64,000 nucleotides of DNA. It comes from a virus. Made by a program: the position numbers and the translations under genes. The notes beneath the pieces are model-generated. The model had not been told where the DNA came from. It searched no databases and saw only the letters and a program-made list of their open reading frames with translations. Each line of letters begins with the position of its first letter. Position 1 is the first letter of the stretch. Below, piece after piece: positions 1-64,000 of this stretch. The DNA lies in IMG/VR virus record IMGVR_UViG_3300021960_006131, positions 1 through 64,000 of that record; one strand, written 5' to 3'.

Positions 1-224
1 ATGTGGTAAATGGCACAGATGAAAGTTGGAGAGAAGTAGAAGAACACACTAAAGCATTTAGAGATGCCGGCTGTAACTTCCCTGTATGGATTATGGGAGT
101 TGGCGGCACCTTTGAAGGCCTTGTGCAAACAGAGGCCAGCATAGCCGATGAAGCCATACAACGTGGATACAATTACACTAGTAGAGTTCACGTACACATT
201 TATGGTAATGCTATTGGCAAATAG
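1..224 (+). CDS. queE: C-terminal part of 7-carboxy-7-deazaguanine synthase (QueE-like radical SAM), 5'-truncated by window
   Basis: C-terminus 'YNYTSRVHVHIYGNAIGK' resembles the QueE tail (R-x-H-x-x-I-W/Y-G-N), preceded by 'PVWIMGVG'. The CxxxCxxC motif would lie upstream of the window. Confidence 0.7.
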   Translation, partial: VVNGTDESWREVEEHTKAFRDAGCNFPVWIMGVGGTFEGLVQTEASIADEAIQRGYNYTSRVHVHIYGNAIGK

Positions 225-233
225 GAGAAGTTT

Positions 234-704
234 ATGAGTAGAATTAAATTGAATATTAAAAGTCCGTGGGCAGTATTAATTAGTTTGAGTATGTTTGTAA
301 TGTTTATATCTGTGGTAGCATTGGGTGATACTAAATCAAAGACCGAAGTATTATACAGTACAACTGGTGAACCTATAGGCATAGTTGGTTACACTGAACA
401 TGGTGTTCCAGTTACTAAAGATGATATTAAAGTTAGATCTATTAATACAAATCAGATTAGAGGCTGGAAATGGGACAACAATAAGGATCAACTTATACTA
501 AGAATGAATAAAGGTAAAAAAATTATTATAGAGTTTTATGGTAGATGCTGGGATATAGATTTTGCAAACCAATTACTTTTTAAAAATACACTTGGTTCGT
601 TTACATTTATCACAGTTGGCGACATTATTACACCAATTACATTTGGTAGACACGCAACAATGCCGTGCAGAATAAAAAAAATATATGAAATGGTGCCTGC
701 ATAA
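234..704 (+). CDS. exported/membrane-anchored hypothetical protein (DUF6491-like)
   Basis: Hydrophobic N-terminal segment 'WAVLISLSMFVMFISVVALG'; 'GW...DQLIL...CWDIDFA...GDII...PCRIKKIY' pattern; AGGAG RBS upstream. Confidence 0.5.
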   Translation: MSRIKLNIKSPWAVLISLSMFVMFISVVALGDTKSKTEVLYSTTGEPIGIVGYTEHGVPVTKDDIKVRSINTNQIRGWKWDNNKDQLILRMNKGKKIIIEFYGRCWDIDFANQLLFKNTLGSFTFITVGDIITPITFGRHATMPCRIKKIYEMVPA

Positions 705-856
705 TGTATCCGTGTTTTATTTGTGGTAAAGTTATTAAGTATTTAGATATAAAATATCATACTGCTGATAAAACTAAAATATTTTGTGGTGCTAGTTGTA
801 GCCTAACATACTATCAACAATTAAAGGAGAAAGAAGATGGCAAAGATGAAGTTTAA
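704..856 (+). CDS. 50-aa zinc-binding (TRASH/YHS-like) protein, not in ORF track
   Basis: MYPCFICGK...IFCGASCSL gives CxxC...FCxxxC; start overlaps upstream stop (TAATG). Confidence 0.6.
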   Translation: MYPCFICGKVIKYLDIKYHTADKTKIFCGASCSLTYYQQLKEKEDGKDEV

Positions 857-1250
857 AGATATGATGGACCCTAAACTGTGGTTCAAGAACGAAAAGGATA
901 GACGTATTGCTATTGCTAAAAGAGATTTAACAGGCGGCGAATTAGAAAAAGAACTTGCCACTATCGAAGATAAGCCGTATGTAAACGTATTGCAAATGGA
1001 TGTTGATCCAATAAATCCTAAGAAAGGCTTTGTTGAACTTGACTTTAACGAGCAATTTGTTACAATGTTACAAACAAACGGTTATAGTGGCAAAAGTGAT
1101 GATGATATTGTAAATGGTTGGTTCAATGACTTATGTAGAACCATATTACAACAAGAAATGGCTGACATGGACTTTGGTATGCAAGATATGAATCCTGCTC
1201 CAAGTGATGTTATAACAGTGACAGATGAAGACAAAGAAGCAAAGGAATAA
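837..1250 (+). CDS. hypothetical phage protein
   Basis: 137-aa ORF with AAGGAG RBS, coupled to next gene (TAATG). Confidence 0.8.
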   Translation: MAKMKFKDMMDPKLWFKNEKDRRIAIAKRDLTGGELEKELATIEDKPYVNVLQMDVDPINPKKGFVELDFNEQFVTMLQTNGYSGKSDDDIVNGWFNDLCRTILQQEMADMDFGMQDMNPAPSDVITVTDEDKEAKE

Positions 1251-2242
1251 TGAAATACATTCTAGTTGACACACTTAATATGTTCTTTAGAGCAAAGCAT
1301 GTGACTGCTCGTACTAGCGACATTGATATGAAAGTTGGTATGGCAATGCACATTATGTTTAATAGTGTAAAGAAGGTGTGGAGAGAGTTTGATGGCGATC
1401 ATGTAATATTCTGCTTAGAAGGTAGAAGTTGGCGTAAAGACTTCTATGAGCCTTACAAGAAGAATAGAAAGGTCACAATGGATCAAAGGTCTCCTAGTCA
1501 ACAAGAAGAAGATGAAATATTCTTTGAAGCATACGACGAATTCGTTGAGTTCTTAAAAACTAAGACGAATTGTAGTGTGCTACATCAACCACAAGCAGAA
1601 GCAGATGATTTGATTGCTATGTGGACACAAGAACACCCACAAGATGAACATATTATTGTAAGCACAGATAGTGACTTTTATCAACTTATAAGCAATAACA
1701 TTAGTCAATATAATGGTGTAACAGATCAAATAGTAAGGATAGATGGTATATACGAAGCAAAGACTATGAAACGTGCTATTGATAAAAAAACACAAGAGCC
1801 TAAAGCAGTACCAGATCCTAAATGGTTACTGTTTGAAAAGTGTGTTAGAGGCGATACATCAGATAATATCTTCTCTGCTTTTCCTGGTGCTAGAAAGAAA
1901 GGCAGTAAGAATAAAACAGGTATGCAAGAAGCATTTGCTGATATGGAACGCGGTGGCTTTGATTACAATAACTTCATGCTACAACGTTGGGTAGATCACA
2001 ATGAGGAAGAACATAGAGTTATAGATGACTTTGAACGTAATAAAATACTCATTGATCTTACACAACAACCAGATGAAATTAAAACTGCTATCAGAGAAGT
2101 ATTTGAAGAATCATCTAATAAGGATAAAGTACAAAACGTAGGAATACATTTTATGAAGTTCTGTAACAAATGGAATATGCCTAAACTTACAGATGCCGCA
2201 ACAGAATTTGGAGAAATACTTAACGCATGTCAGAAACAATAA
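1250..2242 (+). CDS. rnh: 5'-3' exonuclease / T4 RNase H-like (FEN/PIN fold)
   Basis: 'ILVD..N.FFRA', 'SWRKDFY..YKKNR', 'EADDLIA', 'STDSDFYQL', 'GDTSDNI' acidic catalytic motifs. Confidence 0.9.
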   Translation: MKYILVDTLNMFFRAKHVTARTSDIDMKVGMAMHIMFNSVKKVWREFDGDHVIFCLEGRSWRKDFYEPYKKNRKVTMDQRSPSQQEEDEIFFEAYDEFVEFLKTKTNCSVLHQPQAEADDLIAMWTQEHPQDEHIIVSTDSDFYQLISNNISQYNGVTDQIVRIDGIYEAKTMKRAIDKKTQEPKAVPDPKWLLFEKCVRGDTSDNIFSAFPGARKKGSKNKTGMQEAFADMERGGFDYNNFMLQRWVDHNEEEHRVIDDFERNKILIDLTQQPDEIKTAIREVFEESSNKDKVQNVGIHFMKFCNKWNMPKLTDAATEFGEILNACQKQ

Positions 2243-2406
2243 GAAAAATATGGGATGCCATAAAGTATGGTCCAGAAGAAACGTTGGTTACATTTGAATC
2301 ACCTGATAAAGGTAAAACAGTATTTCAATGTACATCAACAACAAATAAAAGAACAGGACAAATAACAAGACAACGAGAGTTGATAAAAGGAGAAATAAAT
2401 GAGTAA
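2227..2406 (+). CDS. 59-aa hypothetical protein, not in ORF track
   Basis: MSETIRKIWDAIKYG...GEINE*; fills the gap between two genes, overlapping both; GGAG upstream. Confidence 0.5.
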   Translation: MSETIRKIWDAIKYGPEETLVTFESPDKGKTVFQCTSTTNKRTGQITRQRELIKGEINE

Positions 2407-2920
2407 GAAAGCAACAATTAAAAAGGTTGATGACGCAAGTTGGTTGGTTATAGATCAGCATCGCGGTAATGTCGGAGTCCTGTATCAAAATGTCCAAGGT
2501 GATTATGAATACTTGGCAAGTGATATTAAGGAAAAATTTAAAAGCGACCGAGCAGTAGAAAAATATTTTGGTGCTAAAGTATTCCAACAGAAAACCGTTG
2601 AAAGTGCAATACAGCCAGATAAGATGTTTATTGCAGGATTTGAAATACCATTTCCATCACCTGAACTAATTTCATCTGACCATCCTGAATACACAAAAGA
2701 TGTACCGTTATTCAGTAAAACTGCAAATAGCGATGTATTGTATGCGGCAGGTTGGTATGCTATTAACTTTGAAAAAGGCTGGAAACATGGTTACTGTCCT
2801 AAAGCAAGTACACTATTCCAATATGGGTACGAAGGTCCTTTTAATACCAAAGATGAATTAAGATTCAGACTCAAAGAACTTAATAAGATCAAGAGAAATG
2901 AAATTAAAAACTCTGATTGA
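2399..2920 (+). CDS. hypothetical phage protein
   Basis: 173-aa ORF with AAGGAG RBS; 'YAAGWY...CPK.STL..Y.YEGPF' motif. Confidence 0.8.
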   Translation: MSKKATIKKVDDASWLVIDQHRGNVGVLYQNVQGDYEYLASDIKEKFKSDRAVEKYFGAKVFQQKTVESAIQPDKMFIAGFEIPFPSPELISSDHPEYTKDVPLFSKTANSDVLYAAGWYAINFEKGWKHGYCPKASTLFQYGYEGPFNTKDELRFRLKELNKIKRNEIKNSD

Positions 2921-3068
2921 AAATCTCAAATACTATAAGTCTATTGGAAGTACTCAAGTAACATTAGATATTAATGATTTGCTAGAAGCATTAAATGATG
3001 TATCTAAAGTAGAGGAAATTAAACCAAAGAAATCATTGACGTTAGATGCCGATGGCGGCAGGTTCTAG
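2898..3068 (+). CDS. 56-aa hypothetical protein, not in ORF track
   Basis: MKLKTLIENL...LDADGGRF*; fills the gap and overlaps both neighbours. Confidence 0.55.
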   Translation: MKLKTLIENLKYYKSIGSTQVTLDINDLLEALNDVSKVEEIKPKKSLTLDADGGRF

Positions 3069-3342
3069 TTTTTTAACAAGGCAACATGGTTTCGTGAGTT
3101 TTAACAAAGGCACATACAACGCCAAATATAAATACAACTACAAAATGCCCAGTTATGGTATAAATCATCATTACTTAAAATGGTGCGAAGATAATATACC
3201 AAATGGATTTGGTTGGTGGTTCAAAAGAACACAACCTTACATAACTGATCCACACAAAGACGATAGAGCATTCGTGAGTTTTAAAACAAAAGAGGACCAT
3301 GCAAAGTTTACTTGGTATATGTTAAAGCAAAATGATAGTTAA
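3046..3342 (+). CDS. hypothetical protein
   Basis: 98-aa ORF in operon context; start uncertain. Confidence 0.6.
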   Translation: MPMAAGSSFLTRQHGFVSFNKGTYNAKYKYNYKMPSYGINHHYLKWCEDNIPNGFGWWFKRTQPYITDPHKDDRAFVSFKTKEDHAKFTWYMLKQNDS

Positions 3343-3562
3343 AATTTACACAAAAACCACATGTCCATATAGCACTATGGCTAAACAAGTGCTAGAACTT
3401 AATGGATATGAATACACAGAAACAGTATTAGATGATGACGATAAACGCACACAATTCTACGAAAGTTGCGGAGATGACGTTAATACTGTACCACAAATAT
3501 TCGTAGATGGAGAAAGAATAGGGGGATTTCAGCATCTTCTTAGGTCAAAACTAATTAGTTAA
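3332..3562 (+). CDS. glutaredoxin (monothiol CPYS variant)
   Basis: 'IYTKTTCPYS..AK', 'TVPQIFVDGERIGGF'. Confidence 0.9.
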   Translation: MIVKIYTKTTCPYSTMAKQVLELNGYEYTETVLDDDDKRTQFYESCGDDVNTVPQIFVDGERIGGFQHLLRSKLIS

Positions 3563-3585
3563 AGTATGTTTTAACTGCTTTTTAG

Positions 3586-3592
3586 ATAAATA
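3586..3592 (+). promoter_or_regulatory. late-type promoter ATAAATA
   Basis: Intergenic GATAAATA followed by CAGGAG and ATG 3611; motif recurs in most intergenic gaps and resembles the T4 late box TATAAATA. Confidence 0.6.
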
Positions 3593-3610
3593 AAAGTACA
3601 GGAGACATAC

Positions 3611-3925
3611 ATGAGTAGACCAAAACCAACAGTGATTTTAGAGCATCACGATACTACAAATTATAAAACAGAGCAGGTACTAGCGGCTGGAAACGTTTTT
3701 AGTGTGTTCTTTCAAGGTTCGCCAATTAATCTAAGAACCATGCATTCTTACTTAGATTATCCTGGACCGAAGTATAAGAAAACTAGTTTTTCTAATCCTG
3801 GACATGCATTTAACTTAGCAGAGCGTCTAAACAAACAATTTAACACAGAAGAATTTTGTGTAGTTAAATTAGAAAGCGGACCTATTGTTAGTGAAGATGA
3901 AGTCAAAAATGGCAATTCAAAATAG
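3611..3925 (+). CDS. hypothetical phage protein
   Basis: 104-aa ORF with CAGGAG RBS; 'PGPKYKKTSFSNPGHAFNLAERLN'. Confidence 0.85.
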   Translation: MSRPKPTVILEHHDTTNYKTEQVLAAGNVFSVFFQGSPINLRTMHSYLDYPGPKYKKTSFSNPGHAFNLAERLNKQFNTEEFCVVKLESGPIVSEDEVKNGNSK

Positions 3926-4313
3926 TTTACAATATAAAATAGTAGATAAAATCAAGCAAGAATTAGATATCAGTCAGTATTCTGTACTTGACATAATGCC
4001 TTTGTTTTTTAAAAATCATAGGATTAGAGGTAATAAGGTTATTGGAGTTAGGCTTACTAAGTATGGTTTAACACTTATGGAAAAGAGTTTTACATGCTAC
4101 AATTTTAAACTAGACAACTTTAAACTGTCAAACAAAGCAGTAGTTAAACTAGATCAAACTATGCAATGGCCTTACTTTGTAGACAATAAGAAGTTAGTGC
4201 TATTCAGTGAAAAGGATTCAATTATACTTAAACTGAAAGGTCAGAACTTGGAAAAATGGTTACAAGGTCTTCGCAAACCAAAAAATCCTACCAAAGACGA
4301 ACCTTCCGAGTAA
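3909..4313 (+). CDS. hypothetical protein
   Basis: ORF track 3885..4313; ATG at 3909 overlapping the upstream gene end is the more likely start. Confidence 0.7.
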   Translation: MAIQNSLQYKIVDKIKQELDISQYSVLDIMPLFFKNHRIRGNKVIGVRLTKYGLTLMEKSFTCYNFKLDNFKLSNKAVVKLDQTMQWPYFVDNKKLVLFSEKDSIILKLKGQNLEKWLQGLRKPKNPTKDEPSE

Positions 4314-4363
4314 ATATTAATGTACATTAACGTACATACACACTGACACACAAGGAGAAAATT

Positions 4364-4576
4364 ATGTCACAAGGAAAAAGTGGGTTCGAACTACGAACCG
4401 ATATCTTAGGTATGGCAATGGGACTGTTAGAAAATAACAGAGATCAAGCCACACATTCATTTTACAGCATTCCAGAAGAAGATAGAAAAGGTGAAAAAGC
4501 ACCTGTTATTGCTATCTCTACTGATGAGGTAATAAGCACAGCACAAGAACTTTACGCATTCGTAAACGAAAAGTAA
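4364..4576 (+). CDS. small hypothetical phage protein
   Basis: 70-aa ORF, AAGGAG RBS, GTAAATA box upstream, terminator downstream. Confidence 0.8.
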   Translation: MSQGKSGFELRTDILGMAMGLLENNRDQATHSFYSIPEEDRKGEKAPVIAISTDEVISTAQELYAFVNEK

Positions 4577-4593
4577 GTATTTGGTTCTGTATA

Positions 4594-4619
4594 AAAAAAG
4601 GGTCCTAGGACCCTTTTTT
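4594..4619. terminator. bidirectional intrinsic terminator
   Basis: Perfect inverted repeat AAAAAAGGGTCCTAGGACCCTTTTTT between convergent ORFs 4364-4576(+) and 4631-4756(-). Confidence 0.9.
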
Positions 4620-4630
4620 AGTGGTTGTGT

Positions 4631-4756
4631 CTACGATGCAATAATATTTTGCACGTTTTCCATACGACCTGATTTCATCAGTGTATCTAATTTTTTCCAA
4701 GTGACCAATGCGAAACGATGAGTTGCACTGGCTACTATTCCTAAGGACTTCGCCAT
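4631..4756 (-). CDS. 41-aa peptide, not in ORF track
   Basis: MAKSLGIVASATHRFALVTWKKLDTLMKSGRMENVQNIIAS*; CAGGAG RBS, ATAAATA box at 4875-4869, ends at the bidirectional terminator. Confidence 0.65.
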   Translation of the reverse strand: MAKSLGIVASATHRFALVTWKKLDTLMKSGRMENVQNIIAS

Positions 4757-4825
4757 GTTATTCTCCTGTGATATTCTAACAAAACTGCTAGTAGGTTTGC
4801 AGTAACTTCATCCCTAATGGGCTCT

Positions 4826-4875
4826 GTTACAGACTATCAAACTCTATGTTACAATCGTGTTACAGAAGTATTTAT
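4826..4875 (-). promoter_or_regulatory. ATAAATA box followed by 11-bp-phased (C/T)TGTAAC direct repeats (Pho-box-like)
   Basis: GTTACA(G/A) on + at 4826, 4848, 4859 (spacings 22 and 11); TATTTAT at 4869-4875. Confidence 0.45.
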
Positions 4876-4913
4876 CATTTGTGCGAAAATCATACAATTT
4901 TTACGGAAATAGG

Positions 4914-4942
4914 TTGACCATACCCACAAAATTTAGTATAAT
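4914..4942 (+). promoter_or_regulatory. sigma70-type early promoter
   Basis: TTGACC-17 bp-TATAAT; GTAGGAG RBS at 4964. Confidence 0.9.
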
Positions 4943-4975
4943 ATATGCATAATTTGTAAAAAGGTAGGAGTTTTT

Positions 4976-5446
4976 ATGTATAAAGTATTTCAAATCAAGT
5001 TAAGTGACGAAGTAACAGACTTCGTTAATTCTAATGACAGAGGACACACAGGTGCCGCTGAAAAATATCCTGAGTACAATGCACACATGGAAGTGATGCA
5101 TGGTGCCGAAGGTTTCAAGGGAGAAATGTTTAATCATTATACCCAAGTTTGCGAAGTTGCTCAATTTGAAGACAGCAACTTAGAAGAAGTATTCAAAATT
5201 TTGAATGGTTACTACTATGATGACGACACTGGTTTAGATCAGTGGTTCGACACATTCGTAAGTGGTTTCAAAATGAAGACGTTCACTAGGAAAGATGGTG
5301 AGGTTGTTACATATCGTGACATGCACTCTCTTTCAGTAGGCGACATTGTGTATGATTCAGTAGAAGATTCATATAACATTGTTGATAAATGGGGTTTCAA
5401 GGACATCACTAGTGATGTTCTTTCAGGTGTTCAACAAACAGCATAA
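4976..5446 (+). CDS. YodL-like domain protein
   Basis: 'LEEVFKILN' and 'MHSLSVGDIV' match the YodL-type HSLSVxDIV motif. Confidence 0.65.
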   Translation: MYKVFQIKLSDEVTDFVNSNDRGHTGAAEKYPEYNAHMEVMHGAEGFKGEMFNHYTQVCEVAQFEDSNLEEVFKILNGYYYDDDTGLDQWFDTFVSGFKMKTFTRKDGEVVTYRDMHSLSVGDIVYDSVEDSYNIVDKWGFKDITSDVLSGVQQTA

Positions 5447-5661
5447 TGGAATACGTTGAGTCTTTGGATTATAAACTTCGCTATTTAGATAAGTTCAGTG
5501 CTAGGGCAGGTAAACATAATTGGATATCTGACCCTAAGATCTATTCTGATAGCGATGTATTCCTTAGGTTAGAACAGTTGCAAGAACTAGGCTATTTGGT
5601 TGAATTAACATTTAATTTGAAAAATAACAAAGAAAAGGTTGACCTTGGTCAGGTTTTTTAG
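5446..5661 (+). CDS. hypothetical protein
   Basis: 71-aa ORF coupled by TAATG; 3' end overlaps the next promoter. Confidence 0.55.
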   Translation: MEYVESLDYKLRYLDKFSARAGKHNWISDPKIYSDSDVFLRLEQLQELGYLVELTFNLKNNKEKVDLGQVF

Positions 5662-5667
5662 TATAAT
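5639..5667 (+). promoter_or_regulatory. sigma70-type early promoter
   Basis: TTGACC-17 bp-TATAAT; GTAGGAGTAA RBS at 5689. Confidence 0.9.
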
Positions 5668-5702
5668 AGTTGTATATTAAATAATTTCGTAGGAGTAATT
5701 AT

Positions 5703-6782
5703 ATGTCAGATAACATTCGAACAGTAAAACTAAGCAGGGCAAAGAGCCACATCAAACGTGCTTTTAATAAAAAACGTCCTGTATTTATTTGGGGTCCTCC
5801 AGGAGTTGGTAAGTCCGACGTACTGGCTCAGATCGCTGAAGAAGGTAATAACCTTTTAATTGATTTGAGAATGGCTTTGCTAGACCCAACAGATATCAAA
5901 GGGTATCCTTACAGAGATGAGGACACTAACAAAATGATGTGGGCGGCACCTGCCGAACTACCATCAGAAGAACTTGCTAGCCAGTATGAAACTGTCTTCT
6001 TGTTCTTAGACGAACTTAACTCTGCACCTCCAAGTGTGCAGGCAACTGCTTACCAGTTGATTCTTAACCGTAGAGTTGGACAATATCAATTACCAGATAA
6101 CGTGGTAATTGCGGCGGCTGGTAACAGAGACACTGATAAAGGTGTTACTTACAGGATGCCAAGTCCTTTAGCAAACAGATTCCTTCACTTAGAAGTTGAA
6201 GTTAATCATGACGATTGGCAGTCTTGGGCAGTTGATAATGATATCAACCCAGATGTTGTTGGTTACTTGGCTTTTGCTAAACAAGACCTTTTTGACTTTG
6301 ATCCAAAGAGTTCAAGTAGGAGTTTTGCTACTCCAAGGTCTTGGGCATTCGTTAGCCAAATGCTGGAAGACAGTGACATGACTCATGAAGAGGAAATGGA
6401 TATTGTTACAGGTTTGGTTGGCGAAGGCATGGCAATTAAGTTTATGAATCACAAGAAGAATGCTTCTAAACTTCCTAAGCCTTCTGAAATCCTTTCAGGT
6501 AAGGTCAAGGAGTTGAAGAAACTTGAGATATCTTCAAAGTATGCTCTTACAGTTGGTATGAGTTACGAACTTAAGAATATCCAAGATAGTGGTGATGACA
6601 AAGAACTCACATCGTCGTTTAATAACTTCATTAACTTCTTAATGGATAACTTTGAACCAGAAATGTGTGTACTTGGTTGTAAAATTGCATTGAGCGAGTA
6701 TGATATTGATGTAGACTTTGCAGATGTTGAACGTATCGATGAGTGGGTTGAAAGATACGGTAAGTATATGAACATCGACTAG
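5703..6782 (+). CDS. MoxR-like AAA+ ATPase
   Basis: Walker A GPPGVGKS, Walker B LFLDELN, sensor 'AAGNR', arginine finger 'PLANRF', 'TPRSW'. Confidence 0.9.
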   Translation: MSDNIRTVKLSRAKSHIKRAFNKKRPVFIWGPPGVGKSDVLAQIAEEGNNLLIDLRMALLDPTDIKGYPYRDEDTNKMMWAAPAELPSEELASQYETVFLFLDELNSAPPSVQATAYQLILNRRVGQYQLPDNVVIAAAGNRDTDKGVTYRMPSPLANRFLHLEVEVNHDDWQSWAVDNDINPDVVGYLAFAKQDLFDFDPKSSSRSFATPRSWAFVSQMLEDSDMTHEEEMDIVTGLVGEGMAIKFMNHKKNASKLPKPSEILSGKVKELKKLEISSKYALTVGMSYELKNIQDSGDDKELTSSFNNFINFLMDNFEPEMCVLGCKIALSEYDIDVDFADVERIDEWVERYGKYMNID

Positions 6783-6835
6783 TTAGTTCCTGTGTCGCCT
6801 GTTACTCCTACAACCTACATAGCGGCACAGACTAA
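6783..6835 (+). ncRNA. putative structured 3'-UTR/small RNA hairpin with anti-SD loop (UACUCCUACAACCU)
   Basis: Stems TTAGT/ACTAA, CTGTGTCGC/GCGGCACAG, TGT/ACA; loop is the reverse complement of the GTAGGAG RBS of all six sigma70-driven genes. Confidence 0.5.
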
Positions 6836-6836
6836 A

Positions 6837-6868
6837 GGGGGGATCTTTACGGTCCCCCCATCCTTTTA
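6837..6868 (+). terminator. intrinsic terminator
   Basis: GGGGGGATC-tttac-GGTCCCCCC hairpin followed by ATCCTTTTA. Confidence 0.7.
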
Positions 6869-6881
6869 TCCAAATAATAGG

Positions 6882-6910
6882 TTGACCTCTCTGGTAATTT
6901 TTAGTATAAT
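6882..6910 (+). promoter_or_regulatory. sigma70-type early promoter
   Basis: TTGACC-17 bp-TATAAT; TTGTAGGAG RBS at 6922. Confidence 0.9.
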
Positions 6911-6938
6911 ATAAGTATAGTTTGTAGGAGAACACACA

Positions 6939-8165
6939 ATGAACAATTTAGCACAAAATACAGATCAAGCAGTAAAGGACAGATTAATAACTGCTAGAGT
7001 GCAATTACTTCTTAAGAATGGTTTCTTTGGTAACTTAGCAACTAGGTTACAATTACAAGAAGCATCCGATTGGTGCCCGACTGCCGCAACAGATGGCAGA
7101 TACTTTTTTTATAATACAGAATTTATCCAGTCATTAGATGATGACGAACTTATCTTTTTAATGGGTCATGAGGTTCTCCATAATGTTTATGATCACATGG
7201 ATAGACGTGGTAATAGAGATCCTCGTCTTTGGAACATAGCAAATGACTATGTTGTGAACATGGACTTAGTTGAAAATAATATTGGTAAGAGAATTACCAA
7301 AGTTAATATCTGTTTTGACTACAAATATCAAAACTGGATTTCAGATGAGATATACGACGACTTGTACGAGAACGCAGAAAAGATTACTGAAGAAACACTT
7401 GACATGCATTTAGACTTCAGTAATGAAGATGGTGACGGTCAAGGTGCTGAAGGTAAAGGTGAAGGTGGTGATCAACAAGACGGGCCACCAAAGTATTCTA
7501 AAGAAGAAAGACAACAGATCAATGACGAAGTAAAAGAAGCCGTAATGAATGCGGCCAAAGGTGCTGGTAACAAAGATCTTCCTAATGGCGTTAGAAAGAT
7601 GATTAAGGATCTTACTAATCCTGAGTTAGATTGGAGAGAGTTACTTGCTACCAATATTCAAAGTGTTGTAAAGAATGACTTTACATTTATGAGACCTGCT
7701 AGAAAAGGTATTGCTGAACACGTTTACCTTCCTGGTATGGACTACGACACAGACTTAGATGTGTTCTGCTTTATTGATAGTTCCGGTTCTATGTCAGATG
7801 AAATGCTTAGAGACCTTCTAAGCGAAGTAAAAGGTTGCATGGAGCAATACACTAACTTCAAACTTAGACTTTGTTTCTTTGACACATCTACATACACTAT
7901 TCATGAGTTTGATTCTACTAACGTAGATGACATTTATGATATTGAAATTGAAGGCGGTGGCGGTACTGAGTTTGATTGTATGTTTGATAGACTCAAAGAG
8001 GAAGACATTGTACCACAGAAGTTAATTGTATTCACAGATGGTTACCCATGGGGTAGTTGGGGCGATGAAACATACTGTGATACATTGTTTATAATTCATG
8101 GTTCTGGCTACGGTGGCAGAACTCCAGAAGCACCATACGGTGTATCGGTAAAATATAAAGCATGA
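6939..8165 (+). CDS. metallopeptidase-like + VWA domain protein (DUF2201-type), partner of the AAA+ ATPase
   Basis: 'TAATDG', HExxH 'HEVLH', 'WNIANDYVVN'; MIDAS 'IDSSGS', 'GGGGTEF', 'FTDGY'. Confidence 0.88.
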   Translation: MNNLAQNTDQAVKDRLITARVQLLLKNGFFGNLATRLQLQEASDWCPTAATDGRYFFYNTEFIQSLDDDELIFLMGHEVLHNVYDHMDRRGNRDPRLWNIANDYVVNMDLVENNIGKRITKVNICFDYKYQNWISDEIYDDLYENAEKITEETLDMHLDFSNEDGDGQGAEGKGEGGDQQDGPPKYSKEERQQINDEVKEAVMNAAKGAGNKDLPNGVRKMIKDLTNPELDWRELLATNIQSVVKNDFTFMRPARKGIAEHVYLPGMDYDTDLDVFCFIDSSGSMSDEMLRDLLSEVKGCMEQYTNFKLRLCFFDTSTYTIHEFDSTNVDDIYDIEIEGGGGTEFDCMFDRLKEEDIVPQKLIVFTDGYPWGSWGDETYCDTLFIIHGSGYGGRTPEAPYGVSVKYKA

Positions 8166-8497
8166 AGATTCACGTAAGTAAAAAATTAGGTGTAGGTGAA
8201 CTAGAAGGTTTGAAAGGTACTCCAACCTATGAGAACCTAATGAAAAACAAAATTTGCATTTATTCTAATACAACAGAAGACGATACTATATTTGATTTAG
8301 TATCGCACTTCGATGAGTATGGACAAGGTTTACTCTATATGTCTACACTTGGTAGCGACAATATATGGAGAATTTACTTTGAGAACACCGGTGACATGCT
8401 TACATTTATAGAGTTAGCCAGAGCACCCAGCAAAAAACCAGATAATATAGGCACAATTGAGTCAGTAGTAGTAAATACTACACATGACGCAGAATAA
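8162..8497 (+). CDS. hypothetical protein
   Basis: 111-aa ORF overlapping both neighbours. Confidence 0.7.
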   Translation: MKIHVSKKLGVGELEGLKGTPTYENLMKNKICIYSNTTEDDTIFDLVSHFDEYGQGLLYMSTLGSDNIWRIYFENTGDMLTFIELARAPSKKPDNIGTIESVVVNTTHDAE

Positions 8498-9557
8498 CAT
8501 TCTATGGTCCTGTAATGAATGGGATCCCCTCAAAGAAGTAATAATAGGAACGGCCGTAGACGCCAATATTCCAAACGGCGACCTTTCGCACCACGCCACC
8601 AACTATGCCAATCTAAGTGCTGAACAGTATGCACAAATGCCTAAGGGTAGATACCCAGAGCATGTATATACCGAAGCAGAAGAGGATTTAGACGCATTGT
8701 GTAACGTTCTAAGCAACGATTTCGGTGTAAAGGTACATAGGCCTAACCTAAATGCTGTAGACTTTACAGCGAACGTTAGCAACGGCTTATGGGACACAGA
8801 CCAATACGAAGCATACTGTCCACGTGATAGTGTTACTGTGATAGGTGACAAAATCATAGAAGGTGCTATGAGTTTGAGAGCAAGGTATCACGAAACCTTT
8901 CTATTCAGAGACCTATTCCAAGAGAAGATGATGGGTGGTGCTAATTGGTTACAAATGCCTAAGCCACGTTTAGATGACAGTTTATTTAAAATACAGCCAG
9001 GCAGAGACCCAAGTGTAAATAACAACGAACCTATACTAGACCCTGCTAACCTCATACGCATGGGTTACGATATACTATACTTGATATCCAATACTGGTAA
9101 TGAAATGGGTGCTAAGTGGTTACAGAACGCACTAGGCCCCGACTTTAAGGTACACATGATGCATGACTTATACAGTTGGGCACATGTCGACAGTACAATT
9201 ATGCCACTAAGACCTGGATTGGTAATACTGAATGCCAGTAGGGTAGATGCAGACAGGGTGCCTGCTATATACAAAGGTTGGGATATTATTTGGTATGACG
9301 ATGATATGTGTGTTGGACAACCATGTTTAGAAGATTATGCTCCAGCAAGTAGTTGGATTGGCATGAACGTACTCAGCATAGATCCACAGCATGTATTAGT
9401 ACCTGATGATGAAATACACTTAATGAAAGCCATGGAAAAACATGGCGTAACACCTGTGCCTGTCCAAATGCGTCATATGAGAACACTAGCAGGTGGTCCA
9501 CATTGTGTGAGCCAAGACCTAGTTAGAGACGGAAAATTAGAAAGTTACTGGAAATAG
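8484..9557 (+). CDS. amidinotransferase (pentein fold; glycine/inosamine-phosphate amidinotransferase family)
   Basis: 'NEWDPLKEVIIG', 'CPRD', 'D.AN', 'HVDST', catalytic C-terminal 'GGPHC'. Confidence 0.9.
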   Translation: MTQNNILWSCNEWDPLKEVIIGTAVDANIPNGDLSHHATNYANLSAEQYAQMPKGRYPEHVYTEAEEDLDALCNVLSNDFGVKVHRPNLNAVDFTANVSNGLWDTDQYEAYCPRDSVTVIGDKIIEGAMSLRARYHETFLFRDLFQEKMMGGANWLQMPKPRLDDSLFKIQPGRDPSVNNNEPILDPANLIRMGYDILYLISNTGNEMGAKWLQNALGPDFKVHMMHDLYSWAHVDSTIMPLRPGLVILNASRVDADRVPAIYKGWDIIWYDDDMCVGQPCLEDYAPASSWIGMNVLSIDPQHVLVPDDEIHLMKAMEKHGVTPVPVQMRHMRTLAGGPHCVSQDLVRDGKLESYWK

Positions 9558-9560
9558 CAG

Positions 9561-9589
9561 TTGACTTTACCCCTTATTTTTAGTATAAT
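9561..9589 (+). promoter_or_regulatory. sigma70-type early promoter
   Basis: TTGACT-17 bp-TATAAT; GTAGGAGT RBS at 9611. Confidence 0.88.
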
Positions 9590-9619
9590 AATAGTGTATT
9601 AAGTAGTTGAGTAGGAGTT

Positions 9620-10390
9620 ATGGAACTTAATTTAGAAGGTTACAAAGGTTTACTAGTAGTGGGCGATGTCCATTCAGTTTTCTCTGACTTTGCTACTTCA
9701 TATTCATATGCTCGTAAACACAATTTATATTACCTGCAACTAGGTGATATATTGGATTACGGTCCTAAGCCTTTAGAAACCATGTTGTTAGCAAAAGAAA
9801 TACTTGATGCTGGACACGGTACTATTATACAAGGCAACCACGATAATAAAATGTTTCGTTGGGCAAAAGGCAATGATGTTAAATTAGGTAAGGCACAAAG
9901 AGATACACTTGCTAGAGTGGATTTTGGTATTGACTTATTTAAAGATCTTGTACTTGAAATTGCTCCACAACAACCTTTCTTTGTTACTTATAAGAACTTT
10001 TTCTTTACACATGGCGGTGTACACCCTGAGTTTTGGGAAACCAAAAAGATCACCAAGAAGTCTATGGAAAGTGTATTCTTATACGGACAGGTTGATAATA
10101 CTAAAACAGTTATGTGGCAAGGTCAGCCATATGCTCACAGAGTATATGATTGGGCCGAAGCAATACCTAAGGGTAAAATAGTATTTGTTGGACACGACAG
10201 ATCACCATTAAAAAGTGAGCCTGACTTCGAAGACAATTTAAAAATGCCGTTAGTATATTATACTAAGAAAGAAGAAAGGGTAATATTCCTAGATACAGGT
10301 AGTGGTAAAGGTGGTACACTTAGTGGTGCCAAAATGACCTTTAATAACTACAATCAACTAGCAATTGAGACCTTTTTATCGTTCACATAA
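9620..10390 (+). CDS. calcineurin-like metallophosphoesterase
   Basis: GDVH, GDILDYGP, GNHD, THGG, GH, DTG motifs. Confidence 0.9.
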   Translation: MELNLEGYKGLLVVGDVHSVFSDFATSYSYARKHNLYYLQLGDILDYGPKPLETMLLAKEILDAGHGTIIQGNHDNKMFRWAKGNDVKLGKAQRDTLARVDFGIDLFKDLVLEIAPQQPFFVTYKNFFFTHGGVHPEFWETKKITKKSMESVFLYGQVDNTKTVMWQGQPYAHRVYDWAEAIPKGKIVFVGHDRSPLKSEPDFEDNLKMPLVYYTKKEERVIFLDTGSGKGGTLSGAKMTFNNYNQLAIETFLSFT

Positions 10391-10402
10391 AAACATCAGT
10401 TA

Positions 10403-10409
10403 ATAAATA
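10403..10409 (+). promoter_or_regulatory. late-type promoter ATAAATA
   Basis: Intergenic; followed by GGAGG RBS and ATG 10439. Confidence 0.55.
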
Positions 10410-10438
10410 ATACTTGTAAATTACCATTGGAGGAAAAA

Positions 10439-10735
10439 ATGGCAGATACAGAAAACACAGAGATTGTAAACGAAGAAGTTGAACAATCAGTAGAAGGAGA
10501 TGCACCTGAGCAACAACAGGCCTCATTAAGCCTTGAGGAACTCAATGCATTATTACAAATCGTTGATTTAGCAGTAAGCAGAGGAGCATTTAGAGGTGCA
10601 GAAGCATCACAAGTAGGTGCTGTTTTTGATAGATTAAATAATTTTCTTAATATAGTTGCACAAAATCAACAAGCAGAAGCAGAAGTAGAGGCTGATGCAC
10701 CAGCAGAGCCAGAGGCTCCTGCAGAAGGAGAATAA
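10439..10735 (+). CDS. acidic hypothetical phage protein
   Basis: GGAGG RBS before ATG 10439; helical core 'IVDLAVSRGAFRGAE'. Confidence 0.8.
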   Translation: MADTENTEIVNEEVEQSVEGDAPEQQQASLSLEELNALLQIVDLAVSRGAFRGAEASQVGAVFDRLNNFLNIVAQNQQAEAEVEADAPAEPEAPAEGE

Positions 10736-10736
10736 T

Positions 10737-11369
10737 ATGCCAAGTATAACAAAACACGTTGCTAAATGGAACGAAAGAAAGTGTCTAGTGCTATTTAGAG
10801 AAGTTCCGGGTGAACCAGAAAATGCTCTATTAATTATGTCAGGCGAACTTAGTGCTACTCAACATGATGAATTAATTTCAGTTGTAGATAGCGATGAAGC
10901 ACAGACAAATAGCGATTTAGCACAGGTCCTAAACGGCAGAAACTTTAGCGATGGTAGAGTAATGTTACAGGCCTTACACGCAGATGGTATGATTACCAAA
11001 GCACCTGTAAGCGAAGTTATAATGTTACCTACTCCAAAAGACGAAGTACCATTAACTGCTCTTAATGATTCAATTGCAACAATCGAAGCAGGTAAAGAAG
11101 CAGATAAACCTAATCTTGCTGATACATCTGAGATTGATGCTATTAATCAAGTTGAAAGACCTAGACAATTATCAGAAAGAGAAGCAGAAGAACAATTAGG
11201 TATTGCAAAGGGTTTATTGGAACAGGCTAATATGATTGAGCAGGATGTTGAAAGAGTTCAACAGCAAATGATTGCAGATGCTAATAGTAAAAGAGAAGAA
11301 GCATACGCAAGAGCACCTGAATTAAGGCCAAAGCCAAAACCAGGCAGACCAAAGAAATCAGCGATATAG
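10737..11369 (+). CDS. hypothetical protein with C-terminal coiled coil and basic 'KPGRPKK' tail
   Basis: AAGGAG RBS before ATG 10737 (track start 10695 unlikely); AT-hook-like GRP tail. Confidence 0.8.
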   Translation: MPSITKHVAKWNERKCLVLFREVPGEPENALLIMSGELSATQHDELISVVDSDEAQTNSDLAQVLNGRNFSDGRVMLQALHADGMITKAPVSEVIMLPTPKDEVPLTALNDSIATIEAGKEADKPNLADTSEIDAINQVERPRQLSEREAEEQLGIAKGLLEQANMIEQDVERVQQQMIADANSKREEAYARAPELRPKPKPGRPKKSAI

Positions 11370-11378
11370 TTGGGAGAT

Positions 11379-11696
11379 ATGAGTAAAAGGAAAATAATCC
11401 TTACTCACAATTCCCAACTTAGCAACTTCGACAAATTGTTGAAAGATATTTTTACGACAGAAATACCTAGTAACTTTGTTGACAAAGTAGTTGTAACTGA
11501 TAAGAATGGTAATACAGGTGAGAAACTAGGTTCCAGTATAGAAGGAGCAATTCCACTAAATCCTAATGTGGACACACCCCTGTCTAAATTATGGAATAAC
11601 GAAACTGAATCTGTAGAGATTTTTCTAAATATTAAAAAAGTAGAAAAATATGTTACTGATGAAACAAATAAATTATTAGATAAATTTGAAGACTGA
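11379..11696 (+). CDS. hypothetical protein
   Basis: GGGAG RBS before ATG 11379. Confidence 0.75.
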   Translation: MSKRKIILTHNSQLSNFDKLLKDIFTTEIPSNFVDKVVVTDKNGNTGEKLGSSIEGAIPLNPNVDTPLSKLWNNETESVEIFLNIKKVEKYVTDETNKLLDKFED

Positions 11697-12598
11697 TGTT
11701 TTACTTACCTGAACAAGATTTATTATTCATTCATATACCCAGAACTGGAGGTAAATCATATAAAGTTTTTTTAGAAAACTATGGCACCAATACTGATATA
11801 GAAATATTTGATACACATAGTCCTGTACAAACAGCATGTTATTTTTTAGATAATCCTGATGCAAATACTAAATTAAGTATTATTCGAAACCCGTATGCTA
11901 GAGAAGTTAGTTTATGGCGTTGGGGTAGAGCAGGTCCTTTAGCGGCGGCTGACATGACTTTTGAATATTGGTGCAGGTGGAGATTTGAAGGTCGTCCTAA
12001 AGATGCCTCAAATGTACTCACATACCTTGATCCTGTAACTGTAACCTCTTTATGGGGTATGCACAAGACACCGCAAATTCTTTACTTAGTAGATGAAGAT
12101 GCAAAATTACGAGTTGATTACATTGGTTGCTACGAGCGTCTAGAAGAAATTTTTGATTATACTAGAAAAAGATTTCACGAGGACTATGGTTATGTGAAAC
12201 ATGTTGCAATGCAGAATGAAACTCCGTGGGCAAGAAAACTAAATCAAAGTGAAATGGATTGGCGACTAATATATGAGCAATGTGAAAATACGCAAGAAAT
12301 ATTAGACTTGGTATATAATTTTTATGATTGGGACTTTGAAACATTTGGTTATAACAGAGACTGGTTGGTTGAAGATGATTCACCAAGTCGTAATGTAGGC
12401 GAAATGCCAAAGCCTAGTTCAGATGCTTATGGAGATATGATGTCAAATTGGCCCTTAAAACAATTTTATGGTAATAGAAAAATACTACTTGCCGATGCAT
12501 TAAGTTATAGATTTATGCCGGAAGGCAAAAATAGAGGTGTGTTCTTACAAAACACTATGGGTCTTAAGATAGGTGATGTTACACTAAGAGAGGACTAG
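11696..12598 (+). CDS. sulfotransferase family 2-like protein
   Basis: 5'-PSB 'FIHIPRTGGKS', 3'-PB 'IIRNPYAREVSLW', 'VDYIGCYERL', 'YDWDFETFGY'. Confidence 0.8.
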   Translation: MFYLPEQDLLFIHIPRTGGKSYKVFLENYGTNTDIEIFDTHSPVQTACYFLDNPDANTKLSIIRNPYAREVSLWRWGRAGPLAAADMTFEYWCRWRFEGRPKDASNVLTYLDPVTVTSLWGMHKTPQILYLVDEDAKLRVDYIGCYERLEEIFDYTRKRFHEDYGYVKHVAMQNETPWARKLNQSEMDWRLIYEQCENTQEILDLVYNFYDWDFETFGYNRDWLVEDDSPSRNVGEMPKPSSDAYGDMMSNWPLKQFYGNRKILLADALSYRFMPEGKNRGVFLQNTMGLKIGDVTLRED

Positions 12599-12840
12599 TG
12601 CCACTAGATCAGAGTGCCCATAACCCAACCCAACCAAGATATTCAAACTGGTACAAAGTATTTGCATGGAAGCCTCGCACATTAACAAATGGCAAAAAAG
12701 TTTGGCTTAAATTCATATATAAAAGAACTATAATCATTGACTGGATGCCACCTACATATCCTGCCAAAAAGTATTTTAATACACAATACACCGATATAAA
12801 TGGTGTAATAAAGGACAAATTAATCCAGAAAAACCGGTAA
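12598..12840 (+). CDS. hypothetical protein
   Basis: GTG start overlapping upstream stop, GAGGA RBS; 'FAWKP...GKKVWLK.IYKR'. Confidence 0.65.
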   Translation: MPLDQSAHNPTQPRYSNWYKVFAWKPRTLTNGKKVWLKFIYKRTIIIDWMPPTYPAKKYFNTQYTDINGVIKDKLIQKNR

Positions 12841-12846
12841 AAAAGG

Positions 12847-12875
12847 TTGACCTTGACCCAGTATTTTAGTATAAT
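12847..12875 (+). promoter_or_regulatory. sigma70-type early promoter
   Basis: TTGACC-17 bp-TATAAT; flanks nearly identical to the 5639 promoter; GTAGGAG at 12895. Confidence 0.9.
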
Positions 12876-12910
12876 AGTTGTATAAATTAAAAAGGTAGGA
12901 GAGTTTAATT

Positions 12911-13426
12911 ATGCAAACATTAGTAATACAAACCCAGTACAGAGAAAACTATGCCGCACATGACAGTGGTTATGAGCATGGTGTAAGCGAAGCACACTGG
13001 AAGTACAAAGGTGGTTGCACTTATTTCGTAACTGATCTTACTCCTGGGCAAATCAACAAGATTGCTCAAAAAGGTATTCCAACTTTAACCAAACTTATTG
13101 AAAGCAAAAACGAGGCTTTTGAAGAATATATCCTGGATTGGGAGATCCGTGAACTTGGTAAAAATGGCGACGGCAAGGGTCCAATTTGTGAGCCTTGGGA
13201 AACACCCGTAGAGTTCTTTTATAAGGACGGGTGGAAATGTCGTACCCATCACACTCCCAGTCCTGAATATACTCATTTTGCTCCAAGCATTATTGGTAAG
13301 GCTGAGCAATGGACACCTGGTTTTGGTAACACTAGGACTGACTATGCATGTCAGTTTAAAACTGCTAATGGCTGGTTTGATCAGAAAGATCCGCAACTGT
13401 TAAAACAAGTTCAGGAGGTGGCGTAA
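12911..13426 (+). CDS. hypothetical phage protein
   Basis: 171-aa ORF; first gene after a promoter and RBS. Confidence 0.85.
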   Translation: MQTLVIQTQYRENYAAHDSGYEHGVSEAHWKYKGGCTYFVTDLTPGQINKIAQKGIPTLTKLIESKNEAFEEYILDWEIRELGKNGDGKGPICEPWETPVEFFYKDGWKCRTHHTPSPEYTHFAPSIIGKAEQWTPGFGNTRTDYACQFKTANGWFDQKDPQLLKQVQEVA

Positions 13427-14697
13427 TGAATCCTTGGAATATAATTCAACAGTTAGAGAGCAATAACAGTTCTCTATTCAAGCAAGACGTTATTAAAGCA
13501 AACATTGATAATCAAGAGTTTATCACCGGTGCTACTATGTGTCTTGATCCTCTTGTAACTTTTGGTGTTAAGCAAGTACCAACAACAGACGCAGATGGTC
13601 CTGGTGTAAGTTGGGATTTGTTTCAATCTTTAGCAGACAAATTAGTTGCTAGAGAAGTTACTGGACATGCGGCCAGAGATGCTATTCAAACATTAGCAGA
13701 CCACAGCACCGTTGAGCAATGGAACGATTGGTACAGACGTATCTTAATCAAAGACCTACGTTGTGGTACTGGTGCTAAACTAATCAACAAAGTACAAAAG
13801 GATACTATTCCACTATTTGGTTGTATGTTAGCACACGATGGTGCTAAACACCCAAAGAAAATTAAAGGAGAATGTTTTGTCGAATATAAGTACGATGGTG
13901 TTAGGGTTATTGCTATTGTCCAGAATGGTAGTGCTACCCTATATAGCAGAAACGGGAAAATACTTTCCAACTTCCCACATATCGAAGAGGCCCTCAGTAA
14001 GTCTAAGTTTGAAGGCTTAGTATTTGATGGCGAAGTAATGAGCGAAGATTTCCAAAGTTTAATGAAGCAAGTTCACAGAAAAGAAGGCGCTCAAACTGAG
14101 GACAGTTACCTTGCAGTATTTGACATGCTCACACTAGAAGAGTTCAATGCAGGCGGTACTGAAATGACTGCATTTGAAAGACGTGAACGTTTAATTAGTA
14201 AACAGGCTGATTTTAATAATAGAATTACACTTGTTCAAGCAATTAATTTAGACTTAGACAGTGAGCAAGGCCAAGCAAGTTTCAAAGCAATGAACAAACA
14301 AGCCTTAGAAGAAGGTTATGAAGGCTTAATGATTAAGCCTATACAAGAAGGTTACAAGTGTAAACGTAGCCATGCTTGGTTAAAGATCAAACCTTTTATT
14401 GAAGTTACACTTAAGGTTGTAGCACTTGAAGAAGGTACTGGTAAGAATGAAGGCTTACTTGGTGCTCTTGTTGTAGAAGGTGATGACGACGGTAAGTTCT
14501 TTAGACTTAACGTTGGTAGTGGACTAACTGATGAAAACAGAGAACAAATTTGGGCAAACCAAGATGCTGTTATAGGTCAGTTGGTTGAGATTAGAGCCGA
14601 TGCGGCAACGCAAAGTCAAGACGCAGAAGATACTTGGAGCCTTAGGTTCCCAAGGTTTAAGACATTTAGAGGTTTTGAACTAGGAGAAAAACTATAG
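13426..14697 (+). CDS. ATP-dependent DNA ligase
   Basis: Motif I 'EYKYDGVR', III 'FDGEV', IIIa 'VFD', IV 'EGLMIK', V 'WLKIKP', OB-fold 'VGSGL', VI 'LRFPRF'. Confidence 0.95.
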   Translation: MNPWNIIQQLESNNSSLFKQDVIKANIDNQEFITGATMCLDPLVTFGVKQVPTTDADGPGVSWDLFQSLADKLVAREVTGHAARDAIQTLADHSTVEQWNDWYRRILIKDLRCGTGAKLINKVQKDTIPLFGCMLAHDGAKHPKKIKGECFVEYKYDGVRVIAIVQNGSATLYSRNGKILSNFPHIEEALSKSKFEGLVFDGEVMSEDFQSLMKQVHRKEGAQTEDSYLAVFDMLTLEEFNAGGTEMTAFERRERLISKQADFNNRITLVQAINLDLDSEQGQASFKAMNKQALEEGYEGLMIKPIQEGYKCKRSHAWLKIKPFIEVTLKVVALEEGTGKNEGLLGALVVEGDDDGKFFRLNVGSGLTDENREQIWANQDAVIGQLVEIRADAATQSQDAEDTWSLRFPRFKTFRGFELGEKL

Positions 14698-14698
14698 G

Positions 14699-15235
14699 AT
14701 GCCAAACTGGTGTAGTAATTATATTGTAATTGAAGGCCCTAAGGATAAGGTAGAGGCCATATGGAGCAAAGCAAGTGACGAATCAGAAGAAGGATTATTA
14801 GGTGCCTTGCACCCAATTGGTCCATGGGATTATCATAAAGCAGTAGAGGAATGGGGAACTAAATGGGACGTACCTTTAACTGACAGTAATTTAGAATTAG
14901 AAATGATTAATGAGAGCACATCTGCTATTGTTGGTTATTTTGAAAGTGCCTGGTCACCACCATTAAATGCTATTATGCATTATGAAATGGCTAACCCAGA
15001 TGTTGATATTCACTGTATGTATTATGAACCTGCAAATGACTTTGTTGGTTCTAATCACTATGGTGATTTCTCTATAAGTGATCAACCAAGAAGTTTTTGG
15101 GAAACAGATCCAGCAGGACAAGATTTAGATGGAACTTTCTATGTTGTAGAAATGTTAGATGAATACCAAGATGAAATAGAAGACGAGCATCTGGATGATG
15201 ACACACTCGTTGACCCAGAGAAGTTACCAGAATGA
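14699..15235 (+). CDS. DUF1281/YubB ferredoxin-like domain protein
   Basis: 'MPNWCSN', 'WGTKWD', 'FESAWSPP', 'YYEP' motifs. Confidence 0.75.
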   Translation: MPNWCSNYIVIEGPKDKVEAIWSKASDESEEGLLGALHPIGPWDYHKAVEEWGTKWDVPLTDSNLELEMINESTSAIVGYFESAWSPPLNAIMHYEMANPDVDIHCMYYEPANDFVGSNHYGDFSISDQPRSFWETDPAGQDLDGTFYVVEMLDEYQDEIEDEHLDDDTLVDPEKLPE

Positions 15236-15546
15236 AGGCTTGGGAAAAATTTTTAGTAAGCGACACTAGACATCATTTAGGTGGGCGTCAACGTATATAC
15301 AAATTTCCAAATGGTTTTGGTGCTAGTGTAATACCAGAGTACATTATCACAGATGACGAGCAGTACGACGAGCACCTTAATCCTGAGGATGATAATAAAA
15401 TGAAACCGAAGAAAGGCTGGTGGGAGATTGCAGTATTAGACTCGTCTGGAGAGTTATGTTATGACACAGACATAACCGATGATGTATTAAGAAATCAATG
15501 TGACCCAGATGTTGATAACATATTAGGTAAAATAAGTAGATTATGA
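15232..15546 (+). CDS. hypothetical phage protein
   Basis: 'YKFPNGFGASVI...WEIAVL...LCYDTDITDDV'; ATGA overlap. Confidence 0.75.
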   Translation: MKAWEKFLVSDTRHHLGGRQRIYKFPNGFGASVIPEYIITDDEQYDEHLNPEDDNKMKPKKGWWEIAVLDSSGELCYDTDITDDVLRNQCDPDVDNILGKISRL

Positions 15547-15683
15547 AAAAAATAGCAGAATGGTTAGAAATTTGTAAAGTTCATTGGAAAGAGATATTTG
15601 CTATCTCCTTTATTATGCACTTTGTATTTGATGGTTTTATATTGTTAATTGGTATACTAATAGGAGTACACATTGGGCACTAA
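15543..15683 (+). CDS. 46-aa membrane peptide, not in ORF track
   Basis: MKKIAEWLEICKVHWKEIFAISFIMHFVFDGFILLIGILIGVHIGH*; ATGA overlap with upstream stop. Confidence 0.6.
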   Translation: MKKIAEWLEICKVHWKEIFAISFIMHFVFDGFILLIGILIGVHIGH

Positions 15684-15810
15684 AAAAATAAAAAGACCTG
15701 TGAGCACTTTAACTCACAGCACAATGGAAGTAGCACTACACTTTTTAAAGTGGAGAGAGCAACAAAAGAAAAATTCTTTAATAGGGCATAACGGAGGACC
15801 CTCTTTATAA
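15673..15810 (+). CDS. 45-aa basic peptide (TTG start), not in ORF track
   Basis: AGGAG RBS; MGTKKIKRPV...IGHNGGPSL*. Confidence 0.5.
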   Translation: MGTKKIKRPVSTLTHSTMEVALHFLKWREQQKKNSLIGHNGGPSL

Positions 15811-15813
15811 ATA
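15806..15813 (+). promoter_or_regulatory. T4-type late promoter TATAAATA, 5 nt before ATG
   Basis: Exact TATAAATA, then ATATT, then ATG 15819. Confidence 0.65.
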
Positions 15814-15818
15814 ATATT

Positions 15819-16091
15819 ATGGGACAATACGACGATAGAGTAGAAAGGCAACGACTATTACTTGCCGCGGAAGAATGGGCAAAAACTGTTAGATCCGTTC
15901 ATGCACATTCACTTTGTTCAATGTGGTATGACACAAGACCACAAGATACCGAAGATGGTAAATCAGTATTAGATATTGAATACAATAATGGACTTGTTGA
16001 AAGAAAAACACATGATGGTTATACAGTTTATTTTGGAAAAAAACTCAAAGGTGATGAACTAGTTCAAGAGTATAGAAGACACTCCACATAA
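15819..16091 (+). CDS. hypothetical protein
   Basis: 90-aa ORF directly after late box. Confidence 0.75.
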   Translation: MGQYDDRVERQRLLLAAEEWAKTVRSVHAHSLCSMWYDTRPQDTEDGKSVLDIEYNNGLVERKTHDGYTVYFGKKLKGDELVQEYRRHST

Positions 16092-16130
16092 TACAAAACC
16101 AACTATCCTAAAAAACAAAGTAATTCTCTG

Positions 16131-16160
16131 ATAAATATGAGTGTACTAGAAATTAGTACA
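16131..16160 (+). promoter_or_regulatory. late-type promoter ATAAATA plus 5' leader hairpin heading the + arm of the enzyme island
   Basis: GATAAATA at 16130-16137; TGTACTA-gaaat-TAGTACA at 16142-16160; CAGGAG RBS. Confidence 0.6.
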
Positions 16161-16182
16161 GAGACATAAACAGGAGAACAAA

Positions 16183-17505
16183 ATGGCCTCAATCGGATTC
16201 ATTGGGGTAGGCAAGTTAGGACAAGCCTGCGCCGAGATGGTCGCCGAGGTCCATGATGTTGTTGGTTATGATGTCAATCCAGTAGAGCCTGAAAACTTTA
16301 CAATGGTTGACAATATGGAAGATGCTGTAAAAGGACAAGACATTGTTTTTATCGCAGTACCTACTCCACATGATCCACAGTATGATGGAAAGGCACCTAC
16401 CAGCCATTTACCTAACAAGGACTTTGATTACACGATAGTTAAAGACATTCTTGAAAAAGTAAATGCTGTAGCGACCCAAGAACAATTAATAGTCCTTATA
16501 TCAACAGTACTTCCAGGTACTGTTAGAAGAGAATTTATTCCATTAATTACCAACACAAGATTTGTTTATAATCCATACTTAATTGCTATGGGCACAGTCA
16601 AGTGGGATATGGTTAATCCAGAAATGGTAATGATTGGAACAGAAGATGGAAGTGAAACAGGTGACGCAAAAGAACTTGTTGACTTCTACAAAACAATAAT
16701 GCAAAACAATCCTAAGTACATTATAGGTACATGGGACGAATGCGAATGTATTAAAGTTTTTTATAATACATTTATATCAGCAAAAGTAAGTTTAGTAAAT
16801 ATGATACAAGATGTTGCAGAAAAACAGGGCAACATCAATGCAGAAGTTGTATGTGATGCACTTGCAAACTCAGACAGACGTATTATGGGACCAGGTTATA
16901 TGAAGCCAGGTATGGGCGATGGTGGTGCATGTCACCCTAGAGATAATATTGCCTTACGTTATATGGCAGAAAATTTAGACTTAGGTTATGATTTGTTTGA
17001 TGCTGTGATGCTTTCTAGAGAAGTACAAGCAGAAAACATGGCAAAACGTCTAATGGAACTTGCAGGTGGTCAACACCCAGTATATGGATTAGTACCAGAC
17101 AAGCCTATTATTATTGTAGGTAAAGCATACAAGCCACTTGTACCGTATGAAACAGGCTCTAGCAGTATGCTTGTTGGACATTACATTGAAAAAGCAGGAT
17201 TTGAATTATATTACTACGACGAACAAACAGGCGACATGCCTCCGTCGGAAGTATTAGATAGTCCTGCTGTTTATCTTTTAGCACATAACCCAGAAGTCAC
17301 ATATGGCGATCAATTAGACACAGTACCAAGTTGGTATGGTGAACATAATGTCACAGATTGCGACGAAGCATTAAGTGTTAAGACAGGCAATGGTTCAGAA
17401 CTTAGTTTTGCTATCAATAGTACAGTAGTAGACCCATGGAGAAAGACACCCGACATTGAAGGTGTTACAGTCATCCACTACGGGAATACTAGAGGAGCAA
17501 AATGA
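16183..17505 (+). CDS. UDP-glucose/GDP-mannose dehydrogenase family protein
   Basis: 'GFIGVGKLG', 'IAVPTP', 'STVLPGT', 'K...NTF...K.S..N', catalytic 'GDGGACHPRD'. Confidence 0.92.
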   Translation: MASIGFIGVGKLGQACAEMVAEVHDVVGYDVNPVEPENFTMVDNMEDAVKGQDIVFIAVPTPHDPQYDGKAPTSHLPNKDFDYTIVKDILEKVNAVATQEQLIVLISTVLPGTVRREFIPLITNTRFVYNPYLIAMGTVKWDMVNPEMVMIGTEDGSETGDAKELVDFYKTIMQNNPKYIIGTWDECECIKVFYNTFISAKVSLVNMIQDVAEKQGNINAEVVCDALANSDRRIMGPGYMKPGMGDGGACHPRDNIALRYMAENLDLGYDLFDAVMLSREVQAENMAKRLMELAGGQHPVYGLVPDKPIIIVGKAYKPLVPYETGSSSMLVGHYIEKAGFELYYYDEQTGDMPPSEVLDSPAVYLLAHNPEVTYGDQLDTVPSWYGEHNVTDCDEALSVKTGNGSELSFAINSTVVDPWRKTPDIEGVTVIHYGNTRGAK

Positions 17506-18293
17506 ACATAGATCAACAAATACTTGATCACATATTCCATAAGTGGGGTAGTGACAGTGAAAAACTTGCTTTGAATGAGCAATATCGCTATACCCCTCCC
17601 TACCCTACTTTGGCTTTAGATGATTTTATACCATACAATGTAGCAAAACTGCTTTACGAAGAAAGCCAAACAATACCTAAAAAGTATTGGACCACGTTTA
17701 CAAGAGCAGACAGTTACATGGAAGAGTGCAAAGACTTAACTGAGGCACCAGTTGCCAGAGGAGTTGTTAGTGCTTTACATAGCAGAGAGTTTCTCACGTG
17801 GTTAAGTCAAGTATGTGACGTACAACATTTATTACCAGATCCTTATTTAGTAGGTGCTGGGTATATGAAAAGTTACAAAGGTGATAGTTTGAAAATACAT
17901 TCTGACTTTAACTGGAATGAAGAATGTCAAACACACAGAGCATTAAGTTTAATATTATATTTTACACCTGACTGGGACGAAGCATGGCACGGTGACTTAC
18001 AATTTTGGGATTTTGAAAAAACAGAAAAAGTAGTCAGTTACCCTCCTAAGATGGGTAATGTGGTTGTGTGGAAATATCACAAACGTGGTTTCCATGGACA
18101 TCCAAATCCAATTGAATGCCCTGAAGATAAATTTAGAGTAGGCTTTAGAACATTTTATTATATATCAGACAGTAAACACGATTGGAGAGATCCACCACAC
18201 AAAAGTTTATATTGGTATGACAAAGAAAAGAATCAACCATACCATTTAGAAAATGAATACGGACACGGTAAACTAAAAGACGATGACAAATAA
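17502..18293 (+). CDS. 2OG-Fe(II) oxygenase
   Basis: HxD 'IHSDFN', 'LILYF..DW...WHGDL', distal 'FHGH', basic 'FR'. Confidence 0.85.
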   Translation: MNIDQQILDHIFHKWGSDSEKLALNEQYRYTPPYPTLALDDFIPYNVAKLLYEESQTIPKKYWTTFTRADSYMEECKDLTEAPVARGVVSALHSREFLTWLSQVCDVQHLLPDPYLVGAGYMKSYKGDSLKIHSDFNWNEECQTHRALSLILYFTPDWDEAWHGDLQFWDFEKTEKVVSYPPKMGNVVVWKYHKRGFHGHPNPIECPEDKFRVGFRTFYYISDSKHDWRDPPHKSLYWYDKEKNQPYHLENEYGHGKLKDDDK

Positions 18294-19209
18294 TTACAAG
18301 TATCAAGGTCCGCTTAATGGCGGTTATGCTATACAGGACAAAGCCATTACATGGGAATTAAGAGACTTTTGTGAAAGCACATACGAGTGGCGAGACTTCT
18401 TTGCCGCTGATGGTGTTACAGATCACAGAGAAAAGTTTATCGAACGTTTTGGTAGATGGATTCGCAGTAGTGAATTAAATACCATCGACGGATTAGATGC
18501 TTTCTCTCATGTTACTCAAACTAATGGTACTAGTGAAGCATTCAGTATGTTTATGCAACGTCATATAGACAAGAACTTTAAATTTTTTAAAGGCGACTTT
18601 ATGATGCACAAAGTTGCTTGTAATAATATGAATGCTAACTGGGAATGGATTTACAATTACGGACAGATTAAAAAAGGCGATGCAGTAATTATCAGTTGTC
18701 CTTTTAGTGACACAGGCAGATTAAAAGAAGACATGCACGAGTTGTTAGAATGGTGCACAATTAATAACGTACCAGTACTAATAGATATGGCGTACTTTGG
18801 AATGTGCTATGGAATAGATATAGACGTAGACAAGCCATGTGTTGAAGAAGTTACTTTTAGTTTAGGAAAAACATTTCCTATTATAGGTGCTAGAGCAGGC
18901 ATACGTTTACAACGTACGGAAATAGATGATGCTGTGTTATTTGCTAACCAACACGGTATAGTAAATAACTTTGGTGCAATGATAGGCGAGTTTGCCATGA
19001 GTGCTTGGGGACCAGACTATATACCTAACAAGTACATGAAAATGCAATGGGTAGTTTGCAATAAATTAAAATTAAAACCAACCAATTGTATTATATTTGC
19101 ACAGAGCAATCACAATGAACATCAGAAATTTAATAGAGGCAATGACTTAACAAGGCTCTGTATATCAAAATTACTAGTAGAGGAATATGAACGAACCAAA
19201 GCATTGTAG
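18283..19209 (+). CDS. PLP-dependent (fold type I) aminotransferase-like enzyme
   Basis: 'NGTSEAF', 'ISCPFSDTG', 'IDMAY', 'FSLGKTF...GARAG'. Confidence 0.75.
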   Translation: MTNNYKYQGPLNGGYAIQDKAITWELRDFCESTYEWRDFFAADGVTDHREKFIERFGRWIRSSELNTIDGLDAFSHVTQTNGTSEAFSMFMQRHIDKNFKFFKGDFMMHKVACNNMNANWEWIYNYGQIKKGDAVIISCPFSDTGRLKEDMHELLEWCTINNVPVLIDMAYFGMCYGIDIDVDKPCVEEVTFSLGKTFPIIGARAGIRLQRTEIDDAVLFANQHGIVNNFGAMIGEFAMSAWGPDYIPNKYMKMQWVVCNKLKLKPTNCIIFAQSNHNEHQKFNRGNDLTRLCISKLLVEEYERTKAL

Positions 19210-20413
19210 TTTACTGTGGACACACCTCAGTAACGAACCAGGCGGAACTTGTAGAAGTTGCTGTATTGCTCGTGAAAGAATTTCACGACCAGATGGTTCA
19301 GACTACACGTTAGGCGAAGATTCAATAAGGGACATTTTTCATAGTGATTATATGAAAAATTTAAGGCAGGAAATTCGCGAAGGCAAGACGCCGGAGAATT
19401 GTGCTACATGTTGGATAGATGAAGACAATGGTAAAGAGTCTAAGCGACAGTTATACAACGGATACGCAGAATGGAGATACCCAGATGGAATAGATTACGA
19501 GGCTGAACCCGATATGCCGCGGGACTATCAACTTATATTAGGAAACGCATGTAATTTGAAATGTAGAACTTGTAATGCAAATTACAGCAGTAAATGGAGA
19601 AAAGAATCTATAGATAGAAACATAGAATTTTGGGAACCACCCTCTAAGATAGATTTACACGACTTAGAACAATCTCAGTTTTGGCTAGACATAGAGGATT
19701 GGTTACCCCATGTTAGAGTTTTAGAAATAATGGGTGGCGAGCCTTTCTATATGAAAGAGTTTCGCAAACTCATTGACAAGTTAGTGGACATGGGAGTAAG
19801 CAAAAATATAATGATTACTCTCAGCACTAACGGCACATTCTACAATGACAAACTAATAGATAAAATTGTAGGCAACTTTGAGAACTTAGGGTTCAACATA
19901 AGTTTAGATGGCATAGAGCAAAAGTTTGATTATCTACGCCATGGTGATAGTTGGAATAATGTAGTAGAGAACTTAGATAAGTTTTATAAGTTACACACAG
20001 AGCACGATCATGTTAATATAAATGTGACACATACTGTGAGTGTGTGGAATTTCTTTTATCTAAGAGAGTTTCATCATTATTTTGAAACAGTTTATCCTGA
20101 ATTTTTAATTTGGAATAACCTAGTACACTTTCCAGAATGGTGCGAAGCAAATGTTGTTCCGTCACCAGCAAAAGAACAAATTATAGATAAAGTACGCAAT
20201 CCTGAAAAATACGGTTTGCCTGCTTGGAAACAAACAAAGTATGATAAAGACATAGCACCGTTAGTTGCTCATGCTGGTACTGACAGCACAGAAGAACATT
20301 GGCAAAAATTTATAGAACAAGTCAATGCTGGTGATGTGTATAGGAGCGAAAGTTTTGAAGAAACATTTACAGAACTTTATAATGTAGTAAAGGGAGACAT
20401 GATAAGTATATAA
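19187..20413 (+). CDS. radical SAM enzyme with N-terminal Cys-rich (SPASM/Twitch-like) domain
   Basis: CNLKCRTC, GGEP, 'LSTNGT', 'ISLDG'; N-terminal C..LW.H / SCC / CATCW. Confidence 0.9.
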   Translation: MNEPKHCSLLWTHLSNEPGGTCRSCCIARERISRPDGSDYTLGEDSIRDIFHSDYMKNLRQEIREGKTPENCATCWIDEDNGKESKRQLYNGYAEWRYPDGIDYEAEPDMPRDYQLILGNACNLKCRTCNANYSSKWRKESIDRNIEFWEPPSKIDLHDLEQSQFWLDIEDWLPHVRVLEIMGGEPFYMKEFRKLIDKLVDMGVSKNIMITLSTNGTFYNDKLIDKIVGNFENLGFNISLDGIEQKFDYLRHGDSWNNVVENLDKFYKLHTEHDHVNINVTHTVSVWNFFYLREFHHYFETVYPEFLIWNNLVHFPEWCEANVVPSPAKEQIIDKVRNPEKYGLPAWKQTKYDKDIAPLVAHAGTDSTEEHWQKFIEQVNAGDVYRSESFEETFTELYNVVKGDMISI

Positions 20414-20414
20414 C

Positions 20415-20597
20415 ATGGCAAAGAATAGTAAAAGCAAACCAGAGATAGGAGATCGCATAGAACACACTTGTAGTCTTAATGGCAAATTTGAAGGCAAGGT
20501 TGTAGAACTATTAGCAATGCAATTTGTATATGAGACTAAAGAAGGTCATCGTAGATTTTGCTTGTTTAGAGAATTATGGAAAAAGATAGATGAATAA
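20415..20597 (+). CDS. 60-aa hypothetical protein
   Basis: ORF track; ATAAGTA box 6 nt before ATG. Confidence 0.65.
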   Translation: MAKNSKSKPEIGDRIEHTCSLNGKFEGKVVELLAMQFVYETKEGHRRFCLFRELWKKIDE

Positions 20598-20757
20598 GAA
20601 AAAGAAAAAAGAATTTGATATGTCTGACCTGGGCGGTATCAGAGATGAATGGAAAAATGTTAATTGGGATCTCGTACAACGTATGCGATTTATGAATGCT
20701 GATGCAGAAATAGATCCAGCAGATGGTTACGAATTAAAAAAGAGTGATGAAGACTAG
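20590..20757 (+). CDS. 55-aa hypothetical peptide, not in ORF track
   Basis: MNKKKKKEFDMSDLGGIRDEWKNVNWDL...KKSDED*; fills the gap and overlaps both neighbours. Confidence 0.55.
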   Translation: MNKKKKKEFDMSDLGGIRDEWKNVNWDLVQRMRFMNADAEIDPADGYELKKSDED

Positions 20758-21193
20758 ATATTACATATTAGCAGGTATAGTTTACACATTGCTTATAGGC
20801 TTTACTGCAAGTTCAATTCAACAAAGAATTACAAGTGAAGCAATTAAAGACCAATGTTTTATAGATGGCTGTACAAAAGTATATGAATTCACAGGTGAAG
20901 TCGGTGGCGAGGAATGGGAAGAACTAATTGTTATTGCCGAAGAGGCCCAAGAAGAAGCAGAGATGTGGAAAGCCGATGCTGAAGCAAAATGGGAAAGTGA
21001 AGGAAATCCGTACTACAAAGCAGGTAGTGAATCAGATGCTGACGCATACATAAATTTATTTTTTATGTTATCAGATCCAATCAATTGGGTATTCACATTG
21101 ATAATTGCTACATTTATAGCAGGTTTCTATCTAGCATTTTACAGTTGTAAACTTTGGATAGAAAGATATTTTAAAGGAAACGATGATGAGTAA
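20744..21193 (+). CDS. membrane protein with two predicted hydrophobic segments
   Basis: 'YYILAGIVYTLLIGFTA' and 'WVFTLIIATFIAGFYLAFY'. Confidence 0.7.
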   Translation: MMKTRYYILAGIVYTLLIGFTASSIQQRITSEAIKDQCFIDGCTKVYEFTGEVGGEEWEELIVIAEEAQEEAEMWKADAEAKWESEGNPYYKAGSESDADAYINLFFMLSDPINWVFTLIIATFIAGFYLAFYSCKLWIERYFKGNDDE

Positions 21194-22403
21194 AACATAC
21201 TGCCCATTACCGTTCACGCATTTAGCAACACACCCACATGGCGGGTGTACATTATGCTGTATAAGTGATCACAAAAATGGAGCAAGTAGAAGTAAAAATT
21301 ATAGAGAAGACGGTGGTAATGAATGGTTAGACTTAAATAACCATAGTATAAACGACATTATGAATTCTGACTACTACAAAGAAGTTAGATTGCAAATGTT
21401 AAACGATGAAGAACCAGCCGCATGTACAAGGTGTTATGATGAAGAAAGAAAAGGTATTACCAGTAAACGTCAGTCAGAGTCCGAGGTATTTACGCACTTC
21501 GGCCCCGATAGAGCAAAAGAACTTACTAGAGAAGACGGCCATATTGATTTGGATCTTCGTTTTGTTGAACTTCGTCTTGGTAATCTGTGTAACGTCAGGT
21601 GTCGTACTTGTAATCCAGCAAGTTCATCTCAGTGGCGTAATGATTATAAAAAAATTGAAGCAACTTTGGACTTCGTTACGAAATATGGTAACATAGACAA
21701 AGATGAATACAAGTGGCCTGAGGAAGATGCTTTTTGGGAAGACTTATTTTATTCAGCACCCAATTTAGAATTAGTATATATCAATGGCGGCGAGCCAACA
21801 CTAATTAAAAAGCATTGGGAATATTTAGAAAAATTAATAGCGGCCGATAGAGCAAAGAATATGACTCTATGGTATAATATTAACATGACAAACTTACCAG
21901 ATAAAACTTTTGATATCTGGAAACAGTTTGGCAAAATACAAGTTAGTGCTAGTATAGATGATATAGCAGAACGTAATTATTATATTAGACACCCAAGCAA
22001 TTGGGAAGATGTCACAAATCACTTACAGCAAATAATGGCAGAAAATTGGATAGAAACCAGTATATGTCAAACTATAAGTGCATATAACTATCCTTACTTA
22101 GGAGAGTTTCATAATTGGGCAACTAAAGAATTAGGATTACATGTACATTTAAACTATGTATACGATCCTTCTTTCCTTAGTCCTAAAGTTATACACCCAG
22201 AAGCAAGAGCACAGATACACTCACAGTTTAGAAAAGACTTTGGTAATCATCATGCCCTAGGAAATTTATTGTCTATGTTTGACAATGATGATTGGGACGA
22301 AGATGGTTGGAAAAAGTTTAAAGTCTACAATGACAGACTCGATCTAATTAGAGAACAAGACTGGCGAGAAGTGTTTCCTAGATTAGTCGAGTTATGTGAA
22401 TGA
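21183..22403 (+). CDS. radical SAM enzyme with N-terminal SPASM/Twitch-like domain
   Basis: CNVRCRTC, GGEP, 'ASID'; N-terminal CPLPFTH / LCC / CTRCY. Confidence 0.9.
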   Translation: MMSKTYCPLPFTHLATHPHGGCTLCCISDHKNGASRSKNYREDGGNEWLDLNNHSINDIMNSDYYKEVRLQMLNDEEPAACTRCYDEERKGITSKRQSESEVFTHFGPDRAKELTREDGHIDLDLRFVELRLGNLCNVRCRTCNPASSSQWRNDYKKIEATLDFVTKYGNIDKDEYKWPEEDAFWEDLFYSAPNLELVYINGGEPTLIKKHWEYLEKLIAADRAKNMTLWYNINMTNLPDKTFDIWKQFGKIQVSASIDDIAERNYYIRHPSNWEDVTNHLQQIMAENWIETSICQTISAYNYPYLGEFHNWATKELGLHVHLNYVYDPSFLSPKVIHPEARAQIHSQFRKDFGNHHALGNLLSMFDNDDWDEDGWKKFKVYNDRLDLIREQDWREVFPRLVELCE

Positions 22404-23779
22404 AAGTAGCAGTACACCAAAACGATCCTACAAAAAAAATCAACGAAGAATTACAACTTAACTTCTTTAAAGAAGATTCTGTTTTTATGCAACTTTGTTG
22501 GAATAGAATTATACACCAACGAACACATAGTTACTTAAAAGAACTTAACGAAGATATGATAACTATGAATGTATATGATGCAGACAAAAAAGGTCTTGTT
22601 CCTTTTGAAATAATAGAAGAAAGTGATACCAGCAAGATAAGAGAATATGATGTTTTTGTAATTCATCCGAGTGCATTAGCAAGATTGGATACTAAAGAGA
22701 TAGAGCATTTAGTTAATAGCAGAAAAACTCGTGTAGTATTAGACTACTTGTTTGAGGCAGAAATAGATACTTATATGCCTCTTATAACAACAATAAAAGA
22801 CTATATTGGTACACCTGATAACTGGATGTTGCTTGTAGGTGGCGACATTGTGTCTAGTGACGAGAATCTACTACGGCAGTTTAAAGAAAAAACTTCAGTA
22901 GACTTAGGATTTTTTAATTACTTTAGAATTAACGAAGCATGTATTGGTAAAGAAAAATTACGTGACGGAAAGTATAGCATAGATACTATACAGAAAAATT
23001 TTAGAGCACAAAAAAAATATGATTGTTTGTGTTTAAATCTTAAACCAAGATTTCATAGAATAGCATTAATTAAATGGCTGAAAGAAAGAGGAATGATTGA
23101 TAGAAATCTTGTTACTGCTAGATGGGGATATCAACAACCAACAAAACGTGGAGACGAGTTTTATGAAATTAAACATTCGCATGGATTTTTCCAAGAATTA
23201 GAATCAGGCGACTATTCAGAGAGGCTTAGGCGAGAGTGTGCATTTTATAACGAAACACCTGAAACATTACTACAATTTGTTAAAGAAAATACAGAAGAAT
23301 TAATTATTCCTGTTATGCAAGACATCTATCAAAAAAGCGACGACAGATCATTTGTTAATGATGTATATAAAGATACATATTATTCTTTAGTAACCGAAAC
23401 ATATTACGATGATGAATTTATTAATCAATTACCAGACATGCCAGAGGAATACAATCACAATTTAAAGAGAGCCTTTGTTACTGAAAAAACATATAAGCCA
23501 CTAATGTATGGCCACCCTTATATGGTAATTGGAAATATAGATACAAACACAGTTTTAAAAAATCAAGGATTTGAAACATTTGATAAAGAGTTTGAATTTG
23601 AATACGACACACTAAATGATAGGAATAGATATAACACAATATTAAGTAATGCTATGACATTTGATTATGAAAAATTTGATTACCATACACTAGGTAAAAT
23701 TGTACATAACTTTCATAACTTTTATGATAATAGAAAATTACTAGAACACATGGATACACTATGGAAAATAATACAGTAA
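22400..23779 (+). CDS. glycosyltransferase-like protein (GT10/fucosyltransferase-like C-terminal motif)
   Basis: 'CLCLN.KPRFHR', 'SLVTET', 'FVTEKTYKPLMYGHP', 'GFETF'; paralog of next gene. Confidence 0.5.
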   Translation: MKVAVHQNDPTKKINEELQLNFFKEDSVFMQLCWNRIIHQRTHSYLKELNEDMITMNVYDADKKGLVPFEIIEESDTSKIREYDVFVIHPSALARLDTKEIEHLVNSRKTRVVLDYLFEAEIDTYMPLITTIKDYIGTPDNWMLLVGGDIVSSDENLLRQFKEKTSVDLGFFNYFRINEACIGKEKLRDGKYSIDTIQKNFRAQKKYDCLCLNLKPRFHRIALIKWLKERGMIDRNLVTARWGYQQPTKRGDEFYEIKHSHGFFQELESGDYSERLRRECAFYNETPETLLQFVKENTEELIIPVMQDIYQKSDDRSFVNDVYKDTYYSLVTETYYDDEFINQLPDMPEEYNHNLKRAFVTEKTYKPLMYGHPYMVIGNIDTNTVLKNQGFETFDKEFEFEYDTLNDRNRYNTILSNAMTFDYEKFDYHTLGKIVHNFHNFYDNRKLLEHMDTLWKIIQ

Positions 23780-25344
23780 AATTTGTAAACATAACAGGTG
23801 ATGCAATATTAGACTATAAATCACAACATCCAGAAGAAATGTATCCGCCTACACATATTTTTCCTTACACTGACCCAGGACCAGACGCATCAACTAATGA
23901 ATACAAAAATTTTGATTTTGATGTAGAAACTGGAAACGGATTTAAACGTTATAAGTTAGACTGGCAAAATGCTTATATGATAGAGCAATGGGATAGTCAA
24001 CATTTTGCACATGAGCAAGATGGTGTATTTAAAGAATTTTTAAAACACGACATGAAAGTTGAATCGATCATGGATGGTTCGTTAATAGGAAATATTGAAA
24101 ATTATATAACCAGTCAAGATGATACTATAATTTTTATTCTACATAGACTATACTCGTATTCATTACCTTATAGTTTTTGGCGTAAGTGCCATGACAAAGG
24201 TATAAAGGTTGCAATAGATAATTCCTTTGAAGCAGAAACATATAGTTTGCACAAATTATTTTTCTGGCTACACAGTTGTTTTGAAGATACAAGTTTTGTA
24301 AAATTACTAACATCGCAATTTGATAATAATTTGCCTAAGAATTATAAAACAATTAAACAGCAAATTAAAGAGCACTTTGGTATAGATTTTATTGAAATAG
24401 ATTTTTTTATATTACACGAACAGAATAATAAAATTGCTTCAACATCTACTAATAGCAGTCCATTAGAATATGCCACATTTGAACCAGACAAAATATATGT
24501 AGACAATAAACCTAAAAAGTTTTTGTGCTTGAATAATTATATGAAAGAGCATCGCTTCTTTATACTAAATTATCTAGTTAATAACTTTGATAGCAATGGA
24601 AACAGATTGATTGATAATTGTATTGCCAGTGCAAGATTTTCATTAGACCCAAACAAGCCATTTTACAACCATGGCGTTGATAGAACTGACTTTGAGAATT
24701 TAAACTTTCAATCAGAAATTATATTAGGCGAAAGTCTCAAGCAAGAAGAATTTAATAAAACAAGCGAGTACTTACCTATCATACTAGATGATGATTTAGA
24801 GGATAACAAACATGCTGTCAATCCAGACTTATTTAACAATGACAATAGTTCACAATACGAATTTAGAGATAGATGGATAAACTGGAAATGGTATGCAGAT
24901 ACTGAAATAAGTTTAGTTACGGAAAGTAGTTATACTGCCAATCTTGTTTTACAAAAAGGCATATTTCATCAATATATACCTAAAAGTGATGGGTATCCAT
25001 ACTATGATCAAATACCACAAGAGATAGGATTTATAACAGAAAAAACATTAAAGCCTATCATGTACGGTCACCCATTTTTACTAATTACACACCCTGGTAC
25101 ATTAAGACATCTAAGAAGTATAGGGTTTGAAACTTTTCCAGAATGGTTTGATGAAAGTTACGACGAAATTGAACTAGATGACGAAAGATTTAAATCAATT
25201 AAAAAACAAGTAACACACATTGCTAATACTACTTTACACATTGAAGCAATCAAAGACAAGTTAGAACACAATAGACAACTGTTCTTTAATGCAAAAACCT
25301 GTGCTGGGATATACGATAAATTAATAGATGACATATTAAAATAG
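23761..25344 (+). CDS. glycosyltransferase-like protein, paralog of 22400-23779
   Basis: 'FLCLNN..KEHR', 'SLVTES', 'FITEKTLKPIMYGHPF', 'GFETF..WFDESYD'. Confidence 0.5.
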   Translation: MENNTVKFVNITGDAILDYKSQHPEEMYPPTHIFPYTDPGPDASTNEYKNFDFDVETGNGFKRYKLDWQNAYMIEQWDSQHFAHEQDGVFKEFLKHDMKVESIMDGSLIGNIENYITSQDDTIIFILHRLYSYSLPYSFWRKCHDKGIKVAIDNSFEAETYSLHKLFFWLHSCFEDTSFVKLLTSQFDNNLPKNYKTIKQQIKEHFGIDFIEIDFFILHEQNNKIASTSTNSSPLEYATFEPDKIYVDNKPKKFLCLNNYMKEHRFFILNYLVNNFDSNGNRLIDNCIASARFSLDPNKPFYNHGVDRTDFENLNFQSEIILGESLKQEEFNKTSEYLPIILDDDLEDNKHAVNPDLFNNDNSSQYEFRDRWINWKWYADTEISLVTESSYTANLVLQKGIFHQYIPKSDGYPYYDQIPQEIGFITEKTLKPIMYGHPFLLITHPGTLRHLRSIGFETFPEWFDESYDEIELDDERFKSIKKQVTHIANTTLHIEAIKDKLEHNRQLFFNAKTCAGIYDKLIDDILK

Positions 25345-25345
25345 C

Positions 25346-25352
25346 ATAAATA
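25346..25352 (+). promoter_or_regulatory. late-type promoter ATAAATA, 5 nt before ATG
   Basis: ATAAATA-CTGTT-ATG(25358); no SD. Confidence 0.6.
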
Positions 25353-25357
25353 CTGTT

Positions 25358-25534
25358 ATGAACGATTACAAGAAAACACAGAAAGAACTCACAGAACTTA
25401 ATCATGACGGTAACGAGGATCGTGGACGCGAAGGCGAAGATATTTCCGAAGATGCACAACTGTCTGAAAAAGAAAAGTTAATACAAAAGAAACTAGAAGA
25501 ATTGAGAAAAAGAGACCCTTTTATTTACAGATAA
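25358..25534 (+). CDS. 58-aa charged peptide ending RKRDPFIYR, not in ORF track
   Basis: Fills the gap between a late box and the carbamoyltransferase. Confidence 0.7.
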   Translation: MNDYKKTQKELTELNHDGNEDRGREGEDISEDAQLSEKEKLIQKKLEELRKRDPFIYR

Positions 25535-25538
25535 TAAA

Positions 25539-27077
25539 ATGCGTATTCTTGGTTTAAGTTTTTTATTTCATGATGCCGCCGCCACTGTTATTGAGGATGG
25601 CGAAATTCTGTATGCTTCGCATTCTGAAAGATATAGCAAATACAAAAACGATCCTTTTTTAAATCACAAAATGATTGCTGACTGCTTAAAGTTTGGCAAG
25701 CCTGATGTAATTGTATTACACGAAAAGCCATGGGTAAAGAAACTAAGAAATCTTTACGCAGGTAATTGGAGAGCATTGTTAGAACCAACAATGCAAAAAT
25801 GGATCAAAGATTTTTTCCCAGAGTTACATGGCATACCAATTAAGACTTATTGGCATCATGAAACACATGCCGCCGCTGGTGTAATGACTAGTAACTTTGA
25901 TGAGTGTGCTGTTATCTGTATCGATGCTATAGGCGAGTTTGATACCGCTACAACATGGCATTGGAATAAAGGTAACCTTAAGAAAATACATAGCACAAAG
26001 TTTCCTAGCAGTTTAGGATTATTTTATAGTGCCATGACTGCTCATGTAGGATTAAAACCTATGGAAGACGAGTATGTGTTAATGGGCATGGCCGCATATG
26101 GTAAACCTATTTACGAAACTGCTATGCATGAAGAATTTTTTGTAGATGCTGATTGTAAAGAACCAGCAAATGTTATTGAGATGACAAAAAATTTACAAAA
26201 GGGTGTACCTGCTGATTATTTAGGTAGAGATAAAAGTGTATTAATAGACGAGTGGGGTCATCATAGTTTAGATTATAATATTGCCGCTAGTGCTCAGGCT
26301 GTAGCAGAAAAACGTATATTTGAATATGCCAGACATGCTTTAATAAAAACAAACAGCAAAAATTTAGTATTCATGGGCGGGTGTGCTTTAAATTGTGTTG
26401 CTAACGGTAATCTATTTAAGTTATTTGAAAACGTACACATAATGCCTAACCCAGGCGATGCTGGTAGCAGTTTAGGTGCCGCCGCTTTACATTACTATAA
26501 TGTAACTGGTAATAAAGTAAATTGGACAGGGGCATACTTAGGTAATAGTATCCGTGGCGATTATCCTATAAAAAAATCACTGGCAAGTTTATTGAAAGGT
26601 GAGATATTTGGTATAGCAAATGGCCGTGCAGAGTTTGGTCCAAGAGCATTAGGTAATAGAACATTATGTGCTGATCCAAGAGGCAATAAAATTAAAGATG
26701 CTGTAAACAAAATCAAACGTAGACAAGAGTTTAGGCCTTTTGCTCCAATTATACTAGAAGAACATGTACACGACTATTTTGAAATGCCAGGGCACATTAG
26801 TAATGCTCCATATATGCAATTTGTAGCAAGATGTAAAAAGCCAAAAGAATTTCCAGCAATAGTTCATGCAGATGGTACAAGCAGAGTACAAACAGTTAAT
26901 GAAACAGAACATCCTGACTTGTATGAACTAATGACACAATTTTATAACGAGACAGGTTGCCCAATGATACTGAACACTAGTTTAAATATCAAAGGAATGC
27001 CTATAGTCAATGATGAGAAAGATGCCGCAGACTTCGAAGAAAAATACAACGTCCCAGTCCACACTAAGGACGATTAA
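25539..27077 (+). CDS. carbamoyltransferase (NodU/CmcH/TobZ family)
   Basis: 'HDAAA...ERYSK.K', 'HHETHAA', 'DAIGE', 'GGCALNC', 'EFGPRALGNR', 'RPFAP', 'HADGTSRVQTV', 'LNTSLN'. Confidence 0.95.
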   Translation: MRILGLSFLFHDAAATVIEDGEILYASHSERYSKYKNDPFLNHKMIADCLKFGKPDVIVLHEKPWVKKLRNLYAGNWRALLEPTMQKWIKDFFPELHGIPIKTYWHHETHAAAGVMTSNFDECAVICIDAIGEFDTATTWHWNKGNLKKIHSTKFPSSLGLFYSAMTAHVGLKPMEDEYVLMGMAAYGKPIYETAMHEEFFVDADCKEPANVIEMTKNLQKGVPADYLGRDKSVLIDEWGHHSLDYNIAASAQAVAEKRIFEYARHALIKTNSKNLVFMGGCALNCVANGNLFKLFENVHIMPNPGDAGSSLGAAALHYYNVTGNKVNWTGAYLGNSIRGDYPIKKSLASLLKGEIFGIANGRAEFGPRALGNRTLCADPRGNKIKDAVNKIKRRQEFRPFAPIILEEHVHDYFEMPGHISNAPYMQFVARCKKPKEFPAIVHADGTSRVQTVNETEHPDLYELMTQFYNETGCPMILNTSLNIKGMPIVNDEKDAADFEEKYNVPVHTKDD

Positions 27078-27255
27078 GAAAAAGTTGCAAGGTAAGTGTA
27101 CTACCTGTGGTGGTACTTTGCCAGATCATATTGGTGTATGTCCTGTATGGGGAGAAGAGATATTGCGTAAATATGACAAAATTGATATGGAGGTAGAACA
27201 TATTAGTACAGTGGTGCAAAGAGTAGTAGACGAGTTAGAAGAAAGATATGTATGA
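27010..27255 (+). CDS. small protein with CxxC...H...C motif and coiled coil
   Basis: 'CTTCGG..PDH..VCP'; start uncertain. Confidence 0.55.
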   Translation: MMRKMPQTSKKNTTSQSTLRTIKKKLQGKCTTCGGTLPDHIGVCPVWGEEILRKYDKIDMEVEHISTVVQRVVDELEERYV

Positions 27256-30200
27256 TATATTTTACATAGGAGAAAACGTGAGCCTAAAGGATAATTATCC
27301 TTTTGCTAAACAAGTCTCTAGTGAAGAAAACATTAAACCTAAAACTGCATTATATTGGTTAGTAGAGCCTAACACAGAAATACTAGACTTTAGTGTACTT
27401 GAATTTGTGCCTAAAGATTACGACAGCCAATATGAACATATATGGAAATGGAGTAACAACAATTACGGTGGTATAAGATTACTGCCCAAAAAAGTTTCTA
27501 TAGGCGTAAAAGAAATTAATCAAGTTGTATGTAAGAAAAAATTCAATATTCTAAGTACAACCACTCCAGAGGATTATTTTGAGCACCACCCTTACGCAAC
27601 TCATGTTTGGTGTGTTGATCCTGAATACAAATTAACAGATGATATTAATTGGGCACCAGATAATTTTGAGCCTACGTTTATACACAGTTTCCATTTAAAA
27701 GGCCAACTAGAACATAAGTATCCAGAAAAGGAAGGCGGCATAAAGTTGTTTCCAAATGATTGGAAAAATGCAGAAACAAAATATCATAATTTCTTAGATG
27801 CAAATGTTACATATCCTATACTTTATGTTAAAGATGTAAACGATATGCAACAAAGAGACATACTCGATGATGACTATGTTTGGCTAGTTGATTTAGAACA
27901 TAAAACAAATGTTAAAACATTTGATTGGGTGCCAAATCCATTTGAGCAAGATTACATACACAATTTTAAAATGCCGTACCAACTCACAGAAAAGTATCCA
28001 CAGGATATGGGCGGAATAAATTTAGTGCCAAAAGATTGGCAAAGTGCAGATGTAAAAATACATCCTGACTGCCCTATTGAAGATGAAAACTATGATGTGT
28101 TTTACACTAACAAACCTTTTGATGCAGATACTTTTGAATTCTATGCAAAGCGATCAGACACAGATTGGTTGTGGGTAATAGATAGAGAATATGACTTCAA
28201 TGGCAAGTTGCTATATGTTCCTGCTGAACACGAAGAAGATTATATACATGTTTTCAAATGGGGATTAGAACATAGGTACGATCCTGAAGTTACAGAAGTT
28301 TGGGATAATAGAGTTGCCGGCATATATCTTGTAAATAAAAAATTTGATGTAACAAAGAAAAAACTACACACTGATATAGTCCCCATTAGATACGATGTTT
28401 ACTTTACAGATAATATAAATGACTATGGCACTTATGCTCGTAAAAGCAGAACTGATGCATTTTGGCTTGTTGACAGTGAACACAAAATAAGCGAAGTATT
28501 TACATGGGTACCACCTTATAGTGAACAAGGCTATATAAACATTTTTAAATTACCAGGGCAATTACAACATAAGTACCCACTCAGTATTACAAATGTAAGT
28601 GATAATAGATGTGGCGGTATAAAACTTGTACCTAAAAACTATAACGAAGAAGAATTAAAGTACCAAGGTGCTCTTACTGAAGTAGAATTAATAGAATATG
28701 AAAAATTTGATACTATTGAAGAAGGCAGAGAAAAATCTAAACACAAATGGTTTTGGGTTATTGACACTGATGTAGATATTGAAGAAAACTTTGATTTTGA
28801 TTTTGTGCCTGATACATGGGACGAAGGAAAACAACATGTGTGGCAAAAACTTAATCCTATAACTGGTAAACAGTATGACTATGGTGGTGTAAGTTTAAAT
28901 CCAAAAGAACCACAAACAAAAGGCAGACCAAAATACATTAGAGAAATTTGCAGTACGCAAAAAGAATATCCTGTTTACACAATGACAGCAGATGATGTTG
29001 CAAACGGTGTAGCGGAGTTTTATAAAAAATGTGCTGAAAGCACAGAAACAAAAATGTTTTGGGTAGTAGACTATTGTGTACAAATCTGTGAATCGTTCGA
29101 CTTTAGTTACTACCCAACTCAGTGGGATATAAAAAATGTTCATGTGTGGCAAAATGAAAATGGCGACCACACAGATGTTAGACTATGTCCCACTAACCTA
29201 TTTTTAAACAATAACTTTACAGAAAAAGAAATAGTCAATAACACTTTTGATGAACTGAAATTAATGCCTAAACAAGCAAGTGAAATGCCACAATGGAATG
29301 TGTATGCATTTGATGATACACCACTTAAACAACAATTAATTGACTTTGCTGAACAGGATAATAATGCATACTTTTGGACTGTTGATGCTAATGTTGACAC
29401 ATATGATAACTGGAATGCCAAGTATAAACCTGCTGTAGAAAACGCAGATAAAGTACATGTATGGCAAAAACTTAATCCAAGAACAGGTAAAGTACATGCA
29501 TATGGTGGTGTAAGACTGTGGCCAAACCCCTTCTTAGACGTATTTAAAACGTCTTACAGCAGTGATGATATCAAGTATAGTAAAACATCTAGGGGTAAGT
29601 TACAATACGTTAAAGACGCTCTAAGTGTGTCTAAGCCATACGATATAGTGTTCCTATCATACAAAGAAGCGGGGTCTACGACTGCATATGAGCGTCTTAC
29701 AGCAAGGTTTGATGCAACCTGGGTCAAAGACATTAAAGGCATATTTAATGCACACAAAGAGGCGGCAAATAGGGTTAAAAGCGATATGTTTTGGGTAGTA
29801 GATGCTGATGCTGACATATCAGAAGACTTTGATTTTAGTTATATACCTGATGTGTATGACGAAGAAGTAGTTCATGTATGGGCAAGTAAAAACCCTGTGA
29901 CTGGCGAAGAATACGGATACGGTGGTGTTAAACTGTTCAACACAGAACAAGTACTCGAAGCAACTAGTTGGGGATTAGACTTTACTACCGGACTTAGTAA
30001 TCGTTTTAAAGCAATGCCACAAGTAAGTTGTGTTACTAGGTTTAATACAGACGCCTTTAGTACTTGGCGTAGTGCCTTTAGGGAATGTGTTAAATTAACA
30101 CTTAGTAATGACCCGGATAGCGAGGCTAGATTAAATAGTTGGTTAAATCCACAAGTATATGCAGACTTTGTAGAAGATGCAATAAAAGGTGCAGAACAAG

Positions 30201-30292
30201 GAAAACAATTCGCTTTAGCAAATAATAATAATCCAACTGAATTAAATAAAATTAATGACTACGATTGGTTAGAGGAACAATGGAAAGCATAG
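27248..30292 (+). CDS. 1014-aa protein built of nine tandem GT-A-like modules
   Basis: Nine W-x-[VI]-[DE] and nine GG[IV]xL-type motifs; last module has DxD 'VVDAD' and resembles 37078-38040. Confidence 0.7.
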   Translation: MYDIFYIGENVSLKDNYPFAKQVSSEENIKPKTALYWLVEPNTEILDFSVLEFVPKDYDSQYEHIWKWSNNNYGGIRLLPKKVSIGVKEINQVVCKKKFNILSTTTPEDYFEHHPYATHVWCVDPEYKLTDDINWAPDNFEPTFIHSFHLKGQLEHKYPEKEGGIKLFPNDWKNAETKYHNFLDANVTYPILYVKDVNDMQQRDILDDDYVWLVDLEHKTNVKTFDWVPNPFEQDYIHNFKMPYQLTEKYPQDMGGINLVPKDWQSADVKIHPDCPIEDENYDVFYTNKPFDADTFEFYAKRSDTDWLWVIDREYDFNGKLLYVPAEHEEDYIHVFKWGLEHRYDPEVTEVWDNRVAGIYLVNKKFDVTKKKLHTDIVPIRYDVYFTDNINDYGTYARKSRTDAFWLVDSEHKISEVFTWVPPYSEQGYINIFKLPGQLQHKYPLSITNVSDNRCGGIKLVPKNYNEEELKYQGALTEVELIEYEKFDTIEEGREKSKHKWFWVIDTDVDIEENFDFDFVPDTWDEGKQHVWQKLNPITGKQYDYGGVSLNPKEPQTKGRPKYIREICSTQKEYPVYTMTADDVANGVAEFYKKCAESTETKMFWVVDYCVQICESFDFSYYPTQWDIKNVHVWQNENGDHTDVRLCPTNLFLNNNFTEKEIVNNTFDELKLMPKQASEMPQWNVYAFDDTPLKQQLIDFAEQDNNAYFWTVDANVDTYDNWNAKYKPAVENADKVHVWQKLNPRTGKVHAYGGVRLWPNPFLDVFKTSYSSDDIKYSKTSRGKLQYVKDALSVSKPYDIVFLSYKEAGSTTAYERLTARFDATWVKDIKGIFNAHKEAANRVKSDMFWVVDADADISEDFDFSYIPDVYDEEVVHVWASKNPVTGEEYGYGGVKLFNTEQVLEATSWGLDFTTGLSNRFKAMPQVSCVTRFNTDAFSTWRSAFRECVKLTLSNDPDSEARLNSWLNPQVYADFVEDAIKGAEQGKQFALANNNNPTELNKINDYDWLEEQWKA

Positions 30293-30981
30293 TATTAAAT
30301 AGTTGGAAAGAAGTGACAGAGTATATTGACGGTGGCTTTTGGCAACCTACTCCTAGTTACTTTGAACACATTGTTCAGCATGGTAATTACTATCCACAAC
30401 ATGCTTTCAGCAAAGGACAATTGGCAAGTAAGAGTTGGTTACTTGGTAAACTGCATTTAAAAACAAATTTTTCGCCTGATGCTGACCCTATACCAAATGA
30501 ACTTACTGTTGCTATTTTAGGCAGTTGGATCGGTGCTCTAGTAGAACCATTGCATAAAACATTTAATATATTACGTTTATATGGAATTGACACAGATGCT
30601 GAAGCAATAGAAAAGTCAGAAAAACTTAATAGACAATTTGTACAAGATGAATGGAAATACAAAGGGGTAGTACATGATGTTGATTTACTAGATTGCGGCG
30701 AAATGGAATTTCAAACTGGTGGTGAATTAATACAATGCAAACCTAATTGGATTATTAATACCAGTTGCGAACATATGAGTACACTATGGTATGATAGTGT
30801 AGACAGTGATCAACTTATAATTATGCAAACAAATAATTCAGAAGAGTTTGAAGGACACGTTAATACTTGCAAAGATGTAAAAGAAATGCAAGAAAAATAT
30901 CCATTGTCTAAGACACTTTATGTGGGAGAGTTAGTTACTCCAGCATATACTCGTTTTATGCAAATTGGTTATAAACCTTAA
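30280..30981 (+). CDS. class I SAM-dependent methyltransferase-like protein
   Basis: 'GQLASKSWL', motif I 'AILGSWIG', 'GIDTD', 'INTSCEHM'; GAGG RBS before ATG 30280. Confidence 0.7.
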   Translation: MESIVLNSWKEVTEYIDGGFWQPTPSYFEHIVQHGNYYPQHAFSKGQLASKSWLLGKLHLKTNFSPDADPIPNELTVAILGSWIGALVEPLHKTFNILRLYGIDTDAEAIEKSEKLNRQFVQDEWKYKGVVHDVDLLDCGEMEFQTGGELIQCKPNWIINTSCEHMSTLWYDSVDSDQLIIMQTNNSEEFEGHVNTCKDVKEMQEKYPLSKTLYVGELVTPAYTRFMQIGYKP

Positions 30982-31148
30982 AACAAAGTCCACAAATAAT
31001 AAAAAAATGCATATCCTATAATTATTGGTATCCAGTACGCAATATTAAATAATACAGTAAATGTACCACTAATTAATGCAATTACACCATCTAAACCACC
31101 AAAGTATAAAAAGGTTAAAGCAAGAATAACTATTAAGAATGTAAACAT
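30978..31148 (-). CDS. 56-aa very hydrophobic membrane protein, not in ORF track
   Basis: MFTFLIVILALTFLYFGGLDGVIALISGTFTVLFNIAYWIPIIIGYAFFYYLWTLF*; TTGTAGGAG RBS and its own consensus promoter. Confidence 0.75.
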   Translation of the reverse strand: MFTFLIVILALTFLYFGGLDGVIALISGTFTVLFNIAYWIPIIIGYAFFYYLWTLF

Positions 31149-31177
31149 AAATCTCCTACAATTTTTATTACTCTTAT

Positions 31178-31206
31178 ATTATAGTAAATTTTGAGATGTT
31201 TGTCAA
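31178..31206 (-). promoter_or_regulatory. sigma70-type early promoter (perfect consensus)
   Basis: TTGACA(31206-31201)-17 bp-TATAAT(31183-31178), with the same GG prefix as most of the + strand promoters. Confidence 0.9.
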
Positions 31207-31207
31207 C

Positions 31208-32626
31208 CTATCTTTGATTATGTTTTGGGTCTGGTCTATTCCACCAACTCCATAATTCAGGATGTTGGCAATAGATATCATTTATTGTTAAACGGCCATC
31301 TTGCCCGTCTTTTCTGATTGCTTGAATAATTTGTTGATACTTACGACCATTAAAGAATTGATCGTTTGCTGTATCAGGCCATTGCTCTTGGAATGTTGGC
31401 GATTCAAGTAGTCCTTCTAGTTCGCGAATTAATGTTTTTTGCTTGTCAGTTACTCTGGGCCTACAGTAATCTAATAAGTCATTTACTATTTCGTCAAGTA
31501 TGTGCCTAGGCCATGCCATTGGTGATAATACTATATCTGCATGGAAGGCAAACATTCGTTTTGTTTCTATTTTAACATCTAGTTCTAGTGCATAATCTAA
31601 AAAGTTTTTGATATCAAATAAACCTGGACCTGTAATTGTTAAGTCCATTATCATTTTATCATTGCCACCTGGTAGTGCTACACCCTCTCTAAAGTTTCTA
31701 TCCCATTCTTCCCAATTAAGTCCTGTTCTAATAAACTCACCTATTGGTCCTGTGCCGTCAATACTAGCACACATAGTCCAGTCTTTTGCTTGTGGTAACC
31801 AATCATATAAGTAATAGTCTTTGTATCTTACTCTACTTAGGTTACTATTATATCTTAAATGAACTTTGTGTAAATTATTATCTGCTTGTAGTCTATCCAT
31901 TGACTTCCAGTGTATATCATACATAAGTGGTTCACCTCCTACCCAGTATAATTCTTCAACTGTGCCCGATTTGATATATTCCCAAAACTCTTCTTCAACT
32001 ACTTCCTTTTGGAACTTTTCGATAATCTTCTTATTCTCGGGGACCATGAATGGTTGTTGTTCAGGAGTCCAAAGGTCGTGTTTCCTTTTTTCCGTTTCCC
32101 AACTGCTACTGAGTTGTTCGCCACACATACGGCATTTAAAATTGCATAAATTACTATACCTATAATCAAAAGAGATAGGTTCCATTGTAGTATATCCATT
32201 TTCGTCTGTCTCCTCAAAACATTGATCTATTTTGTTGTTAAATAAAAATCCTGTAAACCATTGACGATATGTACTGTTACTTAATAAACTGTCATTGCAC
32301 ACATCACATTGTGGTATCTTTTCGCCTGCCATAAGTTTTTTTCTTATGTCCATCATATAGGGTGAGTTCCAGTGTTCTTTTAAACTCACAGGCTTATAGT
32401 CAGCAATAGTACCTGATTCTTTTACTTCTCCATACTTTTCGTCATTACTTGCATCTATGTACTGTTTTTGAAATTGATGTTCTTCCCTACTTGCACAACA
32501 CATACGCCTTTCACTTTGTGGTGAAATATATGTGTGAGTCCAAGGAGCAGTACAAAATACTTTGTTAGGTGAATCTGGACTTACAGAACCATGTTCCCAA
32601 ATTGGTTTTATTTTACTCACTATCAA
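31208..32626 (-). CDS. radical SAM enzyme with N-terminal SPASM/Twitch-like domain
   Basis: CNFKCRMC, GGEP, 'ASIDG'; N-terminal CTAPWTH / MCC / CDVC. Confidence 0.9.
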   Translation of the reverse strand: MIVSKIKPIWEHGSVSPDSPNKVFCTAPWTHTYISPQSERRMCCASREEHQFQKQYIDASNDEKYGEVKESGTIADYKPVSLKEHWNSPYMMDIRKKLMAGEKIPQCDVCNDSLLSNSTYRQWFTGFLFNNKIDQCFEETDENGYTTMEPISFDYRYSNLCNFKCRMCGEQLSSSWETEKRKHDLWTPEQQPFMVPENKKIIEKFQKEVVEEEFWEYIKSGTVEELYWVGGEPLMYDIHWKSMDRLQADNNLHKVHLRYNSNLSRVRYKDYYLYDWLPQAKDWTMCASIDGTGPIGEFIRTGLNWEEWDRNFREGVALPGGNDKMIMDLTITGPGLFDIKNFLDYALELDVKIETKRMFAFHADIVLSPMAWPRHILDEIVNDLLDYCRPRVTDKQKTLIRELEGLLESPTFQEQWPDTANDQFFNGRKYQQIIQAIRKDGQDGRLTINDIYCQHPELWSWWNRPDPKHNQR

Positions 32627-33248
32627 ATCCTATATGTATTGTATCTCTATGATTTTCTGTTGGAAAATTTATTCTGTGTAATTGTCTTGCTCTAAATATT
32701 ACAGCAGTACCAGGAGTGCCATTATAAAACTTACCAGGTATGTCGCTTACACAAGAATATTTATTTTTTATTTCACTATATGATTTATCAGCGATGTATG
32801 TTAAGTCTTCTTCCATACATACAGCACCGTTACTTTCGTTCACATCATTTAAATAAATTATCATTTTAATTCTGTTTTCTGGTTGGTAAGTATCAGCATG
32901 CCAAAACAATGAAGGCCAGCCGCCTGATAAAAGTTGTTTGTGTTCAGACTGATCAAATTCAACATCTGGTATTCTTGAACCCCACAAATAGGCATTTGAC
33001 ATTTCTGGCACAGGATACATTCTCTCCATTCTGAACTCTTTTATATTACCAGGTATCCATTCTTCTATAATTTTATATTCGTGAAGCATATTAAATTGAT
33101 CTATATTACTAAAAAGATCAATAGCAGGCATATTATTGAATTGCAATTCGCTTGTTAATTGAATTTTGTGATACAATTTATACAAATTTATTAAAATAGC
33201 ATTTGGGATTTTAAAACAATATGGTTTGCCTTTGTCTGGTATTTGCAT
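32613..33248 (-). CDS. phytanoyl-CoA dioxygenase-like 2OG-Fe(II) enzyme
   Basis: 'WHAD', 'IYLNDV..SNGA', 'GTAVIF....LHR', 'R'. Confidence 0.75.
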   Translation of the reverse strand: MQIPDKGKPYCFKIPNAILINLYKLYHKIQLTSELQFNNMPAIDLFSNIDQFNMLHEYKIIEEWIPGNIKEFRMERMYPVPEMSNAYLWGSRIPDVEFDQSEHKQLLSGGWPSLFWHADTYQPENRIKMIIYLNDVNESNGAVCMEEDLTYIADKSYSEIKNKYSCVSDIPGKFYNGTPGTAVIFRARQLHRINFPTENHRDTIHIGFDSE

Positions 33249-33256
33249 ATCAATAG

Positions 33257-34942
33257 TTATTGTGTTCCACCTAAGCCATCATTATCAGTGTCCCATCCTA
33301 TACTACTGCCTGCTTTCTTTTTAAAATCAGGCTCGTCCGCATACTTGTCATCATCGTAATCATCTTGGCTTTCACCGGTTTGGCGTCTGTCTTTTCTGTT
33401 TTCAGTTCTGTCTCGGACATCTATAACTTGCACTACACCATCTTCATCAACTTCTCTGTGTGCATATATTTCTACAGCACGTTCGCCTTTGGGTTTTTGA
33501 ATATCTTCTTCCTCAACCTCTAATGGTCTAACTTCTAAACTGTCATACCATTCTACTAAGTTAGGGAATGTTTTTCTAAAATCCTTTCCTCTTCTTACAT
33601 CATACTGATCATAAAAAACTTTAAAGTCATGTTCTAACTTCCATCTATCAGCAGTATTTCTATGAGGTGTTTTAACAACGTCTAAGTATTCTATTAGTCT
33701 ACTTAGTTGATCTGCTTCCCAAGATTGTACTAATGCTCTGCCTGTGCCGTCGACTTCATTCTTTTCTTGTACTTTTCTATGCCATGCTAATAATTGATCG
33801 TGGTACTTTGATCTTAAATGATCTGGAAGTGTTAATGCACTTTGAAAACTTGGAAAACGCAATATGTTTACACTAAAACTTGGCTTATTATGACCAAACT
33901 CTCTTTTAAGTTCTAAAACCCAATCTAAAAATTCTACCATGCTGTCTAAACACAATGCATTAATAGTCATCATCATATGAAAGCCTTCTATTTTACCTTC
34001 TCTTAACATCTTAACACAATTTTGACTAAACTGCGGAAAATCTAATCCATCTCTAATGTACTCCCCTTGAGCACCAAAAGCCTCGCCACTTGTATATAAA
34101 TGAAAACGTTCAACGTGTTGAGTTGCTTCTGCAAGTTTTGTTATTAGTGTATCCTTTGCACCCAAGTTACTGTTAATTGCATAACGCATTTTCTTTGCAT
34201 TAGGATGAATGTCACCGTTTTCTTTGAACCAATCAAATAGTCCCCAAACACTAGCACTCATTGTAGGCTCGCCGCCTGTGATTCTTAATTCGTCTAGTTC
34301 TAAACTTAGTTCAGGCCACCATTCCCAAAATGCTTTCACATAAGGATTCTCTTCGTCTTTTTCAAATGGATCGGCGTAAGGAGCATCATCTATAAAATGC
34401 CCTCTTGCATCACTTCTAATATTTGAGTAACCGCCATTAGTTCTTATGTCTTTTACCCATGTAGAGGAGAATGCTGGGTTACAATAACTACATGCAAACT
34501 GACATGTTCTATCAAAAGCAATTTCTAAAGTTTTTAAGTTTACATCTTCTGCTGGATCCATGTTTGCAATTCGTTGCAATTCTGCATCACTGTAAATATG
34601 TGTTTTAAATGTCCTATCGCTGACAGGTCTACTGCCATCAGCATCTTTTTCCATGTCTTCAATTTTCCAGCAATATTCACATTCCTTAGGTCTTGTGCCT
34701 TCTAACATCATTTGACGCATTTTCTTTTTGTGTCGAGTGTTATGAATTGCACTTGGATTAGTTTTTATTTCTTCTTTATCAATGTTATGTGCAGGGGGAT
34801 GGTGGCAACTTGCTGTGCCTCCGTGTCCTAGCCAAATAGTTGCATTGTACCATTTAGCACCACAAAACGAATCTGATATCGGATCAATTACTCTTGTTCT
34901 ATAGTCATCAAATGATTCATTCGGTTGTCTACCTTTACTCAT
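33257..34942 (-). CDS. radical SAM enzyme with N-terminal Cys/His domain and acidic C-terminal extension
   Basis: CQFACSYC, 'TGGEP'; N-terminal CGAKW / SCHHP / CEYCW. Confidence 0.9.
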   Translation of the reverse strand: MSKGRQPNESFDDYRTRVIDPISDSFCGAKWYNATIWLGHGGTASCHHPPAHNIDKEEIKTNPSAIHNTRHKKKMRQMMLEGTRPKECEYCWKIEDMEKDADGSRPVSDRTFKTHIYSDAELQRIANMDPAEDVNLKTLEIAFDRTCQFACSYCNPAFSSTWVKDIRTNGGYSNIRSDARGHFIDDAPYADPFEKDEENPYVKAFWEWWPELSLELDELRITGGEPTMSASVWGLFDWFKENGDIHPNAKKMRYAINSNLGAKDTLITKLAEATQHVERFHLYTSGEAFGAQGEYIRDGLDFPQFSQNCVKMLREGKIEGFHMMMTINALCLDSMVEFLDWVLELKREFGHNKPSFSVNILRFPSFQSALTLPDHLRSKYHDQLLAWHRKVQEKNEVDGTGRALVQSWEADQLSRLIEYLDVVKTPHRNTADRWKLEHDFKVFYDQYDVRRGKDFRKTFPNLVEWYDSLEVRPLEVEEEDIQKPKGERAVEIYAHREVDEDGVVQVIDVRDRTENRKDRRQTGESQDDYDDDKYADEPDFKKKAGSSIGWDTDNDGLGGTQ

Positions 34943-34952
34943 CTTTTCTCCT

Positions 34953-36485
34953 TTATAGCAATGCGTCTGCTTCTTTACAAATATTCCACCAGTCTTCCAT
35001 TTCAGAAAATGTTGCTAAGAAATCTGTGTTTCTTCTAGTGTCGTGTTGCGTAAAGAATTTGTAAAAATTTGCTCTTGCTTTTGTTAGTTCTTCTTGTGAC
35101 ATTTTACGGCCTTCCTTCATCCAGGCCAAATTACGTCTTACTTTGTCTATTTCAAAATCTTTAAAACCTCTATAGTCTATATTTACTTCATCTGCTTGAT
35201 TTAACTCCATAAAAGCAATACATTCTTCTAAATAGTCTTCATAATGCTGTGGCATCACTTGTATGCATTGCCATAATGGTGCTCTTAATAACGGTATATC
35301 AAACCATATTCTCTGCTTAGGTCTTATTTCATAATCACAATGTTTATGTCCGCCGTTGTCTGGTACAGGAATATATTTTGTTCCTTGTACATCTTTAGCA
35401 TATTGATCTCTAAGTTCTAAAATCCATTGTAGATATTCTTTTAAACTTGTCATACTCAGCGAATTAAATGTGTTAATAAAAGTTATTGTTGTATTATCAG
35501 TTTCACTTAATATTCGCTGTACGTTGTTTTGTAGCATTTTAAAATCCATACCGTTACGCATATATTCTGCTTGTGGACCAAACCCATCGACACTTACAAA
35601 TACTGCGAAGTTCTTACATGCTGGTGCTACATACCAGTTATTCCCTGAGTTTGGATTAAACTTTTCCGGGTCCTCCCATATTTGTATCTCTTCTAATTTC
35701 TGTAGCGATTCGATGAATTTGTCCATTAACACCGGCTTAGGTGGACACATATTCGATGTTACACTCATTTCAAGCCAAGCATTTGGATTAGTATATACAT
35801 AGTCTAATACTTTAAATGTATTACTATCCATTAATGGTTCGCCCCCTGTCATACGAAAAACTTCTAGGTTTTTATATAACTCAGGCCACCATTTCCAAAA
35901 TGCAGTAACGTATGGATTGTCTGCTTGTGATAGTTTAGCAGGCATTAAACCACCTCTGTCTAAACTTTCTATATTATTATGTTCCCCATCAACAATTTGA
36001 TAAGGTCCGTGTTCTTTGATTTCTTTTTCCCAACTGTTTGACAAATGCGGCGAGCAGTAACTACATTTTAAATTACATGCTTGGTTAAAGTTTACTTCTA
36101 CATAACGCGGATTTATATTTCCGTCTGCACCTGCTTCTGCTATTTCTTCTCTGGCGTTTTGTGCCCAGTATTCACCACTACGATAAACTCTATCACTTCT
36201 ACCGCCTACATCTTCTATACGCCAGCAGTAACTACAACCTTCAGGTCGTTCACCTGCTAACATTAGAGCACGTTGCTCTTTCTTTTCTTTTGTGTTATGT
36301 AGTGCTGAAGGATTATCAGCAAGTTCTTCTAAATTTATTTTATGTGTTGGCGGATGATAGCAACTATGTGTCATGCCGTTTGTAAGGTGCATAGAAACCT
36401 GAGTCCACTTTGCGTAACACATTGTTTCGCTTATGGCATCTAATTGTTCCTTGGCCTTGTCTGCGGCTTGATCGTAATTACTCAT
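34953..36485 (-). CDS. radical SAM enzyme, paralog of 33257-34942
   Basis: CNLKCSYC, 'TGGEP'; N-terminal CYAKW / SCYHP / CSYCW. Confidence 0.9.
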   Translation of the reverse strand: MSNYDQAADKAKEQLDAISETMCYAKWTQVSMHLTNGMTHSCYHPPTHKINLEELADNPSALHNTKEKKEQRALMLAGERPEGCSYCWRIEDVGGRSDRVYRSGEYWAQNAREEIAEAGADGNINPRYVEVNFNQACNLKCSYCSPHLSNSWEKEIKEHGPYQIVDGEHNNIESLDRGGLMPAKLSQADNPYVTAFWKWWPELYKNLEVFRMTGGEPLMDSNTFKVLDYVYTNPNAWLEMSVTSNMCPPKPVLMDKFIESLQKLEEIQIWEDPEKFNPNSGNNWYVAPACKNFAVFVSVDGFGPQAEYMRNGMDFKMLQNNVQRILSETDNTTITFINTFNSLSMTSLKEYLQWILELRDQYAKDVQGTKYIPVPDNGGHKHCDYEIRPKQRIWFDIPLLRAPLWQCIQVMPQHYEDYLEECIAFMELNQADEVNIDYRGFKDFEIDKVRRNLAWMKEGRKMSQEELTKARANFYKFFTQHDTRRNTDFLATFSEMEDWWNICKEADALL

Positions 36486-37081
36486 CTTTGTAAATTTACT
36501 ACTTCTTTACCTATTGTAAGATCTATTAGTTTTAAATCTGTTCTATTTGTAATTAATTCTACAACACGTTTTGCATAGTCTGTAATGTTAGTGGCATCAA
36601 TACCGCTAGGACTTACACAGAACGCATTACACACGTTGCTAGACGCACTATATACTAATTGTTGCATCATACTTCTTAATACTGCATACATTACAAACTG
36701 TTTATCCTGTTGTGGCCATGCTGTTATTGAACTGCTTACACCACAAATTGTTATTTCTTTACTGCTATTTTCTAACCATTTTATTAACTTTGTAAAAAAT
36801 AAAAACAATGGTGTATAATTAAAAAACATACTTGACATTTGTTGTAAAGTTATATTACTATAATTCTTATTATCTATTACTAATGCAATTTGTTCTTCTA
36901 TGTTTGCATTTATTACAATTATATCAGGTACTACTTTACCATCTATAAACTTATCAAAGTCTGCATAATCAACATTATCTCTACCAAAGCCATATGTACT
37001 AATATCTTGTTCTTTAAGTTTCTTAATAATATTACCTGCGAAATCAGACGACTTTCCAAACACCCATGCTAATTTTCTCAT
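36482..37081 (-). CDS. atypical short-chain dehydrogenase/reductase (Rossmann fold)
   Basis: 'VFGKSSDFA', 'DIIVINAN', 'VSSS', YxxxR in place of YxxxK, 'VSPSGI'. Confidence 0.55.
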   Translation of the reverse strand: MRKLAWVFGKSSDFAGNIIKKLKEQDISTYGFGRDNVDYADFDKFIDGKVVPDIIVINANIEEQIALVIDNKNYSNITLQQMSSMFFNYTPLFLFFTKLIKWLENSSKEITICGVSSSITAWPQQDKQFVMYAVLRSMMQQLVYSASSNVCNAFCVSPSGIDATNITDYAKRVVELITNRTDLKLIDLTIGKEVVNLQR

Positions 37082-38040
37082 GTACCTATCAATCCTTTTT
37101 CTAATAGGTCTTGTATTTGTCGCTCAGTGATCATTGCACCCCATCTTTTTGGGTTTACAAATGTTGCTTTGAAAAATTTACTCATTTGATCGTTGGGTTC
37201 GAACAGCATCATACCTTGAACTTCTTCATTGATTTCTTCTCCTAGTTCATTAACAAGTTGTTTTAGATGTTCATTGCTTTCTATATTGTTTTTTGTTTCT
37301 TCAAAAAAGCCTTTGAACCAATCGTAATCTGATATCTGATTAGTATTCCAGTTACTTAAAACTGTCATCTTACAACCTAGTCTTGCTCCATAGATTGCCC
37401 ACCAACCATTGTCTACGTCTGTGCCAACATTACACCAAACATTTAATCTGTTAAAGTTACCATACCATATCTTATCTTGGAACACATGAGGTGATACTCT
37501 TGCGCCTTGGTCTAAACTTAGTTTAACACCTTCCCTAAAGCCGGCTCTAAAGGCTTGGAATGGACTAGCAGTTTGATGTACTTCTGAGAATATATCATTC
37601 ATTTGTATGTAGTTAAGTTTCCAACAAAACTCCATACCTTCGCCATCTGTTGCGGCTTCGTGTGTATTGATACTTTTTGTATATTCTTTAGGCCAGCACT
37701 TTAATCCGCCGTTGCCGTATACTAATCCATTTAATAAATTTTTAGCATTCCAACTGAAGATACTTTCTGATATATCGTTACCATCATGATCTTTTTCTGG
37801 AAACTCTAGTTCCTGATTAAAGAATTCATCCATAACAATGTTGTCACCGTCTACTGTGATAAAACGATCTGTTTCTGATTGATTGGCACATTCTTTGTGT
37901 GCGGCATCAAAGCCTTTAACTCCGTGTACACGTTTTGCCCACGGTACTTTGTTTAGTAGGTCTGCCCAGTTTTCTTCACAGTTGGGTTCATCGTATGAAA
38001 TATAAAATATGTCTAATTCTGTGACGTCTATTTTTGCCAT
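37078..38040 (-). CDS. GT-A-like glycosyltransferase (single-module paralog of 27248-30292)
   Basis: 'DIFYISYDE', 'VKGFDAAHK', DxD 'TVDGDN', 'YGNGGLK', 'AFRAGFREGVKL'. Confidence 0.65.
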   Translation of the reverse strand: MAKIDVTELDIFYISYDEPNCEENWADLLNKVPWAKRVHGVKGFDAAHKECANQSETDRFITVDGDNIVMDEFFNQELEFPEKDHDGNDISESIFSWNAKNLLNGLVYGNGGLKCWPKEYTKSINTHEAATDGEGMEFCWKLNYIQMNDIFSEVHQTASPFQAFRAGFREGVKLSLDQGARVSPHVFQDKIWYGNFNRLNVWCNVGTDVDNGWWAIYGARLGCKMTVLSNWNTNQISDYDWFKGFFEETKNNIESNEHLKQLVNELGEEINEEVQGMMLFEPNDQMSKFFKATFVNPKRWGAMITERQIQDLLEKGLIGT

Positions 38041-38064
38041 ATGTGTGTCCTAATAATATACACA

Positions 38065-38071
38065 TATTTAT
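38065..38071 (-). promoter_or_regulatory. late-type promoter ATAAATA
   Basis: Intergenic GATAAATA, then AGGA RBS and ATG 38040. Confidence 0.55.
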
Positions 38072-38089
38072 CTTTAATTTAGTTAGGGG

Positions 38090-38707
38090 TTAGGCGACTC
38101 TGATATACTTATCAAATATTTTTCTGGTATAAATGCTTTTATCTGAACAGTCATGATTGATTTTAAATTCTAATTCTTTATTTTTGAATAAATCTGGTAA
38201 TGATATTTCTATGCTATCATATAAAAAATGCGGATCATCGATGCTGGTAATATACAATGCCATCCTTTGTTCACCTTTAAATGAAAAGTTATCTATATCA
38301 ACATTATTTGTAATATTAGTATGTAGTTTATCACTGAGTGTTACAATTACTTTATTTTTTAATCCTTGTATTTTTACGTCAAACTCTGTGTTATCAGACA
38401 GTCTTATTTGTGTTAGCATCTTTGATGCTGATTTAAACTTTTCTAGTTCTATTACTTTGGTAACAAAAGAATATACTCCTTCCTCATTGGGATTAGTTAA
38501 TACTAAAAAATCATTAACAGTTTTATTATTTTTTGGATCTTCAAATATTTTACACTGATCATATGTAAATACCGCATGGTTATATTCTAAGTAATCATCA
38601 GATTCTGCTCTTCCATAATAAGAAATAGCACCGCTGTCGTCAAAATACACGTGACGATCACTTTGCTGTTGGGCCTTTCTAGCCTTTTCTAAGTCCTCTA
38701 ACTTCAT
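38090..38707 (-). CDS. hypothetical protein
   Basis: 205-aa ORF in operon. Confidence 0.75.
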   Translation of the reverse strand: MKLEDLEKARKAQQQSDRHVYFDDSGAISYYGRAESDDYLEYNHAVFTYDQCKIFEDPKNNKTVNDFLVLTNPNEEGVYSFVTKVIELEKFKSASKMLTQIRLSDNTEFDVKIQGLKNKVIVTLSDKLHTNITNNVDIDNFSFKGEQRMALYITSIDDPHFLYDSIEISLPDLFKNKELEFKINHDCSDKSIYTRKIFDKYIRVA

Positions 38708-39557
38708 CTTCTAATGTCTCTATAATATTATTTGTTAACCATTCTTTATCTACATAATGAAACGGATAGTGTTGTTGAAAGTTTCCTACTTTAAAATTGG
38801 ATACACTACTAAAATAGGTAGGTATGCTCAGTGTCCATTTTTCATCTAACAATGAACCACCTGGCAGATCCTGTATAAAACTTTTCATGTGAGTAAATGT
38901 AGGCATATCTGTTAAATCGTCTACTGTTGTTTCGCTTTCTAATCCTAATAGTTGTATTGCTAATGCATACACAACATCAGCACTTAACTTATTAGGCTTA
39001 CCATTTGGCATGTATTTAAAATAAAACCTTTGCCAATTTTCAAATATCAACTGAATCATCTTAAAAAGTTCACTTGCTGTTTCTGATTTTTTAAAATAAA
39101 AGAATGCTGTATATATGTTTGGCATATTATTTTTAATAAAGTATTCTCTATAATATTTATTGCTAGGGTCTGCTGGTTCTCCCCTATATGTTTTAATATT
39201 TGTAGTTGCCCATACATCTTTTTCTTCTAATATATCCCACCAATGACTAACATCAGTAGGAAAAATCATATCAGCATCTAGTATGACTGTTTCATCGTAT
39301 GGCGTCATATAATAGTATTTCCATTTGTTATCTATTTTCCAATCTGCATCTGCGGCATCATCCTTCCATGGAATCTCTATTACCTTATCAAAAACTTTTT
39401 TATATTTTTCTGGTACTGTACTTTTATCTTCTACACATACTGCTAGGTTACTTACTTTTGATTGTGTGATCTTTAAACTTAATGCAAGAGCATAAGCCAT
39501 TCTTAGATAATTAGTATCTGCAGAATTTTGTGCAATAACAATATAACCTTTAGACAT
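38679..39557 (-). CDS. GT8-like glycosyltransferase
   Basis: 'YLRMAYALALSLK', 'TPYDETVILDADM' (DxD), 'HMK'. Confidence 0.7.
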   Translation of the reverse strand: MSKGYIVIAQNSADTNYLRMAYALALSLKITQSKVSNLAVCVEDKSTVPEKYKKVFDKVIEIPWKDDAADADWKIDNKWKYYYMTPYDETVILDADMIFPTDVSHWWDILEEKDVWATTNIKTYRGEPADPSNKYYREYFIKNNMPNIYTAFFYFKKSETASELFKMIQLIFENWQRFYFKYMPNGKPNKLSADVVYALAIQLLGLESETTVDDLTDMPTFTHMKSFIQDLPGGSLLDEKWTLSIPTYFSSVSNFKVGNFQQHYPFHYVDKEWLTNNIIETLEDEVRGLRKG

Positions 39558-40335
39558 TTTCTAGCCTCGGTTTGATATGTTCTTCAAAATACATTCTATA
39601 CCCTTTTTCGTTTGGGTGATTTTGATAATCATCTTCGCTCCAGACATCGCTATCAAGTTCTTCATATTTTATTACTTCTTGTTGTATGCCTGGTAGATCA
39701 ATACAATCTTTGATTTGATCTGTTAAATGTGTATACATCCATTTATGCTCAGGATTCAACACTTTTTGTCTATGCTTTTCATTTATCCATATAAACATAA
39801 CTTTTATATTATGTTTTTCACAAAAAGATTTTACCAAATTATATAATGTTAATGTATTAAGTATGTCTGTGTATTCGTGTTGTAAATTTACATAATATTG
39901 AGTAGATAAATGATATAGTTCTGGAAATTCTTTCTCAACATCTTGATGCGAATGCCACGGAGCAATAGATACCCAGCCATTGTCTTCTATAGAAACTGCA
40001 TCATAATCTGTAAAACTTCTAGGGGTAATAACTCTCTCCCCCAAAAATAAATTTGGACTATCTGGAATCATTTCGCGGCTAGATAAAAAAGCATATCTAT
40101 GGATCATTGTCCATTGCACTATTCCAAATATGTCTTCTGGTAAAACACCTGAGTCTAGTTTTTGTTTTACATGATTCATAAATGTATGTGCAATAAATTG
40201 ATTACCGCATCCACCTACACCTAGTGGTATTAATTCTCTACCCAAATGTTCTGCAACAAAGTCATTCCACATTTTATGCGGTGTGGATATTGTGTCACTA
40301 AAACTACAACCAGATGATATAAAATACTTAGGCAT
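39550..40335 (-). CDS. SGNH/GDSL-hydrolase-like protein
   Basis: Block I 'SGCSFS', 'GVGGCGN', C-terminal 'HPNEKGY'; GGAG RBS before ATG 40335. Confidence 0.6.
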   Translation of the reverse strand: MPKYFISSGCSFSDTISTPHKMWNDFVAEHLGRELIPLGVGGCGNQFIAHTFMNHVKQKLDSGVLPEDIFGIVQWTMIHRYAFLSSREMIPDSPNLFLGERVITPRSFTDYDAVSIEDNGWVSIAPWHSHQDVEKEFPELYHLSTQYYVNLQHEYTDILNTLTLYNLVKSFCEKHNIKVMFIWINEKHRQKVLNPEHKWMYTHLTDQIKDCIDLPGIQQEVIKYEELDSDVWSEDDYQNHPNEKGYRMYFEEHIKPRLENV

Positions 40336-41209
40336 TATATATCTCCAGTAATTTATCTGCATGTCTTTGAAGTGCCCACTTATTCATAATGTGTAAGTCT
40401 ACATCTTTCCATCTGCTTAGTTGAAAATCTGCATTTGATTTAGGTTTTTCTAAAAACATTGTGATATCATTTACAGCATTCACTTCATGTATATCATCCC
40501 AATCAAATGTTTTATACATTTTTTCTATGGGTAATTGTTGTTGTGCTTCACTTTTAAATCCATTCATAACATGAGCGGCAACACTAAAACTGTAATCGTT
40601 TCTGTAAAGCATGCCTGGTATTTCATATAAGTCTTTATAGTAGTTCCAATTTTCTTTTACGTCTTTTACTACATTAAAAAAACTTTCTACATATGGCGTC
40701 TTTTTAAAATACACAACTGTTGCCCAATACATTGATATACCAAAATCGCTTATTCTTTTATATGATTCTGATCTACCAAATTGTATATCTTGCACATCTC
40801 TGTGTAGCATAATATCGTTTTTATGATCCCAACAAGCATTTAAACTGTCGCTGAGTACTAAGTAATCTACATCCATTACTATGGTTTCGTCATAAGGTGA
40901 TATATCATATGCATCGCATCTGTTAGCATTGTAGAATGGTAATACTTTTACACTATGATTAGTGTCTCTATAATTGCGATGATTTTTTGCTTTGAAGTCT
41001 AAATCTTTTTCAGCAATAATTATATTATCAATATAATCTTCTACTTTGATATTTTTAGATGTGTAGTCATACGAGTTTTGATCAGTAACTACTGTAATGC
41101 TATGCTTACCAAGATTGTATCTAATCATACTTGCTGTTACACAGGCAAGTTTTAAATACTCAATCTCTTCATTGTTATGAGCGTATAATAAAAATCCTTT
41201 AGTCGTCAT
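40328..41209 (-). CDS. GT8-like glycosyltransferase, paralog of 38679-39557
   Basis: 'YLKLA', 'SPYDETIVMDVDY' (DxD), 'RNDYSFSVA', 'HIMNK'. Confidence 0.7.
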   Translation of the reverse strand: MTTKGFLLYAHNNEEIEYLKLACVTASMIRYNLGKHSITVVTDQNSYDYTSKNIKVEDYIDNIIIAEKDLDFKAKNHRNYRDTNHSVKVLPFYNANRCDAYDISPYDETIVMDVDYLVLSDSLNACWDHKNDIMLHRDVQDIQFGRSESYKRISDFGISMYWATVVYFKKTPYVESFFNVVKDVKENWNYYKDLYEIPGMLYRNDYSFSVAAHVMNGFKSEAQQQLPIEKMYKTFDWDDIHEVNAVNDITMFLEKPKSNADFQLSRWKDVDLHIMNKWALQRHADKLLEIYNA

Positions 41210-41561
41210 CGAGATCTATGTCTATTAGTTTATGGACCTTGCGAGCCTTTCTTAACTTGACATATTCTGCATGATAATCATTTGTCACTTCAAAGTATCT
41301 ACTCAACAGTTCATCTAAAAATGCTGATAGGTCTTCTATTTGTATAGGGTTTTCGTAGTTGTCTATTAAGACACTTTCGTTATACTCTTTTTCAATTAGT
41401 GTATTTACAAATGTTATTAGTTCTTGTGATACTGTAAATGTACCACCATTTGTAGAAAGGATAAGCCTCGTTTGAGTTTTGGATCTCAAAGAGGCTATCT
41501 GATTATTTAATGTTTGCCGATAATTGGCGAATTCTAATGCTTTGGTAAGTCGCTCACTCAT
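41199..41561 (-). CDS. hypothetical phage protein
   Basis: 120-aa ORF, CAGGA RBS, ATAAATA/GTAAATA boxes at 41598-41581. Confidence 0.8.
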   Translation of the reverse strand: MSERLTKALEFANYRQTLNNQIASLRSKTQTRLILSTNGGTFTVSQELITFVNTLIEKEYNESVLIDNYENPIQIEDLSAFLDELLSRYFEVTNDYHAEYVKLRKARKVHKLIDIDLDDD

Positions 41562-41600
41562 ACAAGTCCTGTGTTGTGTATATTTACAAACTATTTATTA

Positions 41601-42497
41601 TTATAAATCTGAGTTTGTAGTATAAGTCGGTGTAGCAACTACAACACTATAACCATTTGGCAATGTTCCACTATTAGGTCTATACTGTCCAGAAACACTT
41701 GTTAATGTTCCGTCAACACTATCAAAATATCCTCTACCTGTATGTGAATCACCAAATGTGATTAAAAATCTCAATACAGTTGAACTATCTGCTCTTGCTT
41801 GAATAGAATAATAGTTAGTTGAGTATGACCCAGAACCTGCTTTAGTATATATAGTTTGGTATGTTGTTGTTAAATCATTATTACCAATACTTGTAGTAGT
41901 TCCTGAACTTGCAGTAGTTTGAGTATAATTCATTTTAATTGTACCCATAGCACTTAACATGTTGGTCCAGTCTGTGTTCTGATCAGTAGTTGAACCACCA
42001 CTTCTACTTGCTGTAAAATATAAACTTCCGCCTGCATTAAAAAATGCATTTCTAATTGCGGCACTTCCAAAAGTAACAGTAACATCATGAGTAACTGTAG
42101 TACTCCATGCGGCTGTTCTAGTACTAGTGTCTTTTGCTTCTTGCGACAAGTATGACGCATCAGCAGTTAACCTAGCATTATATCCGTTAGTTATTGTAGA
42201 TTGTATATTATTTAAATCTGTGTCTTGAATTAGTGCGGCATTACTAACGTCTGAAACGTTGTTACTTGCACCTGTATAAACTGCAATATCCTGAGCGGCA
42301 TTAATTATGTCATTAGTGTTTGTGTCGGTAATTGTTGCACCGGCGGCTGGATTATGAACACTCCAACTTTGACCCCAACCTTCGTTTGAGCCACCTGGAG
42401 TACCAGTTATTAATAAAATATTATTCCTTGCAACGTCCCAATCAGCGGCGGTTATTGTTGAACCTGCTGATCTATTCGTCATGGTTGATAATGCCAT
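41601..42497 (-). CDS. probable virion structural protein (Thr/Ser/Gly/Asn-rich, beta-rich)
   Basis: Composition typical of tail/baseplate appendages; 'FFNAGG' motif; late box and AGGAG RBS. Confidence 0.65.
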   Translation of the reverse strand: MALSTMTNRSAGSTITAADWDVARNNILLITGTPGGSNEGWGQSWSVHNPAAGATITDTNTNDIINAAQDIAVYTGASNNVSDVSNAALIQDTDLNNIQSTITNGYNARLTADASYLSQEAKDTSTRTAAWSTTVTHDVTVTFGSAAIRNAFFNAGGSLYFTASRSGGSTTDQNTDWTNMLSAMGTIKMNYTQTTASSGTTTSIGNNDLTTTYQTIYTKAGSGSYSTNYYSIQARADSSTVLRFLITFGDSHTGRGYFDSVDGTLTSVSGQYRPNSGTLPNGYSVVVATPTYTTNSDL

Positions 42498-42506
42498 TGT
42501 TTTCTC

Positions 42507-42559
42507 CTAAATCGATTTAGTTGTTACCTTGCGATAACATTTTGTACAAATGTATTTAT
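42507..42559 (-). promoter_or_regulatory. late promoter ATAAATA with structured leader (three short hairpins)
   Basis: Box at 42559-42553; CATTT/AAATG; TGTTATC-GCAA-GGTAACA; CTAAA-TCGA-TTTAG overlapping the SD. Confidence 0.5.
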
Positions 42560-42572
42560 CAAAAATAAGTGA

Positions 42573-44510
42573 TTATGTGTCTTGAGTAAACCTTTTTGTC
42601 CACAAAGTAAGACTGTATTTAACGCCTTCTTCTAGCGGTTCACACACATGAGGATGTGTAACTTGCCCAGGCCACATCAGCATTAAACCTCTTGTAATGT
42701 GCCTGTTTGTAAAATGCTGTCTAGGAAATGTTAATTCAGCACCTTGATAGTTATCATTTAATTTAACACTACCGCTGACCATACTAGCATCATTATGTAA
42801 TGCTAATTCTGTTTGTGTATCTAGGCTATATCGCATAGCAAAGAAGTCTCTTATACCGTACATACTCATAGGTGGCCAATATGCTTCTAATTGCGGCCAT
42901 ATGTTTTTGGTTAAATGGTTTTCTAAATGTTTATATAAATTTGGACATAATTTATTAATTCTAATTTCTTGAGCCGGATAAGCATCATCAGGTCGTGGTG
43001 CCCAACCACCTGCTTCGTCACATGCTCCAATTAAATCGTCGCACATCTGCGGTGTCATGTATTCAAATGCTACAATATCATCTGCTACAGTCCATATTTT
43101 ATTATACTTTGCTAGATTTATAGGTACAACACTACCTTTATTCATTATTTGATTGACTAGTGATCTATATGCTGTTTTATCATCAGGACCACCATTGCCA
43201 TGCAATACACAACTGTAGCAACCTGTTTCAGAATTATAAACTTGATTATTATTGCTTACACTTAATGAGTTTGCTGTACCACTTACACATTGAAATATAT
43301 AATTCTCTACATCTAATTTAATATTAAATTTACCACTTAAAAACAATTTTTGATAATACAGTTGATCGTCATCTTTCTTTTTAATGTCTGTTCTAAGCAT
43401 TTCTTTTAAAACAACTGCTCTACCTATAAAACCACCACTATTTAAAAATCTATTTCTGGTATGAACTTTTGGAAATTGATCTGCTATACTATCATCTGGC
43501 CATATAAGTGGTTCAGCACCAAATACTACATCAGCACCAAACTGTTTAAATCTTTTAACTAATTCTTGTTCGTTATCGTTAATGATGACATCATACCCGT
43601 CTACAAACATTACTATATCATGGTCGTCAACATTACGCAATCTACTTCTAAGATAATGAACTTTGTGTCCGCCACCGGGACCATCTGCCATTACACCGCC
43701 TTCCCATGGCTCACCTACGCCTAACATTTCTAATTTTACATCGTGTGTTTTACAACTATTGATTAAGTCTTCTGCTTTTAAACTTTCAGTTGCTACAGTG
43801 AATACTTTAAACTCTTTCCATTCTTTAAATGTAATAGCAGTTTCAGTGTCTGTTTTTCCTATCTTTGTTTCTCTAGCATACGGATGAAATACATTTGTTT
43901 TATATGCCAATCCTTTTAGTTTATTAAAATTTTTAAATTGTGGGTAAGTTTCTATTAGTGGGTTTGTACCTAACATCATGGGAATGTATTCATCTGCAGG
44001 TATCATGTATTGCAATGCATCAGCATTTAAAAGTTTTTTAGCACCTTCAACACTTAAGGCATAACCGGCTGTCCAATAACAATATCCTGGTATTTCAAAT
44101 AAATCATCAAATCCCTGAGCCTTATCGTCCATGTTCCATTTTGATAGATAAACTAAATCAAATTCTTCTAATCTTTCTTTTATTTGTGTAATGTTATATG
44201 TTTCGACATTGTGATATAAATCATCTTCTAGTATAACTGCAGGTTCGTTATTTTTAACTATCTTGCCCCATGCAGTAATATGACTTAACATACAACCTAC
44301 TTCGCCAGTTGTCAACGGTCTATTTTCTAAAGGATCTAACCAATTTTTGCACACTTGCATACCTTGACTTAGAACTTTACTATAGTCAACTAAGTTACCA
44401 TCAATGCCTTGAATACGTTCATAATCTGTTATTTCTAACTTTGCAAAAAGATCTAACATATTTTGATTTCGATCAGTTCGTTTATCTAAATTAATATAAT
44501 AATGTTTCAT
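42573..44510 (-). CDS. three-domain fusion: GT25 glycosyltransferase + PLOD/LH3-like GT domain + lysyl-hydroxylase-like 2OG-Fe(II) domain
   Basis: GT25: 'YINLDKRTDR','GEVGCMLSH','ILEDD','YWTAGY','PADEYIP'; PLOD-GT: 'FTVAT','GGGHKV','FVDGYDV','FGAE..IWP','FLNSGGFIG','DDDQLYY','HGNG'; LH: 'RYS...Q..L.LHNDAS','GGA-like GAELTF','HPH','YSL'; ATG 44510 overlaps upstream TGA. Confidence 0.85.
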   Translation of the reverse strand: MKHYYINLDKRTDRNQNMLDLFAKLEITDYERIQGIDGNLVDYSKVLSQGMQVCKNWLDPLENRPLTTGEVGCMLSHITAWGKIVKNNEPAVILEDDLYHNVETYNITQIKERLEEFDLVYLSKWNMDDKAQGFDDLFEIPGYCYWTAGYALSVEGAKKLLNADALQYMIPADEYIPMMLGTNPLIETYPQFKNFNKLKGLAYKTNVFHPYARETKIGKTDTETAITFKEWKEFKVFTVATESLKAEDLINSCKTHDVKLEMLGVGEPWEGGVMADGPGGGHKVHYLRSRLRNVDDHDIVMFVDGYDVIINDNEQELVKRFKQFGADVVFGAEPLIWPDDSIADQFPKVHTRNRFLNSGGFIGRAVVLKEMLRTDIKKKDDDQLYYQKLFLSGKFNIKLDVENYIFQCVSGTANSLSVSNNNQVYNSETGCYSCVLHGNGGPDDKTAYRSLVNQIMNKGSVVPINLAKYNKIWTVADDIVAFEYMTPQMCDDLIGACDEAGGWAPRPDDAYPAQEIRINKLCPNLYKHLENHLTKNIWPQLEAYWPPMSMYGIRDFFAMRYSLDTQTELALHNDASMVSGSVKLNDNYQGAELTFPRQHFTNRHITRGLMLMWPGQVTHPHVCEPLEEGVKYSLTLWTKRFTQDT

Positions 44511-45079
44511 CGCCAATGTGGGCCTTCCACCCATGTTACTAAACTGTGTCTAGTGCCACTAGTTACTGGTGTGACTCTGTGCCTGTGAAAACTTGGAAAT
44601 ACTATCACTGATCCTTTGCTAAATGCTTCTGAAGGTAACTGCGGTAATATTGTATCAAATTGAAACTCACCACCTTCGTATTCTGATGGGTCTGTTAATT
44701 GAAATACTAAACTTAATTTTCTATGAAAAGATCTACTTTCTGCCCAATCTACATCGTGATGCCAATCGTACTTGCCTGGATTTTCAGGATTTCCTTCGTA
44801 CTTTGTAAACTGTATTTCGTTTACATAACGCAAGTCCAGATCAAAAGAATCTCTGTTTGCCTGATTGGCATAATACCATATTTCGTCTACTATTGCTTTT
44901 TCTGATTTAGGATTAAGCCAACGTATTTCGCTTTTACGATATGATTCATCATGCTTACTTTCTTCAAATCCTATTACAGCCTCACGTGGCTCATAGTTTT
45001 CTGTTGCGTAATTTACTATGTAATCGCACCAGCCTGGGTCTAATGCTTGATTAAAATATAGCCAATAGTCTCCTTTCAT
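44507..45079 (-). CDS. 2OG-Fe(II) oxygenase (PKHD/prolyl-hydroxylase-like)
   Basis: 'YDWHHD', 'RKLS...QL....YEGGEF', 'FPSF..HRVTPVTSGTRHSLVTW'. Confidence 0.9.
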   Translation of the reverse strand: MKGDYWLYFNQALDPGWCDYIVNYATENYEPREAVIGFEESKHDESYRKSEIRWLNPKSEKAIVDEIWYYANQANRDSFDLDLRYVNEIQFTKYEGNPENPGKYDWHHDVDWAESRSFHRKLSLVFQLTDPSEYEGGEFQFDTILPQLPSEAFSKGSVIVFPSFHRHRVTPVTSGTRHSLVTWVEGPHWR

Positions 45080-45084
45080 ACTAT

Positions 45085-45091
45085 TAGTTAT
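45085..45091 (-). promoter_or_regulatory. late-type promoter variant ATAACTA, 5 nt before ATG
   Basis: ATAACTA-ATAGT-ATG(45079); same geometry at 33260-33254 before ATG 33248. Confidence 0.5.
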
Positions 45092-45115
45092 CTTGATTGA
45101 GGGGGAATTTTGTAA

Positions 45116-47278
45116 TTATTTGACGCCAATAACAACTTCGACTATGTCATCATCAAATGTTTCTTTGTCTTCTAATGCTCTACCAATTATGCATCGCATG
45201 TCGTATTCGTTTTTCATTAATGCTTTTGCAAATCCTGGTTTACTGCCACTTACAAGTCTTTCGCCTTTCTTAATACGTCCTTCAACTTTAACAGGTACTC
45301 TACCTGTAAGTGCTATTGCAACGCCTTCTGCTTCTGAGTTCATTAAGTATGCTGGATTAGTACTTACAACACCAAAAACTTCTGGATCATTAAATGAAGT
45401 TGTTTGTGTGACTTCTGCACTACCGCCTAACTTCACAACTGTACCTGGCTCGTAGTCTGCATCTGCCGAATATATCTCAGCCAAGTCAGCATACCTTGCC
45501 GATGTTGCTTCACCATAAAAAGTTCCAAATGATGCACTTGCTGAACCAAGATTTAGTGTATCTGAAGTTGGCACTATGTCAGTATCAACTTTACCAATAA
45601 ACGAAATTGTGTCTGTATTAGAATTACCTAAATTAACATCACCGTTTAAATCTGTTCTACCGTTAAGATCTGTTACGCCATCAACCTGTAATGTGCCACT
45701 TAGATCTGCATTCACACCAACAAAGTCACTCGTTGTTATAATGTTTTCGCCAACATATAGTTTCTTTTCAATTACTGCACCACCATCCAAATATAAAGGT
45801 GCTGTAGTATCTGATGTGCTTGCCGGATTGGTTGTGTTTGTAAGTCTTAACTTTCCAGCAAAGGTCATATCACCCGAAGCATTAATATTGTTAGTGTATA
45901 AATTATTCCAATACCTTGTATTAGAACCTAAGTTATATGTTGTGGTTGCATCTGGAATAATATTTGTTGTGATTTCACCATTAATTGCAATGTTGTCTGC
46001 ACTAGCATCACCTAATATAACAGAACCATTTAATGTTGTTGTTCCAGTATTTGTAATACTACCAAATGATCCACTGCCTGTAAATATTGCTGTGGTGCCT
46101 TTTATTATAGTGCCGTCAATATTACCTGTGATCGCCGCTCCGCCGGATACTGCTAAACTACCTGAACTAATTGCTCCAGTGGCAATAACATTACCAATGT
46201 TAATATTACCTGAACCACCTTGATAGTTTGAAACTCTAATTGTGTTTACAGTTGCATCGCCAATGTTAGATGTTGTTATAGGAAATGATGTAGTACCTAT
46301 TCTTGTTGTAACATTTGCCGAAGTTGCTCTAACTTCTGCTGTTCCGCCAGTTTGCCCTAAAGATACTGTACCGTTAATATAAATGTTTTGCCATCTGTTT
46401 GTGCTACTACCTAAGTCATATGTATCACCTGCATCAGGAATAATATCACTTGATGTAGTAACAATAGATGTTATAGCAACATTACTAGCACCAATAACTA
46501 AGTTACCAGTTATACCATCAGATCTATAAGATCTGTCTGCTAATGCAATTGACGTATTAGAATACTCTTGTCTTAAGTTCATACCTGGTTTAATTTCAAT
46601 ACCAATACCGTCTGCTTCTGCTAATTGATCATACCAATTAAACGTATCACCGTGTGACGAGCCTGCTGTGTCTTTTGCAGTAAATGTAGCATGGTCACTG
46701 AATATAGCCATAACGGTTTCACCGCCTGGTCTAGTTGTACTTGACTCACCGTCATTGACGTAAACTAAGGCACTGACTGCCCTAGGTATATCACCGTTGT
46801 CTGTTAAGAAAATATTTCTAAGTTTTGTACCATATGCACTAGGTGTATTTAAATTACCAAAACTGGAATATTCATTTGAAACTTCACCTGCATAACTTGA
46901 ATCTTTATAACTAACACCATCGTGAATTTTTAATTTATCATCTGTGGTGTCATAATACATTGCACCCGCTGTTAATCCATCAACTGGTGGCGTTGCTTGA
47001 ACAACTGGTGAAACTCTTGTCCATGTTGTTGTTGAGTCTTTGTAAACTCTTAAAACTTTTTCTGTGGTGTCATACCAAATTTGACCTACTAATGTGGTGT
47101 TTGGTTCAGGTGCAATAGGACTTGCAAAATTTTCTAAATGTCTTAAACTGTTTTCTGCAAATACTTGACCATAGTTAGTAACATTTTTACCAACTAATTT
47201 TAAACTGAAAGCATTATTAATTGTACCGTCTTCAATTGTATAACTGACTCCTGTACTTGATGTTATTGTATATGCCAT
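45116..47278 (-). CDS. tail fibre/spike-like protein with C-terminal chaperone-like domain
   Basis: N-terminal 'LVGKNVTNYGQ...LENFAS...GQIWYD'; beta-rich Gly/Thr core with 'YDLGSSTNRW' repeats; C-terminal 'YADLAEIY...GVVST.PAYLMN...GRVPVKV'. Confidence 0.8.
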   Translation of the reverse strand: MAYTITSSTGVSYTIEDGTINNAFSLKLVGKNVTNYGQVFAENSLRHLENFASPIAPEPNTTLVGQIWYDTTEKVLRVYKDSTTTWTRVSPVVQATPPVDGLTAGAMYYDTTDDKLKIHDGVSYKDSSYAGEVSNEYSSFGNLNTPSAYGTKLRNIFLTDNGDIPRAVSALVYVNDGESSTTRPGGETVMAIFSDHATFTAKDTAGSSHGDTFNWYDQLAEADGIGIEIKPGMNLRQEYSNTSIALADRSYRSDGITGNLVIGASNVAITSIVTTSSDIIPDAGDTYDLGSSTNRWQNIYINGTVSLGQTGGTAEVRATSANVTTRIGTTSFPITTSNIGDATVNTIRVSNYQGGSGNINIGNVIATGAISSGSLAVSGGAAITGNIDGTIIKGTTAIFTGSGSFGSITNTGTTTLNGSVILGDASADNIAINGEITTNIIPDATTTYNLGSNTRYWNNLYTNNINASGDMTFAGKLRLTNTTNPASTSDTTAPLYLDGGAVIEKKLYVGENIITTSDFVGVNADLSGTLQVDGVTDLNGRTDLNGDVNLGNSNTDTISFIGKVDTDIVPTSDTLNLGSASASFGTFYGEATSARYADLAEIYSADADYEPGTVVKLGGSAEVTQTTSFNDPEVFGVVSTNPAYLMNSEAEGVAIALTGRVPVKVEGRIKKGERLVSGSKPGFAKALMKNEYDMRCIIGRALEDKETFDDDIVEVVIGVK

Positions 47279-49377
47279 TATTTAACTAAAGCCTCCACTG
47301 TTCCAGCACCTTCATTTGGTTTGTCCGTAATTGCTATACCTATACAACTAGGTCCATTTACGTTCATGTTGTTTTCTGCCGCTTCGGCATGGCCTGGTGT
47401 GGCACTATGTACTAGCACATCACCTTTTGAAACTGCTCCTACTACTTTTACTGGTACTCTACCTTTAAGTGCAACCGCTGTTACATGGTCGCCTTGTAAT
47501 TCTGAATTCATTAAATATGCAGGGTTGTGTGATACTACTCCTGCTATTGACGGACTTGCTTTTACATCTGAAGTTGTTACTTCAGCATCACCGCCAAATA
47601 CTAAAACTGTTCCTTCCTCATACTCTGTATCTGCCAAATATAACTCAGCCAAGTCAGCATATTGAGCCTGTGTGGCTGTTCCATTAAATGTATTTGCATA
47701 CATTGTTCCATATCTAACACTACTTGAACCAATGTTGTAAGTTCCTGATGGACCTGTTGCATATATATTTTGTGTTGTAATATCACTACTTGAAATTGCA
47801 TTTACAACTCTGGCATCTGTGAAGTATAAATTTGTGCCTTCACTTAAATTTGTTGTGCTAAATGCACTCATGTTTACTGCAATATCGTTTGCATTTACAG
47901 TAATACCTGTTCCTGCGCCTACATTAAGTGTGACTGCACCTGAAGTGCCACCACCTGTAAGACCATTTCCAGCACCTACGCTCTCAATATCCCCTGCATC
48001 ATTAGTGAAACTAAATGTACCAGTTGAACTATCATAACTTAAATCACCACCTGCACTAAACATTGCTCTTATTTCAGATTGGTCGGCTGTAATGGCACCA
48101 GTTCCACTATTATAATTAACACCACTGCTACCGCTTAATAATGCTCTGATTTCTGACGTATCTGCTGTTATGGCACCTGTTGTGCTATTATAATTTACGC
48201 CACTGCTACCGCTTAAATGTGCTCTTACTTCACTGGCACTTGGGCCGGTATATGTAAATACGCCATTACTATATGTTAGGCTTCCGTCGCCGCCACTGTC
48301 AGTTACTGAAAACTTGCCCCTAATAGTTGCATCGGATATACTAAACTGTCCACCTGAATATGTTGTGTTAGTACCTGCTGAAAAATGTGCTCTTACTTCA
48401 CTGGTGCTTGGGCCTGTATAAGTAAATACACCAGCACCATTGTATGCAAATGATCCGTCACCACCGGCATCTGTGGCACTAAAGAATCCTTCAATTTCTG
48501 ATTCTGTATAAATTTTTTCGTAAGTTGACCCGTCTCTGGTTACTTCCCAGTAGTCTCCACTTTCGTTCCATCTTAATTGAACATTAGTTGATGTTCCTCT
48601 TTCAACTTCAATACCTGCATTTGCACTTGGAGTACCTGCTTCATTATTGTTAAGAACAATTAAATTATCGTCAACTGTTAAAGTTTCTGTATTTAAAATT
48701 GTTTGCGTACCATTAACAGTTAAATTACCGTCTATTGTTGCATTGTTGAAGGTTACATCTGATGTTGTTTCTACTGCTTGTCCTATAGCAATGACTCCGC
48801 TACCTGAATTATAAGTAACTCCTGTGCCACCACTAAAATGTGCTCTTACTTCTGCGGCACTTGGACCGGTGTATGTAAATACACCTGTACTTGAATCGTA
48901 TGCAAATGAACCGTCACCACCTGTATCTACATGTGATACCTTGCTTCTTATAGTTAAATCACTTAATACTTCTTTCCATTGATTACTGTGATATATTTTT
49001 AAATCACCGGTACCTGTTGTAGAGTCAAAAAACATTTCTCCTGCTTCTACTGAACTACCTCTACTACTTGTAGGTGTCGACGTACCGCTTTTTGGTCTAT
49101 ATGCTAATTCTTCAAATTGTTCTGTATCATTTTTATAAACAGTTAAGTGATTACCTGTTTTATCAAACCAAAGTTGTCCAACTAATTTTACACCAGGATT
49201 TGGTGCTGTTGTACTTGCAAAATTTTCTAATTGTCTGATTGAATTTTGTGCAATAATTTGGCCATAGTTGGTTACATTTTTACCTATTAATGTCACGGAA
49301 TAGTTAGTTTGGTCAAGTTGGTTATCGTTGACCGTAATCTCTCTATCGCCTTGAGTGTTTGAAAATACTATCGCCAT
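47278..49377 (-). CDS. tail fibre-like protein, paralog of 45116-47278, with internal repeats
   Basis: Same N- and C-terminal modules; 'GIEVERG' motif; repeats GGDGS..Y...GVFTYTGPS..EVRAH. Confidence 0.8.
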   Translation of the reverse strand: MAIVFSNTQGDREITVNDNQLDQTNYSVTLIGKNVTNYGQIIAQNSIRQLENFASTTAPNPGVKLVGQLWFDKTGNHLTVYKNDTEQFEELAYRPKSGTSTPTSSRGSSVEAGEMFFDSTTGTGDLKIYHSNQWKEVLSDLTIRSKVSHVDTGGDGSFAYDSSTGVFTYTGPSAAEVRAHFSGGTGVTYNSGSGVIAIGQAVETTSDVTFNNATIDGNLTVNGTQTILNTETLTVDDNLIVLNNNEAGTPSANAGIEVERGTSTNVQLRWNESGDYWEVTRDGSTYEKIYTESEIEGFFSATDAGGDGSFAYNGAGVFTYTGPSTSEVRAHFSAGTNTTYSGGQFSISDATIRGKFSVTDSGGDGSLTYSNGVFTYTGPSASEVRAHLSGSSGVNYNSTTGAITADTSEIRALLSGSSGVNYNSGTGAITADQSEIRAMFSAGGDLSYDSSTGTFSFTNDAGDIESVGAGNGLTGGGTSGAVTLNVGAGTGITVNANDIAVNMSAFSTTNLSEGTNLYFTDARVVNAISSSDITTQNIYATGPSGTYNIGSSSVRYGTMYANTFNGTATQAQYADLAELYLADTEYEEGTVLVFGGDAEVTTSDVKASPSIAGVVSHNPAYLMNSELQGDHVTAVALKGRVPVKVVGAVSKGDVLVHSATPGHAEAAENNMNVNGPSCIGIAITDKPNEGAGTVEALVK
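48060..48925 (-). repeat. intragenic repeats in fibre gene
   Basis: AAATGTGCTCTTACTTCACTGG exact at 48215 and 48383 (17-nt copy at 48836); CCACTGCTACCGCTTAA at 48122 and 48200 (78-bp period). Confidence 0.85.
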
Positions 49378-49387
49378 ATTTGTCCTA

Positions 49388-50065
49388 TTATGTCATCTGA
49401 ATTCTTAAAGTATAAACTACTTCAATAATTCTATTAAAAGATTTTTGTACTGGATGAAACACCACATGTGTAAGTAACTCTGAACTACTACTTGCTGTCG
49501 TGGCATTATCCCCTGCTGTAAATGTCATTAATCCTAATTCGTCAAAGATGTAATCACCTTCGTTAGTAGCACTGGTATCAAAGTTATCTTGTCCTGAAGG
49601 TTCATTTAAGCCTAATGTACAAGTTACTTTTAAGTCTGTAAAACCAGCACCTTCAATTACTTCTATTTTGTTATTTGTTTTGTCAGTGTTTGCTTCTGTA
49701 TCACTAACAACTTTTGCATAAGTTTTTCTGTATAAAGTAGCATCAGTTTCTCTTGTTTCACTGGTATTTGTACTTTTATATAAAACTTTACCTGCACTAT
49801 CTACACTAGAAGCACCGTTACCAAATGCCATAAAATGCACATAATCATTTGGTGCTACACCAGTTGAAGCACTGGTTCCTTTACCAATTGAGTTTGCTAT
49901 TAAATATCCTAAGTTTCCATAATGAATAGCATTTCTTTTATTAACTATTTCCTCACCGGATTCTTTATCTCTGATTAAGATATGACCAGATATGTTAAAG
50001 CCAATAGTTGCATCTACTTGCTCTGTATTTGATTTATTTTCGTTTGTTGCGGTTTCTTCTTTCAT
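49388..50065 (-). CDS. probable baseplate/fibre-attachment structural protein
   Basis: 'MAFGNG', 'FDELGL', 'THVVFHPVQKS.NR.IEVVYTLRI'; lies between fibre genes and the giant structural gene. Confidence 0.6.
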   Translation of the reverse strand: MKEETATNENKSNTEQVDATIGFNISGHILIRDKESGEEIVNKRNAIHYGNLGYLIANSIGKGTSASTGVAPNDYVHFMAFGNGASSVDSAGKVLYKSTNTSETRETDATLYRKTYAKVVSDTEANTDKTNNKIEVIEGAGFTDLKVTCTLGLNEPSGQDNFDTSATNEGDYIFDELGLMTFTAGDNATTASSSSELLTHVVFHPVQKSFNRIIEVVYTLRIQMT

Positions 50066-50070
50066 ATAGG

Positions 50071-50077
50071 TATTTAT
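50071..50077 (-). promoter_or_regulatory. late-type promoter ATAAATA, 5 nt before ATG
   Basis: GATAAATA-CCTAT-ATG(50065); no SD. Confidence 0.6.
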
Positions 50078-50104
50078 CTCTTTTTTAAACTACTGCTATA
50101 ATTA

Positions 50105-53100
50105 TTAGTCAAAGTAGGACCCTGGCCCTGCCTGTATAAATTGTGCTATTGGTGTAACTGCATTTGACAATGACATACCTGCACTATTCCATGTTGTAAA
50201 TTCTGGATCTGCTGGATTTCCAAAAGCAAAAGCACCTGAGTTTATGTTGTTTGTTTCTGTAGCATCATACACTTTTTCACCAATTGTATGTGCCTCTGCA
50301 GATGTTCCATTTGTACCTCTTGTAACACCTGTTAAAGTATTACCATTGATTTCTTCAAATGTTATTCTTTCATCTCCTATAAACACCGCTGTTGCTGGAC
50401 TTCCAGTATATGGTGGTGTAATAACACTAGCATCTGCAAGTTGTATTGTTAAACTTTCAGCAGTAATATTTGCAGTCAATGTAGTTTTATTACTGTCATT
50501 TAATCTGATATATTCAGTTTTACCGTTCATACCAACAAATATTTTATATGATACATTTGCAAAACCACCAGTACCGTTTGTTTGAACATTAAGTTGTAAA
50601 CCTTCTAATGGCTGGAATACTGCATGTTCTGGTGGTATATTTGGACCAGTTAATCCTGTGAAGAATGTACTACTATCAAAACCTTGATATGTAAGAGTAT
50701 CTCTTATTAATTGACTTTGAACTGCTGTATTAACAGTATAGTTATTTACTACCTGTTGGGAATCAAACCCTGCACTATCAAAACCAAATAAATCATAGCC
50801 AAGTCCTGTGGACATTACTTCTTTACCAATACTATCAAAATATGCTTTAGCAAATAGATTTGCGTCAAGTTCTTCACCAAAGAAGTCTGCGTATGCTAAT
50901 GTTCTCAGTGTTGCATCTCTTGTTGCAATAAATCCTGCTATGATATCACTTGAATATGTTGTTGTGTCTGCAATCTTGTCTGTGAGGTCAGTAATGACTG
51001 TGTTATATTTAAATACTCTTTCAATGTGGTTAATAGGTGTTGCATTACTACTTGCATTGCTTAACTGTGCCATTCTTTCTGCACTTGTATTAGACTGTGG
51101 TTGACCGTATCCTGATGCCATTGTTACTGTGCCATTATTATTAATTGGTAAAATCTCACTTGCTGTTCTATCAAAGAACATTTTTTCTGTAATAGTTCTA
51201 ATCTTAGTTGAATTATTACTGTAGTTGTTTGTCCAGTTGACATAGTCGTCATTTTGTGTTAAAATTAATGCGTCACTGCTATTACCATCGTCTAGTATTC
51301 TAGACTCTACTGATAAGTCTGGTTGATACGGTGGTCTATCAAAATCTGTTGCAAAAGATTTCAGAGAATCTATACTGATCTTTCTATCTTCAAAATCTCT
51401 TAACTTACTTGTATATGGTTTATAGTTTTTAATACTTTTTACAACACTATCAAATGCATCAATTTTTGTTGAAGCAATTTGATTTAAGTTTTCTGCACTT
51501 TGTCTAATATTAAAGTATGTGGTTTTAAAACACCATTCTGTTTGATACTGTTCGCTGAGTACATAATTTAACATCGAGAAAAACAGTTTGTTTTCTAAAT
51601 TTGTATTTTTAAATATATTGTTTTTAATTGCAAATAGCAGTTGTCTCAATTCAGTAGTTAAGCCTGGATTAATTGTGCCAAATACTTCGTCTTTTAACTT
51701 CATTGTGCCTTTTACAATTTTAACAAGTTTATAATCATTTTTTACTGATTCATATTCATAGAACTTATCTGGATTATCGCCAATGCCTTCTAGTCTCACA
51801 AATGTACCATCTGATATATCAGTAAGTCCTCTCATCTGCTTGATTGATTTTACAGTTGCTCTTGCTTTAATAGAATTAGTGTTATAGCCTGTTTCTACCC
51901 AATCAATTAATTCATAATATGTATTAGTAGCAACTGTGGCATTCCAATTAGAATAAAAATCATCTGTTAGTTTGATTTTTTGCATTTCTTTATTAATAAA
52001 GTATACTAACTCTCTTCTAGCATTAGCAGGTTTTGTAAACATACTTTGTCTAGGTCTAATTGATATACCGTATCTTTCAAATTTATTTAGATACGGATCT
52101 GGTACAACTTTACCTAATACATCTTCCTCTACTAAACTATCTACTAATTTATTAAACAGTTCTGCAGGTATTGAATCAGATATATTATTTTCACCTATTA
52201 ATAAGTAAGATTCATGTTTATTAGTATATCTACTATCTGTTCTTCTAAAGTTTACCTGGAATACACCTTGATCATCTGTGAGATATCCTTTAACATTGTT
52301 TAACACTATTGAATTATTAGATATAGCACCAAAGGTTGGAATATTCTGTAGTTTAGGTGATTCGATCAATTGACTTATGCTCGAGGCACTTGCTGATCTA
52401 TTTGCTACATTAGGTACATCTTGAATATCTTTAACCCAATAATAGTACACATTATTATATAAACCTGTTACACTATTAAATCTTTGATCAATTAAATACT
52501 TTTCAACATCTAAAGGTGTGCCCTTTCCACTATATTCTATTGGTGTTTCAGTGGACTCTATCCACTCATACACATCAAATTTTGAACCATCCATGTAAGA
52601 CGCCCAGTATTTTCTTCTATAATCATTATCTGATTGCTCATACCAACGAACACGCATACTTGAAGTATTCCACCATAGTTCGCCTACATTATGTTTGCTA
52701 AAGTTACTACTGTCATCGCCATAATACACAGGATCGCTTTCTGAAATATATGTCAAGTTCCTTTCAACTTCAGGCATGAATACATTTTTGAATGGATCAT
52801 TTAGATAAACATCTGTAATTCGTTGACCTGTTATATTATCGTATACCAGTGCTGATTTTATTTTACTGCTATCAACTAAATTATCTTTTCTGTATACCAC
52901 TTTGCCATTTTCTAAATATGCCCATCCATTAGCATCATAATTGTCAACCCATACTTTAGGCATTAATGATTGTACATCATACTTACTATGTACTCTTGCT
53001 GATTTTAAATATAGTACATCAAGTTCTGTTTGCATTTTTTCTGTAACTAACGGGCCGCCATTTATCCTATTTAGATCGTAACTGAAAACATTACCAAAGT

Positions 53101-56100
53101 TTTGACTACTGAGGCCTTCAAACTCTGGTGGCACAGATGCATTATACAATATCAAACTATCTGGATCGCCTTTATCAAATGGGTTGTCTTTTCTAATACC
53201 ACTGTCATTTAATCCAAATCCGTTTCCGCCATCGCCTATGTCTGCACTAAACCCAAAAGCACCTGGACCGTAATCTCCTGCTGGTATACCCAATGCATCA
53301 AGTGTGCCAGGCACAATGTCACTTAACTCTAAGCCGTCTGCATCTGTTGTTAATGTTAGACCTTGTACTGATGGGTTAATTGAAGTTGTTGTTGCTGTTA
53401 ATCCGCCATCTACGCCGCCTACTGTATTAATTAAATCTGCAAGTAATTCAGTTGCTGTTGCAGGTCTAGAAGAGCCTGAATTTCTATCTACTATTCCTGG
53501 AGGTTGCTGACAGTTAATAACACTTCTAGAAGTAAGTTGAACTCTAGCACCATAACCTTGACCATATGGTCTACCGTCAATTTCTTTTGATTCCACTTCC
53601 CCTTCTACATATTTTAACGGAACACCTCTTTCAAACTCTGCTGGGAATATCTCATATACACCTCTATCAAGGATTCTCATTTTTGTGATACTGCCTGCTT
53701 GGTTGATTTTTAAAACTTCAAAAATTGCTTGTTGGCTTTTGAGATCTGGATTATCCTCTCCGACTAATTTGCCTTTGGACAATATTGCTTGTGCCTGGAA
53801 TCCTTGACCGCTACTGCCTTTTGCTACAACAATATATCTTCTAGTTGAAAATTCAGGTTGGAAACCGCCTTTTTGTATAATTGATACACCAGAGATACTA
53901 TCTTTATCTGCTGTATCATATTCTGGATTTTCACTAGCAGATGAATATTTAATTTTAATATTAGGTGTGCGTATTTTAGTTTTCTTGTTGCCCATTGACT
54001 CTGGAGTATAATTATCGCTAATAGTTCTACCTGAACGTGACCATTCAATGAACCAAGTACCTTTACCTAAAATACCTCTGATATTACCGTCTTGGTCTCT
54101 TAATAATTTTCTTAATGTATTTTCTACATTATTAAATTGTATTCCATAGAGACTAGAAAGTGTAGTATCGTTTTGGTAATTACTTGCAAGTACGTTTGAT
54201 ATCTCTCCACTTGCTTGATCATACTGTCTACCAGTGTTATTTGGATGTCGTGCAGGACTACCTATATGAGTTTTTACAGTATTATTATTTCTTAAATTTG
54301 ATCCACCATATTTGATAGGCTCTGCATTAGATTTAGATGATAATGTAAATTTAAATGTTTGTTGTACTTGAGAACTGTTGTAATCATAACCATCTAAGAA
54401 TCCATCTTGGTCATACGCACCATTGTTGCCGAACTTACCCAATGTCTGTAATATTGGTACACGTTTTCCTTCAGGTGTTGTTAACCACATCATATCAAAT
54501 TCGCCTGGTGCAAAACTTTCAAAATTTAAATCAATATCTATATCGCTTACTTTTGCATCATCTGGTAAGTTACCAAAATCAAATTTGTACACTATTGCTT
54601 GTGATTCTTGTAATTCAGTAACAGGTTGCACTACTGGTCTATATACAGTACTGTAATTTAAACTTGCCATGTTTGTAGCAAGGGTGCTACCTGATATATC
54701 AAATTGACCTGCATGGGTACTTGCTGGTATTGTATAATGTGTTGTAATCGGTAATCTTAGATATCCACTGTCAACACCATCTTGATATACAAATAAATCA
54801 AACTGCTGAGTAGTTGGCTCTAAATTTGTGCCTAACTGTTTTGCTTTAACTTTTAATCCGTGTATAGCATCTTTAGTATTTAATGTAAATGAAGCATCAC
54901 TACCTGTTGTTACATCAGAAGAGACGCTCGAATTATGCTCAACACTTATTTCGTATTTTCCACTTTGTGTTTGTAAAACATTACTTCCATAAGTACTCAA
55001 ATTGTTTATTGGATAGAATCTTGCAAATATGTTACTAAAATCGGGTATGCCAATTGCTCTTCCTACTTCAGTGTCTAAATCGTATGCACTTAAAATTTGG
55101 AAGTATACTCTATCATTTGCTAATTTTAAGAATTTTACAACTCTGCCATTAGTTAATTTTATATTGTCACTTAGGAAATGTGCAAAATTATCTCTATTCC
55201 TAGAATCAAATGATTCTACATCATGGAATGATTTCATCAATCCAACTGTGCCTTCTGCTAAATTACCAAAGTTGGTTTGCATGTTTATGCCATTAATAGA
55301 ACTTGTAAAGTTAGGAGCATTCCAGCACACAATCCATGCACCGTTTAGTGCTGTTTGCTCATCTGTATCAAATGAACTTGTAAAGTTGCTTTCGCCTCTG
55401 TTGTTATTTCCGCTTGTTGAATTAATGTTAAAGTTAAACATCATAAATTCGCCAACATTTTCGTACTCTCTTGTTCCTATAAAGGCTTTGTATGTTGTTC
55501 CAACTTCTAAACCTGTTGTAGCAGAAATCGTAAATGTTTCTTCGTAAAATGTATTTTGTGAATCTATACCAATGTCTAGACGTCTTTGATCTATAGTAAT
55601 ACCGTTAATGGAATTACCGGACCTATCAACAAATGCTGTATTAGTATTAACGTCATTCAACCAATTTGCTTCTTTACAGCCTTTGTAACCAATATATGTT
55701 TTGTAAGGTAGTACAGCAGATGATATTGCAGTTCTACCTGTGTTTTTGACTACAGGAGTAACTGCATTTTCATTTGGAGTAAATTCTGGTTTGATCTGAA
55801 CTCCTGGAAGTTGTGTCCCCATTTCTGCGTCTATAACTTCTAATCTTGTAGTTGTAGGACTATACCCAAAGCCTGGATTTGTAACAATTATATCGCTTAG
55901 ATAATATGCATCTTCATCAATTGTTTTTGGTCTTCCGCCAACTATTGTTAGCCTGTCACCAATCATATAGTTAAAACCTGTGCTGTCTTCGACCATACCA
56001 GTTTGCACAACACCTACATTAGCATTTGCAATTTGACCATCTCTAGTACCTTCACCTGATCTTGGATTAACTGGGTAGCCATCTATCCTAATATAGTCTG

Positions 56101-59100
56101 ATGTCATAAACGGATTACTTGTATCCGGAGCACCCATAATATCTACAATGGTAACTTCCTGACCAGGCAATCCACCTGATATAACTTTTGGTGTAAATAC
56201 AGAACTGTTATCCCCGCCTAACTCATTGTACTGCTCTGGTGTGAGTGCATTTGCTATTGTTAAGTTAGCACTTGAGTTCATTCTCTTTTCTCTATAAGGT
56301 TGGAAGTCTCCAACTTCTGAAAAAGGACTTCTACTACAGCCTTTACCTAAACTAAATGGCACAGCACTTTTAATTTTTACAATAGGATTAAGTTGCGGTA
56401 CATTTGCATCATCGGCTGTTGTACATCCTTGTACACGTCTTTGTTGTTTTGCATGATACTGCCATAAACTCTTGAACCATGATCCTGTTCTGTCTTGCCA
56501 TTTACCATTTTCCTTAACACGTTCACCGTATCCTGTAATTTTAGTAAACTTAAATCCTCTGTCATCTTGTTCTTGTACTGTAGTAATTGCATTACTTCTG
56601 GTGTCTTCTTCAGATCTACTGCCCCAACCACCTAACATCAAGTCGTCAATAATTGTAAAGTTATATAAGTCACCTAAATATTTGTGCTGGCCTGTTCCAT
56701 TTTTTGGCAATCTGTATAAAATACCTTTTCCTTTAGCACCATAATCATAACTACTTCTGTTTAACTTACTCACATATACTGACATGGTTTCTTTATTAAT
56801 ACCTCTGCCCATATGGTCTTTCATAAATTGAACAGTTCCTAGTTTTTGATCTTTATGGAACACTGAGCCTGATGCAGGTGCATACACAATAGCAAATGGT
56901 TGTTTGTCTATATTATTGTATTCACCTTTAATTCCCGAACCTGAATGAGTTATGCTGGTGCTTGTATTTTTCCAATGCATTAACTCACCGTTACGATCAT
57001 CGTTTGTGGTGCTTCTTAGTACAATTGAGTTGTATGTGTTAGGATCTAATCCTTTTTCAATCATCTGTTGTCTTACAGATTCCAATAATGCTTCACCACT
57101 AATTTGTACAACCAGTCTAGCATCATCGTGCCTAGAACCAAATAGTACTGCAGGTACTCCGTCTTTTCTACCTTCAAGTAATTGGTAATTGTCGCTTCTA
57201 TTTGTAATAGGCGATAATTGCTGGCCATTATTATTACCCATTTTGAGAATCTTGCCTATGTTTCGGAAGTCTGTTGTACCCCATGCTTGGCCTCCACCTT
57301 TAACTACACATGATTTAGGTGGTTTTGGTGTTTCTGTTACGCATTCTGCATTAAAGTTCGGTGACTGACTGTTTATTGCATCTGCTAATGCACATGGATC
57401 ACAGCCTTCAGGTAGATTAACTGCTTCGCCACCTAAGTACATTACTTCACCACTTGATGTACAAGTATTACCATCTATTTCTTTAATATGCAAATCTTCT
57501 AATTCACACAAGTCAACATCAATTTGTTTATATGGTATCTTGGTATAATTGTCACCTATACCTTGTAAGTAAGATAATATTGTAGTCCAGTTTGTAGCAC
57601 TACCGCCTGCTTGTAAAAATTGTTCTTGATATCCAGAAATATTAGCATATTCAGAATCAATATATTGTTGTACTACATCAAATAATTGATCACTGAATTC
57701 GTATGTGGTCCCTTCTTCTCCAGAATTGGAATCATATAAAGTGATTCTAAATTTACCACAAGTTTCTTGTACTGGTGGATCTTGTGGTGGTGGATCTTGT
57801 GGTGGTGGATTACCTGGACCGCCGCCTCCGCCGGAGTAGCCGCCACCTCCGCCGCCACCATTGAGTTGTCTGCGTACACCATCATACTTAGTATTCCACC
57901 AACTGTTGCCGAAGTCACCAAAATAATCGTCATAAGGATTAACATAATCACCTGGCATTCCTGTATAAGGCCATGCGCCAATTTTAGGAGAAGCGAATCC
58001 TGGTTCTGCTTTGTTTTTAATTGTGCGTAATGTTGGATCCAATTTCATATTGTTAATATTATTTTCATAATTTTTAACAAGTGGATTATCTGCTGTAATT
58101 TTTCCGTCTAATGATCTGGTAGAATGTACACCATGTGGTCGTTGTGTTCTTTTTTGATTTTGTGTTCCGTAATAAATTTGTTCTTCTAATCCAGAAACAT
58201 CTATAATATATTTTCCTGCAAGTTTACTTGGTGCACGTCTTTCGGATATAGTTTCATTTAATTTAACTGGTGAATATTTATTTACACCACCTTTGAGTGC
58301 ATTACCGCCAGGTGCACCTATATATTCATATGAATATATTTGATCTAGTCCTGTAACATCTGCTGGTCTTTGTACATATTTTTGGTTAAAATCATCTGCA
58401 TTTCTGTTGTCGCTTCTTGGATCTCTGTGTCCAAATAAGAAACCTAATTGTAATTTTTTCTCTTTGTCAATTGCGCCTGCTTTAAAATCACTAACAAAAT
58501 TCAAACTGCCTTTGACTTGTTCAATTGTGTCTTGAGCAGGCAAGTATGTTTTATTATCATTTACATCAACTGCATTGTAATCTGTTATAGAATACGATAC
58601 GTTTTTATCTGTTAAATCTAATGCCACATTAGAGTTTGTAAATCCAAACACTTCTACTTGATTATCTGATAGCCTCCTTTGCTTATAACCTATAGGAGCC
58701 ATTTTGTATGTACTATTATAATTTCTAACTGGTGAATTTTTAATAGCAATAGAATTTTTATCAGGTTTAGCATTAATTTCATTATGTAAACTGTCAGTAC
58801 CAGTAATAATTATTGAGTCTGATACCCAGTTACCTTGTGTAATAGCATTTCCTGTGAATATTGTTTTTACTACAAATGAATCGTTGTCTGCTAAAAAAGG
58901 TGTAGCAAAGCCATCGTAATTTCTAGTGTTCGAAATTTTGATTGCTTTACTGGAATCTGGTATGTAATTGTCATATGATACAGAGAACACATTTGCTGTT
59001 GCTGTTGCGCCGGGAGCCTCAATAGTAATATATTGCTCGCCTGCGCCATCAATGTTATCTATAATAGACACAAAGTCAACAACTGTGAATGTGTTTCCAC

Positions 59101-62100
59101 TTAGTACATGTCCTGTGTTGTTTTTAGAGAATGTTACTGTTGATCCTACTGCTAATCCTCTTAATCCATTGTTAAGTTCTATGTTTACAAATCCATCACT
59201 ACTTGCATTTGTAGAAGACACTACTAATTGTTTATCGTCTATTTTTCCAATATTATGACCTTTACTGTAGAATCTAGTTGCTGTGTAAACATCTAACATA
59301 AGTTCATCGTTAGTAAATGTTGTACCTAATGATTTTTCAAAGTACATCATTGGTGCATCACCTTTGGTAATTAACTGTTTATCAAAATCTAAATATGAAA
59401 TAGGATTCAGTGTAACACTTGTATTACCACCTAAGGAATAATTATTTTCTGGGTCATAAATTTTACCAGTTAAACTTGGTATACCGTATCCTTTTGGAAC
59501 TGATACAATATGTAAATTTGCATTTCCTGTTAAAGATGCTGTTAAATTTGTTGTTAAAGCAGTTGGTCTAGTTGGTTGGTTAATTTCAAATGCGTTGCTG
59601 TACACTGAATTAACAATATATGTTTGACCATTTACGCCTGCTGTATCAACTGATCCTGCATTTAATGTTATGTCGTCACCTGTTTCAAATATATGTACGT
59701 TTGCAGGTACATGCACAATCCTAGATGTTATTGTTGATGTTGTTGCACTTCCTCTAATAACAGGATCTGCATAAGTTAAATATTTCATACTGCTGAGTTC
59801 TGCAGTAGGTATAACATTAGTATTTGCTAGTTTTACAGTAAATGTATTTTCTGTAACACTTCTTATGCGGAATTCTGTATTATTGATGCCATTAGCAGAG
59901 CCAGTTGTGTTTACAAATATTGTATCGCCTGTGTATAGTAAATTGTTTGGCTTATTAAATACTAATTGTGAACCATTGAGCGACGAAACAATAACTCCTA
60001 AGTTACTTTTTTCAGTTTCATTGATTGCATACGTTCCAACATTATCAGATATACTTTTTGGTATAATTGCATAATTAGGCTGAGTGTTTGATACTACGAT
60101 GTTCCCTGTTAGTACTGAATTTACACCATGTTGAGTATCAGCAAATCTTAAAGTATTATTATCAACTGCTTCGGTATCCATAAACATTTTATGCTGTGGT
60201 TCGACTACATGTACATCAATTGCCACATTAACATCTGTTGAATTCATTATTTCCGTATTACAGCCTGTGTGATTTAAAGGCAAGTAGTCGAATGTTATGT
60301 CTAAGTTGCTACCAAATATTGAGGATAATTGTACATTTGCACTATTATTGATTCCCATATAGAACGTACCTGCTGACCCAATCTGTGTAGGTAATTTACT
60401 GATATATCCTAATGTGGTTCCTGCAATTAGCGAACTGCTACTGCTTCTTGGTTGTAGTAATACTGCAGAATACCCATCGTCATTTGTAGATCTTTCTACT
60501 GATGACAAAAAGTCATTTACTAATACCTGTTTGTTTTTATTTTTATCTACTTGATAAACTACTGCATTTAAATTATCAGTAGTGTCATTAGATGTGAATA
60601 TGTTATCTGTGTTATCCACTGTAACACTTGATTGGCCCACACTGATAATTTTTCTATCAACTATTTGTGGAATTGTGCCTGTATCATCTTTAATTGCTAT
60701 TCTTAAGTTAGTTAATTCGTTTTTAGTTGTTGGAGCAAGTGTGTATTTAAGTTTTGCACTATTCACAATAACTAAAGGTACTGCAACATCAAAATTGTTA
60801 TTTGCAGGATATGTTGTTAAGCCATTTTCAAATCCAATGTACAGATTGATGAAATTATATTTTGCGCCTTTGGCCAATATGTTTTTTAAATCCTCGCCCC
60901 ACCACTCTAGTGGTCTATCACCGCCGTTAGTGTGATCTGGTTTTAATTTAGTTGTTTTTAATCTTGCACGAATCTTATCTGGTTGATTGCTGTGTACCTG
61001 TATAATGTTGCCATTAGGATCAGTCCATATTGCTTTGTTTGGTTTTTTATCTATAAAAGTAAATATATCTGACATAGAATGACTGTCAGAGAAATCAAAT
61101 TTTATTCTGTTTCTATCAACTTTATCAACTAAATTTTGATTAACACCAGCAATAGTTAAACCTCGTTCAACTTCTCCTGTTATGTTTAATGCATGATGGT
61201 TTCCAAAATACCTAGGTATAAGTCCCAATCTACTTGTGGCATAGTCAGATACTTCGTCTACTATTTGACCTCTGTCAAACATGTCACTGCTAACACCACG
61301 CATTTCTACAAACATTCCATCTAATGAAGGTGTTTCCTGTTTGTATGTAAAGTTATCTAGCCACCATGCTGTATCAAAATTTTCTAATTTGTCTAACATT
61401 CCGAATGCTTGATTAACAAACCCGGGATCAGTTGGATCGCCTTTAAGTCCAGTTGATCTTAATAATTCTTTAAATCCTTCATCTGTGACATATCTAAATT
61501 CTAAATCTAGTTCAACACCATCAACAGTTCTTAATGATTCTGGTACGCCTGTAAAATCTGTTTGTAATGTTAGATAATTATTTGTGGTAGGTAATCCTAA
61601 TCCCATATACACAGGTTTATTGTTGTAATGGAACAAACCTGAATGTCTAACGTTACCTATTAGGTCATGTTCTTCTGGTGTTTTTTCGCTGTTATCAAAT
61701 AATACTCTTGCAAATTCTCCTGCACCATCATCTCTAAAGAATAAATCTACAGTATTATTTGTAGTGTCTCTTAATGTATGTACTGGGAATCTGCTCTGAA
61801 TTGTTCCTACAGCATCTGCAACATCTATTATAATAGTGTTGCCACTAATTTTTAATGGTCTTTCTGTTCCTGATACTCCAGGTATAACACCTGTGCTGGT
61901 ATTGGAATTTAAATATTGTATATTACCAAAACCATAGTTTCCTAGGTTACTTGTTTCAAATCCTGAAACTGTTAATGTGTTGCTGGTTAAACTTGCAATA
62001 TTTCCAGACCTTGACTCTTTAGAACCAGTATATACTATTGCTGTTCTATTTGTGGTATTTCCTGTTGTTGCTGGATCATAAATTTTAATAAAGTTACCGT

Positions 62101-64000
62101 CATTGCTTTGAACTGGATAAACATTACCTGCATACGCACCTGTATTAGTAAACTGTACAAAATCACCTTTATCGATAATTGTCGAATTTGCTCCTGACAG
62201 TATACTATTACCTAATCCATCATTATTACCAAAACCAACTAATGTTATTTCATTGTAAGCAGGCCTTGTTACTGATGCTGTTTGTGTAGTAACATTAGAA
62301 GATATTTCAAATGTTTTACTACTTGCGTTCCAATTAGCAACTGCATAACCCAAATCTGATTTATAAAAATCATTCTTGTTTGTGATTCTTTCAGAGTTAC
62401 CGTTATTTGATAAATCTATGCTCAATCCATTAGTTATGTAACTAGCAATACCTGAATTATAACTATCACCTACTTCTAGTAATACTGTACTTGTACCGGA
62501 CAAGCCTTTGACTTTCATATTTAGATTAAATTCTAAGTCTGATTCATAAGACACATAGCAATCAGATTTTATTGATGCGTAATCACTGCCAGTGACATTT
62601 GCTTCGTTGATTGTAAAAAATCCTTTTGCTGGGTCGTCTACATCTACTGCACCTGGGTTACCGCCAAGTCCTCTTTCACTTATTCCTGTAACAGTATATG
62701 CTTTACCAACTGTTAAATTAGCGGCAGTTGCCTGAGTACCTGTAAATCTTACTGTGTCTCCGACACCTAATCCTGATAATGAATTTGGAGATATTAATAC
62801 TGAATCTACATGAGCATTTGGTAAATTGTCTTTAACAACACTTGCTCTAGTAAAGAAGTCAATGTTTGGCACTGGATGTGATTGCTCTGCATAAATCCTT
62901 GCCATGTAATTAGGATCTCTATACGGCTCTACTTTTGTGATAACTTTTGTATCACCTGGTTCTATTTTTGTAATGCCTCTGTTAATTTTCTTTAATGGCT
63001 TATAGTCACCTTTGTAAACTACTCTTGGTGTGTATACAAAGTTTTCATTGCTCCACTCTAATACTGTATCTGACAAGTTAGCATTTTTTACTACAATCAC
63101 ATTATCATAAAAATCTGTATGAGCCTTATTGCCTAAAATATTTCCATCTGTCCATTTAGATAATTTCTGATCAGAAAATAACATTGCTCTGCCGCCAACT
63201 GAACTGATATAGTTTTTAGCACCTGAAATATTTCCTGTTGAACTTTCTATACCATGTTTCTTTAATCTGAAAACATTCCAGTCTTCATTTTCTGACTTAC
63301 CTAAATGCAAGTACTGGTTTTCTTTTGGTATATTGTTTTTACCATTTCCAATTAAATTTGCAAAATAAGGAAGATCAATTGCCTCCCAATCTACAGTATG
63401 TTTATTAACATATCCTGCATTTGGAACATTATATTCTTCTTTGCTGTCTCTGAACCACAATCCGTCTTGTAAAGAATTGGTTGGTCGTTTTAACATAGTT
63501 TCAGTGTCATCTATGTCAATTGTAATTTTGTTATCTGTTAAAATATCTTTTGTACGTTCGTATGTACGTTTGCTTATTGTGTTTGCAATTAGTGTATCAT
63601 TTGCTACACTCTTAATGCTTAACATTTTTCCTGGTACATCTGCTGTAAATGTATCATTAAATTGTACTGAACCGCTTTCTATAACTGTGATGTTAGAACC
63701 TATACTAAAGTTATCAGTGTAAAGAGCAGTATTACTAAAACTAATTGTAGTAGTTGTAGAATCATTTGCTAACGTAAATGCGGTATACTCTGGTGTATTA
63801 TAAACACGTTTGTTATCAATGTATATTTCTGTGTAAGGATATTTGCCATCTATATTAACAATATTTTGATCTTCAAATTTACTATTTCCGCCTAAAACAA
63901 TTTGGAATGCATTGTTGGCATTAATTGAATAATCATTGACAATTGAAGCATTTGCTGTTATAATAGTTCTAGCACCTCTATCATATGACCAATAGTTTGT
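50105..64000 (-). CDS. giant virion structural protein (baseplate/tail-associated), 5'-truncated; at least 4631 aa
   Basis: Frame stays open for 125 codons upstream of the track start (63625) to the window end; repeated 'G..GD.(V/I).F' beta modules, 'NPGFGYS'-type motifs, C-terminal 'VTRGTNGT.A.AH..G..V'. Confidence 0.8.
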   Translation of the reverse strand, partial: TNYWSYDRGARTIITANASIVNDYSINANNAFQIVLGGNSKFEDQNIVNIDGKYPYTEIYIDNKRVYNTPEYTAFTLANDSTTTTISFSNTALYTDNFSIGSNITVIESGSVQFNDTFTADVPGKMLSIKSVANDTLIANTISKRTYERTKDILTDNKITIDIDDTETMLKRPTNSLQDGLWFRDSKEEYNVPNAGYVNKHTVDWEAIDLPYFANLIGNGKNNIPKENQYLHLGKSENEDWNVFRLKKHGIESSTGNISGAKNYISSVGGRAMLFSDQKLSKWTDGNILGNKAHTDFYDNVIVVKNANLSDTVLEWSNENFVYTPRVVYKGDYKPLKKINRGITKIEPGDTKVITKVEPYRDPNYMARIYAEQSHPVPNIDFFTRASVVKDNLPNAHVDSVLISPNSLSGLGVGDTVRFTGTQATAANLTVGKAYTVTGISERGLGGNPGAVDVDDPAKGFFTINEANVTGSDYASIKSDCYVSYESDLEFNLNMKVKGLSGTSTVLLEVGDSYNSGIASYITNGLSIDLSNNGNSERITNKNDFYKSDLGYAVANWNASSKTFEISSNVTTQTASVTRPAYNEITLVGFGNNDGLGNSILSGANSTIIDKGDFVQFTNTGAYAGNVYPVQSNDGNFIKIYDPATTGNTTNRTAIVYTGSKESRSGNIASLTSNTLTVSGFETSNLGNYGFGNIQYLNSNTSTGVIPGVSGTERPLKISGNTIIIDVADAVGTIQSRFPVHTLRDTTNNTVDLFFRDDGAGEFARVLFDNSEKTPEEHDLIGNVRHSGLFHYNNKPVYMGLGLPTTNNYLTLQTDFTGVPESLRTVDGVELDLEFRYVTDEGFKELLRSTGLKGDPTDPGFVNQAFGMLDKLENFDTAWWLDNFTYKQETPSLDGMFVEMRGVSSDMFDRGQIVDEVSDYATSRLGLIPRYFGNHHALNITGEVERGLTIAGVNQNLVDKVDRNRIKFDFSDSHSMSDIFTFIDKKPNKAIWTDPNGNIIQVHSNQPDKIRARLKTTKLKPDHTNGGDRPLEWWGEDLKNILAKGAKYNFINLYIGFENGLTTYPANNNFDVAVPLVIVNSAKLKYTLAPTTKNELTNLRIAIKDDTGTIPQIVDRKIISVGQSSVTVDNTDNIFTSNDTTDNLNAVVYQVDKNKNKQVLVNDFLSSVERSTNDDGYSAVLLQPRSSSSSLIAGTTLGYISKLPTQIGSAGTFYMGINNSANVQLSSIFGSNLDITFDYLPLNHTGCNTEIMNSTDVNVAIDVHVVEPQHKMFMDTEAVDNNTLRFADTQHGVNSVLTGNIVVSNTQPNYAIIPKSISDNVGTYAINETEKSNLGVIVSSLNGSQLVFNKPNNLLYTGDTIFVNTTGSANGINNTEFRIRSVTENTFTVKLANTNVIPTAELSSMKYLTYADPVIRGSATTSTITSRIVHVPANVHIFETGDDITLNAGSVDTAGVNGQTYIVNSVYSNAFEINQPTRPTALTTNLTASLTGNANLHIVSVPKGYGIPSLTGKIYDPENNYSLGGNTSVTLNPISYLDFDKQLITKGDAPMMYFEKSLGTTFTNDELMLDVYTATRFYSKGHNIGKIDDKQLVVSSTNASSDGFVNIELNNGLRGLAVGSTVTFSKNNTGHVLSGNTFTVVDFVSIIDNIDGAGEQYITIEAPGATATANVFSVSYDNYIPDSSKAIKISNTRNYDGFATPFLADNDSFVVKTIFTGNAITQGNWVSDSIIITGTDSLHNEINAKPDKNSIAIKNSPVRNYNSTYKMAPIGYKQRRLSDNQVEVFGFTNSNVALDLTDKNVSYSITDYNAVDVNDNKTYLPAQDTIEQVKGSLNFVSDFKAGAIDKEKKLQLGFLFGHRDPRSDNRNADDFNQKYVQRPADVTGLDQIYSYEYIGAPGGNALKGGVNKYSPVKLNETISERRAPSKLAGKYIIDVSGLEEQIYYGTQNQKRTQRPHGVHSTRSLDGKITADNPLVKNYENNINNMKLDPTLRTIKNKAEPGFASPKIGAWPYTGMPGDYVNPYDDYFGDFGNSWWNTKYDGVRRQLNGGGGGGGYSGGGGGPGNPPPQDPPPQDPPVQETCGKFRITLYDSNSGEEGTTYEFSDQLFDVVQQYIDSEYANISGYQEQFLQAGGSATNWTTILSYLQGIGDNYTKIPYKQIDVDLCELEDLHIKEIDGNTCTSSGEVMYLGGEAVNLPEGCDPCALADAINSQSPNFNAECVTETPKPPKSCVVKGGGQAWGTTDFRNIGKILKMGNNNGQQLSPITNRSDNYQLLEGRKDGVPAVLFGSRHDDARLVVQISGEALLESVRQQMIEKGLDPNTYNSIVLRSTTNDDRNGELMHWKNTSTSITHSGSGIKGEYNNIDKQPFAIVYAPASGSVFHKDQKLGTVQFMKDHMGRGINKETMSVYVSKLNRSSYDYGAKGKGILYRLPKNGTGQHKYLGDLYNFTIIDDLMLGGWGSRSEEDTRSNAITTVQEQDDRGFKFTKITGYGERVKENGKWQDRTGSWFKSLWQYHAKQQRRVQGCTTADDANVPQLNPIVKIKSAVPFSLGKGCSRSPFSEVGDFQPYREKRMNSSANLTIANALTPEQYNELGGDNSSVFTPKVISGGLPGQEVTIVDIMGAPDTSNPFMTSDYIRIDGYPVNPRSGEGTRDGQIANANVGVVQTGMVEDSTGFNYMIGDRLTIVGGRPKTIDEDAYYLSDIIVTNPGFGYSPTTTRLEVIDAEMGTQLPGVQIKPEFTPNENAVTPVVKNTGRTAISSAVLPYKTYIGYKGCKEANWLNDVNTNTAFVDRSGNSINGITIDQRRLDIGIDSQNTFYEETFTISATTGLEVGTTYKAFIGTREYENVGEFMMFNFNINSTSGNNNRGESNFTSSFDTDEQTALNGAWIVCWNAPNFTSSINGINMQTNFGNLAEGTVGLMKSFHDVESFDSRNRDNFAHFLSDNIKLTNGRVVKFLKLANDRVYFQILSAYDLDTEVGRAIGIPDFSNIFARFYPINNLSTYGSNVLQTQSGKYEISVEHNSSVSSDVTTGSDASFTLNTKDAIHGLKVKAKQLGTNLEPTTQQFDLFVYQDGVDSGYLRLPITTHYTIPASTHAGQFDISGSTLATNMASLNYSTVYRPVVQPVTELQESQAIVYKFDFGNLPDDAKVSDIDIDLNFESFAPGEFDMMWLTTPEGKRVPILQTLGKFGNNGAYDQDGFLDGYDYNSSQVQQTFKFTLSSKSNAEPIKYGGSNLRNNNTVKTHIGSPARHPNNTGRQYDQASGEISNVLASNYQNDTTLSSLYGIQFNNVENTLRKLLRDQDGNIRGILGKGTWFIEWSRSGRTISDNYTPESMGNKKTKIRTPNIKIKYSSASENPEYDTADKDSISGVSIIQKGGFQPEFSTRRYIVVAKGSSGQGFQAQAILSKGKLVGEDNPDLKSQQAIFEVLKINQAGSITKMRILDRGVYEIFPAEFERGVPLKYVEGEVESKEIDGRPYGQGYGARVQLTSRSVINCQQPPGIVDRNSGSSRPATATELLADLINTVGGVDGGLTATTTSINPSVQGLTLTTDADGLELSDIVPGTLDALGIPAGDYGPGAFGFSADIGDGGNGFGLNDSGIRKDNPFDKGDPDSLILYNASVPPEFEGLSSQNFGNVFSYDLNRINGGPLVTEKMQTELDVLYLKSARVHSKYDVQSLMPKVWVDNYDANGWAYLENGKVVYRKDNLVDSSKIKSALVYDNITGQRITDVYLNDPFKNVFMPEVERNLTYISESDPVYYGDDSSNFSKHNVGELWWNTSSMRVRWYEQSDNDYRRKYWASYMDGSKFDVYEWIESTETPIEYSGKGTPLDVEKYLIDQRFNSVTGLYNNVYYYWVKDIQDVPNVANRSASASSISQLIESPKLQNIPTFGAISNNSIVLNNVKGYLTDDQGVFQVNFRRTDSRYTNKHESYLLIGENNISDSIPAELFNKLVDSLVEEDVLGKVVPDPYLNKFERYGISIRPRQSMFTKPANARRELVYFINKEMQKIKLTDDFYSNWNATVATNTYYELIDWVETGYNTNSIKARATVKSIKQMRGLTDISDGTFVRLEGIGDNPDKFYEYESVKNDYKLVKIVKGTMKLKDEVFGTINPGLTTELRQLLFAIKNNIFKNTNLENKLFFSMLNYVLSEQYQTEWCFKTTYFNIRQSAENLNQIASTKIDAFDSVVKSIKNYKPYTSKLRDFEDRKISIDSLKSFATDFDRPPYQPDLSVESRILDDGNSSDALILTQNDDYVNWTNNYSNNSTKIRTITEKMFFDRTASEILPINNNGTVTMASGYGQPQSNTSAERMAQLSNASSNATPINHIERVFKYNTVITDLTDKIADTTTYSSDIIAGFIATRDATLRTLAYADFFGEELDANLFAKAYFDSIGKEVMSTGLGYDLFGFDSAGFDSQQVVNNYTVNTAVQSQLIRDTLTYQGFDSSTFFTGLTGPNIPPEHAVFQPLEGLQLNVQTNGTGGFANVSYKIFVGMNGKTEYIRLNDSNKTTLTANITAESLTIQLADASVITPPYTGSPATAVFIGDERITFEEINGNTLTGVTRGTNGTSAEAHTIGEKVYDATETNNINSGAFAFGNPADPEFTTWNSAGMSLSNAVTPIAQFIQAGPGSYFD
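57773..57860 (-). repeat. GC-rich low-complexity Gly/Pro linker (GGGGGGYSGGGGGPGN-PPPQD-PPPQD-PP)
   Basis: 15-nt tandem unit TGGTGGATCTTGTGG plus CCG/CCA runs. Confidence 0.85.

What the first reader, a model, noticed from the sequence alone, without database searches (positions are those of the whole stretch)
6783..6870. Candidate phage anti-Shine-Dalgarno small RNA matching the RBS of every sigma70-driven gene
Seen: right after the AAA+ stop codon is a long hairpin (TTAGT/ACTAA, CTGTGTCGC/GCGGCACAG, TGT/ACA) with loop UACUCCUACAACCU, followed by a terminator. All six genes that directly follow a sigma70 promoter use the extended RBS GTAGGAG (4964, 5689, 6924, 9611, 12895, and 31159-31153 on -). 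The other RBSs I checked read CAGGAG, AAGGAG, (A/T)TAGGAG or GGAGG. Segment 6802-6813 (TTACTCCTACAA) pairs 10 nt with the AAA+ gene's own leader (GTAGGAGTAA), 9 nt with 6922 and 31161 (TTGTAGGAG), 8 nt with 4964 and 9611, and 7 nt with 12895. On the - strand no start codon follows this GTAGGAG, so it is not simply an RBS. Known precedent: C-rich loops that pair with SD sequences (S. aureus RNAIII, RsaE) and 3'-UTR-derived sRNAs. Inference: an early transcript accumulates an RNA that shuts off translation of the early regulon, including itself, with the extra GU acting as an address tag. I know of no description of such a circuit in this type of phage.
Basis: partly seen in the sequence, partly recalled or inferred. 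Interest (0 to 1): 0.88.

Follow-up and report, generated by a model that had tools for sequence, protein, structure and literature searches.

The report
Anti-ribosome-site loop in phage mRNA tail
The tail of a phage ATPase messenger RNA carries a hairpin whose loop can pair with the ribosome-binding site of that same gene, a self-pairing design that recurs with compensating changes in many related uncultured phages and probably limits how much the message is translated.

Summary
6783-6835 is a stable stem-loop followed by an intrinsic terminator (6837-6859 plus a U run). Its 23-nt loop holds TTACTCCTACAA. The six consensus-promoter genes in the window all carry GTAGGAG, and their initiation regions rank 1, 2, 4, 5, 7 and 9 of 93 for predicted pairing with the loop.

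The comparative evidence shifts the interpretation. In 182 non-redundant relatives of the AAA+ gene, the gene's own leader and its own 3' end share a Watson-Crick match of 8 nt or more in 43%, against 6% of cross-clade pairings. The pairing covaries, in some lineages down to the choice of stop codon. The neighbouring VWA/peptidase gene shows nothing comparable (0 of 37).

A hairpin with the same loop core but unrelated stems recurs in clades at 52-61% protein identity. In one sub-family 9 of 9 stem pairs change on both sides.

My best reading is a 3'-UTR anti-Shine-Dalgarno element that pairs first with its own mRNA, much as in icaR. In the hairpin lineages it probably also pairs with the partner gene's leader.

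A trans-acting sRNA that silences every early gene is neither shown nor excluded. In relatives only some early leaders match. There is no RNA-end evidence, no assay, and no covariation within the window's own clade.

The parts
5639..5667 (+). Sigma70-type promoter of the AAA+ gene (TTGACC, 17-nt spacer, TATAAT)
   Evidence: 11 of 12 consensus positions. It is one of five such sites in 4500-13500.
5689..5698 (+). Leader segment GTAGGAGTAA (SD plus spacer), positions -14 to -5 from the ATG. Proposed pairing partner of the loop.
   Evidence: It is a 10-nt Watson-Crick complement of 6802-6811, with RNAduplex energy -16.6 kcal/mol.
5703..6782 (+). AAA+ (MoxR-like) ATPase ORF, 359 aa
   Evidence: AAA_5, AAA; phrog_1297 ATPase, E 1e-101.
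6783..6835 (+). 3'-UTR stem-loop. Stems 6783-6787/6831-6835 and 6790-6798/6822-6830; loop 6799-6821.
   Evidence: -16.4 kcal/mol alone, z -3.7. In 8 distinct sequences of the window clade, 72 of 72 cells are paired, and the only variation is one-sided switches that keep a pair (U-A/U-G, C-G/U-G).
6802..6813 (+). Anti-SD segment TTACTCCTACAA in the loop
   Evidence: The core is invariant in the window clade and shared with distant clades.
6837..6869 (+). Intrinsic terminator (stem-loop 6837-6859, then a T-rich tail)
6882..6910 (+). Promoter of the next gene (DUF2201 metallopeptidase / VWA-like)
6922..6930 (+). TTGTAGGAG in the leader of the VWA/peptidase gene (ORF 6939-8165). This is the best predicted trans or read-through target.
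   Evidence: (rank 1 of 93, -18.6 kcal/mol). Domains (PF13203, PF09967).
4964..4970 (+). GTAGGAG leader of the promoter-led gene 4976-5446
   Evidence: 8-nt match, rank 5.
9611..9617 (+). GTAGGAG leader of the promoter-led gene 9620-10390 (metallophosphoesterase)
   Evidence: 8-nt match, rank 4.
12895..12901 (+). GTAGGAG leader of the promoter-led gene 12911-13426
   Evidence: 7-nt match, rank 9.
31153..31159 (-). GTAGGAG leader of the promoter-led 56-aa gene 30978-31148
   Evidence: 9-nt match, rank 7.

Best explanation
Positions 6783-6869 are the 3' untranslated region of a monocistronic early mRNA for a phage AAA+ (MoxR-like) ATPase. It is a stem-loop that displays a conserved single-stranded anti-Shine-Dalgarno sequence (UUACUCCUAC), followed by an intrinsic terminator.

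The loop base-pairs with the translation initiation region of the same gene (GUAGGAGUAA, 4 nt before the AUG). The pairing could be within one molecule or between copies. This occludes the ribosome-binding site once the 3' end has been made, and so caps translation of the ATPase.

In this lineage the anti-SD sits in an exposed loop. It can therefore probably also reach the nearly identical leader of the adjacent partner gene (VWA/metallopeptidase).

What is shown: the anatomy, the complementarity, its recurrence and its covariation. What is inferred: that the pairing forms in vivo, that it represses rather than activates, and whether it acts in cis or in trans.
For: 1. Anatomy: promoter, a leader of about 30 nt, the ORF, the hairpin and the terminator.

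2. The unit is conserved. Of 182 unique relatives, 144 have a TTGAC...TAnn[AT]T promoter within 130 nt upstream, with a median of 37 nt from the -10 box to the ATG. A terminator-like hairpin lies within 130 nt downstream in 132.

3. Own-leader/own-3' complementarity, first set. This was 75 unique pairs in 23 clades. Clades with an own match of 8 nt or more averaged 7.6, against 1.0 in deranged pairings (maximum 5 in 2000). RNAduplex energy was -12.9 against -10.9 kcal/mol.

4. Own-leader/own-3' complementarity, enlarged set. From 283 loci, 268 had both ends, giving 182 unique pairs. Of these, 79 (43%) have an own match of 8 nt or more, against 6% of cross-clade pairs. With 34 clades the count is 12.6 against 2.1 (maximum 8 in 2000).

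5. Fine-scale compensation. Within one cluster linked at 85% protein identity or more (36 unique pairs), the own mean is 9.42 nt against 7.53 nt for pairings within the cluster (0 of 5000 permutations reach it). Example pairs:
- GCGAGGTCTTA / TAAGACCTCGC
- ACGAGGTCTTA / TAAGACCTCGT
- TGGAGGTCTTA / TAAGACCTCCA
- AGGGGTCTTA / TAAGACCCCT
- CTGGAGTTCA / TGAACTCCAG

6. Stop codon. The first 7 nt counted from the stop codon are complementary to the gene's own leader in 34 of 182 pairs, against 0.5% cross-clade.

7. Position. The matched leader positions peak at -13 to -3, which is the SD and spacer.

8. Specificity. The adjacent VWA gene shows no own-leader/own-3' match: 0 of 37 at 8 nt or more, mean 5.19 against 5.24 cross-clade.

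9. Hairpin class. The same loop core sits in stems of unrelated sequence. All 9 hairpins tested fold with the motif unpaired (z -2.3 to -4.8). In a 7-sequence sub-family, 9 of 9 stem pairs change on both sides. There 90.5% of cells are paired against 68% in shuffles (0 of 500), and the slid controls score 0.30 or less against 0.725.

10. Joint switch. L421 changes leader and loop together.

11. Full-length folds. In 15 of 16 loci, pre-selected for having a match, the minimum-energy fold of the ~1.17-kb mRNA keeps the 5'-3' helix.

12. Precedent. [quoted passage not shown]
Against: - There is no experimental evidence and no RNA-end evidence. Only contigs from RNA libraries were available, and DNA carry-over is possible. 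One contig bridges the terminator.
- Within the window's own clade, leader and loop barely vary, so own and cross pairings score the same (9.31 against 9.31). The hairpin there shows only one-sided changes. The case for this locus rests on more distant relatives.
- A test for strand specificity of the long-range duplex was inconclusive. Sense was better in 35 loci and antisense in 43 of 79. G-U pairs therefore do not prove that the sense RNA is the pairing species.
- Several clades of the family lack any match. These are clusters 1, 2 and 7, with 27, 16 and 6 unique pairs, and 4 of 4 cultured phages sampled.
- A loop pairing with a distant leader is a pseudoknot-type contact, which the folding tools cannot score. 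The nested fold of the window mRNA pairs the SD weakly with the terminator tail instead.
- The direction of the effect (repression, stabilisation or re-initiation) is untested.
Confidence: 0.6

Rival explanations
1. The hairpin plus terminator accumulates as a separate 3'-UTR-derived small RNA of about 85 nt. It acts in trans on all GUAGGAG-tagged early leaders and shuts off the whole early regulon, with the extra GU serving as an address tag.
For: - The six promoter-led initiation regions rank 1, 2, 4, 5, 7 and 9 of 93 for duplex energy with the loop.
- GTAGGAG is tied to promoter-led genes: 6 of 7 against 1 of 17.
- A seed in a loop followed by a terminator is the usual sRNA layout.
- In hairpin clades the partner gene's leader also matches by 8-9 nt: clades 0 and 1, most of clade 13, and L084.
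- The icaR authors likewise could not exclude trans targets.
Against: - In relatives' contigs only some promoter-proximal leaders match the loop. In G004, 3 of 11 hits carry GGAGTAA (7-11 nt), with a fourth 7-nt match elsewhere in the loop. In G005, 2 of 8 match at 8 nt or more, and in G001 1 of 7.
- A seventh consensus promoter in this contig (86196) uses AAAGGAG.
- Covariation follows the gene's own leader.
- The weakest targets pair by only 7 nt (-11.8 kcal/mol).
- The shared GTAGGAG could come from duplicated promoter-leader cassettes.
- No processed RNA species has been shown.
Confidence: 0.2
2. GTAGGAG is a recognition tag for a phage protein, in the manner of the T4 RegB nuclease or the RegA repressor acting on early initiation regions. 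The hairpin would then be only a 3' stabiliser next to the terminator, and its complementarity to the tag would be incidental.
For: T4 RegB cuts GGAG in early initiation regions and inactivates early mRNAs, including its own (passages of PMC3014915). The tag is specific to early leaders here.
Against: - It does not explain why the loop is conserved while the stems change.
- It does not explain why leader and 3' end covary in many lineages, or why L421 switches both together.
- There is no REGB_T4 match in the 90.5-kb fragment. This means little, because the contig is about 25% complete and the control genomes also gave no match.
Confidence: 0.08
3. The complementarity is a DNA-level inverted repeat that brackets the gene, for example a protein-binding site or a recombination or cassette boundary. 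It would not be an RNA-RNA contact.
For: - In many relatives the ORF is bracketed exactly by the repeat.
- The sense-versus-antisense energy test did not favour the sense RNA.
Against: - Compensatory change in both arms among close relatives is what base pairing predicts. It is not what a protein site predicts.
- The leader arm always covers the SD and spacer.
- In the hairpin class the partner lies in an RNA loop ahead of a terminator.
- The window-clade stem varies only by U-A/U-G/C-G switches, which keep a pair on the plus-strand RNA only.
- The neighbouring gene lacks any such repeat.
Confidence: 0.05
4. Chance. An ordinary terminator-proximal hairpin happens to contain the complement of a common SD variant.
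For: - A 7-mer is expected several times in 90 kb. CTCCTAC also occurs on the transcribed strand inside two coding regions (78690 and 85852).
Against: Permutation tests, loop conservation across unrelated stems, and the negative control gene.
Confidence: 0.03

Closest known systems
icaR mRNA 5'-UTR/3'-UTR interaction, Staphylococcus aureus (PMC3868564; abstract and discussion passages read)
   Same: An anti-SD motif in the 3' UTR of an mRNA pairs with the SD of the same mRNA. Whether it acts in cis or in trans is left open there as well. Other trans targets are not excluded.
   Different: - icaR has a 3' UTR longer than 100 nt and a C-rich UCCCCUG motif. Here the UTR is about 85 nt and the motif is UUACUCCUAC, held in a 23-nt hairpin loop.
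- This case is phage-encoded and sits in an ATPase gene.
- It is supported by covariation over many lineages but by no experiment.
- In sister lineages the partner includes the stop codon itself.
Bacillus subtilis hbs mRNA 5'/3'-UTR interaction (PMC5737220; abstract read)
   Same: A long-range (14-bp) pairing between the two UTRs of a short monocistronic mRNA ties mRNA fate to translation initiation.
   Different: In hbs the pairing modulates RNase Y cleavage in the leader and does not cover the SD. Here the paired leader positions peak on the SD and spacer.
hok mRNA fold-back inhibition, hok/sok of plasmid R1 (recalled; mentioned as an analogy in the icaR discussion)
   Same: The 3' end of the full-length mRNA pairs with its 5' region and keeps the message translationally inert.
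   Different: hok is a toxin mRNA that is activated by 3' trimming. No such processing is known here, and the sequences are unrelated. I did not check this comparison against a primary paper.
C-rich-loop sRNAs that pair with SD sequences (RNAIII, RsaE; mentioned in the icaR discussion)
   Same: A pyrimidine-rich anti-SD seed is displayed in a hairpin loop and followed by a terminator.
   Different: Those are free-standing or dedicated regulatory RNAs with proven trans targets. Here the element is the tail of a coding mRNA, and its best-supported target is that same mRNA.
T4 RegB inactivation of early mRNAs at GGAG (PMC3014915; passages read)
   Same: Early genes share an SD variant through which they can be switched off together, including the regulator's own mRNA.
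   Different: RegB is a protein nuclease helped by ribosomal protein S1. Here the candidate effector is an RNA. No RegB homologue was found in the fragment, though that result is uninformative.

Membership tests
5'-UTR/3'-UTR anti-SD interaction of one mRNA (icaR type) | An anti-SD sequence lies in the 3' UTR of the same transcript as the SD it matches | tested here: met
   Promoter 5639-5667, leader, ORF, loop 6802-6811 and terminator 6837-6859 lie on one predicted transcript. The complement is 10 nt long.
5'-UTR/3'-UTR anti-SD interaction of one mRNA (icaR type) | The two regions really pair (shown biochemically for icaR) | tested here: inconclusive
   The support is comparative only. Own pairs exceed cross pairs. 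There is compensation within a cluster and a joint switch in L421. The window's own clade shows no covariation, and the strand test was inconclusive.
5'-UTR/3'-UTR anti-SD interaction of one mRNA (icaR type) | The pairing blocks formation of the initiation complex and lowers protein output | not testable with these tools
   This needs toeprinting or reporters. It is inferred from the paired positions (-13 to -3).
5'-UTR/3'-UTR anti-SD interaction of one mRNA (icaR type) | The duplex is a substrate for RNase III | not testable with these tools
A 10-bp duplex is short for RNase III (my own knowledge).
3'-UTR-derived trans-acting sRNA | A discrete stable RNA species that covers the 3' UTR | tested here: inconclusive
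   14 RNA-library runs hold part of 5600-7000. Four were laid, as contigs only. Contigs end at 6797 and 6828 in two runs and bridge 6592-6980 in a third. Contigs cannot show RNA ends.
3'-UTR-derived trans-acting sRNA | A conserved single-stranded seed and a Rho-independent terminator | tested here: met
   The loop core is invariant. All 9 hairpins tested fold with the motif unpaired. Terminator.
3'-UTR-derived trans-acting sRNA | Complementarity to targets on other transcripts is conserved across relatives | tested here: inconclusive
   The partner-gene leader matches by 8-9 nt in hairpin clades. Only some other early leaders match in relatives' contigs.
Any Rfam family | A match to a curated covariance model | tested here: not met
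   0 matches at gathering score in the 64-kb window. 0 matches at E of 1 or less in 5600-7000.

The most novel reading that the evidence does not exclude
The AAA+ mRNA family may carry a sensor of ribosome traffic. The region at or just after the stop codon pairs with the SD and spacer, and closes the message into a loop. Only a terminating ribosome can reopen that loop. Each mRNA would then either keep being re-initiated or become locked for good. In the window's lineage the anti-SD has moved into an exposed hairpin loop. From there it would have gained trans reach over the GUAGGAG-tagged early leaders, turning a self-limiting message into a regulon-wide early shut-off RNA.
Probability: 0.15. 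Interest if true: 0.9.

Novelty: new variant of a known kind. Interest (0 to 1): 0.72.

Why it matters
Base pairing between the two untranslated ends of a bacterial mRNA is known from very few cases. The icaR authors call theirs a 'singular example', and hbs is another. My four literature searches found no phage case. They cover open-access papers and bioRxiv only.

Here the same principle appears in a widespread phage gene family, in at least two architectures:
- an anti-SD placed at the stop codon;
- an anti-SD displayed in a hairpin loop.

The natural compensatory variation is large enough to stand in for a mutagenesis series.

This gives a directly testable model for how a phage doses or times an early ATPase. 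It also raises the question of whether such elements can evolve into trans-acting regulators. Finally, it offers a simple genome-wide search rule: look for a leader that is complementary to the gene's own stop region.

Tried and rejected
- Close or annotated relatives in GenBank phages. Megablast found none. Blastn found only short ORF matches in 4 records. tblastn found 857 records, all below 60% identity. The four I opened (Pseudomonas phage 30-3, KpCHEMY26, CR8, FFH2) have only 4-5-nt leader/3' matches. Cultured phages therefore gave no experimental handle.

- Rfam. Nothing was found.

- Scanning viral contigs for the loop motif. Of 124 matches, only 11 followed an AAA+ gene. The rest were coding repeats (Val-Thr-Pro-Thr-Pro) and chance hits. 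The motif alone is not a usable search key.

- One alignment of all hairpin clades. MAFFT could not place non-homologous stems in common columns (A2 and A3). Formal pair counts were therefore made only on two sub-alignments. These were A4, which includes one out-of-register row (L413) counted as broken, and A5. No covariance model was built.

- Strand-specificity test of the long-range duplex. It was inconclusive.

- Nested folding and cofolding of the window mRNA. These tools cannot represent a contact between a hairpin loop and a distant leader. The weak pairing of the SD with the terminator tail in that fold is not taken as a finding.

- RNA libraries. Only contigs were served. Coverage gaps and contig ends are not evidence of transcript ends. 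In the listing, 5 rows hold half or more of the sampled words; one of these is an RNA run (X1, 0.57) and the other four are of unknown kind. DNA carry-over cannot be excluded.

- RegB homologue. There was no match, but the contig is a fragment and the control genomes gave no match either, so the result is uninformative.

- Earlier scan notes. None concerned this element.

- Supplementary files of papers were not opened. They could hold icaR or hbs structure details, but no claim here depends on them.

each stopped at about 600 stretches and kept 80, so I examined 283 loci out of a larger and unknown number.

- Rows dropped. 15 of 283 loci lacked one end. Duplicate leader/3' pairs were collapsed, 268 to 182.
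Full report
THE OBSERVATION

The window is the first 64 kb of a 90.5-kb IMG/VR viral contig with 35% G+C. CheckV rates the contig about 25% complete.

Right after the stop codon of a 359-aa AAA+ (MoxR-like) ATPase (5703-6782) lies a stem-loop at 6783-6835. An intrinsic terminator follows at 6837-6859, with a T run behind it. Together they fold to -36.1 kcal/mol, z -5.8, and 0 of 200 shuffles fold as well. The terminator is the strongest terminator-like site in 4500-13500.

The 23-nt loop (6799-6821) contains TTACTCCTACAA at 6802-6813.

Each directly follows an 11-of-12 consensus promoter.

In a crude gene call of the whole contig (98 ORFs), 24 genes have an AGGAG-type SD and 7 of them read GTAGGAG. 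That is 6 of the 7 promoter-led genes against 1 of the 17 others (p about 3.5e-4, worked by hand). There are two exceptions. A seventh consensus promoter at 86196 uses AAAGGAG. A gene without its own promoter carries GTAGGAGG at 31936 on the minus strand.

Against the loop, the six initiation regions rank 1, 2, 4, 5, 7 and 9 of 93 by RNAduplex energy. The two best are the next gene (VWA/DUF2201 peptidase, -18.6 kcal/mol) and the AAA+ gene itself (-16.6 kcal/mol, 10 contiguous pairs).

No Rfam family matches.

WHAT THE RELATIVES SHOW

I collected relatives of the AAA+ gene from viral contigs and metagenomes. In all I examined 283 loci. Of these, 268 had both gene ends, which gave 182 non-redundant pairs of leader (-30 to +3) and 3' region (stop codon to +60).

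The gene is usually its own transcription unit. A sigma70-like promoter lies within 130 nt upstream in 144 of 182, with a median of 37 nt from the -10 box to the ATG. A terminator-like hairpin lies within 130 nt downstream in 132 of 182.

The central result is that a gene's own leader and own 3' region are complementary far more often than leaders and 3' regions taken from different clades.
- A Watson-Crick match of 8 nt or more occurs in 79 of 182 own pairs (43%), against 6% of cross-clade pairs.
- Taking one random representative per clade, 7.1 of 23 clades (75% linkage) or 12.6 of 34 clades (85% linkage) have such a match. Deranged pairings give 1.3 and 2.1, with maxima of 6 and 8 in 2000 trials.
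- The first, smaller set gave the same answer.
- The matched leader positions peak at -13 to -3, which is the SD and its spacer.

TWO ARCHITECTURES

(a) Stop-adjacent. In 26 of the 79 matching pairs the 3' partner starts at the first base of the stop codon, so an inverted repeat brackets the ORF.

Inside one cluster linked at 85% protein identity or more (36 unique pairs), both arms change together. Examples:
- GCGAGGTCTTA / TAAGACCTCGC
- ACGAGGTCTTA / TAAGACCTCGT
- TGGAGGTCTTA / TAAGACCTCCA
- AGGGGTCTTA / TAAGACCCCT
- CTGGAGTTCA / TGAACTCCAG
- AGGTTAGGATTA / TAATCCTAACCT

In that cluster, own pairs average 9.42 nt against 7.53 nt for pairings within the cluster, and 0 of 5000 permutations reach the own value. 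The leader even follows the choice of stop codon (TTA with TAA, TCA with TGA, CTA with TAG). The first 7 nt from the stop codon are complementary to the gene's own leader in 34 of 182 pairs, against 0.5% cross-clade.

In 15 of 16 such loci, pre-selected for having a match, the minimum-energy fold of the whole ~1.17-kb mRNA keeps this 5'-3' helix.

(b) Hairpin-loop. This is the window's type. The anti-SD sits 22-43 nt after the stop, in the large loop of a hairpin just ahead of the terminator.

The loop core (GTTACTCC, an optional C, then TAC and a nearby CCTA) recurs in clades at 52-61% protein identity. The stems there have entirely different sequences. All 9 hairpins tested fold with the motif unpaired (z -2.3 to -4.8).

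In a 7-sequence sub-family, 22 loop columns are invariant while 9 of 9 stem pairs change on both sides. There 90.5% of cells are paired against 68% in shuffles (0 of 500). The covariation score is 0.725, against 0.30 or less for slid controls. One out-of-register row was kept and counted as broken.

One relative, L421, has switched both partners together: leader AGGAGTGAT with loop ATCACTCCT.

LIMITS FOR THE WINDOW'S OWN CLADE

In the window's own clade (8 distinct hairpins), 72 of 72 cells pair. Only three pairs vary, each on one side: U-A/U-G and C-G/U-G. These changes keep a pair only in plus-strand RNA. They are weak evidence, and the shuffles there carry no information.

Leader and loop do not vary enough in this clade to test covariation (own 9.31 against cross 9.31).

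CONTROLS AND NEGATIVES

- The neighbouring VWA/peptidase gene shows no complementarity between its own leader and own 3' region. None of 37 pairs reach 8 nt, and the means are 5.19 (own) against 5.24 (cross-clade). The effect is therefore specific to the AAA+ gene.
- Several clades of the family lack it: clusters 1, 2 and 7, with 27, 16 and 6 unique pairs.
- All 4 cultured phages that I opened lack it.
- A sense-versus-antisense energy comparison of the long-range duplex did not favour the sense strand (35 against 43 of 79).
- Nested folding cannot represent a contact between a hairpin loop and a distant leader.

OWN mRNA OR THE WHOLE EARLY REGULON?

In stop-adjacent lineages the 3' element matches its own leader much better than the next gene's leader:

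| Locus | Own leader (nt) | Next gene's leader (nt) |
|---|---|---|
| L033 | 10 | 6 |
| L105 | 10 | 4 |
| L094 | 9 | 6 |
| L124 | 8 | 5 |
| L129 | 8 | 5 |

In the hairpin lineages the partner gene's leader also matches by 8-9 nt. An exposed loop may therefore have gained a second target. That target could sit on a separate transcript, or on read-through transcripts in which the loop lies about 110 nt upstream of the partner's SD.

Beyond these two genes the picture is mixed. In relatives' contigs only some promoter-proximal leaders are complementary to the loop:
- In G004, 3 of 11 promoter hits carry GGAGTAA (7-11 nt), and a fourth has a 7-nt match to another part of the loop.
- In G005, 2 of 8 match at 8 nt or more.
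- In G001, 1 of 7 matches.

In the window's phage all six in-window promoter-led genes carry the tag. Duplicated promoter-leader cassettes could explain that equally well.

RNA EVIDENCE

Fourteen RNA-library runs hold part of the locus. I laid four of them, from four studies, and only as assembled contigs. Contigs cover the ATPase gene. They end at 6797 and 6828 in two runs and bridge the terminator in a third. This shows neither transcript ends nor a small RNA, and DNA carry-over is possible.

HOW IT MOST LIKELY WORKS

Shown: a monocistronic message whose 3' tail carries a conserved single-stranded complement of its own ribosome-binding site. Relatives reach the same pairing by different sequences and keep it through compensatory change.

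Inferred: once the 3' end is transcribed, the anti-SD pairs with the SD and spacer, within one molecule or between copies, and blocks 30S binding. Output of the ATPase would then be limited to a burst. This is what was demonstrated for icaR.

In the stop-adjacent forms a terminating ribosome would sit on the 3' arm. The lock could then respond to ribosome traffic. That step is speculative.

Confidence:
- the pairing is functional, about 0.8;
- it represses translation, about 0.55;
- the full statement, 0.6;

COMPARISON WITH WHAT IS KNOWN

The closest known system is the icaR 5'/3'-UTR anti-SD interaction. Related cases are:
- the hbs 5'/3'-UTR pairing;
- hok fold-back inhibition (recalled, and cited as an analogy);
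- C-rich-loop sRNAs such as RNAIII and RsaE;
- on the protein side, T4 RegB acting on GGAG in early leaders.

The element meets the sequence-level definition of the icaR type. The biochemical features cannot be tested here. It matches no Rfam family.

Four full-text searches found no description of such an element in a phage. They cover open-access papers and bioRxiv only.

I rate it a new variant of a known kind. The principle is known. What I did not find described are the phage setting, the recurrence across many lineages, the helix that includes the stop codon, and the hairpin-loop form.

Noticed in passing
G000 contig 50105-71230 (-), partly in the window (50105-64000): A single open reading frame of 7041 aa, followed upstream by one of 1407 aa (71230-75453, minus strand), in my crude ORF call.
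   Followed up: no
L064, L090/L398, L405, L428, L421 leaders (relatives): The first transcribed bases of the AAA+ leader read (G)TAGGT(T). They are complementary to the ACCTAC in the 3' part of the same loop, which gives a two-part leader/loop match. In L064 it is 9 + 9 nt at -21.5 kcal/mol. The window clade has GTATAT there, so only the SD part pairs.
   Followed up: partly
Clusters 0 and 5 (e.g. L293, L320, L404): There is a second long-range match in stop-adjacent lineages. The 5' part of the leader (CTGAGAA or CTTAGAC) is complementary to the loop of the terminator hairpin (TTCTCAG or GTCTAAG). It is not present in all members.
   Followed up: partly
L084, L184, L192, L243, L395 (relatives): A small extra hairpin is inserted inside the large loop, between a TATCCTAC segment and the GTTACTCCTACAACCTA segment.
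   Followed up: no
window 4914, 5639, 6882, 9561, 12847 (+) and 31206 (-): The five plus-strand early promoters are nearly identical beyond the hexamers: TTGAC(C/T), a T-rich spacer ending TTTTAGTATAAT, and an initial transcribed GTATA-like segment. Three of them (4914, 5639, 6882) are shown with GG before the -35 box. The minus-strand promoter at 31206 differs (TTGACA with a different spacer). The pattern looks like repeated promoter-leader cassettes.
   Followed up: partly
window 30978-31148 (-): The sixth GTAGGAG gene is a 56-aa ORF behind an exact TTGACA-N17-TATAAT promoter, inside an otherwise late-looking enzyme block. An earlier scan note describes it as a membrane peptide.
   Followed up: no
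GenBank MN163281.1 (Klebsiella phage KpCHEMY26), locus L449: The record's own annotation says that the homologous ATPase is split by an intron carrying an HNH gene in some N4-like phages. Another record (Escherichia phage Pollock) shows an HNH gene inside the match.
   Followed up: no

Follow-up and report, generated by a model that had tools for sequence, protein, structure and literature searches.

A glycosylation and protein-hydroxylation gene island beside the tail-fibre genes of an uncultured marine giant phage

The Island and Its Setting

The window analysed here (64,000 nucleotides, positions 1 to 64,000 of IMG/VR record IMGVR_UViG_3300021960_006131) belongs to a 90.5-kb contig of an uncultured marine giant phage and holds an island of about 29 kb, adjoining the tail-fibre genes, that encodes sugar-making, sugar-transferring, protein-hydroxylating and radical-chemistry enzymes. 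Since CheckV puts the completeness of close relatives at 15-26% the genome may be about 350 kb, with the contig probably sampling about a quarter of it. The convergent enzyme island proposed for this region is real, with all of the named ORFs in place, and 17 of its 22 enzyme labels were backed by family or fold searches, the others being unsupported or weak (see below).

As predicted, the - arm adjoins, without a break and in the same orientation, two tail-fibre genes that share an N-domain and a C-terminal domain (45116..49377, - strand; phrog_19602, tail fiber protein), a gene for a 225-aa protein (49388..50065, -; 39/80 loci) and the gene for a giant virion structural protein of 7041 aa (50105..64000, continuing to contig position 71230, -; phrog_10938, 4.3e-62), upstream of which lies a gp6-like wedge gene. 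The + arm is preceded by DNA-metabolism genes (ligase, exonuclease). Relatives were gathered as 61 IMG/VR loci around the radical SAM gene at 21183 and as 80 IMG/VR loci centred on the GT-A gene. The module is linked to fibre genes by synteny in these 61 + 80 loci and in the cultured Ralstonia phage RsoM2USA. Because more distant relatives carry both arms collinear on one strand, with the order GT-A, radical SAM 3, 4 and 5, dehydrogenase, radical SAM 1 and 2 and, further on, carbamoyltransferase and repeat protein in two of them (L012 and L027), the two convergent arms form a single functional module that belongs with the fibre genes.

Sugar and Tailoring Genes of the + Arm

Sugar-nucleotide tailoring enzymes are present in the island, starting with a 440-aa NDP-sugar 6-dehydrogenase-like protein (16183..17505, +) in which the N-terminal and central Pfam domains are matched (UDPG_MGDP_dh 1e-17, _N 2.8e-15), the C-terminal domain has no Pfam match and TIGR03026 scores 148.5 bits against a cut-off of 189.8. 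A homolog was found in 32 of the 61 loci centred on the radical SAM gene. It is followed by a 263-aa 2OG-Fe(II) oxygenase (17502..18293, +; 2OG-FeII_Oxy_3 3.8e-12) and a short, 308-aa PLP-fold protein of class I/II aminotransferase type (18283..19209, +; partial Aminotran_1_2 match, 7.6e-8), the CobD-like match of which (1.1e-6) falls far under the cut-off. A 149-aa protein with hydrophobic ends (20744..21193, +) belongs to no family. The two proteins labelled "GT-like" (459 aa, 22400-23779, and 527 aa, 23761-25344, both +) are paralogous (E 1.6e-13) and had no Pfam or PHROG function, their sole lead being an Atlas match to a GT10 cluster (0.79), such that they are possibly GT10-like.

Downstream lies a carbamoyltransferase of NodU/CmcH type (25539..27077, +; Carbam_trans_C 1.8e-52, _N 4.5e-42), which is not NodU itself because the NodU equivalog scores 140 bits against a cut-off of 1000. 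The 1014-aa repeat protein (27248..30292, +) consists of about nine GT-A-derived modules, with GG[IV]xLxP and [FW]WxVD recurring about every 100 aa; the last module only is complete, and it alone aligns with the GT-A gene (E 1.7e-16). Homologs of the repeat protein occur in 54 of the 61 and 49 of the 80 loci, with the neighbouring 238-aa protein (30265..30981, +) kept beside it (35/80 loci). The latter is a weak candidate methyltransferase, its best PDB methyltransferase match having an E value of 0.43.

A Fixed Core Behind the Fibre Genes

Over the 80 GT-A-centred loci a fixed core is conserved, comprising one or more fibres, a 298-aa fibre-type protein, a 120-aa protein, two GT8-like proteins and a GT-A-fold enzyme, in that gene order. 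Of these loci 78 and 77 held the GT8 paralogs, 73 the 120-aa gene, 61 the 298-aa gene and 54 a fibre gene, in every case upstream of the GT-A gene on the same strand.

The GT-A-fold glycosyltransferase-like protein (37078..38040, -) has a helical C-terminal half in the predicted structure (AF2, pLDDT 84) and a fold match at Z 10.4 (VIA, rmsd 3.2 over 142 residues). The GT-A domain (residues 2-163) matched B4GALNT1 (Z 10.4), STIV A197 (Z 10.1) and the peptide/protein glycosyltransferases ThuS (Z 9.8) and SunS (Z 9.3), with PBCV-1 A64R at Z 8.8 (rmsd 3.6, 139 residues), while nucleotidyltransferases score nearly equal (Z about 9), so that the fold suits more than one type of transferase. D64 and D66 (motif DxD) are invariant across 20 sequences. 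The protein has at least 581 relatives in IMG/VR and at least 6865 related protein clusters, nearly all without Pfam assignment, and tblastn gave no match in cultured pelagiphages or cyanophages.

Two GT8-like (glycogenin-like) genes lie upstream (38679..39557, -, 77/80 loci; 40328..41209, -, 78/80 loci). A profile of 13 sequences matched glycogenin (4.9e-6) over the first 108 positions only, with D96 invariant, and neither gene had a Pfam match, Glyco_transf_8 included. The 120-aa protein (41199..41561, -) is a possible chaperone or adaptor. The 298-aa protein (41601..42497, -) is a candidate acceptor, with 29% Ser/Thr and a predicted helical N-part followed by a beta-sandwich (AF2 pLDDT 89); the fold search gave it no clear structural relative (best Z 6.8), and we infer that it is located in the virion. 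Also in this stretch are a 205-aa conserved protein (38090..38707, -) with a weak match to RsoM2USA ORF351 and two proteins whose labels found no support in family or fold searches. For the 270-aa protein labelled SGNH (39550..40362, -) the single PDB row was an unrelated peptidase (E 0.0056) and DUF6071 (1e-4) lay below its cut-off, while the 199-aa protein labelled SDR (36482..37081, -) had no match.

In RsoM2USA the core recurs as ORF355-347, with ORF354 corresponding to the 120-aa protein. ORF355 fuses the fibre N-domain (E 8.5e-5, 2.5e-4) to a beta-sandwich of the 298-aa type (E 1.8e-10), and virion proteins encoded just ahead of ORF355-347 were found by mass spectrometry (PMC8504454).

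Late-Type Boxes and Expression

All eight of the ATAA(A/C/G)TA boxes predicted for the island (16131, 20402, 25346, 33260, 38071, 41598, 42559, 45091) were found in place. The first of them, GATAAATA (16131..16137, +), lies 45 nt upstream of the dehydrogenase gene. On the - strand 33254-33260 is 5 nt ahead of the ATG of a weak 2OG oxygenase-like gene (32613..33248, -; Pfam 1.4e-3), 41592-41598 and 42553-42559 precede the 120-aa and 298-aa genes respectively, and 45085-45091 is 5 nt ahead of the ATG of a P4H/PKHD-like gene, as is a further box for the 225-aa gene (49388..50065, -). The T4-type late promoter consists of a -10-like TATAAATA box alone, placed before late genes and read by a gp55-type sigma factor. 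The motif is rarer than chance overall (47 in the window vs 84 +/- 8.9 in shuffles) but clusters before genes, with 17 of 60 in the contig lying in the sense orientation and at most 70 nt upstream of a start, when such upstream windows make up about 3% of strand positions. The (G/T)ATAA(A/C/G)TA form is enriched upstream of genes, baseplate genes among them, and the same box type precedes the baseplate and hub genes, as well as non-structural genes (e.g., gene 6939-8165). As such the island appears to be served by the same box type as the structural genes.

Among relatives the box precedes the 225-aa gene in 24/31, fibre 1 in 29/49, the 298-aa gene in 10/27 and the GT-A gene in 16/80, against a background of 0.026 per 80 nt, whereas it almost never precedes the GT8 genes (1/77 each), suggesting that these are co-transcribed with the fibre block. 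RNA-library contigs, which may include DNA, match the 298-aa, 120-aa/GT8, P4H-like, fibre and 225-aa genes with 0-2 differences. At the meeting point of the arms a perfect TTGACA-17-TATAAT promoter (31206-31178, -) is followed by AGGAG and a hydrophobic 56-aa ORF (30978-31148, -), the whole unit spanning 30978..31206. This agrees with the predicted sigma-70 promoter serving a small membrane gene, but that it is the only one cannot be asserted because 84 looser matches are present vs 88 +/- 11 by chance.

Collagen-Type Hydroxylation Enzymes

In animal collagen the pathway runs from Lys to Hyl to Gal-Hyl to Glc-Gal-Hyl. A COLGALT1-like fusion of 653 aa (42573..44534, -) joins a GT25 domain (Pfam 2.4e-24), an LH3-type glycosyltransferase (PLOD-GT 3e-61) and a lysyl hydroxylase domain (2OG 1.1e-3), matching in PDB searches LH3 (7.4e-46, in two stretches), mimivirus R699 (1.9e-32), COLGALT1 (3.7e-30) and the L230 LH domain (4e-5). 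The acidic glycosyltransferase motifs are conserved along with the HxD...H iron site, in which H580, D582, H627 and H629 are invariant in four phage sequences and align with LH3. All three domain kinds are thus shared with LH3/PLOD3 plus COLGALT1 and with mimivirus L230/R699, the phage fusion differing in carrying them in the order GT25, GT, LH in one chain. The analogy drawn to giant viruses holds at the level of enzyme families for R699 and L230, and at the level of fold for PBCV-1 A64R.

In other phages the fusion sits behind collagen-like fibre genes with Gly-X-Lys repeats in 58 of 80 loci vs 0 of 141 control loci, and where at least 5 kb of upstream sequence was available, the present lineage excluded, a collagen-like fibre gene was found in 41/42. 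Unlike the collagen systems the present lineage has no collagen-like gene in the contig or in close relatives' flanks: no Gly-X-Y run of four or more was found in ORFs of the 90.5-kb contig, bar a Gly/Pro-rich stretch of the giant protein, and no collagen-like run in the contigs of four of five close relatives. Next to the fusion lies a P4H/PKHD-like 2OG oxygenase (44507..45079, -; 2OG 2.1e-14), a homolog of which adjoins the fusion in 41/80 loci. The island holds protein-modifying enzyme families, namely a lysyl hydroxylase with collagen-type glycosyltransferases and a P4H/PKHD-like oxygenase.

Such oxygenases bear on the proposal that the island's glycosyltransferase, radical SAM, PLP and carbamoyl enzymes modify bases of the phage DNA as a protection against restriction. 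Hydroxymethylcytosine carries sugars in T4-like phages, PLP and radical SAM enzymes take part in the making of hypermodified thymidines, and the + arm stands behind DNA-metabolism genes; but the oxygenases belong with P4H, PKHD and lysyl hydroxylases, the core has a fixed place behind fibre genes in 80 of 80 loci together with late-type boxes, and the scanned genes of the 90.5-kb contig included neither a base hydroxymethylase nor a DNA kinase or TET/JBP-type oxygenase, making DNA hypermodification highly improbable.

Radical SAM Paralogs

All five radical SAM labels were confirmed, each passing the curated cut-off (170 bits) of NF033640 (N_Twi_rSAM): paralog 1 (19187..20413, +; 305 bits, Cys motifs kept), paralog 2 (21183..22403, +; 361 bits), paralogs 3 and 4 (34953-36485 and 33257-34942, -; 322 and 304 bits) and paralog 5 (31208..32626, -; 298 bits). 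NF033640 is a family of twitch domain-containing radical SAM proteins to which no reaction is assigned. The five genes are mutual paralogs (31% identity between 3 and 4) with C136, C140 and C143 (CxxxCxxC) invariant along with an N-terminal set (C7, C26, C81, C84) that fits an auxiliary cluster. The twitch enzymes BtrN, SpeY and HygY offer analogs for epimerisation, dehydrogenation or dehydration.

The radical SAM paralogs, the carbamoyltransferase and the sugar-nucleotide enzymes are variable add-ons to the core, with radical SAM genes missing in 24/80 core loci and elsewhere forming runs of 1 to about 10. This variability would suit a split of functions, in which the two GT8 proteins and the GT-A enzyme alone serve the fibres while the radical SAM proteins, dehydrogenase, PLP-fold protein, oxygenase and carbamoyltransferase make a separate product, which could be a modified nucleotide sugar with a use elsewhere, a cofactor or small molecule, or a modification on RNA or protein. 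Profile searches of the PDB returned generic radical SAM matches only (SkfB, viperin, MoaA), and orthologs of four of the genes occur in Bdellovibrionota genomes without the glycosyltransferase core, one set following TsaD-KsgA-SmpB in a 3.7-Mb chromosome, so that their substrate may not be a fibre glycan. Another Bdellovibrionota set, however, lies behind genes for an arginase-family protein and an NDP-sugar epimerase/dehydratase, which points to sugar chemistry. In most loci the radical SAM genes lie directly behind the GT-A gene on the same strand, with boxes of their own in 3/52, and RsoM2USA retains exactly one, between two GT-A-type genes. A split of functions is judged improbable.

Relation to Known Islands and to Envelope Remodelling

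The host recognition cluster (HRC) of pelagimyophages and cyanomyophages is a large, hypervariable island of marine T4-like phages that lies in their structural region, next to the giant structural gene and tail fibres, and contains GT8 enzymes, UDP-glucose 6-dehydrogenase and exchangeable cassettes of radical SAM genes (Zaragoza-Solas et al., 2020; PMC7029224). The present locus shares the variable island, fibres, glycosyltransferases, radical SAM genes, giant structural gene and T4-like genome. The HRC paper places the far boundary at gp14, which was not seen in the present contig, where DNA-metabolism genes form the boundary, and its available passages describe neither the fixed core nor its occurrence in RsoM2USA. 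The paper reads the HRC glycosyltransferases as changing the host O-chain (PMC7029224).

Applied here, glycosyltransferases and sugar enzymes would alter LPS core, O-chain or capsule during infection, blocking superinfection or keeping progeny off debris, with the fibre link reflecting co-variation of receptor and fibre. Of the 50 Pfam families in 147 accessory ORFs of relatives, the 25 commonest include 36 more radical SAM proteins, 5 NeuB, 5 Asp/Asn beta-hydroxylases, DegT and RmlC. Surface-polysaccharide loci typically contain GT8, NeuB, DegT and RmlC, and GT8 enzymes are most familiar from the assembly of LPS cores. Against host-envelope remodelling, T4-like phages from the sea and a Ralstonia jumbo phage from soil, the hosts of which differ in envelope, have this core in common, each with a fibre-type protein and a 120-aa partner of its own; the glycosyltransferase genes seem to be co-transcribed with fibre genes from late-type boxes; and the lysyl hydroxylase, P4H-like and Asp/Asn hydroxylase families have proteins as their substrates. 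Neither the window nor the 25 commonest accessory families of relatives showed a flippase, polymerase or polyprenyl-phosphate transferase, a membrane glycosyltransferase or a ligase. These missing export genes are weak evidence, because LPS-core glycosyltransferases need no flippase of their own. Envelope remodelling is judged unlikely on balance.

In the virus-encoded virion glycosylation systems (PBCV-1 A64R, mimivirus fibre glycans, mycobacteriophages) structural proteins are modified in the cytoplasm by soluble glycosyltransferases and sugar-nucleotide enzymes that the virus encodes, and the GT-A gene resembles A64R in fold with no sequence relation to those glycosyltransferases. None of these systems is known to have a set of radical SAM paralogs, and the present link is to fibres rather than to the capsid. 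Freeman et al. reportedly described mycobacteriophage capsid and tail-tube glycans in 2023.

A Probable Late Pathway Acting on Fibre-Type Proteins

The best reading, with a chance somewhat better than even, is that the phage glycosylates and hydroxylates its own fibre-type proteins in the cytoplasm late in infection. The original prediction of a virion-glycan pathway thus stands as to the tie of the module to fibres, the box type and the enzyme families, while acceptor, glycan and timing stay predicted. In such a pathway the dehydrogenase, PLP-fold protein, a 2OG oxygenase and the carbamoyltransferase would make or tailor nucleotide or attached sugars late in infection in the cytoplasm. The GT8-like pair and the GT-A enzyme would initiate and lengthen an O-linked glycan on the 298-aa protein, the fibres or both, with the 120-aa protein as putative chaperone or adaptor; the repeat protein and both GT10-like candidates may join in building the glycan. 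By analogy the five radical SAM paralogs might edit sugars or acceptor by radical chemistry. Separately, the P4H-like oxygenase and the fusion would hydroxylate Pro and Lys of a virion protein, with the fusion adding Gal-Glc to hydroxylysine. If this is true, variation in the tailoring set would give rise to different fibre surfaces, in the service of host recognition, shielding or stability.

Conserved core of the island and its association with fibre genes

The convergent arms at 16131-45091 had been predicted to form a single enzyme island joined to the tail module, and comparison with relatives confirmed that the + arm (16.2-31.0 kb) and the - arm (45.1-31.2 kb) are one module with a fixed core tied to the fibre genes (45116-49377, - strand). 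This comparison drew on two sets of IMG/VR loci, 61 centred on homologs of the second radical SAM gene and 80 on homologs of the GT-A gene (37078-38040, - strand), for which IMG/VR holds at least 599 pattern matches, at least 581 of them confirmed. Relatives at ≥90% identity keep the convergent two-arm layout, and at 45-57% identity a single strand carries the GT-A gene, radical SAM 3, 4 and 5, the dehydrogenase, radical SAM 1 and 2, more radical SAM paralogs, the carbamoyltransferase and the repeat protein. Gene order in the 80 GT-A loci, read from the upstream side, is the 225-aa gene (49388-50065 here, - strand), one or more fibre genes, the 298-aa gene (41601-42497, -), the 120-aa gene (41199-41561, -), two GT8-like genes (40328-41209 and 38679-39557, -) and the GT-A gene. 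The GT8 genes were found in 78/80 and 77/80 loci, the 120-aa gene in 73/80, the 298-aa gene in 61/80 and a fibre gene in 54/80, with contig ends shortening many of the loci; the other counts were radical SAM 56/80, repeat protein 49/80, putative methyltransferase 35/80, dehydrogenase 14/80, carbamoyltransferase 3/80 and lysyl-hydroxylase fusion 2/80. These counts therefore separate core genes that stay fixed from the tailoring genes behind them, which vary.

Downstream of the GT-A gene, 147 accessory ORFs (+ strand, at least 120 aa, without a tblastn match to the island of the window) included, by Pfam, 36 more radical SAM proteins, five NeuB and five Asp/Asn beta-hydroxylases, as well as DegT, B12-binding domains, GDSL, an epimerase and RmlC. 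Flippase, polymerase and polyprenyl-phosphate transferase were absent among the 25 commonest of the 50 Pfam families in these ORFs. The GT-A family comprises at least 6865 protein clusters and has no Pfam name. Among P0123-P0242, a set of proteins related to the GT-A protein, many have a length of about 535 aa, versus about 325 aa, and carry an extra domain, two of them with a Pfam GT2 match. For alignments, duplicate protein sequences were removed first, and locus L048, with an in-frame stop, was left out of alignment A2.

Among 50,697 phage records searched by tblastn, the GT-A gene matched the Ralstonia jumbo phage RsoM2USA alone (46% identity). In this phage ORF355-347, every one annotated as hypothetical, encode a fibre-type protein, the 120-aa protein, two GT8 proteins, a 205-aa-like protein, the GT-A protein, one radical SAM protein, a second GT-A-type protein and a putative methyltransferase. 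They are placed after ORF356 and ORF361, which according to the available part of the published account (ORF361 being >288 kDa) were identified in virions by mass spectrometry (PMC8504454). ORF355 joins the N-domain common to the two fibres of the window to the beta-sandwich of the 298-aa protein, and it is mainly because of this fusion that the 298-aa protein is here called a probable fibre-type protein. Its predicted structure (pLDDT 89) had no clear fold relative, with a best Foldseek E of 0.029 against PDB and a best Z of 6.8 in the VIA wide search (Z ≥ 8 for 0 of 48,161 chains), and matched three unnamed phage proteins and nothing else in BFVD. A new fold is not claimed.

A literature search found the cassette in print in PMC7029224 and PMC12801897 only. 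Four core GT groups are listed for 'moraphages' in PMC12619734, which in the part available leaves their target open.

Enzyme assignments and the radical SAM paralogs

Most of the enzyme labels first given to the island stood when examined by Pfam, NCBIfam, PDB profile search and one structure prediction, but those of SDR, SGNH, methyltransferase and the two 'GT-like' genes at 22400-25344 found weak or no support. Across the two arms the labels that were backed are the dehydrogenase, four 2OG oxygenases (one weakly), a short PLP-fold protein, five radical SAM proteins, the carbamoyltransferase, the GT25/PLOD-GT/oxygenase fusion, two GT8-like paralogs and the GT-A-fold protein. Sequence searches of PDB yielded nothing that could back the labels SGNH, SDR or methyltransferase. 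The 1014-aa protein has motifs every ~100 residues, and its last module alone aligns to the GT-A gene (E 1.7e-16). No cultured phage matched 42573-47278 by megablast.

All five radical SAM genes (19187-20413 and 21183-22403 on the + strand, and three in the - arm from 36485 down to 31208) are mutual paralogs and belong to NF033640, a family marked by an N-terminal twitch domain; they score 298-361 bits (cut-off 170), and all keep the Cys of both clusters. The family is large in metagenomes, where 835 of 2040 candidates, none with a name, reached E ≤ 1e-5. By tblastn, radical SAM 2 gave weak matches in Ralstonia and Vibrio jumbo phages only. A profile of the five paralogs returned only generic PDB matches (E 0.002-0.006) and so no reaction can be named from these data. 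Twitch enzymes such as BtrN, SpeY and HygY oxidise or epimerise carbohydrates, and by analogy their chemistry offers a lead to the role of the paralogs.

Seven Bdellovibrionota assemblies contain clustered orthologs of radical SAM 2, 3, 4 and 5 (36-52% identity), with no phage glycosyltransferases nearby. One set lies on a 3.7-Mb chromosome behind TsaD, KsgA and SmpB, and in another the preceding genes encode an arginase-family protein and an NDP-sugar epimerase/dehydratase. The latter context and those in the phages point to sugar chemistry, whereas the TsaD-KsgA-SmpB context does not. That the radical SAM set has a function split off from that of the core is considered improbable. Some relatives (loci L032 and L037) have a continuous series of about ten N-terminal-twitch radical SAM paralogs, which fits the 12 radical SAM genes reported, in the accessible text, for a T4-like marine genome (PMC5332604).

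The phage and its giant structural protein

The window makes up the opening 64 kb of a linear contig of 90.5 kb from a T4-like myovirus, with a gp6-like baseplate wedge protein (phrog_10646, E 0), a gp5-like hub, gp46/47-like nuclease subunits and a DNA ligase. Five close IMG/VR relatives are rated 15-26% complete by CheckV, on which basis the whole genome may be ~350 kb. Fourteen DNA runs of estuary and marine metagenomes dated 2018-2024 contain near-identical DNA, and four of these runs may be its source. A giant ORF of 7041 aa (50105-71230 of the contig, - strand) matches a 'virion structural protein' PHROG (4.3e-62). Around residue 4450 lies a stretch rich in Gly and Pro (GGGGGGGYSGGGGGPGNPPPQDPPPQ...), and the giant protein of a close relative has (GPQ)n at the matching place. 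This stretch is a possible candidate target of the P4H-like oxygenase (44507-45079, - strand).

A collagen-type enzyme and its neighbours

The 653-aa fusion (42573-44534, - strand) combines a COLGALT1-like GT25 domain with LH3-type GT and lysyl-hydroxylase domains, conserves the iron site and has 267 confirmed relatives in IMG/VR. In S-CAM9 and the Roseobacter phage CRP-6 the fusion comes after tail-fibre genes with 59 and 61+37 Gly-X-Y triplets respectively, rich in Gly-X-Lys. A collagen-like run on the same strand, defined as at least eight Gly-X-Y triplets, was found in 58 of the 80 best fusion loci among the 267 relatives, as against 0/141 control loci (2.5 Mb). Where at least 5 kb of upstream sequence was present the figure was 41/47, or 41/42 when the five close relatives of the window are set aside. 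Across the 58 loci Lys made up 0-75% of Y positions (most commonly 20-55%, and ≤4% in three loci) and was never in X (0% in 58/58). A P4H/PKHD-like oxygenase adjoins the fusion in 41/80 loci. The collagen-like fibre genes beside the fusion in L159-L232 (IMG/VR loci) hold up to several hundred Gly-X-Y triplets. No publication describing the pairing of a phage lysyl hydroxylase with collagen-like fibres was found among titles and abstract openings.

The lineage of the window is an exception to this rule, since no collagen-like run occurs in the 90.5-kb contig or in the whole contigs of four of the five close relatives, the fifth having only the (GPQ)n inside its giant protein. Either the substrate of the fusion is encoded outside the sampled portion of the genome, or in this lineage a non-collagen fibre protein is its target. 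This collagen-less lineage can show what else a lysyl-hydroxylase fusion can modify. Particular to the window is the combination of core cassette and collagen-type system in one island, inverted into two arms, with the fusion lacking a collagen neighbour.

Promoter-like boxes and transcription

All eight promoter-like ATAA(A/C/G)TA boxes predicted in the island are present, most reading GATAAATA. The box is depleted in the window, with 47 copies against 84 ± 8.9 in shuffles (100/100 shuffles had at least 47). Of the 60 boxes in the contig, 17 are sense and ≤70 nt upstream of a gene start, in windows that make up ~3% of strand positions, and the boxes thus exceed chance placement. They precede baseplate/hub genes at contig positions 75830, 76477, 82062 and 86142 and the 225-aa gene of the fibre block at 50071, with some non-structural genes also preceded by a box. 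The proposed late timing would follow from the analogy with T4 and from the genes that the box accompanies. At six genes (window 15807, 33254, 45085 and 50071; contig 75830 and 82062) the box lies exactly 5 nt before the ATG. These six have no Shine-Dalgarno sequence, and their mRNAs may be leaderless or nearly so.

In the relatives, against a background of 0.026 per 80 nt, the box precedes the 225-aa gene in 24/31 cases, fibre 1 in 29/49, the 298-aa gene in 10/27 and the GT-A gene in 16/80, and is scarce before each GT8 gene (1/77) and the first radical SAM gene (3/52). The enzymes are therefore taken to be read through from the fibre block. A perfect TTGACA-17-TATAAT with AGGAG and a 56-aa two-helix membrane peptide lies at 30978-31206 (- strand), exactly at the junction of the arms, and is the sole perfect sigma-70 consensus within 16-36 kb.

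Parts of the - arm are represented by contigs in four metatranscriptomic libraries. Those over the 298-aa gene, the P4H-like gene, one GT8 gene, both fibre genes and the 225-aa gene show 0-2 differences, and a 957-nt contig covering the other GT8 gene together with the 120-aa gene shows 26. As such libraries may hold DNA and the contigs show no starts, transcription in nature is only weakly signalled.

Role of the island and its significance

The island is a real, widespread, uncharacterised fibre-linked enzyme set. Judged from its gene content and order, it somewhat more probably decorates the phage's own fibres than serves any other end, because the core accompanies its own fibre-type protein across very distant phages with differing hosts and is co-transcribed with the fibre genes, several of the enzymes belong to protein-modifying families, and export and lipid-carrier genes were not seen among the genes and families surveyed. 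Two points count against this: GT8 enzymes typically belong to LPS cores, and similar pelagimyophage islands are interpreted, in the available part of a published paper, as changing the host O-chain (PMC7029224). Modification of the host envelope by the island is considered unlikely, and DNA modification, the other alternative of the original prediction, very unlikely indeed. On the fibre reading the island is a variant of virus-encoded virion glycosylation that has been outlined in print but was read differently there. If the fibres are decorated, a tentative scheme is a virus-specific pathway in which the GT-A family and the two GT8 enzymes would build a fibre-linked glycan that one to ~10 twitch radical SAM enzymes per phage would edit residue by residue, giving a lineage-specific rare-sugar coat, with the collagen-type enzyme in this lineage re-aimed at a non-collagen fibre protein.

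Since the core occurs in the cultured phage RsoM2USA, the question is testable at the bench now, and a phage cassette with a likely defined acceptor offers enzymologists a way in to the radical SAM family. If abundant aquatic phages do make lineage-specific fibre glycans, a chemistry missed by present genome annotation would govern their host range and adsorption, the stability of their particles and how grazers or defences recognise them.
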